Below the pieces are notes generated by a model, which was not told the DNA's origin, ran no database searches, and saw nothing but the letters and a program-made list of their open reading frames with translations. Below, piece after piece: positions 1 to 64,000 of a stretch of DNA of 64,000 nt. The stretch covers positions 18,699,759-18,763,758 of the forward strand of contig NC_057743.1 in the NCBI RefSeq assembly GCF_004010195.1, given 5' to 3'. A program made the position numbers and the translations under genes. Every line of letters starts with the position of its first letter. Positions within the stretch are counted from its first letter, which is position 1. This DNA is from Chiloscyllium plagiosum (lineage: Eukaryota).

Positions 1-205
1 GCCTATCACCCTCACCTTGACCTCCTTCCACCTATCGCATTTCCAACGCCACTCCCCCAAGTCCCTCCTCCCTACCTTTTATCTTAGCCTGCTGGACACA
101 CTTTCCTTATTCCTGAAGAAGGTCTTATGCCCGAAACGTCGATTCTCCTGTTCCTTGGATACTGCCTGACCTGCTGCGCTTTTCCAGCAACACATTTTCA
201 GCTTC
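1..205 (+). mobile_element. 3' end of Penelope-like element with hammerhead-like motif (113-143)
   Basis: CTGAAGAAGGTCTTATGCCCGAAACGTCGA followed by CTGCCTGACCTGCTGCGCTTTTCCAGCA tail; same family as 28325-29224 and 53910-54250. Confidence 0.75.
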
Positions 206-469
206 ATTTTAATTGAGCCAAACAATGTCCATGTGCTCATCTCCTCCCATGATTTCTCTCATCTCACATAAGTAATCTAATCTAATCTAATATTTTGCTT
301 GGGGTTAAGTTGCATAAAAATTAGGAAATCAAATGTAAAAGAGAAGGTAGGATTGCAGGTTAATAATGTGGCTAATTGTAACCATAAAAGGAAGGGACAG
401 AATATGTAAACTTCATATTGCTGCAAGGAACCATAAAAATGTAGGTAAGTTTGATATTATAACAAACTT

Positions 470-1262
470 TAAAGACTTTGCATCTCAATGCGTGAAGCAT
501 TCAGAATAAGAGACAAACTGGTGCAAATCAAGATAAATGAATATGATCTATTTGTGGAAACACGATTACAAGAAGATCAAAACTGGAACTTGATATTCAG
601 TGATGTTTGATTTTTCAGAAAGATCAGAGGGATGGGAATGGTGGTGGCATAGTGCTGGTATTAAAAGTGGAAATGAGGATGGTTGTGAGAGACAATTCAG
701 GCTCAAATGATGTCGAGTCCATTTGGGCAAAGGTAAAAACAAAAACAGCAAGAGATGGAAGATATTGGTAGGACTAGTGTACATACCCCAAAACAGTAAC
801 CACTCTGTAGAGAAGGTGATAAATCAAATAGTAGCATGTAAAAAGAACAGGGCAATAATTATGATTGATTTTAATCATCTTGTTAATTTCGTTAATCAAA
901 TTGGAAAGGTTAGCTACAATAACAAATTCATTGAGTGCATTGGGAATAGTTTCCTACAGCAATATCTCTGGAGCCAAACTAGAGAGCAGGCTATCTTGGA
1001 TCTAGTAATGAGTAATGAGGTGGGTTTAATAAAAGACCCGAGTAAAAGATCCTCTAGCAACGAGTGAAGTTAACATGATTGAATTTAATATTCATTTTGA
1101 GAGTGTGGGTCACAAACAACTGTGTTTAACTTAAGGGAAATTACAATGAAATGAGAATAGGGTTAAAGTTAAAATGAGGATAGAGTTAGAAATAAAATGA
1201 ACTGCGTGGATAGATGAGCAGGAATGACAGTAAGCAAGCAGTGGTAGGCATTCACAGAAGTA
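470..1262 (+). mobile_element. Degenerate CR1/HER1 LINE, endonuclease region; continues at 4072-4755
   Basis: ORF 723..1067 with IIMxDFN and TREQAILDLV APE-like motifs; split by a Penelope insertion. Confidence 0.75.
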
Positions 1263-4071
1263 CGTCAGAATTCATGCACCAGGTTATAGTCCAACAAGTT
1301 TATTTAAAATCACAAGCTTTTTGAGTGCTGCTACTTTTAAGGTTCTTTTAAGAACCACAAAAAATAAAAGGAAAGTTTAAAAAAAACAAATCAAGAGAGC
1401 AGTTTTTAGAACACACAACACATTAGCTCAACGTTGAAGTGAAGGGAAGCACACAGGCACAGAAGTTATCGGCACAGATTGTGCAAATGGAATTAGATTA
1501 GATTACTTGGATCAGATTACTTACAGTGTGGAAACAGGCCCTTCGGCCCAACAAGTCCACACCGACCCGCCACCCCCCATTCCCCTACATTTACCCCTTT
1601 ACCTAACACTACAGGCAATTTAGCATTGCCAATTCACCTGACCTGCACATTTTTGGACTGTGGGAGGAAACCGGAGCACCCGGAGGAAACCCACGCAGAC
1701 ACGGGGAGAATGTGCAAACTCCACACAGTCAGTTGCCTGAGTCGGGAATTGAACCCGGGTCTCTAGCGCTGTGAGGCAGCAGTGCTAACCACTGTGCCAC
1801 CCACAAACAGTCAACAGTCTAACTAATAAGTCTTTGCAGTTGATCAAAAGTGTCAGACAGTGTGAATACAGTGTCAACAGCTGAATAGCAAGTGAAGGGA
1901 TGACATGATCCGATTAATTGAGGCAGAGAGACAACTACAAAAAATTAAGAATAACATGATGGTGGAGACGAACCAAATGGCTGGAATAACTTGATAGGTA
2001 TAAGAGTTGCATGCCAAGAGTCTAACCAAAGTAACAAGTAATCAAAAACTCTACAAACTAATTACGGTAGAGAGATCATAAATTATCAAGGTGATGGTGT
2101 TAAAACAGAACTGTAAGGAAGATTTTACAAATATAGAACAGTATGGTGAGGTTACAGAAAGCATCGCATGAATCCAAGATCACGGTTTAGGCCATCTCTG
2201 TGGGTATGGAACTTGGCTATCAGTTTCTGCTCAGCAATTCTGCATTGTGCATCTCAAAGGCTGCCTTGCATGATGCTTACCTGAAGATCAGAAGATGAAT
2301 GCTCTTGACCGCTAAAGTGTTCTCCGGCAGGAAGGGAACATTCCTGTTTGGTGATTGTTGCACAGTGTCCATTCACCTGTTGTCGTAGCGTCTTGCCAAT
2401 ATACCATGCCTTGGGACAACCTTACCTGCAGCGTATGAGGTAGACAACACTGGCCAAGTCACGTGAGTACCTGTTGTGCACGTGGTGGGTGGTGTTCCCA
2501 CATGTGATGGTAGTACCTATGTCAATGATCTGGCATGTTTTGCAGAGGTTGCCGTGGCTGGGTTGTGCGTTATTGTGGTTGATGTTGTCCTCAAGGCTGG
2601 GTAGTTTGCTGCGAATGATGGTTTGTTTAAGGTTTGGCAATTATTTGAAGGGAGAAGTGAAGTTGTAGGGATGACATTGGCAAGATGTTCGTCATCAATG
2701 ACATGCTGAAGGCCGTGAAGAACATGTTGTCATTTCTCCGCTCAGAGGAAGTACTGGATGATGAAGGGTGCTCTATTGGTCATGTCCTGTGTCTGTCTTC
2801 TGAGGAGGTTGTAGCGGTTTCTGATTGTGGCATGCTGGAACTGGCGATCCTTTGAGTTGAGGATCGTATCCTGTTCTGATGAGGACATCTTTCAGCACTC
2901 CCCCTCATCTGAGCAGATCTTGTGTATGTACAAGGCTTGAACATAGGGGATGGCTTCTTTAACACGCTTAGAATGGAAGCTAGATATCGTGAGGTTATCC
3001 ATGGGCTAAAGGTAGAGTGAGGTACTGAGGTGACTGTCCATGATGGAGATGCATGTGTCCAAGAATGAGACTAATTCTGAAAAGTAACCCATGGAATTCT
3101 GACGGTGGGATGAAACTTGTTAATATACTGTGTAGTCGTTTCAGTGATTCCTTGCCATGAGTCTGAAGGAAGAAAATGTCTTCAATGTAACTGCTTTATA
3201 GCACTGACTTGAAGTCCGCGCAGCAAAGAAGATTTGCTTGAACGTGTGCATGAAAATGTTGGCATATTTGGGTGCAAATTTGGTCCCTATTGCTGTTCTG
3301 TATGTCTGGATGAAGAACTGGTTATCAAAGGTGAAGACATTGTGATCGAGGATGAAGCAACTGAGTTATAGGATGGCGCCTGAAATTTGGCATTTATTGA
3401 TTTTGAGTACTGAGGCTGTCGCAATGAAGCTATCATCATGGGGTTGCTGGTGTAGAGTGCCGAAACGCCCATTGTGATGAGGAATGTTCCTGGTTCGACA
3501 AGTCTGTGGGTGCTGAGTTTCTGTAAGATATCTGTAGCATTGTGACAAAAACTGGGGGTTCCTTGTACAATGGGTTTCAAGATGCCTTTGACAAAGCTGG
3601 AGAGGTTCTGATACAAGGTTCCATTCCCTGATAGGTGGGACATCTGGATCTATCGCTTTGTGTATCTTCGGAAGGCAGTAGAGTCTCCTGTGCAAGAAAT
3701 ACATGGGATGAGAGGGCATAGGTCACTCTGAAGGTCTGGACCGAAGGTCTGGATCAAAGGTCTTGATCAGTCTGTTAAGTTAATGAGTGTGTTCTTTGGT
3801 CGGATCAGCAAGTAGTTGTCTATAGTGTTCCTGGTTGTTCAGTTGTTGGTACGCTTTTGCAGTAGTCCATTCTAGTTTGTAGTATGGTTCATGTCAAACA
3901 TGTAGCCCAACCATTTTGTTCTGTATTGTAAAATCTTCCTTCCTGTTCTGTTTTGACACAGTCACCTTTGGTTAGTTGTGATCTCAAATGATTTCAAATA
4001 AACCTGTTGGACTATAACCTGATGTTGTGTTATTTCTGACTTATCCACCCAGTCCAATACCGACACCTCCA
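1263..4071 (-). mobile_element. Degenerate Penelope-like retroelement (RT + GIY-YIG remnants) with inverted 5' segment and 14-bp TSD
   Basis: YCLPKIHK, TMGVSALYTS and VVYLIRC motifs in broken ORFs; TSD CATTCACAGAAGTA at 1249-1262 and 4072-4085; 3900-4071 inverts sequence at ~2070-2150 and ~1277-1310. Confidence 0.85.
1492..1801 (-). mobile_element. HE1-type V-SINE (tRNA-derived) nested in the Penelope element
   Basis: A box TGGCACAGTGG and B box GGTTCAATTCC on minus strand, V-domain GGGTTTCCTCCGGGTGCTCCGGTTTCCTCCCACAGTCC, CR1-like tail with AATCT repeats. Confidence 0.9.
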
Positions 4072-4806
4072 CATTCACAGAAGTAATTCATGACTCTCAG
4101 CAAAAATACATCCCAGTAATGGGTAATTTTCAGAGAGGGATAAGCAAATTATGGCTAGTTGAGGAAGTTAAGGAGAATTTTAAATTGAAAATAAAAGCAG
4201 ATAAGGAAGTAAAAATCAGTGATATCCCTGAAGACATCTGGAGCACTGAGAGCAGTTTGGGTCCCCATTATTTAAGAAAAAATGTCATTTCATCGGATAT
4301 AGTTCCGCTATAAGGTTCACTTGGATGATCCCTGGTCTGGAGGAATTGTCTTATGAGCAACGATTAAACAACATGGGACTCTACTCACTAGAATTTAGAA
4401 GAATGAGAAGTGGTCTCATTCAAATGTAGAGGATTCTTAAAGGGCGTGACGGTAAATCTCACAGGATATTTTCCTCATTGGAGAGTCTAGGACCAAAGGG
4501 CATGAATTTAAGATTGAGCTGACGCATTTCTTCTGAGGGTTGAAAGTCTTTGGAACTCCTTGCCACAGAGAGCTGTTGGGGCAGATTCCTTATGTATATT
4601 TAAGGCTGAGATAGATTTGTGAGCAGGAGGGGAATCTGGAGTTATGGAGAAAGAGCAGGGAAGTGGACATGAGTGTTGGATTAGTCATGATCCTATTGAA
4701 TGACAGAGAAGGCTGGAGGGCCAAATGGCCTACTCCTTACTATTTCTTTTGTATTATTATAAATCAATTACATGAACCAACTGTTGCAACAGATGAAATT
4801 AACTGA

Positions 4807-5217
4807 GTGCCAGCTGTGGCTTAGTTGTTAGCAAGGTGAAATATGTGGATCTGGACTCGAATCCCATTCCAGGAGGGAGTGTACTGAGGGTGTGCTGCTT
4901 TGACAGCGATGCTGTCTTTTAGATTATATAGTTTCCATCTGCCCGCTCAGCTAGATGTGAAAGGTTCCATGGACTATTTCGGAAAACAGCAGATGATTCA
5001 TCCTTGGTTGTTAGTCCAGTATTTAATTCCTCAACCAACAACACAAAACGAAATTGTGGTCATTATCACATTGCTAGCTATGGGAGTTTGCCTTGTCTGT
5101 ATTGTCTGCTGCCTTTCCGATATTACAATAGTAACTTCAAAAATAACTTTATTGGTTGTAAAATGCTTTCAGATGTGGTAGTTGTGAAAAGCATGATATA
5201 AACTCAAATTTTCTTCA
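4807..5217 (+). mobile_element. SacSINE1/DeuSINE-like SINE
   Basis: tRNA-like head GCTGTGGCTTAGTTG, central GATGTGAAAGGTTCCATGGACTATTT...GGTCATTATCACATTGCT segment; related copies at ~20775-21000 (+), ~21460-21850 (-), ~52930-53130. Confidence 0.6.
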
Positions 5218-5448
5218 TTTTTTTAACTATACTGTATCAGTTCAACCTTTGGGCTTCACACTGATTTATTCTGGTACTGCCCCCAATAATTATTTTAAAC
5301 CACTGAGCCATCAGGGGAATCTTGAACTTTGTTTCGAGCAGAAGGTGTGCAATCAGTGCTGTTGGATAATGAGTGAGAATTGTGTTCCATAGTGCAATCT
5401 TTACCATGCCGGGAGATGTACTGGACCTAGAAGGTGAAGGATCGAGAA

Positions 5449-5772
5449 GGCAGCATGGTAGCACAGTGGTTATCACTGCTGCCTCTCAGGGCCAGGAACC
5501 CAAGTTTGATTCCAGCCTTGGGCGACTGTGCAAACACCACACAGACCTTCTCCCCGCATCTTATGGATTTCTGCTGGGTGCTCTGGTTTCCTCCCACAGT
5601 CTGAAGATGTGCAGGTTAGGTGGATTTGTCATGCTACATTATTCTGCATTGTCCAGGGATATACAGGCTAGGAGGATTAGCCATGGTAAATGTGAGATTA
5701 CAGGATAGGTTGGGGGACTGGATGTGGGTGAGATGCTCTTAGAAGGGTCGGTGCTGACTCGATGGGCTGAAT
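5449..5772 (+). mobile_element. HE1-type V-SINE, diverged
   Basis: GGCAGCATGGTAGCACAGTGGTT head; GGGTGCTCTGGTTTCCTCCCACAGTC V-domain. Confidence 0.8.
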
Positions 5773-6377
5773 AGAGATTTGATGAATTTGAAGTAGTAAA
5801 TATAATTTGCTTCCTGCCCTGTGTGGGATATAATTAATAGGTAATGGAAATCATTCCCCAAAGTAGAAATCCTTTTCCAAAGGTGCTAACTTATCTCAAA
5901 GCACCTTACTGCAACTTACTTATCTATTGCTTATCTGACAATACAACACCTCTTAGCCGATATGGACAGTTCTTCTCATGATCATTGGCAAAAATGTCAC
6001 TTTGTTGTCAATTGCCCCTACTGGCAAATTGCACAGGTTGATGTTGGACACCTTAGTTAATTTTTATGTTCATAGTTCAGTTTGCTAAATTGATGTAGGA
6101 CTTAAGATTCCACATTTGCCTGACTTGGTACTATAACCGATGAAGCAGTCATTCAATAAGCCTTTGCCCTTTCTGGTACTATCATAATGCAACAGGACCT
6201 TTTATCTCTTCACTTGTGACCTTCTATAAAGTTTCATTGCTTATCAATTTGGCAAAAGCTTGATCCTCGTCTTTAGCAACTTAACAATAATAGAAGTGCA
6301 AAAAATCATATTTGGATCAAGTTTAATCTGTCCATGTGTTCAGGTTATGTCTTCTGATAGGGTAATGTAAATCCTAC

Positions 6378-6523
6378 CTTTTTGAAATCCAAGAAAAGGA
6401 AATAAAGCATAGCCAGGGTCTCAGCAATCTTTCCAATTTTGCCTTGTTTTGGAAGGTACTCTTGGTTCCGCAGGTCAAAAATTGCATGCAGAACTTGAAC
6501 TGCTTCTGCTTCCTGGGCATCAT
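6378..6523 (-). CDS. ZMYND12: ZMYND12 coding exon 7 (DDAQEAEAVQVLHAIFDLR...LAMLYFLFLDFKK)
   Basis: Inside ORF 6345..6536; AQEAEA motif as in human; AAG acceptor, GTAGG donor, 146 nt. Confidence 0.88.
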
Positions 6524-7814
6524 CTTCAGGAGACACAACGTGATTGTATTTAGAAATAGAATCTCACTCAGGTATTGTTCACTCAGCTTGTGTAACCATA
6601 TAACCCAAAAGGAGATGACATCCTCATAAGAGAGAGAAAATATAAAAGTTACAGAAATAAGTTGCGCAACTCCCATAGCTGATTAAATTAGCAATGGCCT
6701 GGGAGGACATCATTTGCATTTATCTTTCAGCCATGTTAAACCTTGTGATGCAAGCAACTATATACCTGAGGTTGAAACACATATTTTTCCACTTTTGTCC
6801 TGCTCTCATTAGCTGCAGATATAGTGACATATGAAATGTTGCAGTTATAGTGTTTGTATCATTCATTGCCATTTCTATGGATGCCTGATTACATGAAGTC
6901 CATTTTATTCACCCATTCATCAATTTGAGTCATTAAGGAAAGGTCTACTGATAGCTTCTTTTGTAAAGACAATTTATATCTGAACCATTTGGATTGGATG
7001 GTTCAAAGGTTGATTTTTAATTTGTGCAATTAAAAGTTCTACAATCTGTACCGAGTCCACCAAAGGTCAGTCAGGATTCCCAGCTCTGCTTATTATGTGG
7101 TGACTCCTGCTGGAAATTTGTTTGAGCTAATGTTGCAGCATTTTATGTTGAACCAAGATATAATTAAAATACTGTCCACATCCCCCTAGTTACAAATCAG
7201 TACTCTCCTCTTACACAGTCTAAACACGTTGCTGTCTTTTATATTGGTAGTCTTGTGAATTGCCTTGATGTAAGCAAGACGAAAACCTTTGACAATATTT
7301 TTAAGCAATACTCAAATAATCTCCATGCAAGCAGCAAAGACCAAGAGGAGTTTTTTTTTTCTTAAATTAGTGTTTTAACTAGCACCTTATGAACTGGCAC
7401 TCTTGATAAACTGGCAAAAATTATATGTCTAAAATACTGGAAGTTTACTGTATTATCGCAGTGTCCGAATAGTCAGTTGAGGGTGAGAGTGAGAAGGCTC
7501 TCTGCAGGTAGGTTTCTTTATTAATTTAAGGCAAAATTCAATTATTATTTAAGGGATAAGTAATTGTATGTGTAAATATTCCACTAGGCCAAACATTCTC
7601 CATTTTACATATTAAGTAATGAGATGTTTTCTATATTAATTTGATAGAATGGTTGATGTGAGAGTGATAAGGAAATATCAATTTTAAATAGTCACAGTGT
7701 CAAAGAAATCAGATAAGGATCTTTATGTAGAATGGCTATGCTACAGACAGAAGTTGATGCAGTGTGTAGATAACATTTGAAATAGTGAATCAGATCTGTA
7801 TTGCTGTTGCAAAG

Positions 7815-8600
7815 ACCAATGGATACCAGGTATTTATTCATCTCCTCTGCTGTTTCCTGGTTCCCAGTATTATTTCTCCAGCCTCATCCCCAAGGGGCCA
7901 ATGTTCACTTTGGCTTCTCGCTTCCTTTTTATATATTTAAAGAAGCTCTTGCTTTTCACATTGATATTACTTGTAAGTTTATCATCATTTGTTTTCTCAC
8001 TATTTTATTGGTTTTGAAAACTTTCCCAATCCTTTTGATTTCCCATTAATTTTTAATGCCACATCAAATGTTTCTTTTGGTCTGATAATATCCTTAAATG
8101 CTTGATAACTCTTGTGTTCTTCTTCTTCACTGGAATATGTCTTTGCTATGAACAACGAACAATTTTCTTAAATGTCTGCCACTGTTCCTCAACTGTCTTT
8201 GCTGCTAAACTCCGTCCTTAGTCTACACCAGCCGGCTCTTATTTAAGCTTAACACGGTTGTTCCCAAATCATGTTTCTCCCTCTCAAATTGTGATAAACT
8301 CTACCATGTTATGGTGCCTGCTTCCAAGGGGATTTTTTACTCTGGCATTATTTATTAAATCTGTCTCACTGCACATCACCAGACGAAAAAATAGCCTGAT
8401 CTTTGGTTAGATCCACAATATATTGGTTCTAGGAAACTGTCTTTAATACACTCTATTAATCCTTTCTCACAGCTTCCTTTGCCAATCTGATTATCCCAAT
8501 CTACGTGAAGATTAAAGTCACCCATGACTGATATACTGACTCTGTTACATGTACTTTTATCTCCTGATTTATTCTTTCTCACTGTACAGCTACTATCAGG
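7815..8600 (-). mobile_element. Degenerate CR1 LINE fragment
   Basis: VMGDFNLHVDW in ORF 8376..8582. Confidence 0.7.
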
Positions 8601-8744
8601 GGATCTATTGACAGAAAACCAGTGTTTTCTGTCCTTTAATATTTTTTACCTCTTCCCGTATGGATTATATCTTTATCTAAACATGTACTGGCACTGGGAG
8701 CAGTCCCAGAGGAAGTTCATTAGGTTGGCTCCAGAGCAGTAGTT

Positions 8745-9600
8745 TCCCAACGGGCACTAGCAAAGAAGCGAAGATTAGCTATTTCCTTTTTACGGACAGG
8801 AGACAAACTATTTTATTTAATGGCTTGCAGTGCTGAAGAAGATAGCAGAAATCCAGATTTTTTTTAAGGATTCAGCATAGAACTGCAGCCAAGATCAAGT
8901 AATCAGATCTACCATATCAATTTAAAGTCAGGAGTTAGGCAAGCCTTTAGACAACTTTGTAACGACACTGAAAAATATAGCCAGAAAATATTAAGTTTAG
9001 AGATACAAATACAAGGCTAATAATCAACTAATTTGGGATTCTGCACACCCTAAACTATAAAAATTCAAAGAGGAAAGGTCAAGCTCTCAATATCGCAAAC
9101 TCTTGACATTGCCAGAGCATATGAAGCCATGAAGCAGTTGAAAACACTGACTGCACAACAGCTAGGTTTCAACTAAACCAAATAATGGAGGAAGAACTTC
9201 TCCAGAAGCTGCATGAAGACCACATGGGAATGGAGAAATATATACGTGGATCCACATCAGCTGTGTACTGTATGGGTACCTACAAAGACATTGAGAAGTG
9301 TCTACATGCAACGTTTTCCAGAAGTACAGAAACCCACAGCAGGAAGAGGTAATGATAGCTACTGAAGTACCACCCAGACCACAGTTAATGACTAAAACCG
9401 TTATAGTGCTTACATTTTAAAGAATTGGGGATATTATGTATTGTTACATTGTTTGTTTGTAAAGAGCTAGGAACTAATTAGGAAGTAATTGTATGTGTAA
9501 ATATTCCACTAGGCCAAACATTCTCCATTAGATAATCAAGTCATCTGACCAGGCAAGCATGACAGTTGTATTAAAGAAAAATAGCTCTCATCTATCCAAG
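8745..9600 (+). mobile_element. Possible highly degenerate LTR-retrotransposon (gag-like) remnant
   Basis: Broken gag-like patches (LIWD/LIFG-like; LDIARAYEA at ~9100-9130); weak. Confidence 0.35.
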
Positions 9601-10257
9601 TTTAAAGTGTGATTATTTGAACATCTGGGCACCAGAAGACAAGAGAACACGAAGTATGTATGTTTGTTGGCCACTGAATGTATAATTAATGTATGACGAT
9701 ATTGCTTGGCCAAATATGGGCATCAGAATCTTTATATCCTTGTCTTCTACGATTTTAAAAAACACATTTGATTTTTTTTTGTTTTCTATTCCTGCTTTGA
9801 AACCACACCACACCGCAAGAAACATCTGTCTATGAACACCTGCCCAATAATCAACATTCTTCTCGGCTATCCTACACTTCTCAGCCTTTATCTCTGCACA
9901 TCCAGTTTATGACATACTCTAAATTAACTCTATTGCTATAACCCTATGTATAGGCTGCCATCTATTCTACTTATTGATCATTAGAACTTGTTTGTTATAC
10001 TAAAATTTCAGAAACTTCTCTGGCCATCCTACACTTTATTGGTTGAACTAGCAAGTCAATAATTATTTCAAACAGGTAATTTTACATGAAGAGAATTTGA
10101 AACAAATTTAAAATACTCCAGAATTTGACTACCCTTATTGGAGGAATTGCCCTAAAGTGTATCTGGCAATGTGGCTGGATTTACTTCCTGTCAATATCAT
10201 AATTTGTGAAAATACCATTCTTTATGGAAACAACTAAGTAAGTTGTATAATACAGAC

Positions 10258-10384
10258 CGAAAACATCCTCTAAGTCCACGATAGTGGTGCCAGGTTCTGG
10301 CGAACTGAGGCCTGCTTTCCACAGTGTTTTCTGTATCTCTGTCTCAACAAGCTCACCCAGGAAAGTATTCCAGATATTGGTTAC
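10258..10384 (-). CDS. ZMYND12: ZMYND12 coding exon 6 (VTNIWNTFLGELVETEIQK...EDVF)
   Basis: VxxIWxxxL start parallels human VSEIWHAYL; CAG acceptor; GTCTGT donor gives phase 1 matching exon 7 (donor less certain). Confidence 0.75.
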
Positions 10385-11961
10385 CTGTATTTAAAATATG
10401 AATCATAAATGTCTTTTGCATTTAAACAACTGACATATAATTACTTTTCTTGTTCAGAGAGATTTAAAAAAGACATTAGACAAAGTTTTTTTTTCCACAG
10501 TGGCTGGCTTGCATGTGGAATGAACTTCCTGAGGAAGTGATGGATGCAGGGATAGCTACGATACTTAAAAGACGTTTGGACAGGTACACAAATAGGAAAG
10601 TTTTGGAGGGATATGGATCAGAAGCAGGCAGGTGGAGCTAGTTTAGTTTGTGATTACGTTCAGCGTGGACTGATTGGACAGAAGGGTCTGTTTCCATATT
10701 GTATGACCCTGACTCTGTAATTGGTGTACTCAGCTCAATGAGTCACAATAAAAATGGTTGTCAAAAAGGATTGAAAGGCCAGTTATCTTAACCTCATCAG
10801 TAGGCAACATGCTATAATATTATTCAAGAGATAGACACTTACTAAAAACATTATGATTAAGAAATTAAGTCATGACACAAGCTGTGTGATGACAAATCTG
10901 GAGTCTTTTGAGTATATAATGTAAAAAGGAATTGATTAGTGGTGTGTTCTTGAAATTTTACTAGACTTTTTGATAAGTTGCCACTGTTGGTTCCACAAAA
11001 TTAGGGCTTTTAGGACTGGGGATAATGTTAGTTGGAGGATTTTTGAATGGATAGAAAATTGTGTGTAGGAATAAATAAGACATTTTCAAATTGGTAGGTT
11101 GTAATCAGAGGGTTACTAAAAGAATCTTGGTAATTGGGCTCAATTGTGTACAATCTATATTAATAACTTAGATGAAGGGCACTGAGTGTAATATGTTCAA
11201 AAGTAAAATATTGCAGATGTTATAAATCTAAAATTAAAAAGTTGAACTGGTCAGCAGGTTTGGCAGCACCTGGAAGAGACTGAAACATTATCACTGAGCT
11301 GGCTTATTAACTTTGGCAGAATCTGTGCTGAGAGAGAGAGAGAAACAGAAGTCCTGATATTCACAGCATTTTCTGTCCTTGTAATGTATTCAGATTTGCT
11401 AATAAAAGCAAAACTAGGAGGATAAGTAAGTACTGAGGAGGATAAAATGAGACTAAAAAGACGTAGGAGGCTTACAAAATAGTAAAAGGTGGTAAAAAGA
11501 GTGGAGCAGATTAGGGATCTAAAAAGGAATTCGCACATTGAGCATGGCTAAAGTATCAAATGAATACTTTGCATCTGTCCCTCTACCATTGTTATGGTGA
11601 AAGAGAAGCAAATTCAGTGTTAAAGGGCTTAAAATTGATATAAAGGAGGATTAAAAATTGGCTGAGTGATGGGAAACATGAGTAATCACTAACAGATGTT
11701 TTTAAGGTTTTGTAGTGGAGTTCCTCGAGGGTCAGTGTTGGAAACCTGGCTTTTCTGATGCAAATTAATTATCTATATCATAAGCTATAGGGCAAAATTT
11801 TAAAATTTGCAGATCATATGAAACTTAGAAGTATAAACTTGGGAAGATTGTGTAGAATTTCAAAAGGACATTGACAAGTTGGTGGAATGGGCGGATAGGT
11901 GGCAGGTGGAGATTAATGTGGGCATGTGTGAGGTGATACATTTTGGAAGATATTATGACCA

Positions 11962-13180
11962 GTCATAGAATCATAGAGATGTACAGCACGGAAACAGACC
12001 CTTCGGCCCAACCCGTCCATGCCGACCAGATATCCCAACCCAATCTGGTCTCACCTGCCAGCACCCAACCCATATCCCTCCAAACCCTTCCTATTCATAT
12101 ACCCATCCAAATGCCTCTTAAATGTTGCAATTGTACCAGCCTCCANNNNNNNNNNNNNNNNNNNNNNNNNNNNNNNNNNNNNNNNNNNNNNNNNNNNNNN
12201 NNNNNNNNNNNNNNNNNNNNNNNNNNNNNNNNNNNNNNNNNNNNNNNNNNNNNNNNNNNNNNNNNNNNNNNNNNNNNNNNNNNNNNNNNNNNNNNNNNNN
12301 NNNNNNNNNNNNNNNNNNNNNNNNNNNNNNNNNNNNNNNNNNNNNNNNNNNNNNNNNNNNNNNNNNNNNNNNNNNNNNNNNNNNNNNNNNNNNNNNNNNN
12401 NNNNNNNNNNNNNNNNNNNNNNNNNNNNNNNNNNNNNNNNNNNNNNNNNNNNNNNNNNNNNNNNNNNNNNNNNNNNNNNNNNNNNNNNNNNNNNNNNNNN
12501 NNNNNNNNNNNNNNNNNNNNNNNNNNNNNNNNNNNNNNNNNNNNNNNNNNNNNNNNNNNNNNNNNNNNNNNNNNNNNNNNNNNNNNNNNNNNNNNNNNNN
12601 NNNNNNNNNNNNNNNNNNNNNNNNNNNNNNNNNNCCATTGGCTCATCTGGTCCAGATCCTGTTGTAATCTGAGGTAACCTTCTTCGCTGTCCACTACACC
12701 TCCAATTTTGGTGTCATCTGCAAACTTACTAACTGTACCTCTTATGCTCGCATCCAAATCATTTATGTAAATGACAAAAAGTAGAGGACCCAGCACCGAT
12801 CCTTGTGGCACTCCACTGGTCACAGGCCTCCAGTCTGAAAAACAACCCTCCATCACCACCCTCTATCTTCTACCTTTGAGCCAGTTCCGTATCCAAATGG
12901 TTAGTTCTCCCTGTATTCCATGAGATCTAACCTTGCTAACCAGTCTCCCAAGGGGAACCTTGACGAACACCTTACTGAAGTCCATATAGATCACACCTAC
13001 TGCTCTGCCCTCATGAATCTTCTTTGTTAGTTCTTCAAAAACCACAATCAAGTTTATGAGACATGATTTCCCACACACAAAGCCATGTTGACTATCCCTA
13101 ATCAGCCCTTGCCTGTCCCTCAGGATTCCCTCCAACAACTTGCCCACCACTGAGGTCAGTCGCCAGGTGAGGTCCCCCAA
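11962..13180 (-). mobile_element. Young CR1/HER1 LINE 3' portion spanning an assembly gap, nested in older plus-strand CR1 fragments
   Basis: [21 protein letters not shown] and [12 protein letters not shown] motifs; CTATGATT-like tail repeats. Confidence 0.92.
12146..12634. other. Assembly gap (N run)
   Basis: Run of N. Confidence 1.
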
Positions 13181-14365
13181 TTTGTTATGGCTCCAGACAG
13201 AATATGTCAAATCATTAAGCTCCTGAATTAGGAAGGTTGAAATGGCTTCCCTTCGTTATTACCTGTCTTTTTGGTTGGTCGCAACAGGTTAATTTAAAAT
13301 AGGTCTCTTTTCTTGTGAATATCTTTCTCCCAGATCAAATGACTTTGTTTTAAAAGGAACCAATTAGAACGTAAGAACTCTGAGCAGGAGGAGATAGTTC
13401 TGCTTTGCCATTTAACATCATCATGGCTGATCTCGTTTCTCCTTTCTTTAGATGCAGTACAGGGATTTTAATAGGTGCCCTAAAGTTGTGACCTTAAATG
13501 CACATTAGTTAACACACTAATACTTCAGGACATGAACATGCACAGATCAGGGTTGCAGTTTTAAAATTTTTTTTTAATATATTCCTGTCATGGTAATACA
13601 GGAGATGGCTTTCTGGGACTGCATAATGGGAAAGACATGGGGACAGGATCTAGAGGGTTCTATTCTAAAGGGGGTGTAGGAGAACAAGGACCCAGGTCTA
13701 TATGTGCATAGGTCAACCAAGGTGGGAGGACAGGTTCAGTGATCAATCAATAAAGAATAAAGCACAAGAGCAAGGAGATTATGTTGAACTTGTATAAGAT
13801 GCTGATTGGACCTCAGCTGGGGTACTGTAGTCAGTTTGACACACCAAACTTTAGGCCAAATGTGAAGATAATGAAACACACACAACAGCCTTATGAGAAT
13901 GGTTGCAGGGGTGAGGAATTTCAAATTATAAGTATAGATTTAAGAAGTTGGTTTGATAAATTCCAAGCCAATTCCAGAGATTGTCTTGTTTTCAATACAA
14001 TTTCCTTCGGTGAAGAGACTTTAACTTCCTCAATCTTACCCATTTTTACTTCACACCCAGTGTTACAGGTGCTCCCTGTGTATGTGGTTTTAAAATTTAA
14101 AGACATTTCTAAACTTATGAATGTGATTAACTAGACATTACAACAGGAACCTTTCTCCTTGGAGAATAAAATGATAAGAGAATATCTGATTGAAGCATTC
14201 AAAATCATGAGGGCACATGTTAGATTAAATAGTAACAGAAGTAAAACTGACACTGAAAAACTTTTTTGCGCAGCAAGTAGTTAGGGTTGGAATGCACTAT
14301 CTGAGGATGACGTGGAGGCAAGTTTATTTGAGGATTCCAAAAGGTTATTGGAATTGTAGCCAAGT

Positions 14366-14900
14366 CCCATAACCATGATGACGGCCCCAACCATGATCTT
14401 GGGTTCATGTTGTGCTACATGTAACTCCACCACACTGTTCTGTGTTTGCAAAATCTTCCTCACTGTTCTGTTTTGATACCATCCCTTGATAACTTATTAT
14501 TTCTCTACCTTAATTAGTTTGTAGAGTTTTGGATTACTTGCTACTTCGGTTAGAACCTTGTTATGCAACTCTGTACCTATTGTGTTATCCCAGTCATTTA
14601 GTTTGTCTCTGGCACAATCTTACTTTTGAGTTTTTGTAATTATTTCTCTGCCTTAATGTCCCTTCGCTTACTATTCAGCTGTTGACACTTTTGATCACCT
14701 GCCAAAGACTTGTTATTCAGCCTGTCGACACTCCACCAACACCATTATGCTGTCCTATTTGTCCTATCTCTCCACCTATAAATTCTGTGTCTGTGTGCTT
14801 CCTTTCACTTCACCTGATGAAGGAGCAGTGTGCCAAAAGTTTATGATTTCAAATAAACCTGTTGGACTGTAACCTGGTGTTGTGTGACTTCTGACTTTGA
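14366..14900 (+). mobile_element. 3' fragment of the same Penelope family as 1263-4071
   Basis: Reverse complement of sequence at ~1280-2190; ends CACCTGATGAAGGAGCAG...AATAAACCTGTTGGACT...CTGGTGTTGTGTGA. Confidence 0.8.
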
Positions 14901-16257
14901 CTACAAATATGCAGGGGAATAGTAAAAGTGCACCCAGAATATAGTGTGACATTTTGGAATGACATACTCGAGACTGCAACAAAGTTCATTGGATTGATTA
15001 CTGGGATGAGGGGAATTGTCTTATGAAAAGTAATTCAACAGAATAGGTCTAATTCCTAGAATTCAGAATGAGAGGTGATCCATTTGAAATATAAAATATT
15101 CATAAGAAGGGCTTGGCAAAGTAGAAACTGAGAGAAAGCTTTCACCAGCAGGGGCATCTAGAATGGAAATAGAAGAGTAATCAGAAACTCAGAATATGAG
15201 CTGAGAAATTCTATAATTTTAAGTAATGAAAATCTTTAGAACCTTCTTCACCAGAGAGCTGTGAGTGTCCTTTCAAACCTGGAGCTCAATGGATTTTTGA
15301 GTACTAATGGAATTGAGGAACAGAGGGATCATATAGGAAGGTGAAGGAGGAGCGCTCCAAAACCTAGTGCTTCCAAATAAACCTGTTGGACCTGTTGTGT
15401 GATTTTTAACTTTGTACACCCCAGTCCAACACCTGCACCTCCAAATCATACAGGAAAGATTTGAGTTAGAACATCAGATATATAGATTTCTTCTGCTCGA
15501 TTACATCGAGTACTCCAATGTTCAGAAAACCGAAAGACTTTGGATGCTGGAAACCAGAAACAAAAACAGAAATTGCTGGAAAAACTCAGCAGGTCTGGAA
15601 GCATCTGTACAGAGAAATCAGAGTTAACACTTCCAGTCCAATGACCCTTGTTCATAACAGAACAAAAAAAAAACTGACCTCCCATGTTCAGCACAGACCG
15701 AATAAAGTTTCTACTCAGCATCTACCTGGCAACCCCAGAAGTATAGCTACTTCATGAGTGTCTTGCTTTCCATCAGAAAAGTTATTTTTTCCTGAATTAA
15801 GGTAACTTTTTAGTGGTAAAATTTAAATTCTCAAGCCTAATAACTCAAGAATTGAATAAGTCTCAGCCACTCAATGAGACTAATGGTACCTAGCATAGTG
15901 TTGACTTGTTAGCACATTTTAACTGGGATAATACTGATACTTAATACTAGTGTCCCCTTAGCTTAGGATCTTAGGAATTCAATCAGAACTCCTGCTCCAA
16001 TTCTTTGTAGAAAACCACATGAAAAATATATGTGCAAGTTTGCCTTCAACTGTGAGACATCTGTTGCTGAATGATTGCAAATACTTCATTCATGGGGAAA
16101 ACGATAAGTTTGATAAAACTATCAGCGTGAGATCAGTGCATCCACAGAACTTTGCTCTTGCATGGGCCAAAACCTTCAAGCAAAGAGATACACACATTGT
16201 TAAATATTTAGTTTTTAAGGTGTTGATCGTGCTGCAGTGTGAGACACTGATGCTTAC

Positions 16258-16380
16258 CTCCGAGTAGAGTGAGTCTGCTATATCCATCTTCTTCATTCTG
16301 TAAAACACGTTAGCCATGTGAAAATATCCACCAGCTGTCCGAATATCAGATGCACCAAACACTTGCGTGGCATGGTAAAT
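16258..16380 (-). CDS. ZMYND12: ZMYND12 coding exon 5 (IYHATQVFGASDIRTAGGYFHMANVF...SLYSE)
   Basis: DIRTxGGYFHxAN motif as in human; CAG/GTAAG sites, 123 nt. Confidence 0.93.
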
Positions 16381-16400
16381 CTGTTGAGAATAAATATCTG

Positions 16401-16907
16401 TTTGTGAGTTTTGAGAAGATTTGTAGCTCAGGTTGAGGTTCTGGATGTGCGTTTGCTCGCTGAGGCTGGAAGGTTCCTGTTCATACATTTCGTCACCCCA
16501 CCAGGTAACGTCTTCAGCGAGCCTCCGGACAAAGCTTTGCTGATGATTCCTGCTTTCTATTATATGTTTAAGTTTCTTTGAGTTGGTGATATCATTTCCT
16601 GTTCTTTTTCGCAGGGGGTGGTGAATCAGGATAAAGTTCCCCTATCAACAAACATATTGGCTTGGACCCGATTTACCACCCCCTATATGTCTGTTGATAG
16701 GGGAACTTTATCCTGATTCACCACCCCCTGAGAAAAAGAACACGAAATGACATCACCACAGGAAATGACATCACCAACCCAAACATATAAATAGAAAGCA
16801 TGAATCATCAGCAATGTTTTGTCCGGAGGCTCACTGAAGATGTTACTGAGTATGGTGATGAAACATCTGAACATGAACCTTCCAGCTCAGCGAGCAAACC
16901 TACATCC
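16401..16907. mobile_element. Fold-back Penelope-like element with 14-bp TSD
   Basis: Arms ~16440-16657 and ~16686-16910 are inverted; TSD AGAATAAATATCTG at 16387-16400 and 16908-16921; centre encodes an INKHIxLDPIY remnant. Confidence 0.85.
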
Positions 16908-18032
16908 AGAATAAATATCTGCACTTCATTTCACAACTTTCAAAATAAAAATAGGTCTGATAATGCAGGATCTATCCACCATGTTTTATTTTAAACAAAT
17001 AGTAAAACTATCTTATTACAGGCACATAAAACAGAAATATTCTTGATTATATTTTATGTCTGCCTGTCGGGCTGAAATGGTGTGGACAACCAGAATGACT
17101 TGGTGCAATTCCAGGTCTTTTGGTTAAAAAATCATCCAGCTGCATCAGTCAAAACAAATGTGTGAACAATTTAATGGGAATGGCAGTATTCTGTACTAAG
17201 TAAAATTCTATCTGGATAAAACAGCCAGTCTGGTTTTCGTGCTCACAATCTTTTGCCTCAGGGGCAAAAGTGTTATGACTGAGCTGTAACACAAAAGAAT
17301 GCTAAACGTATAGAGCCATAGCGTTGTATAGCATGGAGATAGACCCTTTGGCACAAACCGGTCCATGCTATCCAAAATGTCTAATCTTGCTAACCCCATT
17401 TCTTTGCATTTGGCCCATATCCTTCCAAACCTTTCCTATCCATTTGTTTGTTCAAATGCCTTTTAAATATTATTAATGTACCCACCTTAATCACTTCTGC
17501 TGACAGCTCGTTCCACATACATACCACCCTCTCTGTACAAAAGTTGCCCCTCAGGTTCCCTTTCCACTCTAATTCTAGTCTTTGATTCCACAACTCTGGG
17601 AAAAAGACTGAGTGCATTCACCCTATCCATGCCTCTCATGATCTTATACACTTTTATAAGATTCCCCCCCCCCCCCCACCCCCGCCACACCTCACAGTCT
17701 CCATGATAGAATGGTTTACAGGAAGGAAATGAAAGATTTGGTCTCAATGTTGTTCCAGCTTCAGCAATTCTCTCAGACAAGATTCAACACCCTTATGATT
17801 AAATGTCTGCTGACACTTTCTTGGCTGAGGAGCCTGGGTATTATTCCCAAATCCCACATCACAGTTAAAGTCTTTTAGAATGAGGGAAGGAAAAATATGA
17901 AGGAATTTCTAAAAATAAACTTTTGTACTGTCTATCTATACATCAAACTATCTATACATCAAACCATTCTCTTCCATATAGGCAAAAACTGAGCTGAACA
18001 CTACAGTTATAAGACAATTCTCAGCTACTTAC

Positions 18033-18202
18033 ATCATCAGCAAAGTACCAGAGTGCTTTCTCGTTGTCACATTTGGCTGTGTACAAAAGGCCCAGGTTTC
18101 GGAATAATTTGTATTGGACAGCAGTAACACATTCTGTGGTCCTCATCACTGTCCAATGAGCCTGAGAGAGATAGTCTTCTGCTTCATCTAACTGGCCAAG
18201 GC
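18033..18202 (-). CDS. ZMYND12: ZMYND12 coding exon 4 (LGQLDEAEDYLSQAHWTV...RNLGLLY...FADD)
   Basis: Inside ORF 18021..18224; TPR-like segment; CAG/GTAAGT sites, 170 nt. Confidence 0.93.
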
Positions 18203-18704
18203 CTGGGCAACATTCAGTACACAAAAAAGGTCAAATTACTAATTGAACATTAATAGAACAAGGCTCAAAAATATACCATCTCAGTCGAGTGGCACAAAGC
18301 CATGGACAGCTCAGTTACCCTGATTACCGGTTAGTGATCTTTGCCTAAAAGTGTCCATGTTTAGTTCTTTGATATTGTCAGTTTCAAGTTCTATGGCATT
18401 GCTTCCAGTCAAATATTCTGCTAACACTGACTTTCTCAGCTCATACATGAAAAGAGCTATTTGGGCAAGGTACTGATGGAATACTGGCACCAGCTAATGC
18501 TGCATATAAGGCCTCACAAATCAGTGATGGTTTATTCTGCTGACTCTATTTTAAAAATATATTATCTTTGTCATAGCCCAGAGGGGAAAAAACAGTATTA
18601 TTTGGAATGTGAACATACTGGTTGTCTAGTTTGAAATATACAAGATGTGTCACAGCAGTATGAGCCAATCAGCAGTTTATCAGTGACCTTCTGTCCATCA
18701 GAAT

Positions 18705-19500
18705 GTCAGAAGTGGGGATGATTGCACAATGTTCAGCGTCATTCATGACTCCTCAGATACTGAAGCAGCAACAAGATCACACAATATCCTGCTTGGGCTG
18801 ACAACACTTGCATTATACAAATGACATTTAATGGTGTTACCATCACTGAATTCCCCCACTATCAACATCCTTGGGGTTACCATTGACCGGAAATTCAACT
18901 GGGCTCGCTACATGTGGCTACAACAGCAGGTCAGAGGCTAGGGATACTGCATTAAGTAACTCACCATCTGACTCTCACAACCTGTCCACCATCTACAAGG
19001 CACAAGTCAGGAGTGTGATGGAACACTCATCACTTGCCTGGATGGGTGCACCTCAAACAACAATCAACAAGCTCGACAGCATCAAGGACAAAGTAGCCCG
19101 CTTGACTAGCACCATATCCACATGCATCCATTCCCTCCTCCACCGATGCTCAGTAGCAGCAATGTGTACTATCTACAAGATGCACTATAGAAATTCACTG
19201 AAGATCCTCAGACAGCACCTTCCAAATCCACGAGAACTTCTATGTAGAAGGACAAGTGCAGCACATACACGAGAATACCACCACTTCATCATCCTGACTT
19301 GGAAATACATTGCCATTCCTTCACTGTCACCGGGTCAAAATCCAGGAAATCCCCCCCTAAGGGCATTGTAGGTCAACCATTGTAGACTGCAGTGGTTCGT
19401 AGGCATCTCACCATCTCCACCTTGAGAGCAACCAGGGAAAGGCAATAAATGCTGGCCAGCCAGTGATGCCCACGTTCCATGTGTGAATAATAAAAAAAAA
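18705..19500 (+). mobile_element. Non-LTR retrotransposon (CR1/L2-group) 3' fragment with A-rich tail
   Basis: TIYKAQVRSVMEHSSLAW in ORF 18871..19371; ends AATAATAAAAAAAAA. Confidence 0.8.
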
Positions 19501-19858
19501 CTTCTGATGAATCTGTTGTGCAATATATTCTTCATGAGGTACAGTGTCCGGAACTACATGACTCTAAACAGGTCAATCCACACCTTTATCTAACTTCTAC
19601 TCCTTTGTATTCCATTCTCCTTGGTGTAAAGGCCAATATCCATTACCTTTCAAAATTACCTGTTGTATCTATTCACCAGCTTTTAGCAATTTCTGTTCTT
19701 GGATTTCTAAATCTCATAGCTTCTCATCATTTACAAGATGATCTGATCTCTTTCATAGGTTCAAAGTAGATGGTTTGATCAGCTCATGCTGACAGTTTAA
19801 TAATTGTACAGCTCCACACAAGTGAGAAGTCCCCAAATAACATGCAAGGCATTCTTAC

Positions 19859-20030
19859 CAATACTAGCCTCTGCCAAGAGTAATTGTGATGGCACTAGCT
19901 CAGCAGAGGTGTTGCCATAAACAGCATTTGCAAAGCGCAAAGACTGCAAGGCTCCAGGAATAGCTTCCTCATGTTTACCCTCGAAAAGAAGCTTCTGGGC
20001 CACTATGCGGGTCAGGTTAATGAGATGTTT
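19859..20030 (-). CDS. ZMYND12: ZMYND12 coding exon 3 (KHLINLTRIVAQKLLFEGKHEEAIPGALQSLRF...LAEASI)
   Basis: Inside ORF 19797..20057; resembles human AQKYLFEGKHEDAVPAALQSLRF; CAG/GTAAG sites, 172 nt. Confidence 0.93.
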
Positions 20031-20415
20031 CTGTAAAACAGCAAAAGCATAAGACAAATCTCAAGTAACGAATTTTTGTTCAATAGAATTATGTCAGCAA
20101 AGCAGGTAGTTAATAGAATTACTGACAAGCATCCATGTACAAAACTGCCAATTTAAAACTTTCTTGTTCAAATTTTCCTTCTAGCTCCCTTGCAAGTTTT
20201 TCCGTAGAACATGGCAGCACTCCATTACTGCACAAAGTGCCATTTTTCATAAGTAAGTGAGACAATGGATGAGAATACAGGCTCAGGCAGGGCAAAGTTA
20301 GATGACGTTAAGGAGGCTTTGATGAAGGAGTTGGTGTGTCGTCGGCAGTTCAACTTCGGATGCAATATGATTCCAAGTTTGTAAACAAGACCAAAACCAT
20401 ATACAGTATTAAGTT

Positions 20416-20645
20416 CAAAAACAAAAACAGAAATTGCTGGAAAAGCTCAGCAGGTCTGGCAGCATCTGTGGTGAAAAACCAGAGATAACGTTTTGGGTCA
20501 AGTGTCTCTTCCTCAGTTCTGACCGAGGGTCACTCGACCCGAAATGTTAACTCTGGTTTTGCTCCACAGATGCTGCCAGAGCTAAGTTTCCAGCAATTTC
20601 TGTTTTTGTTTCTGCTTTACAGCATCCACAGTTCTTTTGGTTTTA
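20416..20645. mobile_element. Short fold-back element with degenerate hammerhead motifs at the apex
   Basis: AAACAGAAATTGCTGGAAA...GGCAGCATCTGTGG inverted as CCACAGATGCTGCC...TTTCCAGCAATTTCTGTTT; GGGTC-ACTC-GACCC-GAAA at 20527-20544. Confidence 0.8.
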
Positions 20646-21209
20646 ATTACTTTATATTAAATTGATGTTCTAGTCCAAAGTTAAAAATCACACAACACCA
20701 AGTTATAGTCCAATAGGTTTATTTGAAAGTACGAGCTTTTAGAGCGCTGCTCCTTTGTCAGGTACCTCCATATTCTAGTACAATACTAAAGGAATGCAAA
20801 TTTTCAAATATTAAACATTAAACTGAGGCGATGTCTCTTACTTAGTTGTATGTAAAAATCTATGGCAATACTTGAAGAACATGGGATATTCTGGACAACT
20901 CTATTAGAAATGTTACTTGGTATTCCACCTACAGTCACTGTGGGAACTTGCTAATTGACCATCATATTTGCCTTTATAACAATGAATGCATTTCCTAATA
21001 CAGGTCTTCAGTTTAAACAGGATTTGACCTGGCTCAGACTCATGGTCAGTATCTTGAAAGCACTCACTGTCTAAGATCACATACCAAAGGGCTAGTAGCT
21101 CTCTAGGAACTGTATTCCCAGCAATACATACTGTCTCAGTGCCTTCAGGGGAAGAGGAAATTGGAGCAACAATAAATCACTGAATGAATATGAAAGCAGC
21201 TTAGTGTAC

Positions 21210-21351
21210 CTGTCTCTGGATCATCTGCTCCTCATTGTGTTTTCTCTCTTTTGCAGAGCTGAGGAATGTCGGTGCTGTCCGTATTGGAATCAGAAGCTGG
21301 CAAATCTTCTCATGAATCCCATTCCAGTCTGCTTCTTGGTGTGCTACATCA
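21210..21351 (-). CDS. ZMYND12: ZMYND12 coding exon 2 (DVAHQEADWNGIHEKICQLLIPIRT...QRQ)
   Basis: HQxADWxxIHEKICQLL MYND C-terminal half; TTTTGTCAG acceptor, GT donor; 142 nt, phase fits exons 1 and 3. Confidence 0.93.
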
Positions 21352-24282
21352 CTGACAAAAAAAAATGAACATATTCTTGGCAGACTATCCTTAAAAAAAA
21401 CAAGTTACATTTGCTGATGTAGCCTAATAGAAACAAACATATTGTAGATCCAACAAAAGAACTTGCATTATATCACATCACTCAGAAATGCCCCAGTGCA
21501 CACCCCATACAATATATTAATCACTGTTGGGTTATATATAACTGAAATAGTGATTTTGAACATAGAAATGCCTGGTAAAGAGCAGCAGGATAAGTGACTG
21601 ATGAGTCTGACCTTGGCTTGGCTGAGAGTGGAATAATGGCCAAGTGAATTCTCTGCTTTTCTTTGAACAGTGCCAAAGGATCTTTTAGTATGCAACAGAA
21701 CAACTGAATCAAGCAGACAGAATCTGTGAAACTACTCAGACTGTACAATATATCTTCACTGAAATCTAGATTAATCCCCACGTCTTGCAGTGAATTTGCA
21801 GCAGTCTGATTCAAAGGCAAGAATATGACCAAACAAGCCAGCTCACATTTAAATATATTCCTTTAATTCCACACACAGTTCCTAATCTCAATTATGCTAC
21901 TGTTTTGAAGCATTGAACAGAAACCCAGTGATCCTACTTGGAAGGAGGAGAAACCAGAGGAAGAGTTACTCCTGTAGGTTTGGGAATCACAGATGCCCAA
22001 TAAGGGAAGTTGAACTCAACGAATTTAGTGTATTTAATAAGTACTTTATTGAAAAGCAACATTTTTAAAAGTTAGGTAATTAAAGCAAAGTAGATAGGAA
22101 AAGCATAAGAACCATGACAGCTAAGAATGGTTTGACAGTCCAGGAGGGTGAAGGCATGGATAGTGCAGTGTGAGTGCTGATTTCTATAGCTTGTCAGCTG
22201 CTTTCTGTCCAAAAGGTGTGATCCAGAAGATGGGTCTGTGACAACTGATCAATGCCAGATTCCAGGCCGATTGGCACGCTGATACATTATTATTATACTG
22301 ATAATTATAATGCTCTGTTTCTGGGAGGCCGGAGTTCCCTAGTGAGCCAAGGCATTTTTTGCTCCATTTCAATGCCTTATATTTTACATATTCATATTCA
22401 TATTTGATTTATTACTGTCATGTGTACCGTGGTACAGTGAAAAGTGTTGTCTTACGTGCTTTACAGGCAGATCGTACTATACAAGTGCATCAGGTAAAAA
22501 GAACAGAGTGCAGGATATAACGTTACAGCTGCCAAGAAGGTGTAGCGAAAGATTAACATTAAAGAGGTCCATTCAAAAGTCTGATAACAGCAGAGAAGAA
22601 GCTGCTCTTGAATCTGTTGGTATGTGAACACAAACCTTTATATCTTCTACACAATGGAAGAGAGTGGAAGAGACCTTAACCAGGGTGTGAAGTACATTTG
22701 ATTACGTTGATTGCTTTCCTGAGGCAGTGGGAAATATACATGAAGTCAATGGTTGGGAAGTTGGTATACATGATGGACTGGTTTGTGTTCACAACTCTCT
22801 GTAGTTTCTTTTGGTCATTGGAAGACCTGTTACCATACCATGCAGTGAAGCCTCCAAATAGGATGCTTTCTGTGGTGCATCTATAAAAATTTGTCAGAGT
22901 TTTTATGGACATGCCGAATTTCCTTAAGCCTTCTGAGGAAGTAGGGGCATTTCTGTGCTTTCTCAACAGCAGTATTAATGTAGGTGGACCAGAACAGGCT
23001 GTTGGTGATTATCACTCCCAGGAACTTGACATTCTCAATCATCTCCACCTCAGCATCCACTGATTCATAAAGGGGGATGCAGTCCACTCCGCTTCCTGAA
23101 TTCAATGACCAGCATCTTAATTTTGCTAATGTTGATGGAGATATTGTTGTCTTTACACTATGCCATTCAGCATATTATCTCCTTCCTGTACTCTGTCTCA
23201 TCATTGTTTAAGATCCAACCCCCAACAGTGGTGTCATCAGCAAATTCGTAAATGGAATTGGTGTTGAATTTGGCTGCACAGTCATGTGTGTGAAGGAGTA
23301 TAGAAAGATGTTGAATACACAACCTTGTGGGGCACCGGTGGAGGTATTGTTGCCTCTCCTTACAGACTGTGGTCTGTTGGTCAGGAAATCAAGAATCCAG
23401 TTAATGAGGGGAGAGCAGAGACCTAGGTCCTGGAGTTTGGAGATGTGTTTGTTTGGAATTATAGTGTTGAAGGCAGAGCTATCGTCAATAATTGGGAGCT
23501 TGACATATGTATCCTTTACTGTCCAGATGTTTCAGGGATGAGTATAGGACCAGGGACATGGCCTCTCCCATAGATCTGCTGCATTGGCAGGTGAACTGCA
23601 AGGGGTCAAAGCAATCTTGGAGACTGGAGTTGATATGAGCCATGACCAACCTCTTAAAACATTTCGTTATTATGGCTGCTGGAGCCACCTGGCAGTAGTC
23701 ATTGAGGCATGCTTTGGCACTGGGATGATGGTGGTTTTCTTGGTGCAGGTGGAGTCTTGAGATCAGTAAGGAGAGGTTGAAGATGTCTGAGAGTAGTTCC
23801 GCTAGCTGGACTTTACAGGATCTGATTGCACAGGTGGAGACTCCATCAGGGCTGGTTGCTCACCCTTAAGAAGGCCAATGCGGTGGTGACTGAAGGTATA
23901 GTGCATCTGAGGCTGTTGGAATAGGTGATATTGTTTCACTGCCCTTCTGTTCAAAGCGAGCATGGAATGCATTGAGCTCATTGGGTAGGGTTGTACTGTT
24001 TTCCACAATTCTTGTTGACGTTGTTTTGTAGCCCTTAATGACGTATAAGCCTTGCCATAAATGACAGGTGTCCACATGGTTAGTCTAGTTCTCAGGCTGA
24101 ATTAAGTATTGCTTCTTGGCATCTCTAATAGTCCTGCAAAGGTCATATTTGTATAGGTTAGGGCCAGCCAACTTGAACACCTTAGACCTGGACTTCACTA
24201 GGAAGTGGATATCCTGGTTCATCAATGGTTTCCAGTTGCGGAATGTTCAGATTAATTTCTTAGGCACATAGTCATCTACATA

Positions 24283-24482
24283 CAGTGTGTTTTGGTATAA
24301 CATGACAGTTGCGTTCTTGTGCAACCTCGGACTATAGAAAAGCACACTATGAAAAGCCACTATAGAAAATCGCTATACCCATTCAGTAGAAAGTTTGCAT
24401 TAAGCAAATAGTGACCACAATTCGTCAGTCACGCTATATGCAATTCGAGTTGATGAAAAATGTGCTATACCAGAATGCACTG
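24283..24482. mobile_element. Tc1/mariner-pogo (Tigger-like) MITE
   Basis: Imperfect ~21-bp TIRs CAGTGTGTTTTGGTATAACAT / rc CAGTGCATTCTGGTATAGCAC; TA on both flanks. Confidence 0.8.
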
Positions 24483-24960
24483 TACTTATAAGTGAAGTCT
24501 ATAATGGTAGTGACATACTTGTTTGGATTGGTGGTGGAGTTCTTGAATATGGACCAGTCCACTGACTCTTAGCAATCCCATAAAGGCCCTTCTGTTTCCT
24601 CAGACCAACACTGCACTACTTTCTGTACTGGGTCCTCCCACTTCAATTTCTGCTTGTAAGCCAGTGTACGAGTGCAGTGTTGTAATCTGATTTTGCAAAA
24701 TGTGGACCGAGGATGGAGCAGTATCATTGGTTAGGCATTTTTTATGGTTGCGTAGCAATGGTGAAGGATGTTCAGATTTCTGGTGAGACTGGAGAAGTGG
24801 TGGTGGAATTTTGGTAGCACATTTTTGAGGTCACTGGCTGGATGAACAAGGTTTCAGAATATTCAGTCTCAAAATTATTTATAGCTTTAAATATTTCATC
24901 ACATACACGCTTCACTTCCGCATGGAATGGGATGTAGTCCACTGTCAGGATAGTGGAGGT

Positions 24961-25590
24961 TGTTCTGGACCAGGCCAGACCCCCTCAAAACATTTCAAGA
25001 AAGAAGCCCGACCCTAACTTTGCTAGTTGTTTTAAGCAGGTGTATAGTGGACATTCCAGGAGTGATGCAGCTGGCCCAACCACTTAGTTTCAAACAAAAC
25101 AGAATTTATTTGCAAGATTACCATATGAAACACAAACAGAAGAGATCAGAATCTAGAATAACTTAATCTATCTGGACACCTAACAGATTGTCCCAACTTA
25201 ATGACGCTGTTCCAAATACTTGCAACAATCCCTGTGAACACTCCGTTGTAAACAAAATGGAAAATTCCAACACAGGGTCTTGCAGCAGAGATGTCAGAGA
25301 GAGGGAGGATCAGCATGGACCTGCTTGTTGGGTCCAGCAGCTTCACAATTGACTGCTTGCTAAAATCAAACCACAGAAAAACTGAGCTGGAAGAACTGGC
25401 CACTCCCTTTCATTGTATAAGTGTTTTTTTTTAAGTTGAAAACCCTTTGTCTGAGGCAGTATCTGTTAGCTATAATCAAGTTGACACTAAAACCCATCCA
25501 AGCCAGATCCCTCTGCAACTTTGTGTTTATGACCCTTCCAAATAAAAACCAAGGCTAACATAACCTTGTTAAAGGAGCAACATCATCACA
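24961..25590. mobile_element. Solo LTR, 630 bp
   Basis: Begins TGT, ends ACA; flanks AGGT/TGGT (4-bp TSD, one mismatch); interrupts the Rex-like LINE cleanly. Confidence 0.72.
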
Positions 25591-25919
25591 TGGTGCACTC
25601 GCGTGGCGGGTAGTACGGAGGTATTTCACTGTTAAGTATTCTAGGTCCAGGGAGCAGTGACTCTGATATTGTGGTCCTTTGAATGGGTCAATCTCGAGAT
25701 GAAACACATCCCATTTGAGCATCATGTTCCGTCCAGAAAATATTGCAATGCCAGTGCCTGCAGGAGTGCAATTTTTTCCTGCCTGCCCTTGATCTCTGGG
25801 ACTTGAATGGAGATACTGTTACAGAAAAGAAATTAATTGCAGGAAGGATGGACATGGATTTTAAAGGCAACAGTACAGTTTAAAGAAAACTTTAAAGGAG
25901 AAGGCTGGAACTTGAAGTC

Positions 25920-26068
25920 ATGATTCGGAGATGCCGGTGTTGGACTGGGGTGTACAAAGTTAAAAATCACACAACACCAGGTTATAATCCAACAGGTTGA
26001 ATTGGAAGCACTAGCTTTCGGAGCGTCGCTCCTTCATCAGGTGATAGTGGAGGGCTCAATCCTAACAC
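25920..26068 (-). mobile_element. Short Penelope terminal-repeat fragment carrying an intact hammerhead motif
   Basis: GATGCCGGTGTTGGACTGGGGTGTACAAAGTTAAAAATCACACAACACCAGG family, also seen at 15341, 20678, 34736, 38955 and 55880-56700. Confidence 0.85.
26009..26043 (-). ncRNA. Minimal type-I hammerhead ribozyme motif, intact core
   Basis: CAC-CUGAUGA-A-GGAGC(GAC)GCUCC-GAAA-GCUA-GUG: stem I CAC/GUG, stem II 5 bp, palindromic AGCU stem III. Confidence 0.75.
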
Positions 26069-26168
26069 ATTTGAAGAGCACTCCTAACACATTTGGAATT
26101 TGAAGAGCAGATTGCAAGGTGAGAGGGAGAGTTTTGGGGGAAATATATGATGATGGTCCTTTACTCAC

Positions 26169-26284
26169 CAGTAATAAGTCACCCTGCACTGGGAGCACAT
26201 AACATAAGCAGTCTTCTGGCACATCTCACACTGTAATTTAACACCCTTGGGGTTAGAAAGCGGATAAACAGGAGTACTGAGCAT
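26169..26284 (-). CDS. ZMYND12: ZMYND12 coding exon 1 (MLSTPVYPLSNPKGVKLQCEMCQKTAYVMCSQCRVTYYC), first half of MYND zinc finger
   Basis: Manual translation of minus strand; CxxC...CxxC-x-TYYC MYND pattern resembling human ZMYND12 N-terminus; GTGAGT donor, phase 2. Confidence 0.92.
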
Positions 26285-26898
26285 CTCGACGTTCAGGGAG
26301 ATCGGTCGTTGCTCCAAAGTCTCTCTCAGCTTTTCGATGTGCTGCGGTTGCTAGGGACTTCGAGCCCGTCGTTAAGGACTCTGACTTCTGAACCCGGCAG
26401 CACTTCTAAAGACCTTCTCTCCCCTTCCAGCCAACCAGCTGATCAGGTCACAAAATTAAATTAAACGTAAATGAACCGGAGAATGAAACCGAGGTGTGAA
26501 ATCGCGCTTTGCGTTTGAAGGTTGAAGGAGTTGTGTGGGCTGAGAGTTGTTGTTGTAGTGTGATCGGTTGTTGTGGGGGACGGCGGCCACCCGGACACTT
26601 ACTGAGCTGGGACCAGTTGTCATGGCGGCGGCGGCCACCCGGACACTTACTGAGCTGGGACCAGTTGTCATGGCGGCGGCGGCCACCCGGACAGGGACCA
26701 GTTGTCATGGCGGCGGCGGCCACCCGGACACTTACTAAGGTGGGACCAGTTGTCATGGCGGCGGCGGCGGCCACCCGGACACTTACTGAGGTGGGACCAG
26801 TTGTCATGGCGGCGGCGGCCACCCGGACACTTACTGAGCTGGGACCAGTTGTCATGGCGGCGGCCACCCGGACACTTACTGAGGTGGGACCAGTTGTC
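26285..26898. promoter_or_regulatory. Bidirectional CpG-island promoter / 5' regions shared by ZMYND12 and PPCS
   Basis: Head-to-head start codons ~600 bp apart; CpG-rich from ~26280 to 27450 in an otherwise CpG-poor window. Confidence 0.8.
26346..26358. promoter_or_regulatory. RFX X-box-like motif GGTTGCTAGGGAC
   Basis: Reverse complement contains CCTAGCAAC; ~60-75 bp upstream of the ZMYND12 ATG. Confidence 0.5.
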
Positions 26899-26907
26899 AT
26901 GGCGGCG
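26581..26907 (+). repeat. ~48-bp tandem repeat (7 units) spanning the PPCS start codon
   Basis: Unit GCCACCCGGACACTTACTGAG(C/G)TGGGACCAGTTGTCATG(GCG)n; ATGs at 26622, 26670, 26707, 26755, 26806, 26854, 26899. Confidence 0.97.
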
Positions 26908-27433
26908 AACGCGGCGATGTACGAGACGGAGTGCAGCGACTTTTTCTCGGATTGCGTGCCGCCGCCCCACGCGGAGAGCTCGGCGAAGGCGATGGCGGAG
27001 TTCGCGGTGCGGCACGCCGCGCAGGGCCGCAGGGTGGTGCTGGTGACCTCGGGGGGCACCAAGGTGCCGCTGGAGTCGCGCACCGTCCGCTTCCTGGACA
27101 ACTTCAGCAGCGGCTGGCGCGGCGCCGTCTCCGTCGAGTATTTCCTCGGTCTGGGCTACGCCGTGATTTTCCTGCACCGACACCGCTCCCTGTACCCCTT
27201 CTCCCGGCGGTACGCCGGCCTCAACATGCTCGACGCGCTGACAGCCGTCTTGGACAAGAAGACCACCTGCTGGCGGGTGGAAGCTGACCAGGCGGTGCTG
27301 CCCGACATTGTAGCGGTGCTGCAGCGTTACCAGGCGGTGCGAGAGGCTGGCCTGCTCCTTCCCGTAGAATTCAGCACCTTATCCGACTATCTGTACCTGC
27401 TGAGGGCGGCGGCTCAGGCACTCAACTCTATCG
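26899..27433 (+). CDS. PPCS: Phosphopantothenate--cysteine ligase exon 1; start placed at the last repeat ATG ([16 protein letters not shown]...), upstream in-frame ATGs at 26707/26755/26806/26854 also possible
   Basis: [30 protein letters not shown] and GYAVIFLHR motifs of PPCS/CoaB; donor G|GTAGGG, phase 1. Confidence 0.93.
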
Positions 27434-27451
27434 GTAGGGAAACTAAATAAG

Positions 27452-27961
27452 ACCATAAGACGTAGGAGTAAGGCCATTCGGCCCATCGAGTCCACTCCGC
27501 CATTCAATCATGGCTGATGGGCATTTCAACTCCACTTACCCGCATTCTCCCCGTAGCCCTTAATTCCTTGTGACATCAAGAATTTATCAATCTCTGCCTT
27601 GAAGACATTTAGCGTCCCAGCCTCCACTGCACTCTGCGGCAACGAATNNNNNNNNNNNNNNNNNNNNNNNNNNNNNNNNNNNNNNNNNNNNNNNNNNNNN
27701 NNNNNNNNNNNNNNNNNNNNNNNNNNNNNNNNNNNNNNNNNNNNNNNNNNNNNNNNNNNNNNNNNNNNNNAGGGATCATCCGTGTGAATCTCCGCTGGAC
27801 ACGCTCCAGTGCCAGTATGTCCTTCCTGAGGTGTGGGGACCAAAACTGGACACAAATGGGGCCTAACCAGAGCTTTATAAAGTCTCAGTAGCACATCGCT
27901 GCTTTTATATTCCAACCCTCTTGAGATAAATGACAACATTGCATTCGCTTTCTTAATCACG
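27452..27961 (-). mobile_element. CR1 LINE 3' fragment in PPCS intron 1 (contains gap)
   Basis: LYKALVRPHL and FKAEIDKFL motifs in ORF 27526..27960. Confidence 0.88.
27648..27770. other. Assembly gap (N run)
   Basis: Run of N. Confidence 1.
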
Positions 27962-28166
27962 TTACTGGAGATGTGAAATCATGAGAGTTCAGCGATTAAT
28001 CTGTAGATAAATACATTTAAGGAATGGCTGTGTACTTGGCAGAGATAATACACTGTCTTTTTTGAGTTACAGTCATTTGCCTCCTCTATCAATCATAAAG
28101 TGGCATTTTAATGTCATTTTCCTAAAGTGTCAGGAGACAGACTGCAAAAATGAGTTCTTCCCTTAA

Positions 28167-28297
28167 TAAAAGCAAATTACTGCGGATGCTGGAATCTGAA
28201 ACCAAAAGAGAAAATGCTGGAAAATCTCAGCAGGTCTGGCAGCATCTGTAAGGAGAGAAAAGAGCTGACGTTTCGAGTCTAACTGACCCTTTGTCAA
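28167..28297 (-). mobile_element. 131-bp Penelope-tail-like short element with 14-bp TSD
   Basis: TSD AGTTCTTCCCTTAA at 28153-28166 and 28298-28311; GGGTC...GACTC-GAAACGTC hammerhead-like remnant. Confidence 0.8.
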
Positions 28298-28324
28298 AGT
28301 TCTTCCCTTAACAGTTTATGAAAT

Positions 28325-29224
28325 GAGTCAAGATTAGTGTGGTGCTGGAAATGCACAGCAGGTCAGGGCAGCATCCCGATCAGCAGGAAAATCGACGTTT
28401 CGGGCAGGAGCCCTTCATCAGGAATGGGGCTGGAAGCCTCGGGGGTGGAGCTGGGCAGAGGAAGGTGAGGATCAGGGATGTGGATGAGATGCGTTGGAGG
28501 ACTTCAACCACGTGGGAGGTTGAAGATGCCCTCCAACGCATCTCATCCACGTCCTGCACCTCCACCCTCAAACCCCACCCCTCCAACCACAACAAGGACA
28601 CAAACACCCCACCCCGGTCCTCACCGTCCACCCCACCAATCTGCGCATAAACCGCATCATCCGCCGACATTTCAGCCACCTGCAAACGGACTCCACCACC
28701 AGGGATGTATTTCCCTCCCCACCCTTATCCGCTTTCCGCAAAGACCATTCCCTCCGTGACTACCTGGTCAGATCCATGCCCCCCAACAACCTACCCTCCC
28801 CTTCTGGCATCTTCCACTGCCACCGCAGGAATTGCAAAACCTGTGCCCACACCTCCTCCCTCACCTCCATCCAAGGCCCAAAAGGAGCCTTCCACATCCA
28901 TCAAAGTTTCACCTGCATTTCCACAAATGTCATTTATTGCATGGGTTGCTCCCGATGCGGTCTCCTCTACACTGCGGAGACTGGATGCGTTCTTGCAGAG
29001 CGCTTCAGGGAACAACAACCCCACCGCCCCATGGCTGAACATTTCAACTCCCCCTCCCTCTCTGCCAAGGACATGCAGGTCCTGAGCTTCCATCGCCATT
29101 CCCTCACCAACCGACGCCTGGAGGAAGAAGGTCTCATCTTCCGCCTTGGGACTATTCAACCCCATGGCATCAATGTGGACTTCACCAGTTTCCTCATTTA
29201 CCCTCCCCCACCCCCTCTTCCCAT
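28325..29224 (+). mobile_element. Penelope-like element: GIY-YIG C-terminal region plus inverted 5' arm
   Basis: CxRxxCKTC...FTCISTNVIYCMGCSRCGLLY...LAERFRE...HFNS...LIFRLGT in ORF from 28776; hairpin junction at 28473-28556. Confidence 0.88.
28391..28425 (-). ncRNA. Minimal type-I hammerhead ribozyme motif, intact core
   Basis: UUC-CUGAUGA-A-GGGC(UCCU)GCCC-GAAA-CGUC-GAU. Confidence 0.68.
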
Positions 29225-30204
29225 NNNNNNNNNNNNNNNNNNNNNNNNNNNNNNNNNNNNNNNNNNNNNNNNNNNNNNNNNNNNNNNNNNNNNNNNNNNN
29301 NNNNNNNNNNNNNNNNNNNNNNNNNNNNNNNNNNNNNNNNNNNNNNNNNNNNNNNNNNNNNNNNNNNNNNNNNNNNNNNNNNNNNNNNNNNNNNNNNNNN
29401 NNNNNNNNNNNNNNNNNNNNNNNNNNNNNNNNNNNNNNNNNNNNNNNNNNNNNNNNNNNNNNNNNNNNNNNNNNNNNNNNNNNNNNNNNNNNNNNNNNNN
29501 NNNNNNNNNNNNNNNNNNNNNNNNNNNNNNNNNNNNNNNNNNNNNNNNNNNNNNNNNNNNNNNNNNNNNNNNNNNNNNNNNNNNNNNNNNNNNNNNNNNN
29601 NNNNNNNNNNNNNNNNNNNNNNNNNNNNNNNNNNNNNNNNNNNNNNNNNNNNNNNNNNNNNNNNNNNNNNNNNNNNNNNNNNNNNNNNNNNNNNNNNNNN
29701 NNNNNNNNNNNNNNNNNNNNNNNNNNNNNNNNNNNNNNNNNNNNNNNNNNNNNNNNNNNNNNNNNNNNNNNNNNNNNNNNNNNNNNNNNNNNNNNNNNNN
29801 NNNNNNNNNNNNNNNNNNNNNNNNNNNNNNNNNNNNNNNNNNNNNNNNNNNNNNNNNNNNNNNNNNNNNNNNNNNNNNNNNNNNNNNNNNNNNNNNNNNN
29901 NNNNNNNNNNNNNNNNNNNNNNNNNNNNNNNNNNNNNNNNNNNNNNNNNNNNNNNNNNNNNNNNNNNNNNNNNNNNNNNNNNNNNNNNNNNNNNNNNNNN
30001 NNNNNNNNNNNNNNNNNNNNNNNNNNNNNNNNNNNNNNNNNNNNNNNNNNNNNNNNNNNNNNNNNNNNNNNNNNNNNNNNNNNNNNNNNNNNNNNNNNNN
30101 NNNNNNNNNNNNNNNNNNNNNNNNNNNNNNNNNNNNNNNNNNNNNNNNNNNNNNNNNNNNNNNNNNNNNNNNNNNNNNNNNNNNNNNNNNNNNNNNNNNN
30201 NNNN
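29225..30204. other. Assembly gap (N run)
   Basis: Run of N. Confidence 1.
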
Positions 30205-30330
30205 TACACCCCCTCCAACCCTAAAAGTGCAATGAGTAGAGAGCACATGCTCAAACCAGTTATGTACCCTTTCATATTTAGAGAACATTCCATTATGAAT
30301 CAAGTGATTTGTAACTATTTTGTTCTTCAG

Positions 30331-30434
30331 GACCAAAAGCCATGTTCTACCTTGCAGCAGCTGTCTCTGATTTTTTCATTCCTGCCTCTGAAATGCCAGA
30401 ACATAAAATTCAATCAGGTGCTAGCCCTCTGCAG
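30331..30434 (+). CDS. PPCS: PPCS exon 2 ([34 protein letters not shown])
   Basis: YLAAAVSDF and EHKIQS motifs; TTCTTCAG acceptor, GTAAGT donor; 104 nt. Confidence 0.95.
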
Positions 30435-30698
30435 GTAAGTGAGAGCTGTGCTATACTTGGACAGCAGTGCTTGTTTATCCAGTGTTTGTTGGACAAACAC
30501 TGCTTGTTGACCTATCAGTCATAGTCCTCTCACACTGAGTAAATTAACAGCTTGGGTTAAATGTGCATAATTTTCCATTTCTAATTGGAACTGTTTCTTA
30601 AGGCATGGAGAACCTTTAGAACAAGGCTGTTCTCAAAGTCTTGCAAATGTATTATGATGCAAGTTCTTTATTAAAAATAAATCTTTTTTTAAAAAAAG

Positions 30699-31031
30699 TT
30701 AACTATGCAGATGGTTCCCAAGATGCTCACCCCTCTCGTGAAAGACTGGGCTCCTCAGGCATTTGTGACATCCTTCAAGTTGGAGACTGATCCTTCACAG
30801 CTAGTGGTACGAGCACGTAAAGCTTTAGAAACTTACAGACATCAGGTTGTAGTTGCCAATGCTCTTGAAACACGGAGGGTATTTGTTGTCATAGTAACTG
30901 CTGACTCTCAAACTGACCTGGCACTTTCAGAGAATGAAGTGAAGCAACACCATGAAATCGAAGAGAAGATTGTGAAACACTTGAGTGAATGCCACACTAA
31001 TTTTATAGAGAAAAACAACAATCCTGAATAG
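30699..31031 (+). CDS. PPCS: PPCS exon 3 (LTMQMVPKMLTPLVKDWAPQAFVTSFKLETD...NPE*)
   Basis: SFKLETD and HQVVVAN motifs; stop TAG at 31029-31031; acceptor either 30699 or 30711 (both in frame). Confidence 0.92.
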   Translation, partial: LTMQMVPKMLTPLVKDWAPQAFVTSFKLETDPSQLVVRARKALETYRHQVVVANALETRRVFVVIVTADSQTDLALSENEVKQHHEIEEKIVKHLSECHTNFIEKNNNPE

Positions 31032-32478
31032 ATGTTTTTCATGATGCACATGAGTTACTGATGAGTAATTAATGATAATTGAATGAGAACTGTTAAAATG
31101 CAACTTTTTTTTAAAAAATGAACACTTGCCTATGCGAATAAAGCCAGCTGGGTGATCTGGCATTATACTCCATAAAGGTTTTCAAAAACAAATATTAATA
31201 TGTAGTTTAAACTAAAGTTAAAACTTAGCTTCTGACTGCATTAAGTTTTCCTCCTCAAAACCATCATGGACTGATAAAATGTCACTGCAGAGTCTGTGTG
31301 CTATTTTAGGCCTCGAATTAAAAATACAGAACTTTTCTATATTTGTCAGAGACATGTAACTGCATCAAATTCATTGACAGAGTTGGCATTATTGGTGTGA
31401 TTACTATTTATTCTATGTTTTGAATTAGTTTCTGGTGCAGTGGTTGAAGAACCTTTACTGCAGCTGGATTATTGGAATAGGGCAAAACTATTTTTATCAA
31501 TTTAGTTAGTAAATTTACTGGATGTTATAAGCTGTGAACTAACTCGAACAGAATTTTGTAGCAGAAATCCTGTGATACAGCTCTTGCAAATATGACCAAA
31601 AATGAAGCTGTAGGCATCTCTTGATTCTAAACTGAAATAAAATGCAATGTATACTAATTAACTTATGCCATTTGTGATTTCCCTCCTTTGGTAATGACTG
31701 CTACTCCATATTAGTACATTTAGATAAATGAGAAATGTATTAAATGTTCATGGAAGATTCAATACGTTTCCTTCCCATCTCCTGTAAGTGTTGATTCTTG
31801 GTAGAAAACAGCCACCTCCATTTTGAGAACCTACAGTGAATGTTGATGACCAAATCCAATCTTTTAGTTTTCATGAGTGACTCCACAAAACTACTCAGTA
31901 CGGCACAGATACCCGATGAGAACCGCCATCAACAATATTAGCAGTCAGGTATCTGAAGTTATGATGCAACATGAAGGATGGTAAACAACAACTTCCTTTC
32001 ATCTTTCTTCAGTGATTGGGAAATGTAAAAATGCCTTTGTGGCAATGCTCACTCCAGCATTATACATTTATAAACCAATGATATATTCATACTTTGGATT
32101 GAATATGTACTCTTACAACAGGAGGCTGCTGCTCAGCTCAGCAGCATTTTCAAGCAGAAAATAATGAAAGGTTTGGAAATTGCTCTGTAATAACACATTG
32201 TTAAATGTTGGTAGAAGACAAACACAAAACATCTATTTTGATGAAGGTCTAATCTAACAAATGTCTCCATTAAAACAACACTTGTGTACCATTCTTCAAT
32301 TTGTTAAGTATTCCTACTATATCAAAATAAATTCTAGGCTGCAGTTCCTAATGTAATGAGTAAGTATATTTGGAGTTTAAGAGGATTATGCTATCCATAT
32401 TTTAATAACATGTAGTCAGAGTCCACTTGTCAGTAAATCTGCTTTACCAATAGATAAGCACAATAAAAATGCACAATT

Positions 32479-32484
32479 TTTATT
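32479..32484 (-). terminator. Probable UTP3 polyadenylation signal AATAAA
   Basis: First minus-strand AATAAA, ~85 nt after the UTP3 stop. Confidence 0.6.
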
Positions 32485-32567
32485 AAACTCTATAAATACA
32501 TTACAAAGAGGCAGAGCAGCTGCTCCCTGATTTCCAAGTTGCAGATGCTCAACAGGAAGCAGCACAA

Positions 32568-32657
32568 TTACTGAAACTTGGTGCTCTTCTTAACACCAAT
32601 ACGGATGCCAGACAGCTCACCACCATATCGATGCACTTCCGTACGGACCTCACGTAC
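32568..32657 (-). CDS. UTP3: UTP3 last coding exon (VREVRTEVHRYGGELSGIRIGVKKSTKFQ*)
   Basis: YxGELSGI motif and TAA stop; all 16 exons sum to 1467 nt = 488 aa + stop. Confidence 0.95.
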   Translation of the reverse strand, partial: VREVRTEVHRYGGELSGIRIGVKKSTKFQ

Positions 32658-32896
32658 CTGCAAAATTAACATCTCTCATTGACTGATTTAAACAAACTGC
32701 AGTATTCAACATAGGTTCACATGTTGTTAACTTTTAGGGAAATTAGAAAGAATGGCCCATTTTAAAGTAATAGTGTAACTTGTGTATGATACACTGGGAT
32801 GTAGTTGCATCAATTCTAAATATGGATTCAGTATAAATATGTACTCTGATCACCCAACATGTTAATATGGACCAAGTCTGGAAAATGAATTTGAAT

Positions 32897-33840
32897 AGAG
32901 TCAGAGATGTACAGCACGGAAACAGACCCTTTGGTCCAACCCTTCCACGCCGACCAGATATCCCAACCTAATCTGATCTGACCTGCCAGCACCAGGCCCA
33001 TATCCCTTCAAACCCTTCCTATTCATATACCCATCCAGATGCCTTTTAAGTGTTGCAATTGTACCAGCCTTCACCACATCCTCTGGCAGCTCATTCCACA
33101 CATGCACCACCCTGTGTGAAAAAGTTGCCCCTTAGGTCTCTCTTCTATCTTTTCCCCTCTCACCCTAAACCTATGCCCTCTAGTTCTGGACTCACCCACC
33201 CCAGGGAAAAGACCTATTTATCCTATCTAAGCCTCATGATCTTATAAACCTCTAAGGTCACTGCTCAGCCTCATACGCTACAGGGAAAACAATCCCGGTT
33301 TGTTCAGCCTCTCCCTGTAGCTCAAATCCTCCAACTCTGGCAACAACTTTGTAAATCTTTTCTGAACCTTTTCAAGTCTCACAACATTTTTCCAATAGGA
33401 AGGAGACCAGAATTGCACGCAATATTCCAAAAGTGGCCTAATTAACGTTCTGTACAGCCGCAACATGACCTCCCAACTCCTGTGCTCAATACTCTGACCG
33501 ATAAAGGAAAGCATACCAAACGCCTTCTTCACTACCCTATCTACCTGCGACTCCACTTTCAAAGAGCTACGAACCTGCACTCCAAGGTCTCTGTTCAGCA
33601 ACACTCCCCAGAACCTTACCTTAAATGTATAAGTCCTGCTAAGATTTGCTTTCCCAAAATGCAGCACCTCACATTTATCTAAATTAAACTCCGTCTACCA
33701 CTCCTTAGCCCATTGGCACATCTGATCAAGATCCCTTTGTAATAGAGGTAACCTTCTTCACTGTTCACTGCACCTCAGATTTTGGTGTCATCTGCAAACT
33801 TACTAACTATACCTCTTAAGATCACATCCAAATCATTAAT
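32897..33840 (-). mobile_element. CR1/HER1 LINE 3' fragment in last UTP3 intron
   Basis: LYRTLIRPLLEYCVQFWSP in ORF 33278..33667. Confidence 0.92.
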
Positions 33841-34735
33841 AAGTTAGATTTTTTTTTGACTGACACAGACTCAATGGGCTGAAGGGCCCTTTTCTGTGCT
33901 GCATACTTCTATGACTCCTAAGAAATTAAAATATGTTTCAATCAAAGTGGAATTATTAGAGGGAATGCTCTTTTCTCTTGACGCAATGAGTCTCTTGGAT
34001 GAAATACTGGGCCATAATTAGTTACGGCACTCGCTGTTATTTAAATACATCAAATGAAAATGCACTTCAAAAGAGTTGCAGATCTGTGATTAAATATCAC
34101 CATCCAAAAGTTGCAATCTGAGCTACACCATAATTTTGCAACTTGCTGTATTTACCCATTAATTGAGTTTATCAAATGTATCAATTATGTGAAAAGTATT
34201 AAAGATTGCCAACTCATCTTCTTAACATTAAACGATAACAAGTAGATTGCCCCATTTCTTGGGGCGTTTGTTTGGGAAGATTTTTTTAATGTGTTAGATT
34301 TTAAAAATATTTTATTCTTCGTTTCCAAAAACTAATCTCTCCCTGATTTGGTATGGAATTCAGTCCTTTATTTTGGCCTGCTTCTGAGCTGTTCTATTGT
34401 TTGCTTCCCAATTTTTAAATCTCGTATTGTAAGGTCCTTTGTTCAATCAGGTCCTATATGGACAAGTTTCTTCACTGCTGTTATTTCCTTGCACTATCAG
34501 CAAATTTGCAAGCAAATTGAGTTTTGTTTAATTGAATAGTACAGGAGAAAAATGTAAAGAACAAAACTCCCCATTAGGCAGCCTGTTACAGTAAATTTCA
34601 TCCTAATTTGTATTCCATTATGCTATGGACTTCTGTTCCATGCACTTTGCTAATGATCTCAATCCTTCAATTTATCAATCTCTCTTCCCCACCTTCAAAG
34701 AGATAATATCATAACTACAACAAAGAACATAACAG

Positions 34736-34954
34736 AGTTAAAAATCACACAACACCAGGTTAATTGGAAGCACTAGCTTTTGGAGTGCTGCTCCTTCAGG
34801 TGGTTGTGGAGTATAAGATCCATACACCACAACCACCTGATGAAGGAGCAGCATCCGAAAGCTAGTGCTTCCAATTAAATGTGTTGGACTACAACCTGGT
34901 GTTGTGTGATTTTTAACTTTGTACACCCTAGTCCAACACCAGCACCTCCAAATT
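34736..34954. mobile_element. 219-bp fold-back Penelope terminal-repeat element with 12-bp TSD
   Basis: Inverted arms around ~34820; TSD AGAACATAACAG at 34724-34735 and 34955-34966. Confidence 0.88.
34834..34867 (+). ncRNA. Minimal type-I hammerhead ribozyme motif
   Basis: CAC-CUGAUGA-A-GGA(GCAGCA)UCC-GAAA-GCUA-GUG. Confidence 0.62.
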
Positions 34955-35218
34955 AGAACATAACAGTACTTCAACTCAACGCTTTGCTACTTCACATACC
35001 AATCTAGAAACCAAAGTTATTTCCAAGGAAAATTTCTGCCGGGGCCAAGGGAACCACTTTTAGTTTTATTCAAGAAAGTCTGACATGTCCTCTTCTGCCA
35101 ATAAACAACAACTGAGACTCCCACACCAGACGTAAATAATTTAATTTGTTAACAAGCCACTTTATTTAAATGGCAATTTTCAACTCCTGCAATCTACTGG
35201 GGGGATCCCTTTACTTAC

Positions 35219-35326
35219 CTGACCCTTCCTTCGTATTTTAGCACGTCTGAATTTCTCTCGGTGCTTGACTCGGGGATTACGATCAATCTTCTTCCTTTTA
35301 GGTGTGAGACCTTTGTTCTTGGCAAT
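35219..35326 (-). CDS. UTP3: UTP3 coding exon 15 (IAKNKGLTPKRKKIDRNPRVKHREKFRRAKIRRKGQ)
   Basis: Hallmark Sas10 C-terminal KNKGLTP...RNPRVK motif; CAG/GTAAGT sites. Confidence 0.96.
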
Positions 35327-36269
35327 CTGTCAAAGATCATACAGAGTTTGATGAGGATCCAGAGACAAATTTGACAAACAGGTTTGTAACCAATTGTGAA
35401 CTGAAAGGTTCAGTGGCACATATCTGTACTAAAACAATTAAGAAACAGAAACTCCTGGAGAAACATAGGAGGTCAGGTAGCATCATGGAGTGAAAAAGTG
35501 AGTTTTGAAGACTTGCATATTGGACTTGAAACATCAACTCAGTTTCCCTCTCCAGACATGATGGTAGACCTGCTGAGTTTCTTCCATCTTTTCTGTTCTC
35601 AATATCAGTTTCCTATACCAAAGTCTGATTAAATTGGCTGCTCTATGGTATATAATAACTGTATATCATTTCAAATTTTTGAAACAGAACAGACGTGTGG
35701 TTTCAGTTTTGTAAAGATAACTTTTTTAAAACAAAATTCAGAAGGTCAGCTGGAATAGTGAATTAAAGGCAAGAAGGCATCTTATTCAGTGTCTAGCTTA
35801 AAGATTAAATCTTTATTGTGCTAAGTTTACAACCAGGGAAAACAAATCAGAGGAAAGTTTAATTCAGAATAATCAAAAGCTGTCAGTCAGAAGAGTTTAG
35901 TTGTGAAGCTTCAAAGCTGAATTTTTACAGAGGTTTTGAATTGTGTGAACAGAAAATAGGTTGAGGCCCTCAGAATTGAAAATGGTTCATGCTGGCAGAC
36001 TTAGAGAGAAAACATCAAACACTCAGTAGTTCAGGAAGGACAACTGAAAAAGAGTCAGTTAAGCATTAAAGAATTGAGGTAGAAATTAAAATTTCTCTGG
36101 GATTGAGTAACTCGAAAATCAATAGCAAAATAATATCTCAAACTATGTTAAGATCTTCCTAAACTCTTATCGTTTGTTTTTTCTTCTGTGCAATAATCAT
36201 ATTAATTTGGTCAAGAACATTTGTAGCCTTTGTGAATATGTTTCAGTGACTAAACCTCCACACTAATCG

Positions 36270-36815
36270 CCTACACTTTTGGAACACTGTGTGCAATTGT
36301 GGTCACCCTCCAATAAAAAGGATCTTGTGAAACTTAAAAGGGTTCAGAAAAGATTTACAAGAATGCTGCCAGGGTTGGAGGATTTGAGACATAGGGAGAG
36401 GCCGAATAGGTTGGGTGGCTGTTTTCCCTAGAGGGGTGACCTTATAAAAAGGTTTATAAAATCATGAGGGGCATGGGTCGAGTAAATAGACAAGTTCTTT
36501 TCCCTGGGGTGGAGGAGTTCAGAACTAGACGGCATAGGTTTAGGGTGAGAGGGGAAAGATATAAAAGGGACCTAAGGGACAACTTTTTCACGCAAAGGGT
36601 GGTGCGTGTATGGAATGAGCTGCCAGAAGAAGTGGTGGAGCTTGTACAATTACAACATTTAAAAAGGCATCTGGAGGGGTATATGAATAGGAAGGGTTTA
36701 GAGGGATGTCGGTCAAGTGTTAGAAAATGGGACTAGATTAATTTATGATTACTGTTTGGCATGGATGAGTTTGACAAAAGGGTCTGTTTCCGTGCTGTAC
36801 ATCTCTATGACTCTT
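36270..36815 (+). mobile_element. CR1/HER1 LINE 3' fragment
   Basis: FFTQRVVRVWNELP in ORF 36464..36736. Confidence 0.9.
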
Positions 36816-37219
36816 ACTATGTCAGATTTCATTCTGCAATCTGACTTATTCAGTAGAGTTGTCAGCTGGGATGCTCACAGAAAGTTTTGGATTCTTCACA
36901 TGGAAAGCTCCCATCAAACCAGTCAGTTGGTAAACAAAAGACTTTCAGACAGATAACAAAGAGTAAACAAAATCACTGCTGTGGTGCCATTTACTTAGTA
37001 ACATGGTACGTTAAATAGCAAAAACATTCAGCTGCGCATCAACCACTCAACTGACATTTAGGATTATGAATGTCATTTTTAAAATCAAATAATAACTCAA
37101 AGAAACAGCTTAAGTTTTGAGCTCTACTGAATATTACAGATTCAGGTCAATACAGTTAGAAAAAGGTTAAAAACGTTGCTCTAAAGTAGACAAACATATG
37201 TTAAAGTGGAGTTAGAAAC

Positions 37220-37286
37220 CTGGTATGTGATCTTTCTCTTTCCTTCTGGACCAAGTACTTCCTTTACCACAGCACTGTCCTCATTG
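37220..37286 (-). CDS. UTP3: UTP3 coding exon 14 (NEDSAVVKEVLGPEGKRKITYQ)
   Basis: KRxITYQ start of Sas10 C-terminal domain; TTTCAG acceptor. Confidence 0.9.
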
Positions 37287-39689
37287 CTGAAATACAAAAC
37301 CCAATGTTATTCATTTGAATACTACAACAGTTACTCTCATCAATACTGAAGGTGCTTGTGATAAGAGGTGATGGGAGAAGGTGGAGGAAGTGTGTGATGG
37401 GAGACATTCCAGCTCTCAGAGATCAAGTCAGGATTAGAAGAATCTAGCATAAATGCATTATTTCTCAAATGAACTCTTTCCCTACTTCACAAAGTTCTGC
37501 ACGGTAGGTTTTCCAAGCAGCTGCTTTTCATCCTTGAAATAACAAAACAGGTAAGTCAATTGCCACCCCTCAATTAATTTTTGCTGGGTATATTTTCTGT
37601 GGAGTGGCAAGGAAATAAAACATTTGAACCAAAAAATTCTATTTAAAAGGGGAGCTAAACCTTGTCACAGTAAACAAATAACCAATTCTGGGCAGTTTTG
37701 CATTCACTTTACTCAACCCAATTGCTAATGCAGTGGAAATGATATTTTTGCCTCCCCACTGTGCCAGCAATGTTAGGTTGAGTTCTTGTATCCCTATTGC
37801 ATCCTTGCCAGGGAATCAAACCAGAAATGTATAAGCATTACTATATGAAAGTAGGCAATTCAGTTCATTTTGAATTTTTATCTTAAGATCACAGTCACGT
37901 ATACCCACCCTGTTGCCATCCTTCTTATTCATTCTTTCATCAACCACCTATCTACCCATTCTTAAATGTTGGCATTGCCTGTTTCAATCACAAAGTCCAA
38001 CTAGGCAATCCAGAATCACTCACTGGAAATGCAGAGACGTAGTTTCCCTCATTTCTAGTCTGATATCTCTTTAACAAAGATCAACAGCCCAAAGAACCTT
38101 TTCAAAAAATAAAAATGCCTCTGAGAAAAAACTGAGGAGCCACAAGTAGAATATTCAACGTGGCTAAACCAAATATTTGGCAAATTGCCAAGTGCAGAAT
38201 GTATTGCTTTCAAAAATAATAGACAAATACATGTGCTGAATTTATGTCAAAAGATAAATCAGAACTTACCTATAAAATTTTATAGTTATCTTTAAAACAA
38301 ACTTAAGATGCAAGAATTAAGACAATTTCTTTCACTACATTTTCTTGTAATTAAACAGCTTCTAATTGAGAACAATTTAACCCAGCTATAAGGGTACAAT
38401 AATGATCAAACTGTAAAAGTTATTCCTCAAACCAAAGGCACATACATAACATGAATAATTTAGCTCTGTCACAAAGGGGTTCATTTAGAATACAACATGC
38501 TTTTTGTTAAAATTATTATTTGGAACAATGAAGTACAACATTATAATAATTAGGTTTTTATCTTCATAATAAAAACACAATTCAGTCTTTTCTTGATTTA
38601 ATTTTTTTCTCAGCCTTTTTTCTGTTCATGCAATCCAACTGGAAATGAGTGGGAGTCACAAATGAGATGCTAAACAGCAATAATCGGTTCCAGGCTGCAG
38701 ATTCTTGGATTAGAACCAGCAATCATTTAAAACACTTTCTATCTACTCTATTCCACTCCTTCATAACCCTGAACACATCCATCAAACCACCACTGAATCT
38801 CCTTTGTTCTGACAAAATTAGTCTGAATTTCACAAAACATTTTCATATTTGTATTTCATCATATCAGGCAACATTCCAACAAATCTGAACTGTACTACTC
38901 CAATACATCAATGAGCTTCCTATTATATATAAATTTACCATTACAATATAAGCTAAGTTAAAATCACACAACACAGGTTATAGTTCAACAGGTTTATTTG
39001 GAACCACTAGCTTTTGGAGCACTGCTCCTTCATCAGGTGGCAGAACCAATATTCCATTCATTAAGGTATTTCCGTTTGAGCGGCTGGCTTTAAAATCTTG
39101 TGAATCTGAACTCTCACATTGTTCTTGCTCATTCACATCAGCCATCTTTCCCTCATTCAGAATGTAGCTCAAACTTTCTGGTTTCCACATCATAGAGACC
39201 AGGTGCATTACTGAGATGCTTGTTGGGACACTGGAAGAGTTCTGATATACTAGAAATTCCCCAAGAAATTTAAAATACTGAGGGGCAAAATTCTCTGCTC
39301 TCCAGGACTTCTGCAAATATCTGAGTCAGTTAGAGGTGAAGACTGAGTAGAAGACTTTTAGGTACAGTACTTATTATGGTGGGGGTTGGTTAGCTCAGTT
39401 GGCTGTTCCCTGTAATTCCTATTCTCTACAAATACAGTAGTTTGTCAATGCTTTCTGAAAAGCCAATGTACACCTCTGGCTTCACTATGTCATACCTTCC
39501 CATCTTCAAGGCAGTAATATCTCTTTTTAACATGAGAGATAATGCTTTGTTCACAACATCTTTACCCCAGAAAGTTAATTAGTTTAAAGACTGTGCAGTG
39601 CACATCCCAACAGCCATTATTTTCCTGATTAAGGGACACAATCTAATACATTCATATGCAAGCATATTTCATGTATGAATGATCAGCAC

Positions 39690-39811
39690 CTGTGATATTG
39701 AGTTCTCTTTCTCTTTTCAGCCAGCCTCTCCTCCATTTCCTTATAATATTGGAATGCTGCTTCTTCATCTGTATCAGACTTGGAGTCCCCAGAAACTTTG
39801 TCGTCAGAGAC
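39690..39811 (-). CDS. UTP3: UTP3 coding exon 13 (VSDDKVSGDSKSDTDEEAAFQYYKEMEERLAEKRKRTQYH)
   Basis: DEEAAxxYYKEME motif; TAG acceptor, phase 2 end. Confidence 0.88.
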
Positions 39812-40086
39812 CTACATCAAAATATTGATCCTGTTAAACTCAAGAATGTGTGGAAAAACTGTCTATTCGTAGCAATGATTAAAGATAGATAAAAACAGAT
39901 TCAGTCCATCAAGGCTCACCATAAAACTTGAGTTTCACTTTCAATATTAAACTGGTGTGAAAACAGCCAGGGTCACTATCATATTTTCAAACATTGACAA
40001 CTATATATAATTAACAATAACTACTCACCCTTCAAAATCTGGATTCTATCCTTGCTAACGTGTAATGAAAGTCACCCCTATCTCAC

Positions 40087-40257
40087 CTTTTCTTCCATTC
40101 GTTGTCCAGCTTTAGGCTGTTTGCTCAATTGAATCGGAACTTTTCTCCCCTCAGAGGAGAGTTGAACGTTTTTCGTAATTTCCAGGCTATCCTGGCTCAA
40201 AAGCTGCTGGATTTCAGACGACAGCTTCTCATCCAATCCAACTAGATCATTGATCAG
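40087..40257 (-). CDS. UTP3: UTP3 coding exon 12 (LINDLVGLDEKLSSEIQQLL...MEEK)
   Basis: LINxL...DxKLSSEI motif; inside ORF 40078..40338. Confidence 0.9.
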
Positions 40258-40524
40258 CTGCAATGACAAAGCAGTCGTCAAATGCAAGAACACAGAGGAG
40301 AAAAATTCTGCATAACTTGCTTTTAATCCAACTATCATTTAGCAAAATTAAAAGCAAAATACATGACTACTGGAAATCTGAAACAGAAATAGAAAATGTT
40401 GAGAAACTCAGCAGGTTGGGCAGCAGCTGTGAAGGGGGAAACAGAATTAACATTTCATGTCCACCAGAAACTGTTCAGTACTAAAGGAAGAGAGTCATAT
40501 AGGAATCAAAATGTATAATTCAAT

Positions 40525-41185
40525 GAGATGCAGTACAGTAGGTTGAGCCCAAGGCTTGTCTGCTCCCATTGGCTTTCTCCTTTCTTTTTCTTTGGTTTTT
40601 CTTCTTTTGGGTCTAGAGTGTGGCAGGTGAGAGAGGAGGTCTCCAGTGGCAGCAGCAACACCAGGACAAGCCAGACGTAGCTCCTCTCCAGCCTGGGTTC
40701 TCCTCGTGAGTAAGGAGCAGGTCCAGGGCTGACTCCCCTGGTCTGCACTCACAGGCTAGGTGAGGCTCCAGTTCCACGCTGGGCCCGTGCATCTGAAGTA
40801 GAAAAGGTGACAGTCTTGGAACAGCATGGCTGTCTTCCAGTATGACAATCTTGTTCTGACAAGGGTCTTGTCCCTGTGTGGAGGTCGTCTTCATCTTCAG
40901 CTTCCAGGTGATCCAACTGCCTGACAGGTAGCCACATCGAGTAGTGGTGGTCTTGTCCCACATTGGCGGTCTCATCCTGGCTGGGTCTTCACAGTATTCC
41001 ATCATTCCTTATCGACTTTTCGAGCCCAGGAGCCATTAACTGAACTGTGATGAACTTTGCCTTAATTTTACTTTTTTTAAAACATTATTATGGCTGACTT
41101 CTGTCATTGATGTCGGCATCATGGTGGAGCAATTTAAAACATTTCACTGTATTTTTTATACCAAAGTGCAGATGACAATAGATTT
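40525..41185 (+). mobile_element. Unclassified non-autonomous interspersed element with Rex-like 3' tail
   Basis: GC-richer block interrupting a fold-back element; tail ACATTTCACTGTA...GTGCAGATGACAATA. Confidence 0.5.
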
Positions 41186-41439
41186 TATTGTATTCTAATT
41201 CAGTTTCTCTCTTCATTGATGCTGCCTCACCTCCTGTGTTTCTCCAGCATCTTGTCTTTATTATTGTTAAACTGGAAACCAGTTCACCCAAACCGGAGTA
41301 AAGTTATAGATTCTTCAGTAATCTTTGCAGCCCAGTGAATACAATGGGTGCTGCTTGAGCTGGGGTAGATGCTGATCAGACAGAATAAACCAAATCAGAG
41401 AATGATTCCAGAACTAAATCTTACTCGGTGTTTAAGAAC

Positions 41440-41725
41440 ACAGCATGGTGGCTCAGTGGTTAGCACTGCTGCCTCACAGCACCAGGGTCCCTGGTTCGAT
41501 TCCAGTCTCAGGCAACTGTCTGTGTGGATTTCCTCCGGGTGCTCGGGTTTCCTCCCACAGTCACAAAGATGTGCAGGTTAGGTGAATTGGCCATGCTAAA
41601 TTGCCCATACTGTTAGGTGTATTAATCAGAGGGAAATGGGTCTGGGTGGGTTACTCTTTGGAGGGTTGGCATGGACTAGTTGGGCTGAAGGGTCTGTTTC
41701 CACACTAGGGAACCTAATCTAACTA
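41440..41725 (+). mobile_element. HE1-type V-SINE
   Basis: TGGCTCAGTGG A box, GGTTCGATTCC B box, V-domain, CTAATCTAA tail. Confidence 0.88.
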
Positions 41726-41829
41726 GATTCTGAATGATAGACTGAAACGGACCCAGGCTATCCCTTTGATTGCAGAGTGACACAAGGAAAATTGAAGTTC
41801 CTGGAGCTGTTAAACCGCTGGATACTTAC

Positions 41830-41926
41830 GTTTCTGTAGGTGAGAAGCCTCTCGATCACAGGGTGATTATGCACTGGGATCCGCTTGGCCTTCAGTACCA
41901 GGTAAAAACTGATGTTTGTGCAATAA
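41830..41926 (-). CDS. UTP3: UTP3 coding exon 11 (YCTNISFYLVLKAKRIPVHNHPVIERLLTYRN)
   Basis: NISFYLxLKA...HPVIERL motif; TAG/GTAAGT sites. Confidence 0.95.
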
Positions 41927-42518
41927 CTACAGATTACAGAGATTTTGTTAACAAGAAAATCACAAGTTTAAACCAAAAGTAAAATGTGGAATATTCAAGA
42001 TATGGAAGATATCACATTGCTACTGGAAGTACAATTTTTTTTTAATGTACAATACCTCACACTTTTATGGTATAATACAAGAAATCCTCACATTCCCTCA
42101 TCAGTTATTATTCCATGGTGATTGCTTCTATTCCTCAACATGTTGCTGAAATCCACATCTCTAACAATGTCATATACCATTTTAGACAATAATCAAATAA
42201 GCAGTTACCAAGGAGTAAAATGCACTTGATTAAAATAAAATACACAGACACTTTCCACCTTTTCTAAAGGAATGCGCCAAAAATGGTGAAAGGACAAATG
42301 CAGACACCATGTAAATACAAGTATTTAGAGCATGTGGCCTTTACCCACTTTTATTTACTCATCAGAAATGCAATTAGCCACATACAGTGACTCATGACTA
42401 ACATGTTGGACATATTGCATTTAAGGCAGCTGCTGGGTCTCCCATTCTCCTTCCTCCCTCCCCCCCCCAGTTTTTGGAAAAGTTACAGATTCTCTAAGGT
42501 ACTATGAAAGAAACATAC

Positions 42519-42559
42519 TTCAGGTACAGATGGTACTTAGTCTGCACGTAGTGGGCACC
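42519..42559 (-). CDS. UTP3: UTP3 coding exon 10 (GAHYVQTKYHLYL)
   Basis: YxxTKYxLYLN motif; CAG/GTATGT sites, phase 2 end. Confidence 0.9.
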
Positions 42560-42658
42560 CTGTGAATCAAAGGGAGAACAATTATTACAATATAATCCAG
42601 ATAACTTGATCTCTCTCAATCCTCATCCGCACTCATTTAGTTATTTGTTCCAGCATAC

Positions 42659-42730
42659 CTTCCCTGCACGTATCTTCCTACTCTTCACCATATTCATTAG
42701 TGGATGCAGCTTATCCCTCAGCTCCATGAG
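42659..42730 (-). CDS. UTP3: UTP3 coding exon 9 (LMELRDKLHPLMNMVKSRKIRAGK)
   Basis: TTTTTGCAG/GTATG sites, phase 0-0, Sas10_Utp3 domain-like. Confidence 0.88.
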
Positions 42731-43683
42731 CTGCAAAAAGGCAAATCAGAAACTAATCAAATGCTCTGAATGAAACTTGGCAACAGTAGTTTAACAATCA
42801 ACACACAATCCTAAGAAGTAGCATGCAAATATTAAGACAGGAATTTCCAAGCTTTCTGTCTTCTTAACAGCTTATGTAAAGGAAGATTTTGACAGTTAAT
42901 GATAAGCCAGACATTTCCTGCAAAATAAAAGGTGCATGGATTCAGTAGTGACCCCTAATCCATGCTTTCTGAAAACTGAGCTGTCACCAATTTTTCTTTG
43001 CTTTTTACATCAACAACTGTAACTTGAAAAGAAGCTAAATTCAGAAGAGACTCTGCCTGGAGTGGTGTTAACAATACTAATTCACAAGCAAAATATAACT
43101 GGAGGTAATTGGAAATAAGCAAATCCTGTGCATTACAGATAAAATTCCACTTCAGCTTTATTCATCCCCTTTCCCATCGTGCTGCACCATTAATACAAGA
43201 GAGGTTGGATAGATCACTGGTAAGCGAGTTAAGCAACTTTGAGCAACTTTCCAGTTTCTGTTCACAGATCAGAAAATTGGGAAGCAGCTAAGTGTATTAG
43301 GCCTGAATAAGCATCTCAACACCAAAATGTTCTGGAAATCCTTACTGGAATGAACAGTTCCATTTCCATCAATGATCACACTATTCTCGTTTCCTCTTCA
43401 TATGACAAGCACAATTCATTGTTACCTTCTCAAGGACCATTTAGTGGTGGACAATAAGTCCTGGCTTTGCCAGCAATGTTCACATTCCAACAGCAAGTAA
43501 AGAGAACAAGTTACATGTTAAAGTCTTTTTTGGCTCTACAGAGCACATCATCTGTTTAAAAAGTTGCTTTATTATATTTTAGATTTAGTTTTAATCCGAT
43601 TTATATGCCACTTAACATCATTCAGAAATAAAACAGCATAACAGATGAATAAATTCAACATAAAGTTTCAATGTTTCAGTAAC

Positions 43684-43836
43684 CTTTGCTTTGAAGTCCT
43701 GAATGAGTTCCAGAAGTTCTGGTGACTCCTTCTTCAGCAGACCCATCTGCTCTTTATGTGACATTTTCTTCAAATCCTTTTTGATTATCAGATCTTTTTG
43801 AGTCGCTTTTTCAGTTTCCTGCTCCTGGGCAAACGC
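43684..43836 (-). CDS. UTP3: UTP3 coding exon 8 (AFAQEQ...LLKKESPELLELIQDFKAK)
   Basis: ESPELLELI motif; inside ORF 43618..43851; CAG/GT sites. Confidence 0.93.
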
Positions 43837-44490
43837 CTGTAATAAGAACACAAAAATACTTAAATCCTCAGCTGCGCCCTTATTGAAAATCCTGCCTCAA
43901 CAGCAAATTTTACACTTAGACATGGATGACCTGATGCTGTTGAACATAAACAGCTTTTAAAGGTCAAAAAAAACTTGCAAAATATAAAGTGTGACAGTGA
44001 CATGGCTGAGTCTCATTTTTTTTTTAAGCAGAATGAGCTCTCTCTCCCACACACCTCCCTCCATCGACTTTTGGCAGACCAGACAGGCAGGTGCAAAGAT
44101 TCTGCTTTTACATCACTTTCTACAGGTCAACCCCGGCTATATGAAAGGATACAGTAAAGACACAAATGCCAGAAATACAGCTTAAATTAAGCAAGTATTG
44201 CAAAAACAAAATGAAAGTTGAGCCAAACCTAATTATTTGAAAGAAAGAAAACAAAGTCTAGACTGGCGTTTTGGCTTAAGATAAAAAATACAATCGAGAA
44301 GGATACCAGGGATGTCAAACAACACTTTAATTATATATTAAAAAAATGATGGGGAACTGCTTGCTTAAGGTTGATAGGGATAGGGAAGAGAAAGTTCTGT
44401 TCTGATAACTTCCTTTCAAGCCAACTTGACTTTACACACCAAATCTGAAGAAAGAACCACTTTCAGGCCTCAATATCCTTCGCTGATTAC

Positions 44491-44612
44491 CTGAATAAGG
44501 TCAAGTCCAAAGTCTTCCTCTGTCAGATTCTCTGCCAAACGCTTTTGAATATTCAAAGCTTCTTGTTCCTCATCCTGAGCTTCTGCCAGTGCATCTTCCT
44601 TACCCTTACCAC
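44491..44612 (-). CDS. UTP3: UTP3 coding exon 7 (GKGKEDALAEAQDEEQEALNIQKRLAENLTEEDFGLDLIQ)
   Basis: EEQEAxxIQKRLA...EEDFG motif; inside ORF 44470..44664. Confidence 0.92.
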
Positions 44613-45304
44613 CTGTGTTTAAACAGGCAGAAACAGAGAACCTAGTCATGGTAAATTTGTGCATCTGTGCTTTACTACTAAATTTTCATCAGGACAAAAT
44701 AGCACAAAGTCAAAAATTCAAGGTTATAATTTTCTGAGGATTCTCATGTCAAAACAAATAGATTACCAATTAGGTAATTTTCAAGACTTGAAGCAAAATT
44801 GCAAAAGTGCATCACATTTCAGCTGTGCCACTACAAGAAGAGCATTTAGAATCTACTGCTACATTCACACAACTCCCAGGATCAGTGGCAGGGAATTTCA
44901 AACAAGTCATGCATTGCTATAGAGTCGCTCAGAGATGAGACTTCAAGTAAACATTCACTGATCCAGATATCTCCGTTTCAACATCTACTGGTTCTAAAAG
45001 GTTGGATGTTGAGGAAATCTGCAACTCAGATACAACTTATTGCATCTTAAACAAAATAATGAATGATAATGGACACTTGAGACTAAAGTGGATTCTCATT
45101 GCAATTATTCAGACCTAACATTATTCACAAGGTATTTGCAGATGAAGAAAATCCCTCTTTCCAGAATACAAATTTTGGTGTCTAAGCAACTAACTTGAGA
45201 ACAAAACCACAATATGTAAACATGGAGGTACAGGATTCCTTAATTAACATTTAAAACATCTACAGAAGAAGACAATGTACTGAATGAGAAGGTAGAGAAT
45301 TTGG

Positions 45305-46330
45305 GCATAGAATCCTACAGCATGGAAACAACCCTTGCTCCTTGGATGCTGTGCTTTTCCAGCACCACACTCTTCAACTCTGATCTCCAGCATCTACAGT
45401 GCTCACGTTCTCCTTCAGTCCAACCAGTCCATGTTGACCATCATCCCAAACTAAATTAGCTACACTTGCCTTATATCCCTCCAAACATTTCTTATTCATG
45501 TACTTACCTAAATGTCTTTTAAATGTTGTAATTGTACCCATATCCACCACTTCCTCTGGAAGTTCATTCCACACACATGAACCACACAGTGTAAAAAAAT
45601 TGCCCAGTTTTTAAAAAATCTTTCTCCTCTCAACTTAAAAATATGCCCTTTAGTCTTGAAAGCCCCTACCCTAAGGAAAAGACACGTGCCATTCACTTTA
45701 TCTATATCCCACAATTTATTTTTTGGTTTATAATCCTCTTAAAAGGTCACCACTCAACCTCCTAGGCTCCAGTGAAAAAAGTCCCAGCATCTCCTTATAA
45801 CTCAAACCCTCATTCCTGGCAACATCCTGGTAAATCTCTTCTGAAACCTCTCCAACTTAATAACATCCTTTCTACACCAGGGAGACCAGAACTTGACACA
45901 GTACTTCTGAAGAGGCCTCACCAATGTCCTGTACAACCTTAACATAGTGTCCCAACTCCTATACTCAAAAGGACTGAGCAATGAAGGCAGGCACACTATC
46001 TATATGTGATGCAACCTTTGAAGCATTATATACCTAACCCTCTGGATCTTTCTGTTCCACAACACTACCCAAGGCCCTACTTTTATACTTTGTATAAGTC
46101 TTGCCTTTGTTTGTTTTACCAAAATGCAATATCTCACATTTATTCAAATTAAACTCCATTGCCACTCTTCAGCCCATTGACCCAATTAATCAAAATCTCT
46201 CTATAATCTTAAATAACTTTTTTCACTGACTACTACACCACCAATCTTGGGTCATCTGCAAACTTACTTACCACGCTTTCTATAATCTCATCTAAATCAT
46301 TTATATAAATGACAAACAAACATGGATGCA
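45305..46330 (-). mobile_element. CR1/HER1 LINE 3' fragment
   Basis: LYRTLVRPLQKYCVKFWSP and WNELPEEVV motifs. Confidence 0.88.
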
Positions 46331-46843
46331 GCAGCCAGGTCCTAAAATATAGGAGAATGCAAAGTAAACTAATCTGCATTAACTCTATTATACTCCAGAA
46401 TATGCAATGAGCAATTAGCCTTCATTTGTTGCAGTTTCCAACAATATATCATCAATACACAATGTGACTACATTCTCGCTGCTACTCAGAAAACCTCTTA
46501 TCACATTCCAAGGGCAGCAAATGGCCTTGGTACAAATGAATTGAGTATCCCTAGCACAACTCAAGTATCAGTAGACAGCTGTAACTTTAGTATCATCAGT
46601 TCTGATTAGATAATGTCCAAAACATGAGCCTATTTTCTCATTCTGGCAATAACTGATCTATTGTATAGTTCCCACCTTAAAATGAATATCTTGTAATTTT
46701 CAGAGATGCTCTGAGTGCAAAGCATGCAACAAAAATGAAAAATCCATCAAGAATTGGTCTACAATTTGACAAAATGCAACCTATGGAGGAAATCGTTCCC
46801 TTGTTGCTGAAGACAGTTCAAGATGGGAAATTAATGCACATAC

Positions 46844-46918
46844 GTGAAAGCTCATCAATGTAGTCTGTGCTGTAATACATTGCTTTCTTCTGGCCCCAGG
46901 CTAACTCATTGGGGAGAC
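46844..46918 (-). CDS. UTP3: UTP3 coding exon 6 (LPNELAWGQKKAMYYSTDYIDELS)
   Basis: WGxxKxxYYxTDY Sas10 motif; TAG/GTATGT sites. Confidence 0.92.
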
Positions 46919-47219
46919 CTACAAAACAAAAAAAGCAAAACAAAATTAGTTTCAGTGTAAAGCAAATAATAACATATTAGAAACCGTTCTTCCAATTAGG
47001 TAGTTTTAAGTAGGGATATGTCTTGGTCAGATGGTTCAAAACATAATGCAATAACTCTCATTTCAAGAAATAAATACTCAGAATTTACAAGGCAAGATAA
47101 TATTATAGGATTTATTAAAAATAACTGAGGAAAACAGCTGATACACTTGGTCAACAAGAAATGGGATTGTCAATCTCACTCTTCAGACAAGAATTTATTC
47201 CTTAACAAAAAAAAAAGGG

Positions 47220-49040
47220 TGAGCTTGTGGGGAAAGTAGAAGCTGGCTGCAAACATTTCTACAGGCGTACAGAAAGAAGAAAATCAGTGAAGACAAATGT
47301 AGGCCCGTTTCAATCAGAAACAGGAGAATTTATAATGGAAAACAAAGAAATGACTAACCAACTATGTAAGTACTTTAGTTCTGCATTCATAAAGGACACA
47401 ATATAAACATCAAAAATGCTGGGAAACAGTGTTTAAAGAGAGTGCAGTATTACCAGGGAACTGACTTTGGAGAAGTTGATGGGATTTAAGGCTGATAAAT
47501 CCCATGGCCTGATAATCTTACATCCCAGAGTACTTAAAGTGGCCCGAGAAATATTGGATGCATTGAAGAATGATTTTATTGTTGCATGTATTTTACATTG
47601 AGAAAAACAGTAAAATACAGTGGAAAGCTTGTCCATTGTTGCCATGATCCAGTGCCATTTTGAGTTGTTTTAAGAATGAGACAAGAAAAGATATAGTTTA
47701 AAGAAAGTTAAATCAGCCCTGAGACAGCTCATCAATGACAATGCCTTGCCACCGTCCACACTAGAACCAACCAACACTGAAGTCGCACTCTTCAGGTACC
47801 ATCTTTCACTGCTGGGCTGATTCTTCTTCGTCATCGCGCTGCCATCATTGGTGATCCCTTCCCAGATTCTATAGCCTCTGGAATAGTTCCTACACATTGG
47901 AGAGTAGCTAACATAACCCTTCTACTTAAGAAGGGGGAAGAGAGAGAAAACTGGGAATGTGGACCTGTCAGCATAATGTGAAAAGTGAGAAAAACGTTGG
48001 GAGTCTCTTATAAAAGAATTGATAGATCAGCATTTGAAAAACAGTGGCAGGTTTGAATATAGTCAGCATGGCTTTACAAAAGGGAACTCAAGCTTCAGAA
48101 ATCTACTAGAATTCTTCGAGGATGTAATTAATTGAGTGATTGAACGGGAGCCAAATGGATGTGGCTTATTTGGATTTTCAGAAAACTTTCAACAACACTC
48201 CACATAAGAGATCAGAATGTAAAATTAAAACATATAGGATAAGGGGTAGCGTATCAAAATGGATAGAAATTTGGTTGGCAAAGAGGAAACAAAGAGTTGG
48301 AGTAAACGGGTCTCTCTCGAAATGGTAGGCGATGACCAATAGAGTATCATAGGGATCAGTGAGAGGAATCCAGCTATTCACAATATATTAGTGATGTGGA
48401 TCAGGAAACATGTTTTCAGATGACACAAAGCTGGGTAGGAGGATGAGCTGTGAGGATGATGCAGAGATGCTTCAGTGTGATTTGGACAAGACAAGGGAGT
48501 GACTGATGAAGTAAAATGTGGACAAATATGACATTATCTACGTCAAAAGTAAAAACAGATTTTATGTGAATTATTATAAGTTGAAAGAGGGAGATGTGCA
48601 AGAAGAGCAGGATGTCATTGTACACCAGTTGCTGAAGGTAATCAAGGTGCAGCAGGCAGTACAGATGGCAAAAAATATTTGAGCCTTCACATCAAGAGGG
48701 TTCGAGCACAAGAGCCGGTCTATCCTGCTTCAACTGTACACCACGTTGATGGGACCACATCTGGAATATTGAGTGTGGTTTGGTTTCCTTCTGTGAGGAA
48801 AGATGTTCTTGCAATATAGGGAGCGTAGCAAAGATTTACCAGACTGATTAATGGAATGGCAGGAGGGCTATGAGAGGCTGAAATCGGTCAGTATTATAAT
48901 CACTGGAGTTTAGAAGAATGAGTAGGGATCACAGAAACCTATATAATTCTAACCAGGCTAGACAGGGTAGATAAGAGGATCTTCCTGATGACAAGGGAGT
49001 ACAGTACCAGGGGTCACAGTCTAAGGAAACGGGGAGAAAT
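47220..49040 (+). mobile_element. Old degenerate CR1 LINE RT region with an internal insertion at ~47572-47855
   Basis: DVAYLDFQKTF in ORF 48140..48328, many stops. Confidence 0.8.
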
Positions 49041-49396
49041 TTGTTGTTACCTGCCCCTACTTTCTATGTTCCTATGATGGTGGATGACCATTTCAGTATT
49101 GCAGAATGCAGCTTCCACCACCAGAGGGCACTCCAGCGCTGGCTTAACGAGCCCAATAAAAGCTAACTGTGAAGTTGCTGATGGGGAAGCGACAAACATG
49201 AGCATACCTATCCCTGGACATTGTGGCACTACAGTCCTGGAAAATTCACCTAACCCCTCTCTGCAATCATATAGGATTTCTCTTCATTGAAGTCAAACCC
49301 ACTAAAGGGGATTTCAGACTGGGCAGGTGAAAAGTGATTGATAAGTGTTGCTGAAACTGCATGCATTATGTAGAATCATTGCAGCACCAAGCTCAC

Positions 49397-49529
49397 CAGC
49401 TTCCAATTTGCCCTCAAGGTCACTATCCATGTCAACATCCTCCTCATCGTCATTATCCTCATCATCCTCATCATCCTCGTCTTCCTCATCATCCTCTGAG
49501 TCAGGTATCTCCAAGGACATCACCTCTTC
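49397..49529 (-). CDS. UTP3: UTP3 coding exon 5 (EEVMSLEIPDSEDDEE...DSDLEGKLEA), acidic tract
   Basis: Inside ORF 49314..49541; EEVxxL plus D/E run typical of Utp3; CAG/GTGAG sites. Confidence 0.9.
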
Positions 49530-50735
49530 CTGTTGAAGCATTCAGGAAAAAAATGTTAATTTTTAAAATGAATTTCTACCTTAGATATATGCCACATGAT
49601 AACCAAAGGGAAATGATGATGGAGGCATTATTCTGTAGAAACAGTAGCAATCAGTGCAAGAAACCAGGGACATTTTCCTTTTAGTTCACACGCAGTGGCC
49701 AGGCAAATTCAACAGATGCCAACAAGGCTGAAACATATGAGGATAAAAACGGACGAGAATTAAGTGGTGACATAGTTGTTAGACTGATGAGAGGAAGGGA
49801 AAATTATAAAAAGGCCGGTCAACTGCCTCATGAGACTGGAGCATTCTTGCAGGACATAGGCAGGCTTGACAAGTGGCAGCAGTACCACCTCAGGTGATCA
49901 AAGTGGTTTCACCAAGTTACTTTGAACTTCAGCAACTCAGAACAAAGCTTGTCAGTATAGGAAGTGTTATTTCACAGAAATAACTATTATTTTATCACAT
50001 TATTGGTCATTCAGTGTAAGTGCAAAAATGTCAAATCGAACGTTTTTCCTTACAGGTGCAAGACAAAAAGCTTCAGTGGTGTTAATCGCTCTTCAACAAT
50101 GTGAGCACATCGTGTACAAAAGCGACTCATCAGACTTGCTTAGTACGAGCACATCCACCTTCCATTTCTGCTGTGGCTCAGTTGGTAACATACAACATAA
50201 TCCAGCAAAATTCACATTATCTGGCTGAAAGGAGCCAAAATACTTTGGCAACCAGAATCTCTTATTTTTCCCCTCATCAACATCCATGATTATGCACATT
50301 TCAACAACTGGAAGCTATACCAGTGATAAATGACAACCAACAATTAGACTACCTGCAGCTGGCCAGAGTTTTATAACAGTAAAGCTAAAAGTTACTAATG
50401 TTCTTTATAGATGATCACTTGCTGTTGCAGTACTCATTCAGCAATGTTTTTGACTTCAAACAGCCCATGACTGTAGAGTCATGAATTACTGATAGGACAC
50501 AAAGTGATCTGGTGGTACATGATTTTAATCAAAGTCAACACTCCTTCTGTTAATTGGCATTTTTGATTTACTGACACACATTAGTTCCAATGCATGGCAG
50601 AGAACTCAAATCTTACTGGATAAACAGACATATTAAGTTATTTTTCACAAGTGGCTTTAGAAACAAAGGTTGTCTGAAAAGTCAAGCATTCTTTGCAGGA
50701 TTCAGTGTCAGTGCAGTAGAGATGATCACACTAAC

Positions 50736-50792
50736 CTCATCCATTGAGTCTTCGTTTGCATCATCCAGCATGACTCCATCAGCCAGCAGCTT
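50736..50792 (-). CDS. UTP3: UTP3 coding exon 4 (KLLADGVMLDDANEDSMDE)
   Basis: CAG/GTTAGT sites, phase 0-0, acidic linker. Confidence 0.8.
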
Positions 50793-50939
50793 CTGGAACA
50801 CAAAATTACACTATCAGTATCCACAATAAAGATGATTTAAGTTGAACAATTCTGCAACGGGAAAACTTCAAACATACTATTGTTCTTTTGCTTAAACTCG
50901 ATTTGGCAAATGAGGTTACGTATTTTTAATGGACTACTT

Positions 50940-52420
50940 TCTATAAAGATACCTTTCCTCTGGAGTATTGTGTGCTGTTCTGGTCACCACACTACAGCAA
51001 TGACGTTGAGCCCTTGAAGAGGTGCAAAAAATAGGTTTACCAGAATATTGCCTGGATTGAAATGTATTAGTTACAAGGAAAGGTTGGACTAACTTGGGTT
51101 GCTTTCACTAGAGTGGAGACCAAGGGGGTAACTGATAGAAGGATATAAAATTTATGAGAGGCATTGATAGGGTGGATAGTTGGGAGTCTTTTTTCCCTAG
51201 GATGGAAATATTAGATTCTAGGGGGCATGGGTTTAAGGTGAGAGGGAAGAAGTTTAAAGGGAACGTGTGAGGTAAGGTTTTTTTTAAAAACGCAAATGAT
51301 AGTAGGTTCCTAGAACGCACTACCAGGGGAGGTGGTAGAAGCAGAGATTATAGACGCACACAAGCAAGCTGGGATTAGAGGGATATGGACCACATGCAGG
51401 CGGCTGGGATTAGTTTTGAATGGCATCATGGTGGACTGAAGGGTTTCTGCTGTACTGCCCTACGTTCTTCCCAGTCTTTCACCCTTTCAACAGAGTATTC
51501 ATAAGGTGATAAAGATTCATTGCTTAATTTTGAAACTTCGAACATCCCATTAATACTAAAAAGTACGTAGGAGGAATTAAATACCATCCCTATCACTGGA
51601 GAAAAAGTATTAGACAAACAATTGGGGCTAAAGACAGTTAAGTTCCCTTGCCCTGGAGTCTTGCATCCTAAAATGCGTAGCTACAGAGATAGTGAATGCA
51701 TCGGTTGTAATTTTCCAAAACTCCTTGGATTCTGGAGAAGTACTAGAGGATTGGAAAACTGCTAATGTAAATCCCCTATTCAAAAAGGGAAGAGGGCAAG
51801 AAGCAGATAACTCCAGGACAATTAGTCTCTCATCTGTTGTTGGAAAAGTATTGCAATCAATTCTTAAAGGAAGTAATAGCAGAACATTATGAAAATTATA
51901 ATCTAATCAGGTAGAGTCAACATGGCTTCATGAAAGGGAAATTGTGCCTGACTAATATATTAGAGATTTTCGAGCAAGTCTCAACCAGAATGGATAGAAG
52001 GGAACCAGCAAAGGTGTTGTGTTTGGACTTCTACAATGCATTCGACAAACTGTCTTGCAAAATGCTGGAGGTAATGTATTGGCATGGACAGAGTATTGGT
52101 TAATGGGTAGGAAAAAGGTAAAAACAATGACTGCAGATGCTGGAAACCAGATTCTGGATTAGTGGTGCTGGAAAAGCACAGCAGTTCAGGCAGCATCCGA
52201 GGAGCAGTAAAATCAACGTTTTGAGCAAAAGCCCTTCATCAGGAATACAGCAATAATGGGTAGGAAACAAAGAGTGGGAATAAGGGGATATTTTTCAGAT
52301 TGGTGATCTGTAACAAGTGGGGTTCCACAAGGATAATTGCTGGGATTACAATGGTTTATCATATATAGTAATGACTTGAAGTAAGGAAGTGAATGTATTG
52401 TTGCCAAACATTTGTCGAAC
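50940..52420 (+). mobile_element. Two adjacent degenerate CR1 fragments with a nested Penelope-tail element at ~52120-52250
   Basis: EDWKTANVNPLFKKG in ORF 51692..51892; CR1 3' end at ~50940-51470. Confidence 0.8.
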
Positions 52421-52876
52421 AAAAGAAAAGTATTATTATTGAACAGTGGAGCTGGCTCAAGTATTTTCCAAGCCATACTTGCTGTTACATTTCAGTCACA
52501 CACTTGGGTCAACTAGATTATAAATATCCACATTGATAACTAACTGTCAATATCTATTTCTCATACTTTAACAACTGCCTTCCCCCTACTGTGGCTGTGT
52601 AGTAACTTGGTTTTGCAGTTGCAAGATCACCAGCCTGTTGTGTCAAGAAATTTGTATGTCCCAACTGCTTACAATATTCCCATAATATTTGCTACTTATT
52701 AAGTTACAATAAAACTTCAACCATTGTTCCTTCACCTTCTATCCAGGCTTCACCTGCCTTTGTCTCATCTCCCCACATGAAATACAATGGGAGATTGCCC
52801 AGTTACACGCACGTTAGATCAAAACAAAAATTTCCTAACTTCAGAGCTACGGTGATGAAGAGTGTCTCAAACTCAC

Positions 52877-52933
52877 CTGAAGCTTCTTCTGATGAAATTC
52901 ATCCACGTCATCGTTAAAATATTCCGAAGAATT
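52877..52933 (-). CDS. UTP3: UTP3 coding exon 3 (NSSEYFNDDVDEFHQKKLQ)
   Basis: YxxDxVDxFH motif of Sas10/Utp3 N-terminus; CAG/GTGAGT sites. Confidence 0.88.
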
Positions 52934-53514
52934 CTGCAAGGGGACAAGAAGAAAAGAATATTTTCTTGTCAAACAAATGCTCCAGGCCCACATTCCACTT
53001 CATTGTCACCGCAGCACATATCAATCCTGACCTGTCCTTAATGCAGCAGCCAGTTAGCGGATACCACAGTGTTGACCATGGCAAATTCAAAGGTGGCTGA
53101 TAATTTGGAATATTATTGCAGCAATACATATTATATAAACAGACACACGAGGAATCTTAATTATTGAACTTATTCAAGTCATTAAGTTATCTTCTGTCTT
53201 CCCATTTCCACAGTGTTATTGAAGAGAAGTTTGTTTTGTTCACAGAATCACATTTTTTAAACTGAAAATTCAGAAAAATTACAACTTGTGAGCATTGATA
53301 CACATGTAGATGTGTTTTATGACTAAATCTCAAGCAATTTTACAGCATCCGTGGAGTGAGAGATCATTTCATTCTTCAATTACACTTAAAACAGAATAAA
53401 ACATGAGAAACATAGGACAGAGATGACTTAAAGTTTTACCACTGGTGTTATCAAAGAGAGTTCTAAAAAATGTCAGACATAGAACCAAATATTTCAGGTG
53501 ACCTATGGCTGGTG

Positions 53515-53850
53515 GAGACACTCAGATGACAAGCAACATGAATTCGACTGGGACAACACTACTATTATAGGACAAGCCAAACAGAGAACAGCCAGGGAAT
53601 TCCTAGAGGCATGGCACTCATCCACAGATTCAATCAATAAGCACATCGACCTGGACCCAATATACCGACCACTGCAACGGACAGCTAGAACTGACAACCG
53701 GAAGTGGCAGATACAAATCACTACAAATGCCGGAGGAAACATCACAGAAGCGCTTCACAGGAGGCTCCCAAGCACTGAGGATGTCACCTAGACAGGGGAC
53801 GAAACATCTGCAACACAAATTCCCAGCTCGGCGAACAGAACCACAACATC
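53515..53850 (+). mobile_element. Penelope-like 3' fragment (GIY-YIG C-terminus plus hammerhead-like motif at ~53772-53811)
   Basis: HEFDWDNTTIIGQAKQRTAREFLEAWHS...SINKHIDLDPIY in ORF 53498..53791. Confidence 0.88.
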
Positions 53851-53909
53851 AAAATAGGACCATGTACACCCAGGGGGAGGAAGTGACGACTGCCCATGCT
53901 GGAGACTAG

Positions 53910-54250
53910 AGTCAAGAGTGTGGTGCTAGAAAAGCACACCGATCAGGCTGCATCCGAGGAGCAGGAGAATCGATGTTTTGGGCATAAGCCCTTCATCAGG
54001 AATGAGGCTTGTGGGCTGGGGCTGAGAGATAAATGGTAGGGGTTGGAGTTGGGGGGAGGTAGCTGGGAAAGCAATAGGTGGGTGAAGGTGATAGGTCAGA
54101 GGGGGCAGTGACGGACGGGTCCGGAGGGCAGTGCCAAGTTGGAGGCTTGGGATTGAGATAATGTGGGCGGAGGGTAAATGAGCAGGCTGCTGAAATCCAC
54201 ATTTATCCCATGTGATTACAGGGTCCCAAGGTGGAATATGAGGTGTTTGG
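53910..54250 (-). mobile_element. Penelope-like 3' fragment, family of 1-205
   Basis: rc CATTCCTGATGAAGGGCTTATGCCC...GATGCAGCCTGATC...CTTTTCTAGCACCACAC. Confidence 0.8.
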
Positions 54251-55159
54251 GGAGCACCATCTTATTCTACAACTGAACTTATATAGCACCATTAATTTAG
54301 TTAAGTATCCAAAGGTACTTCAAAAGAACTGTGATCATTGGGAGGCTGACAGTGTATTACACAACAGGAGATGAAAAAACGTGTGGTCAAAGATGTCGAT
54401 TTTAAGGAGTGCCTGACAAGTAGGCAAACAAGATAGTGACAGAGGAGTTTAGGGAGGAAAACTCCAGACCTGACAACATATGTAGCCGAAACACCATTGT
54501 CTTGGAGGGATTAAAATTAGGGCTGCTGATTGGATCAGAATTGGAGGATTGCAAACATTTGAAGGTTGAATGGCTGAAGGAGATTCCAGAAATAGGAAGG
54601 AGTAAGGCTATGGAGGAATTTGAAAACAAGAATGAGCATTTTAAAATTGAAGCAGTGCCTGATTAGGATGCAATGTAGGACTACAAATACAGGGGTGATG
54701 GATGAAGGTGGACGTAACCAGCAATTTTCAATGCCTCGTGTTTACAGGATAGAATAAAGGAGGTCAAGCATAACCGTAACAAAATAATCACGTCCATAAA
54801 TAACAAGGATTTTGAGGAGTATTACAGCAGAAAATGAACTGAAAGCAGTCAGGCATTTTGGAACGTGGGAATAGGCAATGCATATGAAAGAATTGTTCAT
54901 CGCTCTTCTCTGCTTTCTATCCCTTAACCAATTTTGCACCCACACTAATTGTCCCTTTAAATCACAGAAACTTTAATTTTGTTAATATGTCTGTTATGTG
55001 GCAGTAAAGTACTTTTTAAAAATTCTATATATATATATAGCAACTGTATTCTTATGAAGTCTTTGTTCCATCTACATAGTAAGTCAAATTAATGTACAAT
55101 CCTAAAATGTATGTCCTCTGCAAGGCAATTAGGAACCAGGTTCACCCTTTAATACTCAC

Positions 55160-55247
55160 AGCATCTGGATTTGGTAATTTGCTGTATGTCTGAGAGTCAT
55201 AAATATCATCATCCACCTGCTGTTTGAGCTTCAGCCTACTGGACCTG
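55160..55247 (-). CDS. UTP3: UTP3 coding exon 2 (RSSRLKLKQQVDDDIYDSQTYSKLPNPDA)
   Basis: TTTGCAG acceptor, GTGAGT donor, open frame, phases fit neighbouring exons. Confidence 0.7.
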
Positions 55248-56043
55248 CTGCAAAGGTAGACAATTTGAAAGTAAGGTCACCCATGTTAACTGTTCCTCTC
55301 TCTATAAATGCTGCTAGAACTGCTATTTCCAACATTTACTGTTTTAACTGTAAATTCACGAATACAAACCATTGCACAAAACTCCCACCCATTCAGTTTA
55401 AAACATAGTCCAATTTAGATTTTTCTGTCTTATATAGCCTTGTAATTTTTTTCTGGTTATTTGCAGACTAAGCAGTAAGGAACCAGTAAAAGTGTGTAAC
55501 AAAATAAAGCCTTATCTAGTCTTAGTATCAGGTGAGGAAGTTCATGTGGTGGGACCCAAGCCATTGGAAACAAAGCTGACCACCTAAAACTATTGGTGGA
55601 CAGAGGAATTTCAATCTAAGCTACAAAAACAGAAATGGCCAGAAAAGCTGAGCTCATTGTAAACCCATTGTTGGCCACTAATAGTCCCCATTAGTAACTA
55701 TTCACCCTTTGTCCAACTGTTCTTCTCTCCTTTGGGCTCTTTCTCCACCTCTCAATTAGTCCTTACCACTCCGCCCACCCTATTCCACATATAAAATCTA
55801 AATTTTCCCTAGCCACCATCGGTTCTGCAAGTCACTGGGTCTGAAACATTAACTCTGATTTCTCTCGATGTGCAGATGCCAGTGTTGTACTGGGGTGGAC
55901 AAAGTCACACAACACCAGGTTATAGTTCAGCAGTTTTATATAAAATCACAAGCTATCAGAGAAGTATTCCTTCATCAGTACTTCACCTGACAAAGGTAAA
56001 AAATCTCAACACCAGGTTATAATCCAACAGGTTTATTTGGAAG

Positions 56044-56078
56044 CACTAGCTTTCAGAGCACTGCTCCTTCATCAGGTG
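56044..56078 (-). ncRNA. Minimal type-I hammerhead ribozyme motif, sense to UTP3 intron 1
   Basis: CAC-CUGAUGA-A-GGAGC(AGU)GCUCU-GAAA-GCUA-GUG. Confidence 0.62.
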
Positions 56079-56852
56079 GTTGTGAAGTGTAAGATCATAC
56101 AACACAGAAATTATAACAAAAGATTACAGTGTGGTGCCACAGAAATGAAATTGAAAAAACATGGATTGTTTGTTAAGTCTTCCATCTATTAGAATGACCA
56201 CATTAGTCTCGGTTATTTCAAATGTAAATCCTAGTGGTTCTTTTATATGTAAAGTTAGCTTTAACAATAGGTGCCATCTCAGCTCAGATATTCCCACTTT
56301 AGAAACAAAATCACTCTGAACATTGGGAAACAGACAGACTTTAACCTCACACCTTCAATGCAGTATTTGAGCTGAGATGATCTATTGTTAAAGCTATCTT
56401 GAGAACGCAACTTTAAAAAAAGTTATGGAATTTACATATGAAAGAACAAAAACTAACATGGTCATTCCTGATGAAGGGTTTATGCCCGAAATATTGATTC
56501 GCCTGCTCCTTGGATGCTGCCTGACCCGCTGTGCTTTTCCAGCTCCACACTGTCGACTATAACCTATTGAGTGATTTTAACTTTGTCAGGATTTGGAGGT
56601 GCCAGTTGAGCTGGGGTGGACAAAGGGGCAGCGCTCCAAAAGCTTATGATTTTAAATAAACCTGTTGGACTATAACTTGGTGTCAGAAGATTTCTGACTG
56701 ATTTCTTTCCACAGATGCTGCAAGACCTGCTAAACTTTTCCACCTATTTCGGGTTTTGTTTATGATTTCCAGCATTCGCAGTTTCTTTCGGTCTTTTTTA
56801 TTCAATCTAAGCTAGATGGCTACGAATCCAGGCTCTGAGAAAGAAAGAGAAT

Positions 56853-57310
56853 GCTGCTGTGGTTCTGTTCGCCGAGCTGGAAGTTTTTGTTGCAAACGTT
56901 TCGTCCCCTGTCTAGGTGACATCCTCGACACAACCAGCTATCCCTAGTAGCCACACACGCAGACGACAAGCAACATGAATTTGACTGGGACAACACTACC
57001 ATTATAGGGCAAGCGAAACAAAGAACAGCCTGGGAATTCCTAGAAGCATGGCACTCATCCACAAACACATAGACCTGGACCTGGACCCAATATACCACAG
57101 CGGACAGCTGGAACTGACAACCGGAAGCAGCAGATTCAAACCACTACAAATGCCGGAGGAAACACCACAGAAGCGCTTCACAGGAGGCTCCCAAGCACTG
57201 ATGATGTCACCTAGACAGGGGACGAAACGTTTGCAACAAAAACTTCCAGCTCGGCGAACAGAACCACAACAACGAGCACCCGAGCTACAAATCTTCGCAC
57301 AAACTTTGAA
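56853..57310 (+). mobile_element. Fold-back Penelope-like element with 13-bp TSD in UTP3 intron 1
   Basis: 56857-56925 inverts 57200-57270; TSD AAAGAAAGAGAAT at 56840-56852 and 57311-57323; same family as 53515-53850. Confidence 0.9.
57195..57234 (+). ncRNA. Minimal type-I hammerhead ribozyme motif, intact core
   Basis: GCA-CUGAUGA-U-GUCACCU(AGAC)AGGGGAC-GAAA-CGUU-UGC: stem I GCA/UGC, palindromic ACGU. Confidence 0.72.
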
Positions 57311-57525
57311 AAAGAAAGAGAATATTCTTTCTTTATCCGTTTACAGCTGAATACAGCGACTCGGATTGAGCATCAGGCCAGAGGGAAAACGGGAAACTCA
57401 AACTCCCTTCCCTTCCTTTTCCCCCAATTTTTTTTTAACCCAACTCTCGACCTTTCTTCGTTCCCTCGAAACACCTCCTGCCCACTTGCAGTGCCCTCTC
57501 CCCGTGTCAGCAACTACTTTCTTAC

Positions 57526-57539
57526 CGGAGGCTCCTCAT
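57526..57539 (-). CDS. UTP3: UTP3/SAS10 coding exon 1 (MRSLR)
   Basis: ACCATG context then CG|GTAAG donor, phase 2 fits exon 2; near CpG/ETS-rich promoter; very short, so less certain. Confidence 0.6.
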
Positions 57540-58120
57540 GGTCTCCCACAGCAACTGGTCCTACCCTTTAATGTCCCGGACACAACAAGGGTGAAATGTA
57601 ACCGTTCCCCCCTCCATGCGAGGGTCGCGAAAAGCGAAATGCTTAAAATATCGATTTAGTTTTGCCTGGATGCTGCTTTACATGTCGAATGTTCCCTCTG
57701 CCGCCTGGTTTTCGTTTCAGATTTAAAGCACACTCAACATTTTGGTTTGTTACTTCTCTCTTACCCGGAACCTTTCCGTCACCGGACAATTTCCGGTATG
57801 CGGTGGCCTATTCCATTGTAACTGAAAGGGGGAGAGTTTGTTCACCTACACTGTATTTGAGATAGTGTTACTTGACTCCTTTAATATTAGAAGTAAAATT
57901 AATTTTAAATAAATATGCATTAAATATATTACGATTAAGATTGTGAAGTTGTGACTCTGTTTCCGTGATGACAAGATCTTTGGCTGTAGTTCTCCCCTTG
58001 ACGCGAGTAAGTGGACGGTGTTGGCTGCCTGGTAACAGAGGGAGCCGCCGAGGCTCAGTTGTTGTTGTTTTGTAGACAATGTGCAGATTATGTCAGTACA
58101 GAATTAGAGGCGGTGATTAC
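57540..58120. promoter_or_regulatory. UTP3 promoter region, possibly bidirectional
   Basis: Raised CpG content; ETS-like CCGGAA (57765) and TTCCGG (57791); X-box-like GCTGCCTGGTAAC at 58024-58036. Confidence 0.55.
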
Positions 58121-59910
58121 ACCGCACACACCAGCATCGCACCCCAGACGGGGAATTCCCTTCCTTACTTTGTTTGGAAGCTGTGTTGTTAAACTGCTCA
58201 CACACATGCTGCAGATTCTTACTCCTCAAACTCTGCAGCCTGCGCTTGGGCTTCAGGAGAAAAAGAATTGGGGATGCTGGAAATCTGAACCAAAAACAGA
58301 AATTGCTGGGGATCTGACTCGAAAGCAGAGAAAGAGAGAAAAAAAAAACAGGATCTCAGCAGGTGGAGAGAAATCGGAGTTAACGTTTTCGATCGAGTGA
58401 CCCTTCTTCAGAAACCTTGGTAAATTAAGTAGTTCGACGGCCCACCGGGAACTGAGTACATCTTCCATCCTGGTGACAGCAGCAGAAAGGACAGTGTACA
58501 ATGAGTCCGAGTCACGGTCTGAGAGGAGGAGGAGCTCGCTGAGATTTATGTTTGCAGAGTGGGAGATGGAGAGCAATGGTGAGGTAAAGATTAAAATGTA
58601 ATTTTCCCTCCTGACGGTGCCCAGGTCACTAGATCTCAAAGATTCCTGGATTCCTGAGTGGCCGGGCTGCTGATATGGAGGTGTGTTGGGAGACCGTTTG
58701 ACGGTTTCAAGACCAACTATATCCAATCCAATCCTGACCCAATATTTATACCTTAACTCCATTTGAGCCCCAAAGCACGAGTTGATAGTAAAAATTATAG
58801 ATCAGATTTTTGATTATTTCTTCCTTACTAAGCCGTATTGAGACCTCTCGCATCCCCCTTCTGCAACTAAACCCTCGGCACCTGGTCAGAAGGGCTCTTA
58901 AATTTTAGACATAATTTTCATTTCTGTTAAACTCTGAATTTCATGGGAACTGTTGCATTTTCCTTGCTGAGTTAAATATCTCAGTGCTCAGTGGACGAAA
59001 ATCAAATTCAGCTGTGGTGCCGTAATTCTTCATGTCTTTCAGCATGTTTTCACATCATGCAGATTCACGCTCCTTATTTAAGCTTTGATAGATCTTATCA
59101 CATAAAGTGCTGTGTAAAACTTCATAACAATCTCACTTATGCTAAATGCTGGAATGCGTTATTGTCAAATCAATGATGGAAGAGTAAAAACGTCTGTATC
59201 ATTCGTTTATATTCTGAAGCGCAGTGTGACGAATTTTGATAAACGAACCCATATATCACATTTGAAATGTTAACTATGTTTGTCATTTCACAGATGCTGC
59301 TTCAGAATTTTAACTTTTTAATTTATAAAATGTATTTTCAGCTTATAAAGTCCTGTTTGTTTGGAGCAAGTTAGATACGTTTAGGGTAAAGTATAGATAG
59401 TTACAATTACTGTTCGTTTGGTTAGCCACCTTTTAATTTTAGAAGTATTCTAACTTAAAGATAACCAGCAGCAAAGTTATAGTGCTAATCAAGATAAAAG
59501 TTAGTTCATAGCAAAACTATTGATAAAATTTCCTAAGAGCAATACAACAATTAGCTATAATACAAATACAAAGATTAAAAGTTGGTGCATTTTAACAAAA
59601 AAAACTTATAAACATGAAAGTGACATTAATCTGTTAACATTGCTGGCACAGCTTATATGTAGATACTGTTAAGGGCTTGGATGGAGAGGAATTTGTTAAA
59701 GTTGTACAAGAAAATTTTCTGATTCAATATAGAGAAGGAGCAAAACTTGACCTTCCATTCGGAAATAAAGCAGAGCAAATGACTGAAGTAGGAGAAAGTG
59801 AGGACTGCAGATGCTGGAGATCAGAGTCAAAAAGTATGATGCTATAAAAGCACAGCTGGTCAGGCAGCATCCAAGGAGTAAGAGAGTCAACGTTTCGAGT
59901 ATAAGCTCTT

Positions 59911-60742
59911 AGTCATAGAGACATAGAGATGTACAGCATGGAAACTGACCCTTCGGTTCAACCCATCCATGCCGATCAGATATCCCAACCCAATCTAGTC
60001 CCACCTGCCAGCACCCGGCCCATATCCCTCCAAACCCTTCCTATTCATATACCCATCCAAATGCCTCTTAAATGTTGCAAGTGTACCAGCCTCCACCACT
60101 TCCTCTGGCAGCTCATTCCATACACCACCCTCTGTATGAAAAAGTTGCCGTGTAGGTCTCTTTTATATCTTTCCCCTCTCACTCTAAACCTATGCCCTCT
60201 AGTTCTGGACTCACCCACCCCGGGGAAAAGACCTTGTCTATTTATCCTATCTATGCTCCTCATGATTTTGTAAACCTCAATAAGGTCACCCCTCAGCCTC
60301 CGACACTCCAGGGAAAACAGCCCCAGCCTGTTCAGCCTCTCCCTATAGCTCAAATCCTCCAACCCTGGCAACATCCTTGTAAACCTTTTCTGAACCCTTT
60401 CAAGTTTCACAACACCTTTCCGATAGGAAGGAGACCAGAATTGTACACAATATTCCAACAGAGGCCTAACCTGTACAGCCGCAACATGACCTCCCAAATC
60501 CTGTACTCAATACTCTGACCAATAAAAGCATACCAAACGTTCTTCTTCACTATCCTATCTACCTGCGACTCCACTTTCAAGGAGCTATGAACCTGCACTC
60601 CAAGGTGTCTTTGTTCAGCAACACTCCCTAGGACCTTACCATTAAGTGTATAAGTCATGCTAAGATTTGCTTTCCAAAAATACAGCACCTCACATTTATC
60701 TGAATTAAACTGCATCTGCCACTTCTCAGCCCATTGGCCCAT
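59911..60742 (-). mobile_element. Young CR1/HER1 LINE 3' fragment nested in a fold-back element that is itself in an older CR1
   Basis: RPLLEYCVQFWSP...RRLRGDLIEVYKIM in ORF 60045..60497. Confidence 0.92.
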
Positions 60743-61169
60743 CCTCTTCCTCAGGAATGTTCCTGACGACATTCCTGATGAACAGCTTATGCTTGAAACG
60801 TTGACCCTCCTGCTCGTCAGATGCTGCCTGACTGGCTGTGCTTTTCTCAGTGTTAGTCAGGGAGCACTTTGGGGCAAGCGATCATGAGTTTTAAAATAGT
60901 TATGAAAGAGGATAGACGTTATCTAAAAGTTAAAATTCTAAATTGGACTAAGGTTAATATGTATGTTATTAAGCAAGAACTCTCAAAAGTTGTTTGGGGG
61001 AGGCTGTTAGCAGGTAAGGGGAGGGTTGGTAAGTGAAGGACCTTCAAAAATGAGATAACAAGAGTTCAGAGACTGTACGTTCCTGTTCATGTGATGGGCA
61101 AGTCTGTTAAGTGTAAGGAATGCTGGATGAGTAGAATCATTGAGGCTCCGATCAAGAAAAAGAAGGAGA

Positions 61170-63615
61170 CCCGGTACTGGGGAACGAGCCAGGACAGGTG
61201 GTAGAAGTTGTGGTGGAGGATTTGATTGGGAACAGTCACCACAATTCTGTAAGTTTTAGATCACTCATAGATAAAGATGAGAGTGGTCCTAAGGGAAGAG
61301 TACTAAACTGGGCCAAGGCCAATTATATCAAAGTTAGGCAGGAGCTCCAAAATGTGGATTGGACACATCTATTTGAAGGGAAGTCCACATTTGATATGTG
61401 GGAGGCTTTCAAAGATAGATTAAAAATAGTGCAGGATAGGCATGTCCCGTTGAAGGCAAAGGATAGGAAGGGCAAGATTTGTAAACCATGGATGACAGGA
61501 GAAATTGTACGACTAGCCAAGAGGAAAAGGGAAGCGTATATAAGGTCTAGGCAGCTAAGAACAGAACGGGCCCTGGAGGAATATCGGAGGGGTAGGACAG
61601 GTCTTAAATGAGGAATCAAGTGGGCTAAAAGGGGTCATGAAATAGCTTTAGTGAGCAGAATTAATGAGAACCCCAAAGCATTTTATTCTTATATAACTAG
61701 GGAAACTTGGTCCACTAAAGGATAATGAAGAAAGGCTGTGTGTCGAACCTGAGAAAATGGGTGAGATTCTGAATGATTACTTTGCATCAGTGTTCACTGA
61801 GGAGAGGAACATGATGAATCTTGAGATTAGAGATAGAAGTTTGATTAGTCTGGATCACGTTGACTTAACTATGGAAGATGCGTTGGGTATGCTAGAGGTT
61901 ATTAAGGTGGACAAATCCCCAGGATCAGATGGGATCTATCCCAGGTTGATGAGGGAGACAAGAGAGGAAATAGCTGGGGCCCTGACAGATATCTTTGTGG
62001 CATCCTTAAATACAGGTGAGGTACCAGAAGACTAGAAGGTTGCTCACGTTGCCCCCCTGTACAAGAAGGGTAGTAGGGATATTCTGGGTAACTACAGACC
62101 AGTGAGGGCATCCTTAAATACAGGTGAGGTACCAGAAGACTAGAAGGTTGCTCACGTTGCCCCCCCCCCCTGTACAAGAAGGGTAGTAGGGATATTCTGG
62201 GTAACTACAGACCAGTGAGTCTGACTTCAGTGGTGGGAAAGTTGCTGGAGAGCGTACTAAGGGATAGGATCTATTTATATTTAGAAAAGAATCGGCTTAT
62301 CAGTGATAGTAACATGGTTTTGTGTGGGGGAGATCGTGCCTTACCAACTTAATAGAGTTCTTTGAGGAAGTGACCTAGTTGATAGACGAAGGAAGGGCTA
62401 TTGATGTCATATACCTGGACTTTAGAAAGGCTTTTGATAAGGTTCCCCATGGTAGATTAATGGAGAAGTGAAGACACATGGTGTGCAGGGTGTTCTAGCT
62501 AGGTGGATAAAGAACTGGTTGAGCAACAGGAGACAGGGAGTAGTAGTTGAAGGGAGTTTCTCGAAATGGAGAAAGGTCACCGGTGGTGTTCCACAGGGAT
62601 CAGTGCTGGGGCCACTGTTGTTTGTAATATACATAAATGATCTGGAAGAGGGCACTGTTGGTATGATCAGCAAGTTTGCTGATGACATGAAGATTGGTGG
62701 AGTAGCAGAAAATATAAGGGACTGTCAAAGAATACAGGAGGAGAAAGATAGACTGGAGTGTTGGGCGGAAAAGTGGCAGATGGGTTTCAATCCAGACAAA
62801 TGTGAGGTGATGCATTTAGGTAAGACTAATTCTAGAGTGAATTATACAATGAACTGAAGAACCTTGGGAAAAGTTGATGAGCAGAGAGATCTGGGAGTGC
62901 AGGTCCATTGTACCCTGAAGGTTGCTGCACAGGTAGACTAAGTGGTCAAGAAGGCTTACCTTCATTGGACAGGGTATTGAGTATAAGAGCTGGCAAGTCA
63001 TGTTAAAATTGTACCAGATATTGGTTCCGCCACATTTAGAATACTGTGTACAGTCCTGGTCGCCACATTCCCAAAAGGATGTGGACCCTTTGGAGAGGTT
63101 GCAGAGGTTTACGAGGATGATGCCTGGTAAGGAAAGTGCTAACTATGAAGAGAGGTTGAGTAGGTTATGTTTATTTTCATTAGAAAAAAGGAGATTGAGG
63201 GGGGACCTGATTGAGGTTACAAAATCATGAAGGGTGTAGACAGGGTGGATGGAGACAAGCTTTTTTCTAGGGTGAAGGATTAAATAACAAGAGGTCATGC
63301 TTTCAAGGTGAGAAGTAGAAAGTTAAAGTGGGATACATGCGGCAAGTACTTCACACAGAGGGTGGTGGGTGTCTGGAATGCGTTGCCAGCAGAGGTGATA
63401 GAGGCAGGCACGGTAGATTCATTAAAATGCGTCTGGACAGATGCATGAGTAGGTGGGGAGCAGAGGGATACAGATGCTTAGGATGAGTAGGTGGGGAGCA
63501 GAGGGATACAGATGCTTAGGAATTAGGCGACAGGCTTAGACAGTAGATTTGGATCGGCTCAGGCTTGGAGGGCAGAAGGGCCTAATCCTGGGCTGTAAAT
63601 TTTCTTTGTTTTTTT
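61170..63615 (+). mobile_element. CR1 LINE, ~2.4 kb of ORF2 to the 3' end, with stops and frameshifts
   Basis: [40 protein letters not shown] and RRLRGDLIEV motifs in consecutive ORFs. Confidence 0.93.
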
Positions 63616-63960
63616 TGTATGTCAAGAATAGACAGCTGGGATCAGTCCTTCATTTGAACACAACTGTATTGGTGATCTCAAGTGTGTATCGAGAATTATG
63701 GTTTCAGTCCAGCAGGACAGTTTTAATGTGAACTACTAATTAATTTTTTGAGGAAGTAGGTACTGTCATGTTCACAGTAAATTTTCTTTGTTCTTTTTGT
63801 ATGTCAAGAATAGACAGCTGGGATCAAGTCCTTCATTTGAACACAACTGGATTGGTGATCTCAAGTGTGTATCGAGAATTATGGTTTCAGTCCAGCAGGA
63901 CAGTTTTAATGTGAACTACTAATTAATTTTTTGAGGAAGTAGGTACTGTCATGTTCACAG
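63596..63960 (+). repeat. Near-identical ~182-bp tandem duplication
   Basis: 63596-63777 repeated at 63778-63960 with few differences. Confidence 0.9.
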
Positions 63961-64000
63961 GAAAATATCTTTGAATAGGGTTTATACAGAATTCGTGAAG

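What the first reader, a model, noticed from the sequence alone, without database searches (positions are those of the whole stretch)
110..60810. At least four unrelated short repeat families share a covarying minimal hammerhead ribozyme fold
Seen: more than 15 dispersed copies read stemI-CUGANGA-N-stemII hairpin-GAAA-palindrome-UH-stemI'. The stems differ between families but stay paired. Family A (26009-26043 -, 34834-34867 +, 56044-56078 -): CAC/GUG, GGAGC/GCUCC, AGCU. Family B (113-143 +, 28391-28425 -, ~56465-56500 +, ~60772-60805 +): UC/GA, GGGC/GCCC, ACGU. Family C (57195-57234 +, ~53772-53811 +, ~16831-16870 +): GCA/UGC or UCA/UGA, longer stem II. Family D (20516-20551 +, ~58380-58415 -, cores degenerate): GUU/AAC, GGGUC/GACCC. 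Established: Penelope-like elements carry minimal type-I hammerheads with palindromic stem III that cleave as dimers. Inference: this genome holds a dense, multi-family population of 130-500 bp non-autonomous ribozyme-bearing elements (retrozyme-like), about one per 3-4 kb here. I cannot tell from the window whether these shark families have been described.
Basis: partly seen in the sequence, partly recalled or inferred. Interest (0 to 1): 0.7.

Follow-up and report, generated by a model that had tools for sequence, protein, structure and literature searches.

The report
Penelope retroelement ends with working hammerheads
These short repeats are end pieces of four Penelope-type jumping genes that carry an already known tiny self-cutting RNA motif, probably about a million pieces in this genome, and copies of the U6 RNA joined exactly at the predicted cut site indicate that the motif likely does cut in living cells.

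Summary
The motifs are real: 6 strict hammerheads in the window against 0.02 in shuffles, about 24 recognisable. They are not retrozymes. Each family is the terminal repeat (pLTR) of a Penelope-like element (PLE): A, B and D follow Neptune-type RT/GIY-YIG frames, C a Poseidon-type one; B and D are related. Copies show the PLE signature: 5' truncation, head-to-head arms, a ~35-nt tail on one arm (40 of 47 short pairs), target-site duplications, junctions that differ copy to copy, no tandem arrays. Minimal hammerheads in PLE pLTRs were described in 2014. A 0.96-Mb sample gives one piece per 3.5 kb (~1 million by extrapolation). Points bearing on an open question: nine U6 copies are joined to families A, B and C exactly at the predicted cut, after five T, indirect evidence of cleavage in vivo; most short copies instead start just upstream of the uncut motif; family A RNA is polyadenylated ~30 nt after the cut site. 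The scan has reported the PLE reading and the U6 joins before on other DNA of this genome; I re-tested them. The cap-G claim did not reproduce.

The parts
2..203 (+). Family B pLTR with part of the 3' UTR; hammerhead core at 113 (stem II mismatch); tail-less 3' end
1273..4074 (-). Family A insertion unit: inverted pLTR arm 3989-4074(+), broken RT-linker-GIY-YIG remnant 3797-2245(-), SINE-like insert 1522-1801, decayed pLTR ~1340-1273(-); 14-nt target-site duplication
   Evidence: tblastn E 2e-97; TSD
14357..14899 (+). Family A 3' UTR plus pLTR, damaged motif at 14814
15342..15449 (+). Family A pLTR stub, tailed, 5' edge inside the core
15526..15662 (-). Family D pLTR stub, tailed, decayed motif
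16407..16911 (.). Family C (older subfamily) head-to-head unit: motif at 16517(-) tailed, 16834(+) tail-less; 14-nt TSD; folds as a long hairpin (-317 kcal/mol)
20415..20647 (.). Family D head-to-head stub: motifs at 20516(-) tail-less and 20519(+) tailed, both cores degenerate
20673..20763 (-). Family A stub, degenerate core
25916..26069 (-). Family A pLTR, intact motif at 26040, tailed
28166..28299 (-). Family D subfamily with the U3-A8 core variant and GCU/AGC stem I
28327..29222 (.). Family B unit: inverted pLTR 28327-28433(-) with intact motif at 28421, then Neptune-type linker and GIY-YIG coding 28524-29222(+) running into an assembly gap (29225-30204)
34732..34953 (.). Family A head-to-head stub, motifs at 34799(-) and 34837(+), 12-nt TSD
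35443..35597 (.). Decayed family D head-to-head stub
38955..39044 (-). Family A stub, one core mismatch
40370..40463 (-). Family D stub, decayed
52116..52248 (-). Family B stub, tailed, one core mismatch, starts 5-6 nt before the core
53518..53854 (+). Family C: Poseidon-type GIY-YIG C-terminus (92% to L110 protein) running into the motif at 53775; tail-less
53875..54242 (-). Family B: end of endonuclease frame, 3' UTR, motif at 53999, tail
55867..56115 (-). Two family A pieces 97 bp apart: intact motif at 56075, degenerate one at 55978 (the only close same-strand pair of note)
56464..56798 (+). Adjacent B (56464-56558), A (56623-56699) and D (56698-56798) stubs
56852..57310 (.). Family C unit: inverted tail-less arm 56852-56927(-), GIY-YIG C-terminus, intact motif at 57198(+), tail; 13-nt TSD
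58262..58416 (-). Family D stub, degenerate motif at 58411
59789..59916 (-). Family B stub, tailed, decayed core
60771..60846 (+). Family B stub, damaged stem II

Best explanation
The repeats are terminal-repeat (pLTR) pieces of four Penelope-like retrotransposon families, each carrying a minimal hammerhead motif, likely left behind one at a time by the elements' own reverse transcriptase and endonuclease, and the motif likely cuts a minority of the element's RNAs in vivo. Shown: the motif sits in the pLTR behind RT/GIY-YIG frames; copies end at one of two 3' sites ~35 nt apart; many are head-to-head with one tailed and one tail-less arm, variable junctions and 8-18-nt target-site duplications; masters keep pairing through compensatory changes; U6 is joined at the predicted cut in nine loci; family A RNA is polyadenylated ~30 nt after the cut site. 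Inferred: (1) the endonuclease nicks both strands, reverse transcription starts at the two internal tail sites (as shown in vitro for the anole element), and the two cDNAs join by microhomology, giving the hairpin-plus-tail stubs; (2) most short A/B/D copies are run-off cDNAs of uncut RNA whose 5' end lies a few bases before the core; (3) some RNAs are cut by the hammerhead (as a dimer or with help of the element's protein), and the 5'-OH product is occasionally ligated to U6 and retrotransposed; (4) selection on the fold acts on the master elements; the dispersed genomic copies are mostly inert, being single, decaying, or locked in a hairpin with their antisense arm.
For: pLTR-ORF-pLTR at L037 (B motifs 3,383 bp apart around RT/GIY-YIG frames) and L115 (A); C directly behind GIY-YIG frames in L105, L108, L110; D behind a decayed Neptune-like endonuclease in L055. 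Bimodal 3' ends in all four families. 67 head-to-head pairs among 269 sampled pieces, 40 of 47 short pairs one tailed/one tail-less. TSD >=8 nt in 19 of 30 body-picked B copies against 0-5 in mismatched controls. Compensatory changes between subfamily majorities incl. U3-A8. 5'-end rate 2.23 per 100 nt within -12..+36 against 0.43 upstream for B; DNA contigs show the same pile-up at 0 to -5. U6 joins: 6 of 6 pattern matches at +28 with a 56-nt range allowed, 0 in the reversed-pattern control; 1 of 1 for A at +29; L286 (B) and L321 (C) likewise. Poly(A) at L115:2392/2395 in 358+446 of 2,953 laid reads, 0 of 100 genomic copies with an A-run there.
Against: No cleavage assay was possible. RNA reads show no start or end pile-up at the cut site (poly(A) single-cell data, ~2% of one run, poorly suited). 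U6 also joins B elements inside the endonuclease frame in 2 of 46 U6 regions, so joins are not exclusive to the cut. The genomic excess of B 5' ends at +28/29 (7 of 21) is partly deletions and microhomology joins, was 1 of 30 in the body-picked set and 0 of 27 in A. A capped-RNA extra G was not seen (8 of 40 = background 0.21), so the run-off reading lacks that support; part of the -4 pile-up is subfamily mismatch upstream. C shows no pile-up (0 of 10). No intact full-length ORF was recovered (long copies are gapped). No RT tree was built.
Confidence: 0.82

Rival explanations
1. The repeats are non-autonomous retrozyme-like elements that amplify on their own from short non-coding masters or RNA circles.
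For: Most copies are short and lack coding sequence. Family D palindromes of ~235 bp recur at many loci and one D junction recurs in 4 of 30 loci. Animal retrozymes are reported to derive from pLTRs (bioRxiv 2026.07.22.740005).
Against: Only 7 same-strand neighbours <600 bp among 269 pieces, none with two descriptor-passing motifs; none of 13 tandem-repeat rows in the window lies on a motif-bearing piece; junctions differ copy to copy in B and mostly in D, the recurring D junction sits on a 4-nt microhomology and that set was picked with a query containing the inverted arm; motifs are minimal, not the canonical type I of retrozymes (PMC7229834 passages).
Confidence: 0.07
2. The pieces are PLE ends, but the motif no longer cuts; it is kept as a protein-binding or RT-stop structure, and U6 joins at the cut arise by template switching or a protein nuclease at a structural boundary.
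For: Most copies were made from uncut RNA; no RNA ends at the cut; hammerhead mutants did not affect insertion in vitro for the anole element (PMC11167929); U6 also joins SINE-like 5' ends and PLE coding sequence.
Against: Nine of nine U6-pLTR joins are at the predicted bond in three non-alignable sequence contexts, none at -4 where genomic 5' ends pile up; no T microhomology in family A; the catalytic core, including a U3-A8 compensation, is kept across masters.
Confidence: 0.2
3. The short copies are ordinary 5'-truncated copies from the 3' pLTR in which RT stalls at the hammerhead structure, not run-offs from the RNA's 5' end.
For: Ends are spread over -12..+36, not on one base; no cap G.
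Against: Family C has the same fold with a longer stem II but no pile-up (0 of 10); polyadenylated A RNAs stop before the two initiation sites, so the 3' pLTR of such RNAs cannot start RT there.
Confidence: 0.35
4. Chance matches or assembly artefacts.
For: The assembly is gapped in long copies.
Against: Shuffles give ~0 hits; independent DNA contigs and RNA reads hold the same sequences and ends; TSDs flank the units.
Confidence: 0.01

Closest known systems
Minimal hammerheads (min-HHR) in pLTRs of metazoan Penelope-like elements (Cervera and De la Pena 2014, PMC4209133)
   Same: Core, extra base between 9 and 10.1, G10.1-C11.1, palindromic 15.2-16.2, short helix I, several consensus families per genome, mostly single motifs from truncated PLEs, opposite-strand pairs 100-700 bp apart, a U3-A8 core variant.
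   Different: These families are not in the parts I saw (no shark or chimaera names in 2 searched supplement files; file 1 not searchable). Number: ~180,000 strict motifs by extrapolation against ~4,000 (coelacanth) and ~9,000 (Xenopus), with a different descriptor. That paper states there is no in vivo evidence of cleavage; here U6 joins give indirect evidence.
EN+ PLE insertion units, Neptune and Penelope/Poseidon clades (Craig et al. 2021, PMC8557442; Arkhipova et al. 2013, PMC3846280)
   Same: 5' truncation, partial tandems, inverted 5' copy, 30-40-bp tail at one end, head-to-head junctions, TSDs, Zn-finger-like linker in Neptune types.
   Different: Very short pLTR-only units dominate A, B and D, with 5' ends crowded at the ribozyme; not seen for C.
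Anole Poseidon element PAc (Frangieh et al. 2024, PMC11167929)
   Same: Two RT start sites that define the tail; both strands cut; hammerhead at the pLTR-ORF junction; uncut RNA is the main template.
   Different: In vitro system; no RNA ends found at the cut there. Here genomic U6 joins mark the cut, and family A has a used poly(A) site between cut and tail.
Non-LTR retrozymes of animals (Cervera and De la Pena 2020, PMC7229834; Li et al. 2026, bioRxiv 2026.07.22.740005)
   Same: Type-I hammerhead, pLTR kinship, non-coding short pieces.
   Different: Defined by tandem units each with a hammerhead and by circular RNAs; here pieces are dispersed or inverted and traceable to coding PLEs.
U6/LINE-1 chimeric pseudogenes made by RtcB ligation (Moldovan et al. 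2019, PMC6789731)
   Same: U6 ending in five U joined to a retroelement RNA and retrotransposed; needs a 5'-OH partner.
   Different: The partner is a PLE and the join falls on one predicted ribozyme bond rather than at variable positions.

Membership tests
min-HHR of metazoan PLEs | Conserved core CUGANGA ... GAAA ... UH above background | tested here: met
min-HHR of metazoan PLEs | Extra base between 9 and 10.1; G10.1-C11.1; palindromic 15.2-16.2 with no loop III | tested here: met
   all subfamily majorities with a full core
min-HHR of metazoan PLEs | Compensatory changes in helices I and II | tested here: met
   GCA/UGC vs UCA/UGA (C); GUU/AAC vs GCU/AGC (D); GGGC/GCCC vs GGGU/ACCC and UUC/GAA vs GUC/GAC (B); U3-A8; exceptions: one A.G in C stem II, U.U as third stem-I pair in most B. 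No R-scape-type test run.
min-HHR of metazoan PLEs | Located in the pLTR of a PLE | tested here: met
min-HHR of metazoan PLEs | Self-cleavage as a dimer in vitro | not testable with these tools
   cofold gives the intermolecular palindrome pairing for A and C but is no assay; indirect in vivo sign from U6 joins
EN+ Penelope-like elements | RT followed by C-terminal GIY-YIG endonuclease | tested here: met
   RVT_1 E 4e-9 (A); GIY-YIG E 1e-3 (B) and 0.025-0.046 (C), below Pfam cut-offs but with the motif visible; D only as a decayed remnant; no intact ORF recovered
EN+ Penelope-like elements | pLTRs direct and/or inverted, 30-40-bp tail at one end, TSD | tested here: met
Neptune clade (A, B, D) | [quoted passage not shown] | tested here: met
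   C-x4-C-x2-C in A and B, decayed in D, absent in C; this motif does not separate Neptune from Nematis
Neptune / Poseidon clades | Placement in an RT phylogeny with named references | not tested
   no named PLE reference proteins were on hand; clade names rest on the linker and on recalled motif style
Non-LTR retrozyme | Tandem units of ~150-450 bp, each with a hammerhead | tested here: not met
   tested on the window and 0.96 Mb only, rare arrays elsewhere are not excluded
Non-LTR retrozyme | Amplification from a non-coding master | tested here: not met
   different junctions in young B copies and most D copies; all families trace to coding PLEs
Non-LTR retrozyme | Abundant small circular RNA | not testable with these tools
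   only poly(A) single-cell reads were available
U6 chimeras of the RtcB type | U6 3' end with five U joined without microhomology to the partner | tested here: met
   five T then the first base after the cut in 9 loci; up to 1-2 nt ambiguity where the partner has T next to the cut (C; CpG-decayed B)
U6 chimeras of the RtcB type | Ligation at RNA level by RtcB | not testable with these tools
   inferred from PMC6789731 (abstract and introduction)

The most novel reading that the evidence does not exclude
This genome is a million-copy fossil record of the Penelope replication cycle: minimal hammerheads of three PLE lineages cut their RNA in the germ line (recorded by U6 joins at the scissile bond), most short insertions are run-off cDNAs started at the tail and ending at the RNA's 5' end just before the uncut ribozyme, and in family A the cut sits ~30 nt before a used poly(A) site, so cleavage would strip the tail from the mRNA and act as an off-switch or end-processing step.
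Probability: 0.5. Interest if true: 0.72.

Novelty: new member of a known kind. Interest (0 to 1): 0.5.

Why it matters
The motif class and its host elements are known, so the catalogue alone is modest: new PLE families and an unusually high count. What matters is that the role of these weak ribozymes is an acknowledged open question (no in vivo evidence in PMC4209133; no RNA ends at the cut in PMC11167929). Here the cut bond is marked by U6 joins in three lineages, the 5' and 3' ends of hundreds of sampled insertions constrain how PLEs prime and finish cDNA, and a used poly(A) site lies just behind the cut. Each gives a direct, cheap test. Searches for U6 chimeras with Penelope or hammerheads found no paper in the held library.

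Tried and rejected
Rfam scan: no hammerhead family hit at E<=10; hairpin miRNA hits are fold-back artefacts. First descriptor run had a bug, redone. Pfam did not recognise the five short PLE fragments from the window; longer frames from other loci were needed. Long 'open frames' in the genome searches were mostly N gaps, so no intact element was recovered. A first 5'-end tally was spoiled by self-matches and a 12-nt reference limit and redone; 5' ends of D are not interpretable (one reference). A body query for a second B subfamily returned nothing (it shows nothing). No RNA holder on record was listed for the query; run X20 laid no reads. RNA ends at the cut: none listed, uninformative in poly(A) data. 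Genomic 5' ends at the cut as proof of cleavage: rejected as ambiguous. Cap-G signature from earlier notes: not reproduced. A fixed D master palindrome: mostly rejected. Luense et al. (dimer cleavage) is not held; I know it only as cited in PMC6765202. Literature searches for shark PLE hammerheads listed no paper describing these families; the 2026 preprint includes one chondrichthyan, but its supplements are closed, and Repbase/Dfam could not be checked, so the families may already be catalogued. No protein-database search or structure prediction was run.
Full report
Observation. A strict minimal-hammerhead descriptor finds 6 intact and 9 one-mismatch motifs in the window against means of 0.02 and 0.18 in 100 dinucleotide shuffles. 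Homology gives 35 pieces of families A-D, about 24 with a visible motif. Rfam has no hit to them. Positions below count from C3 of the core as 0; the predicted cut leaves +29 (A), +28 (B), +34 (C) or +30 (D) as first base of the 3' product.

What the families are. The window holds PLE coding remnants next to the motifs: an RT-linker-GIY-YIG remnant at 3797-2245(-) ending in a family A repeat, a linker-GIY-YIG frame at 28524-29222 beside a B repeat, and GIY-YIG C-termini at 53519-53788 and 56926-57211 running into C motifs. Elsewhere in the genome (3.56 Gb) L037 has two B motifs 3,383 bp apart around RT and GIY-YIG frames, L115 has two A repeats around an RT frame, C lies directly behind GIY-YIG frames (L105, L108, L110), and D lies behind a decayed B-like endonuclease in L055. 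First-look candidate numbers for the B, C and A protein pieces were 146,750, 60,015 and 6,622 (150 scored each; not copy numbers). A and B proteins are 30% identical and carry a C-x4-C-x2-C linker, C is ~21% identical to B and lacks it; by the criterion in PMC8557442 (passages) A, B, D are Neptune-type and C Penelope/Poseidon-type. No tree was built. B and D share a ~30-nt block behind the motif; A, B/D and C do not align outside the core.

Density. In 100 stretches taken at fixed positions (956,966 non-N bases) the descriptor gives 49 intact and 77 one-mismatch motifs against 0,0,0 and 3,3,4 in three shuffles. Homology gives 270 pieces (B 137, D 61, A 49, C 23), one per 3.5 kb, ~2.9% of bases from core to 3' end. 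Extrapolated by hand: ~180,000 intact motifs and ~1 million pieces. PMC4209133 (parts 1-2 of 4) reports ~4,000 and ~9,000 for coelacanth and Xenopus with another descriptor.

Anatomy of the copies. 3' ends fall in two groups ~35 nt apart in all four families: the PLE tail, which PMC11167929 (parts 1-2 of 4) ties to two internal RT start sites. Of 269 pieces analysed, 134 form 67 head-to-head pairs (<4.5 kb); of the 47 pairs within 400 bp, 40 have one tailed and one tail-less arm, 2 two tail-less, 5 unclear; tail-to-tail neighbours are 3 and same-strand neighbours within 600 bp 7, none with two passing motifs. Thirty B copies picked only on the body (+31..+90, 100% identical) have different junctions and 19 of 30 show a flanking duplication of >=8 nt against 0-5 in ten mismatched controls. 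Four of six window units tested have 12-14-nt duplications. D junctions also vary, with one recurring in 4 of 30 loci on a 4-nt microhomology. These traits are described for PLEs (PMC8557442, PMC3846280, passages), as are opposite-strand motif pairs (PMC4209133). Retrozymes are defined by tandem units (PMC7229834 passages; bioRxiv 2026.07.22.740005 parts 1-3 of 5, supplements closed); that test fails here.

Covariation. Subfamily majorities, clustered on sequence behind the motif, keep the core and change stems in pairs: C GCA/UGC and UCA/UGA; D GUU/AAC and GCU/AGC; B GGGC/GCCC and GGGU/ACCC, UUC/GAA and GUC/GAC; one D subfamily (6 copies, one at window 28297) has U3-A8 in place of C3-G8, the variant reported for Schistosoma. 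Exceptions: an A.G in C stem II and U.U at the third stem-I pair of most B (clusters under 4 copies not shown). These are about five independent master-level events, not a statistical test. Individual copies decay, and fold-back units fold as long hairpins (-127, -134, -317 kcal/mol) that would bury the motif; their two motifs are on opposite strands and cannot dimerise in one transcript.

Where copies start. For B copies >=88% alike to a coding-linked reference, 66 of 83 start within -12..+36 (41 within -10..+1), a rate of 2.23 per 100 nt against 0.43 upstream; A 14 of 27 (1.22 vs 0.58); C 0 of 10 (edge and N-adjacent copies dropped). Half of the short B ends are fold-back junctions, which do not depend on the reference (32 of 66); some others are subfamily mismatch. 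DNA contigs of run X15 show their largest heterogeneous loose-end groups at 0 to -5. So most short copies come from uncut RNA. I read them as run-off cDNAs from a tail near the RNA's 5' end (stated before seeing earlier notes), but an extra cap-derived G was not found (8 of 40, background 0.21), and RT stalling remains a rival. An excess at +28/29 (7 of 21 ends in +6..+36, P 5e-4) includes deletions and microhomology joins and did not recur in A or in the body-picked set; I do not count it.

Does it cut? Earlier notes of the scan pointed to U6 joins, which I tested. Among 30 U6 loci and 16 regions covering the other 18 hits, five are joined to a pLTR, all at the cut (four B, one C), and two to B coding sequence ~340 nt upstream. 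A genome-wide pattern allowing the join anywhere from about -14 to +41 returned 6 matches, all at +28 after five T, in six different B sequence variants, with 0 in the reversed control; the A pattern returned 1, at +29. Nine distinct loci in all (7 B, 1 A, 1 C). If joins followed genomic B 5' ends (7 of 66 at +28/29), six of six has a chance of about 1e-6 (hand arithmetic). None lies at -4, the commonest genomic start. Mature U6 ends in five U with a cyclic phosphate, and RtcB joins it to 5'-OH RNA (PMC6789731, abstract and introduction); hammerhead cleavage yields 5'-OH (established). This is indirect: template switching to U6 at the same RNA end would also need an RNA that starts at the cut, but a protein nuclease is not excluded. 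Exact patterns miss diverged chimeras.

RNA. In ~2% of a poly(A) single-cell run, 2,953 reads laid on family A, mostly sense; 358 and 446 carry poly(A) at +57 and +60, 12-15 nt after ATTAAA, ~30 nt after the cut and before both RT start sites; DNA contigs end at +83..+88 instead, and 0 of 100 genomic copies have an A-run there. B reads lie on both strands, C mostly sense. No start or end pile-up at the cut was listed; the data type cannot show it well. Whether PLE or host transcripts use the site is open. PMC2377424 (passages) does not use the word polyadenylation; one search listed no paper on it.

Verdict. Real, and a new set of members of a known kind: PLE pLTR remnants with minimal hammerheads, not retrozymes. 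The extra value is the indirect record of cleavage in vivo and of the element's priming geometry, which makes a stated open question testable. The scan reported the same reading on other windows of this genome; these are not independent support.

Noticed in passing
window 26500-27450(+) and 30693-31031(+): Host gene with weak Pfam DFP matches (E 0.0017, 0.00028), PPCS-like by recall. Its start region is repeated in a 48-nt in-frame array of 7 copies at 26581-26907, each unit with an ATG.
   Followed up: partly
window 16090-16641(-), 43618-43896(-): Exon-like frames that look like ZMYND12 and UTP3 by recall; Pfam gave nothing significant. The PLE stubs would then lie largely in or between host genes.
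   Followed up: partly
L284, L291, L292, L296, L301, L304-L308, L316, L317, L323: Many U6 copies are joined at or within a few bases of the 5' start of a tRNA-type SINE-like repeat.
   Followed up: no
L298, L302: U6 joined to family B inside the endonuclease frame, ~330-350 nt before the pLTR.
   Followed up: partly
L303, L321: Both arms of the head-to-head unit carry the U6 end joined at the cut, so both arms derive from the same chimeric template.
   Followed up: partly
L115:2375-2395 (family A pLTR): A(A/T)TAAA in 110 of 142 family A pieces, with a used poly(A) site 12-15 nt behind it; such stubs could end host transcripts.
   Followed up: partly
window 1336-1380(+): Rfam Histone3 stem-loop hit at its gathering score (34 bits, E 4.6e-6) at the edge of a decayed family A copy; probably chance.
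   Followed up: no
window 28476-28554: A ~79-bp palindrome inside the B unit, between the inverted pLTR and the coding remnant.
   Followed up: no
window 11961-13159, 32895-33841, 45412-46319, 59915-60743, 61144-63470: Abundant LINE fragments with RT-like frames, CR1-type by recall; several PLE stubs abut them.
   Followed up: no
window 56192-56467: A 99-bp inverted pair next to the B stub at 56464 and the A copy at 56075; not examined.
   Followed up: no
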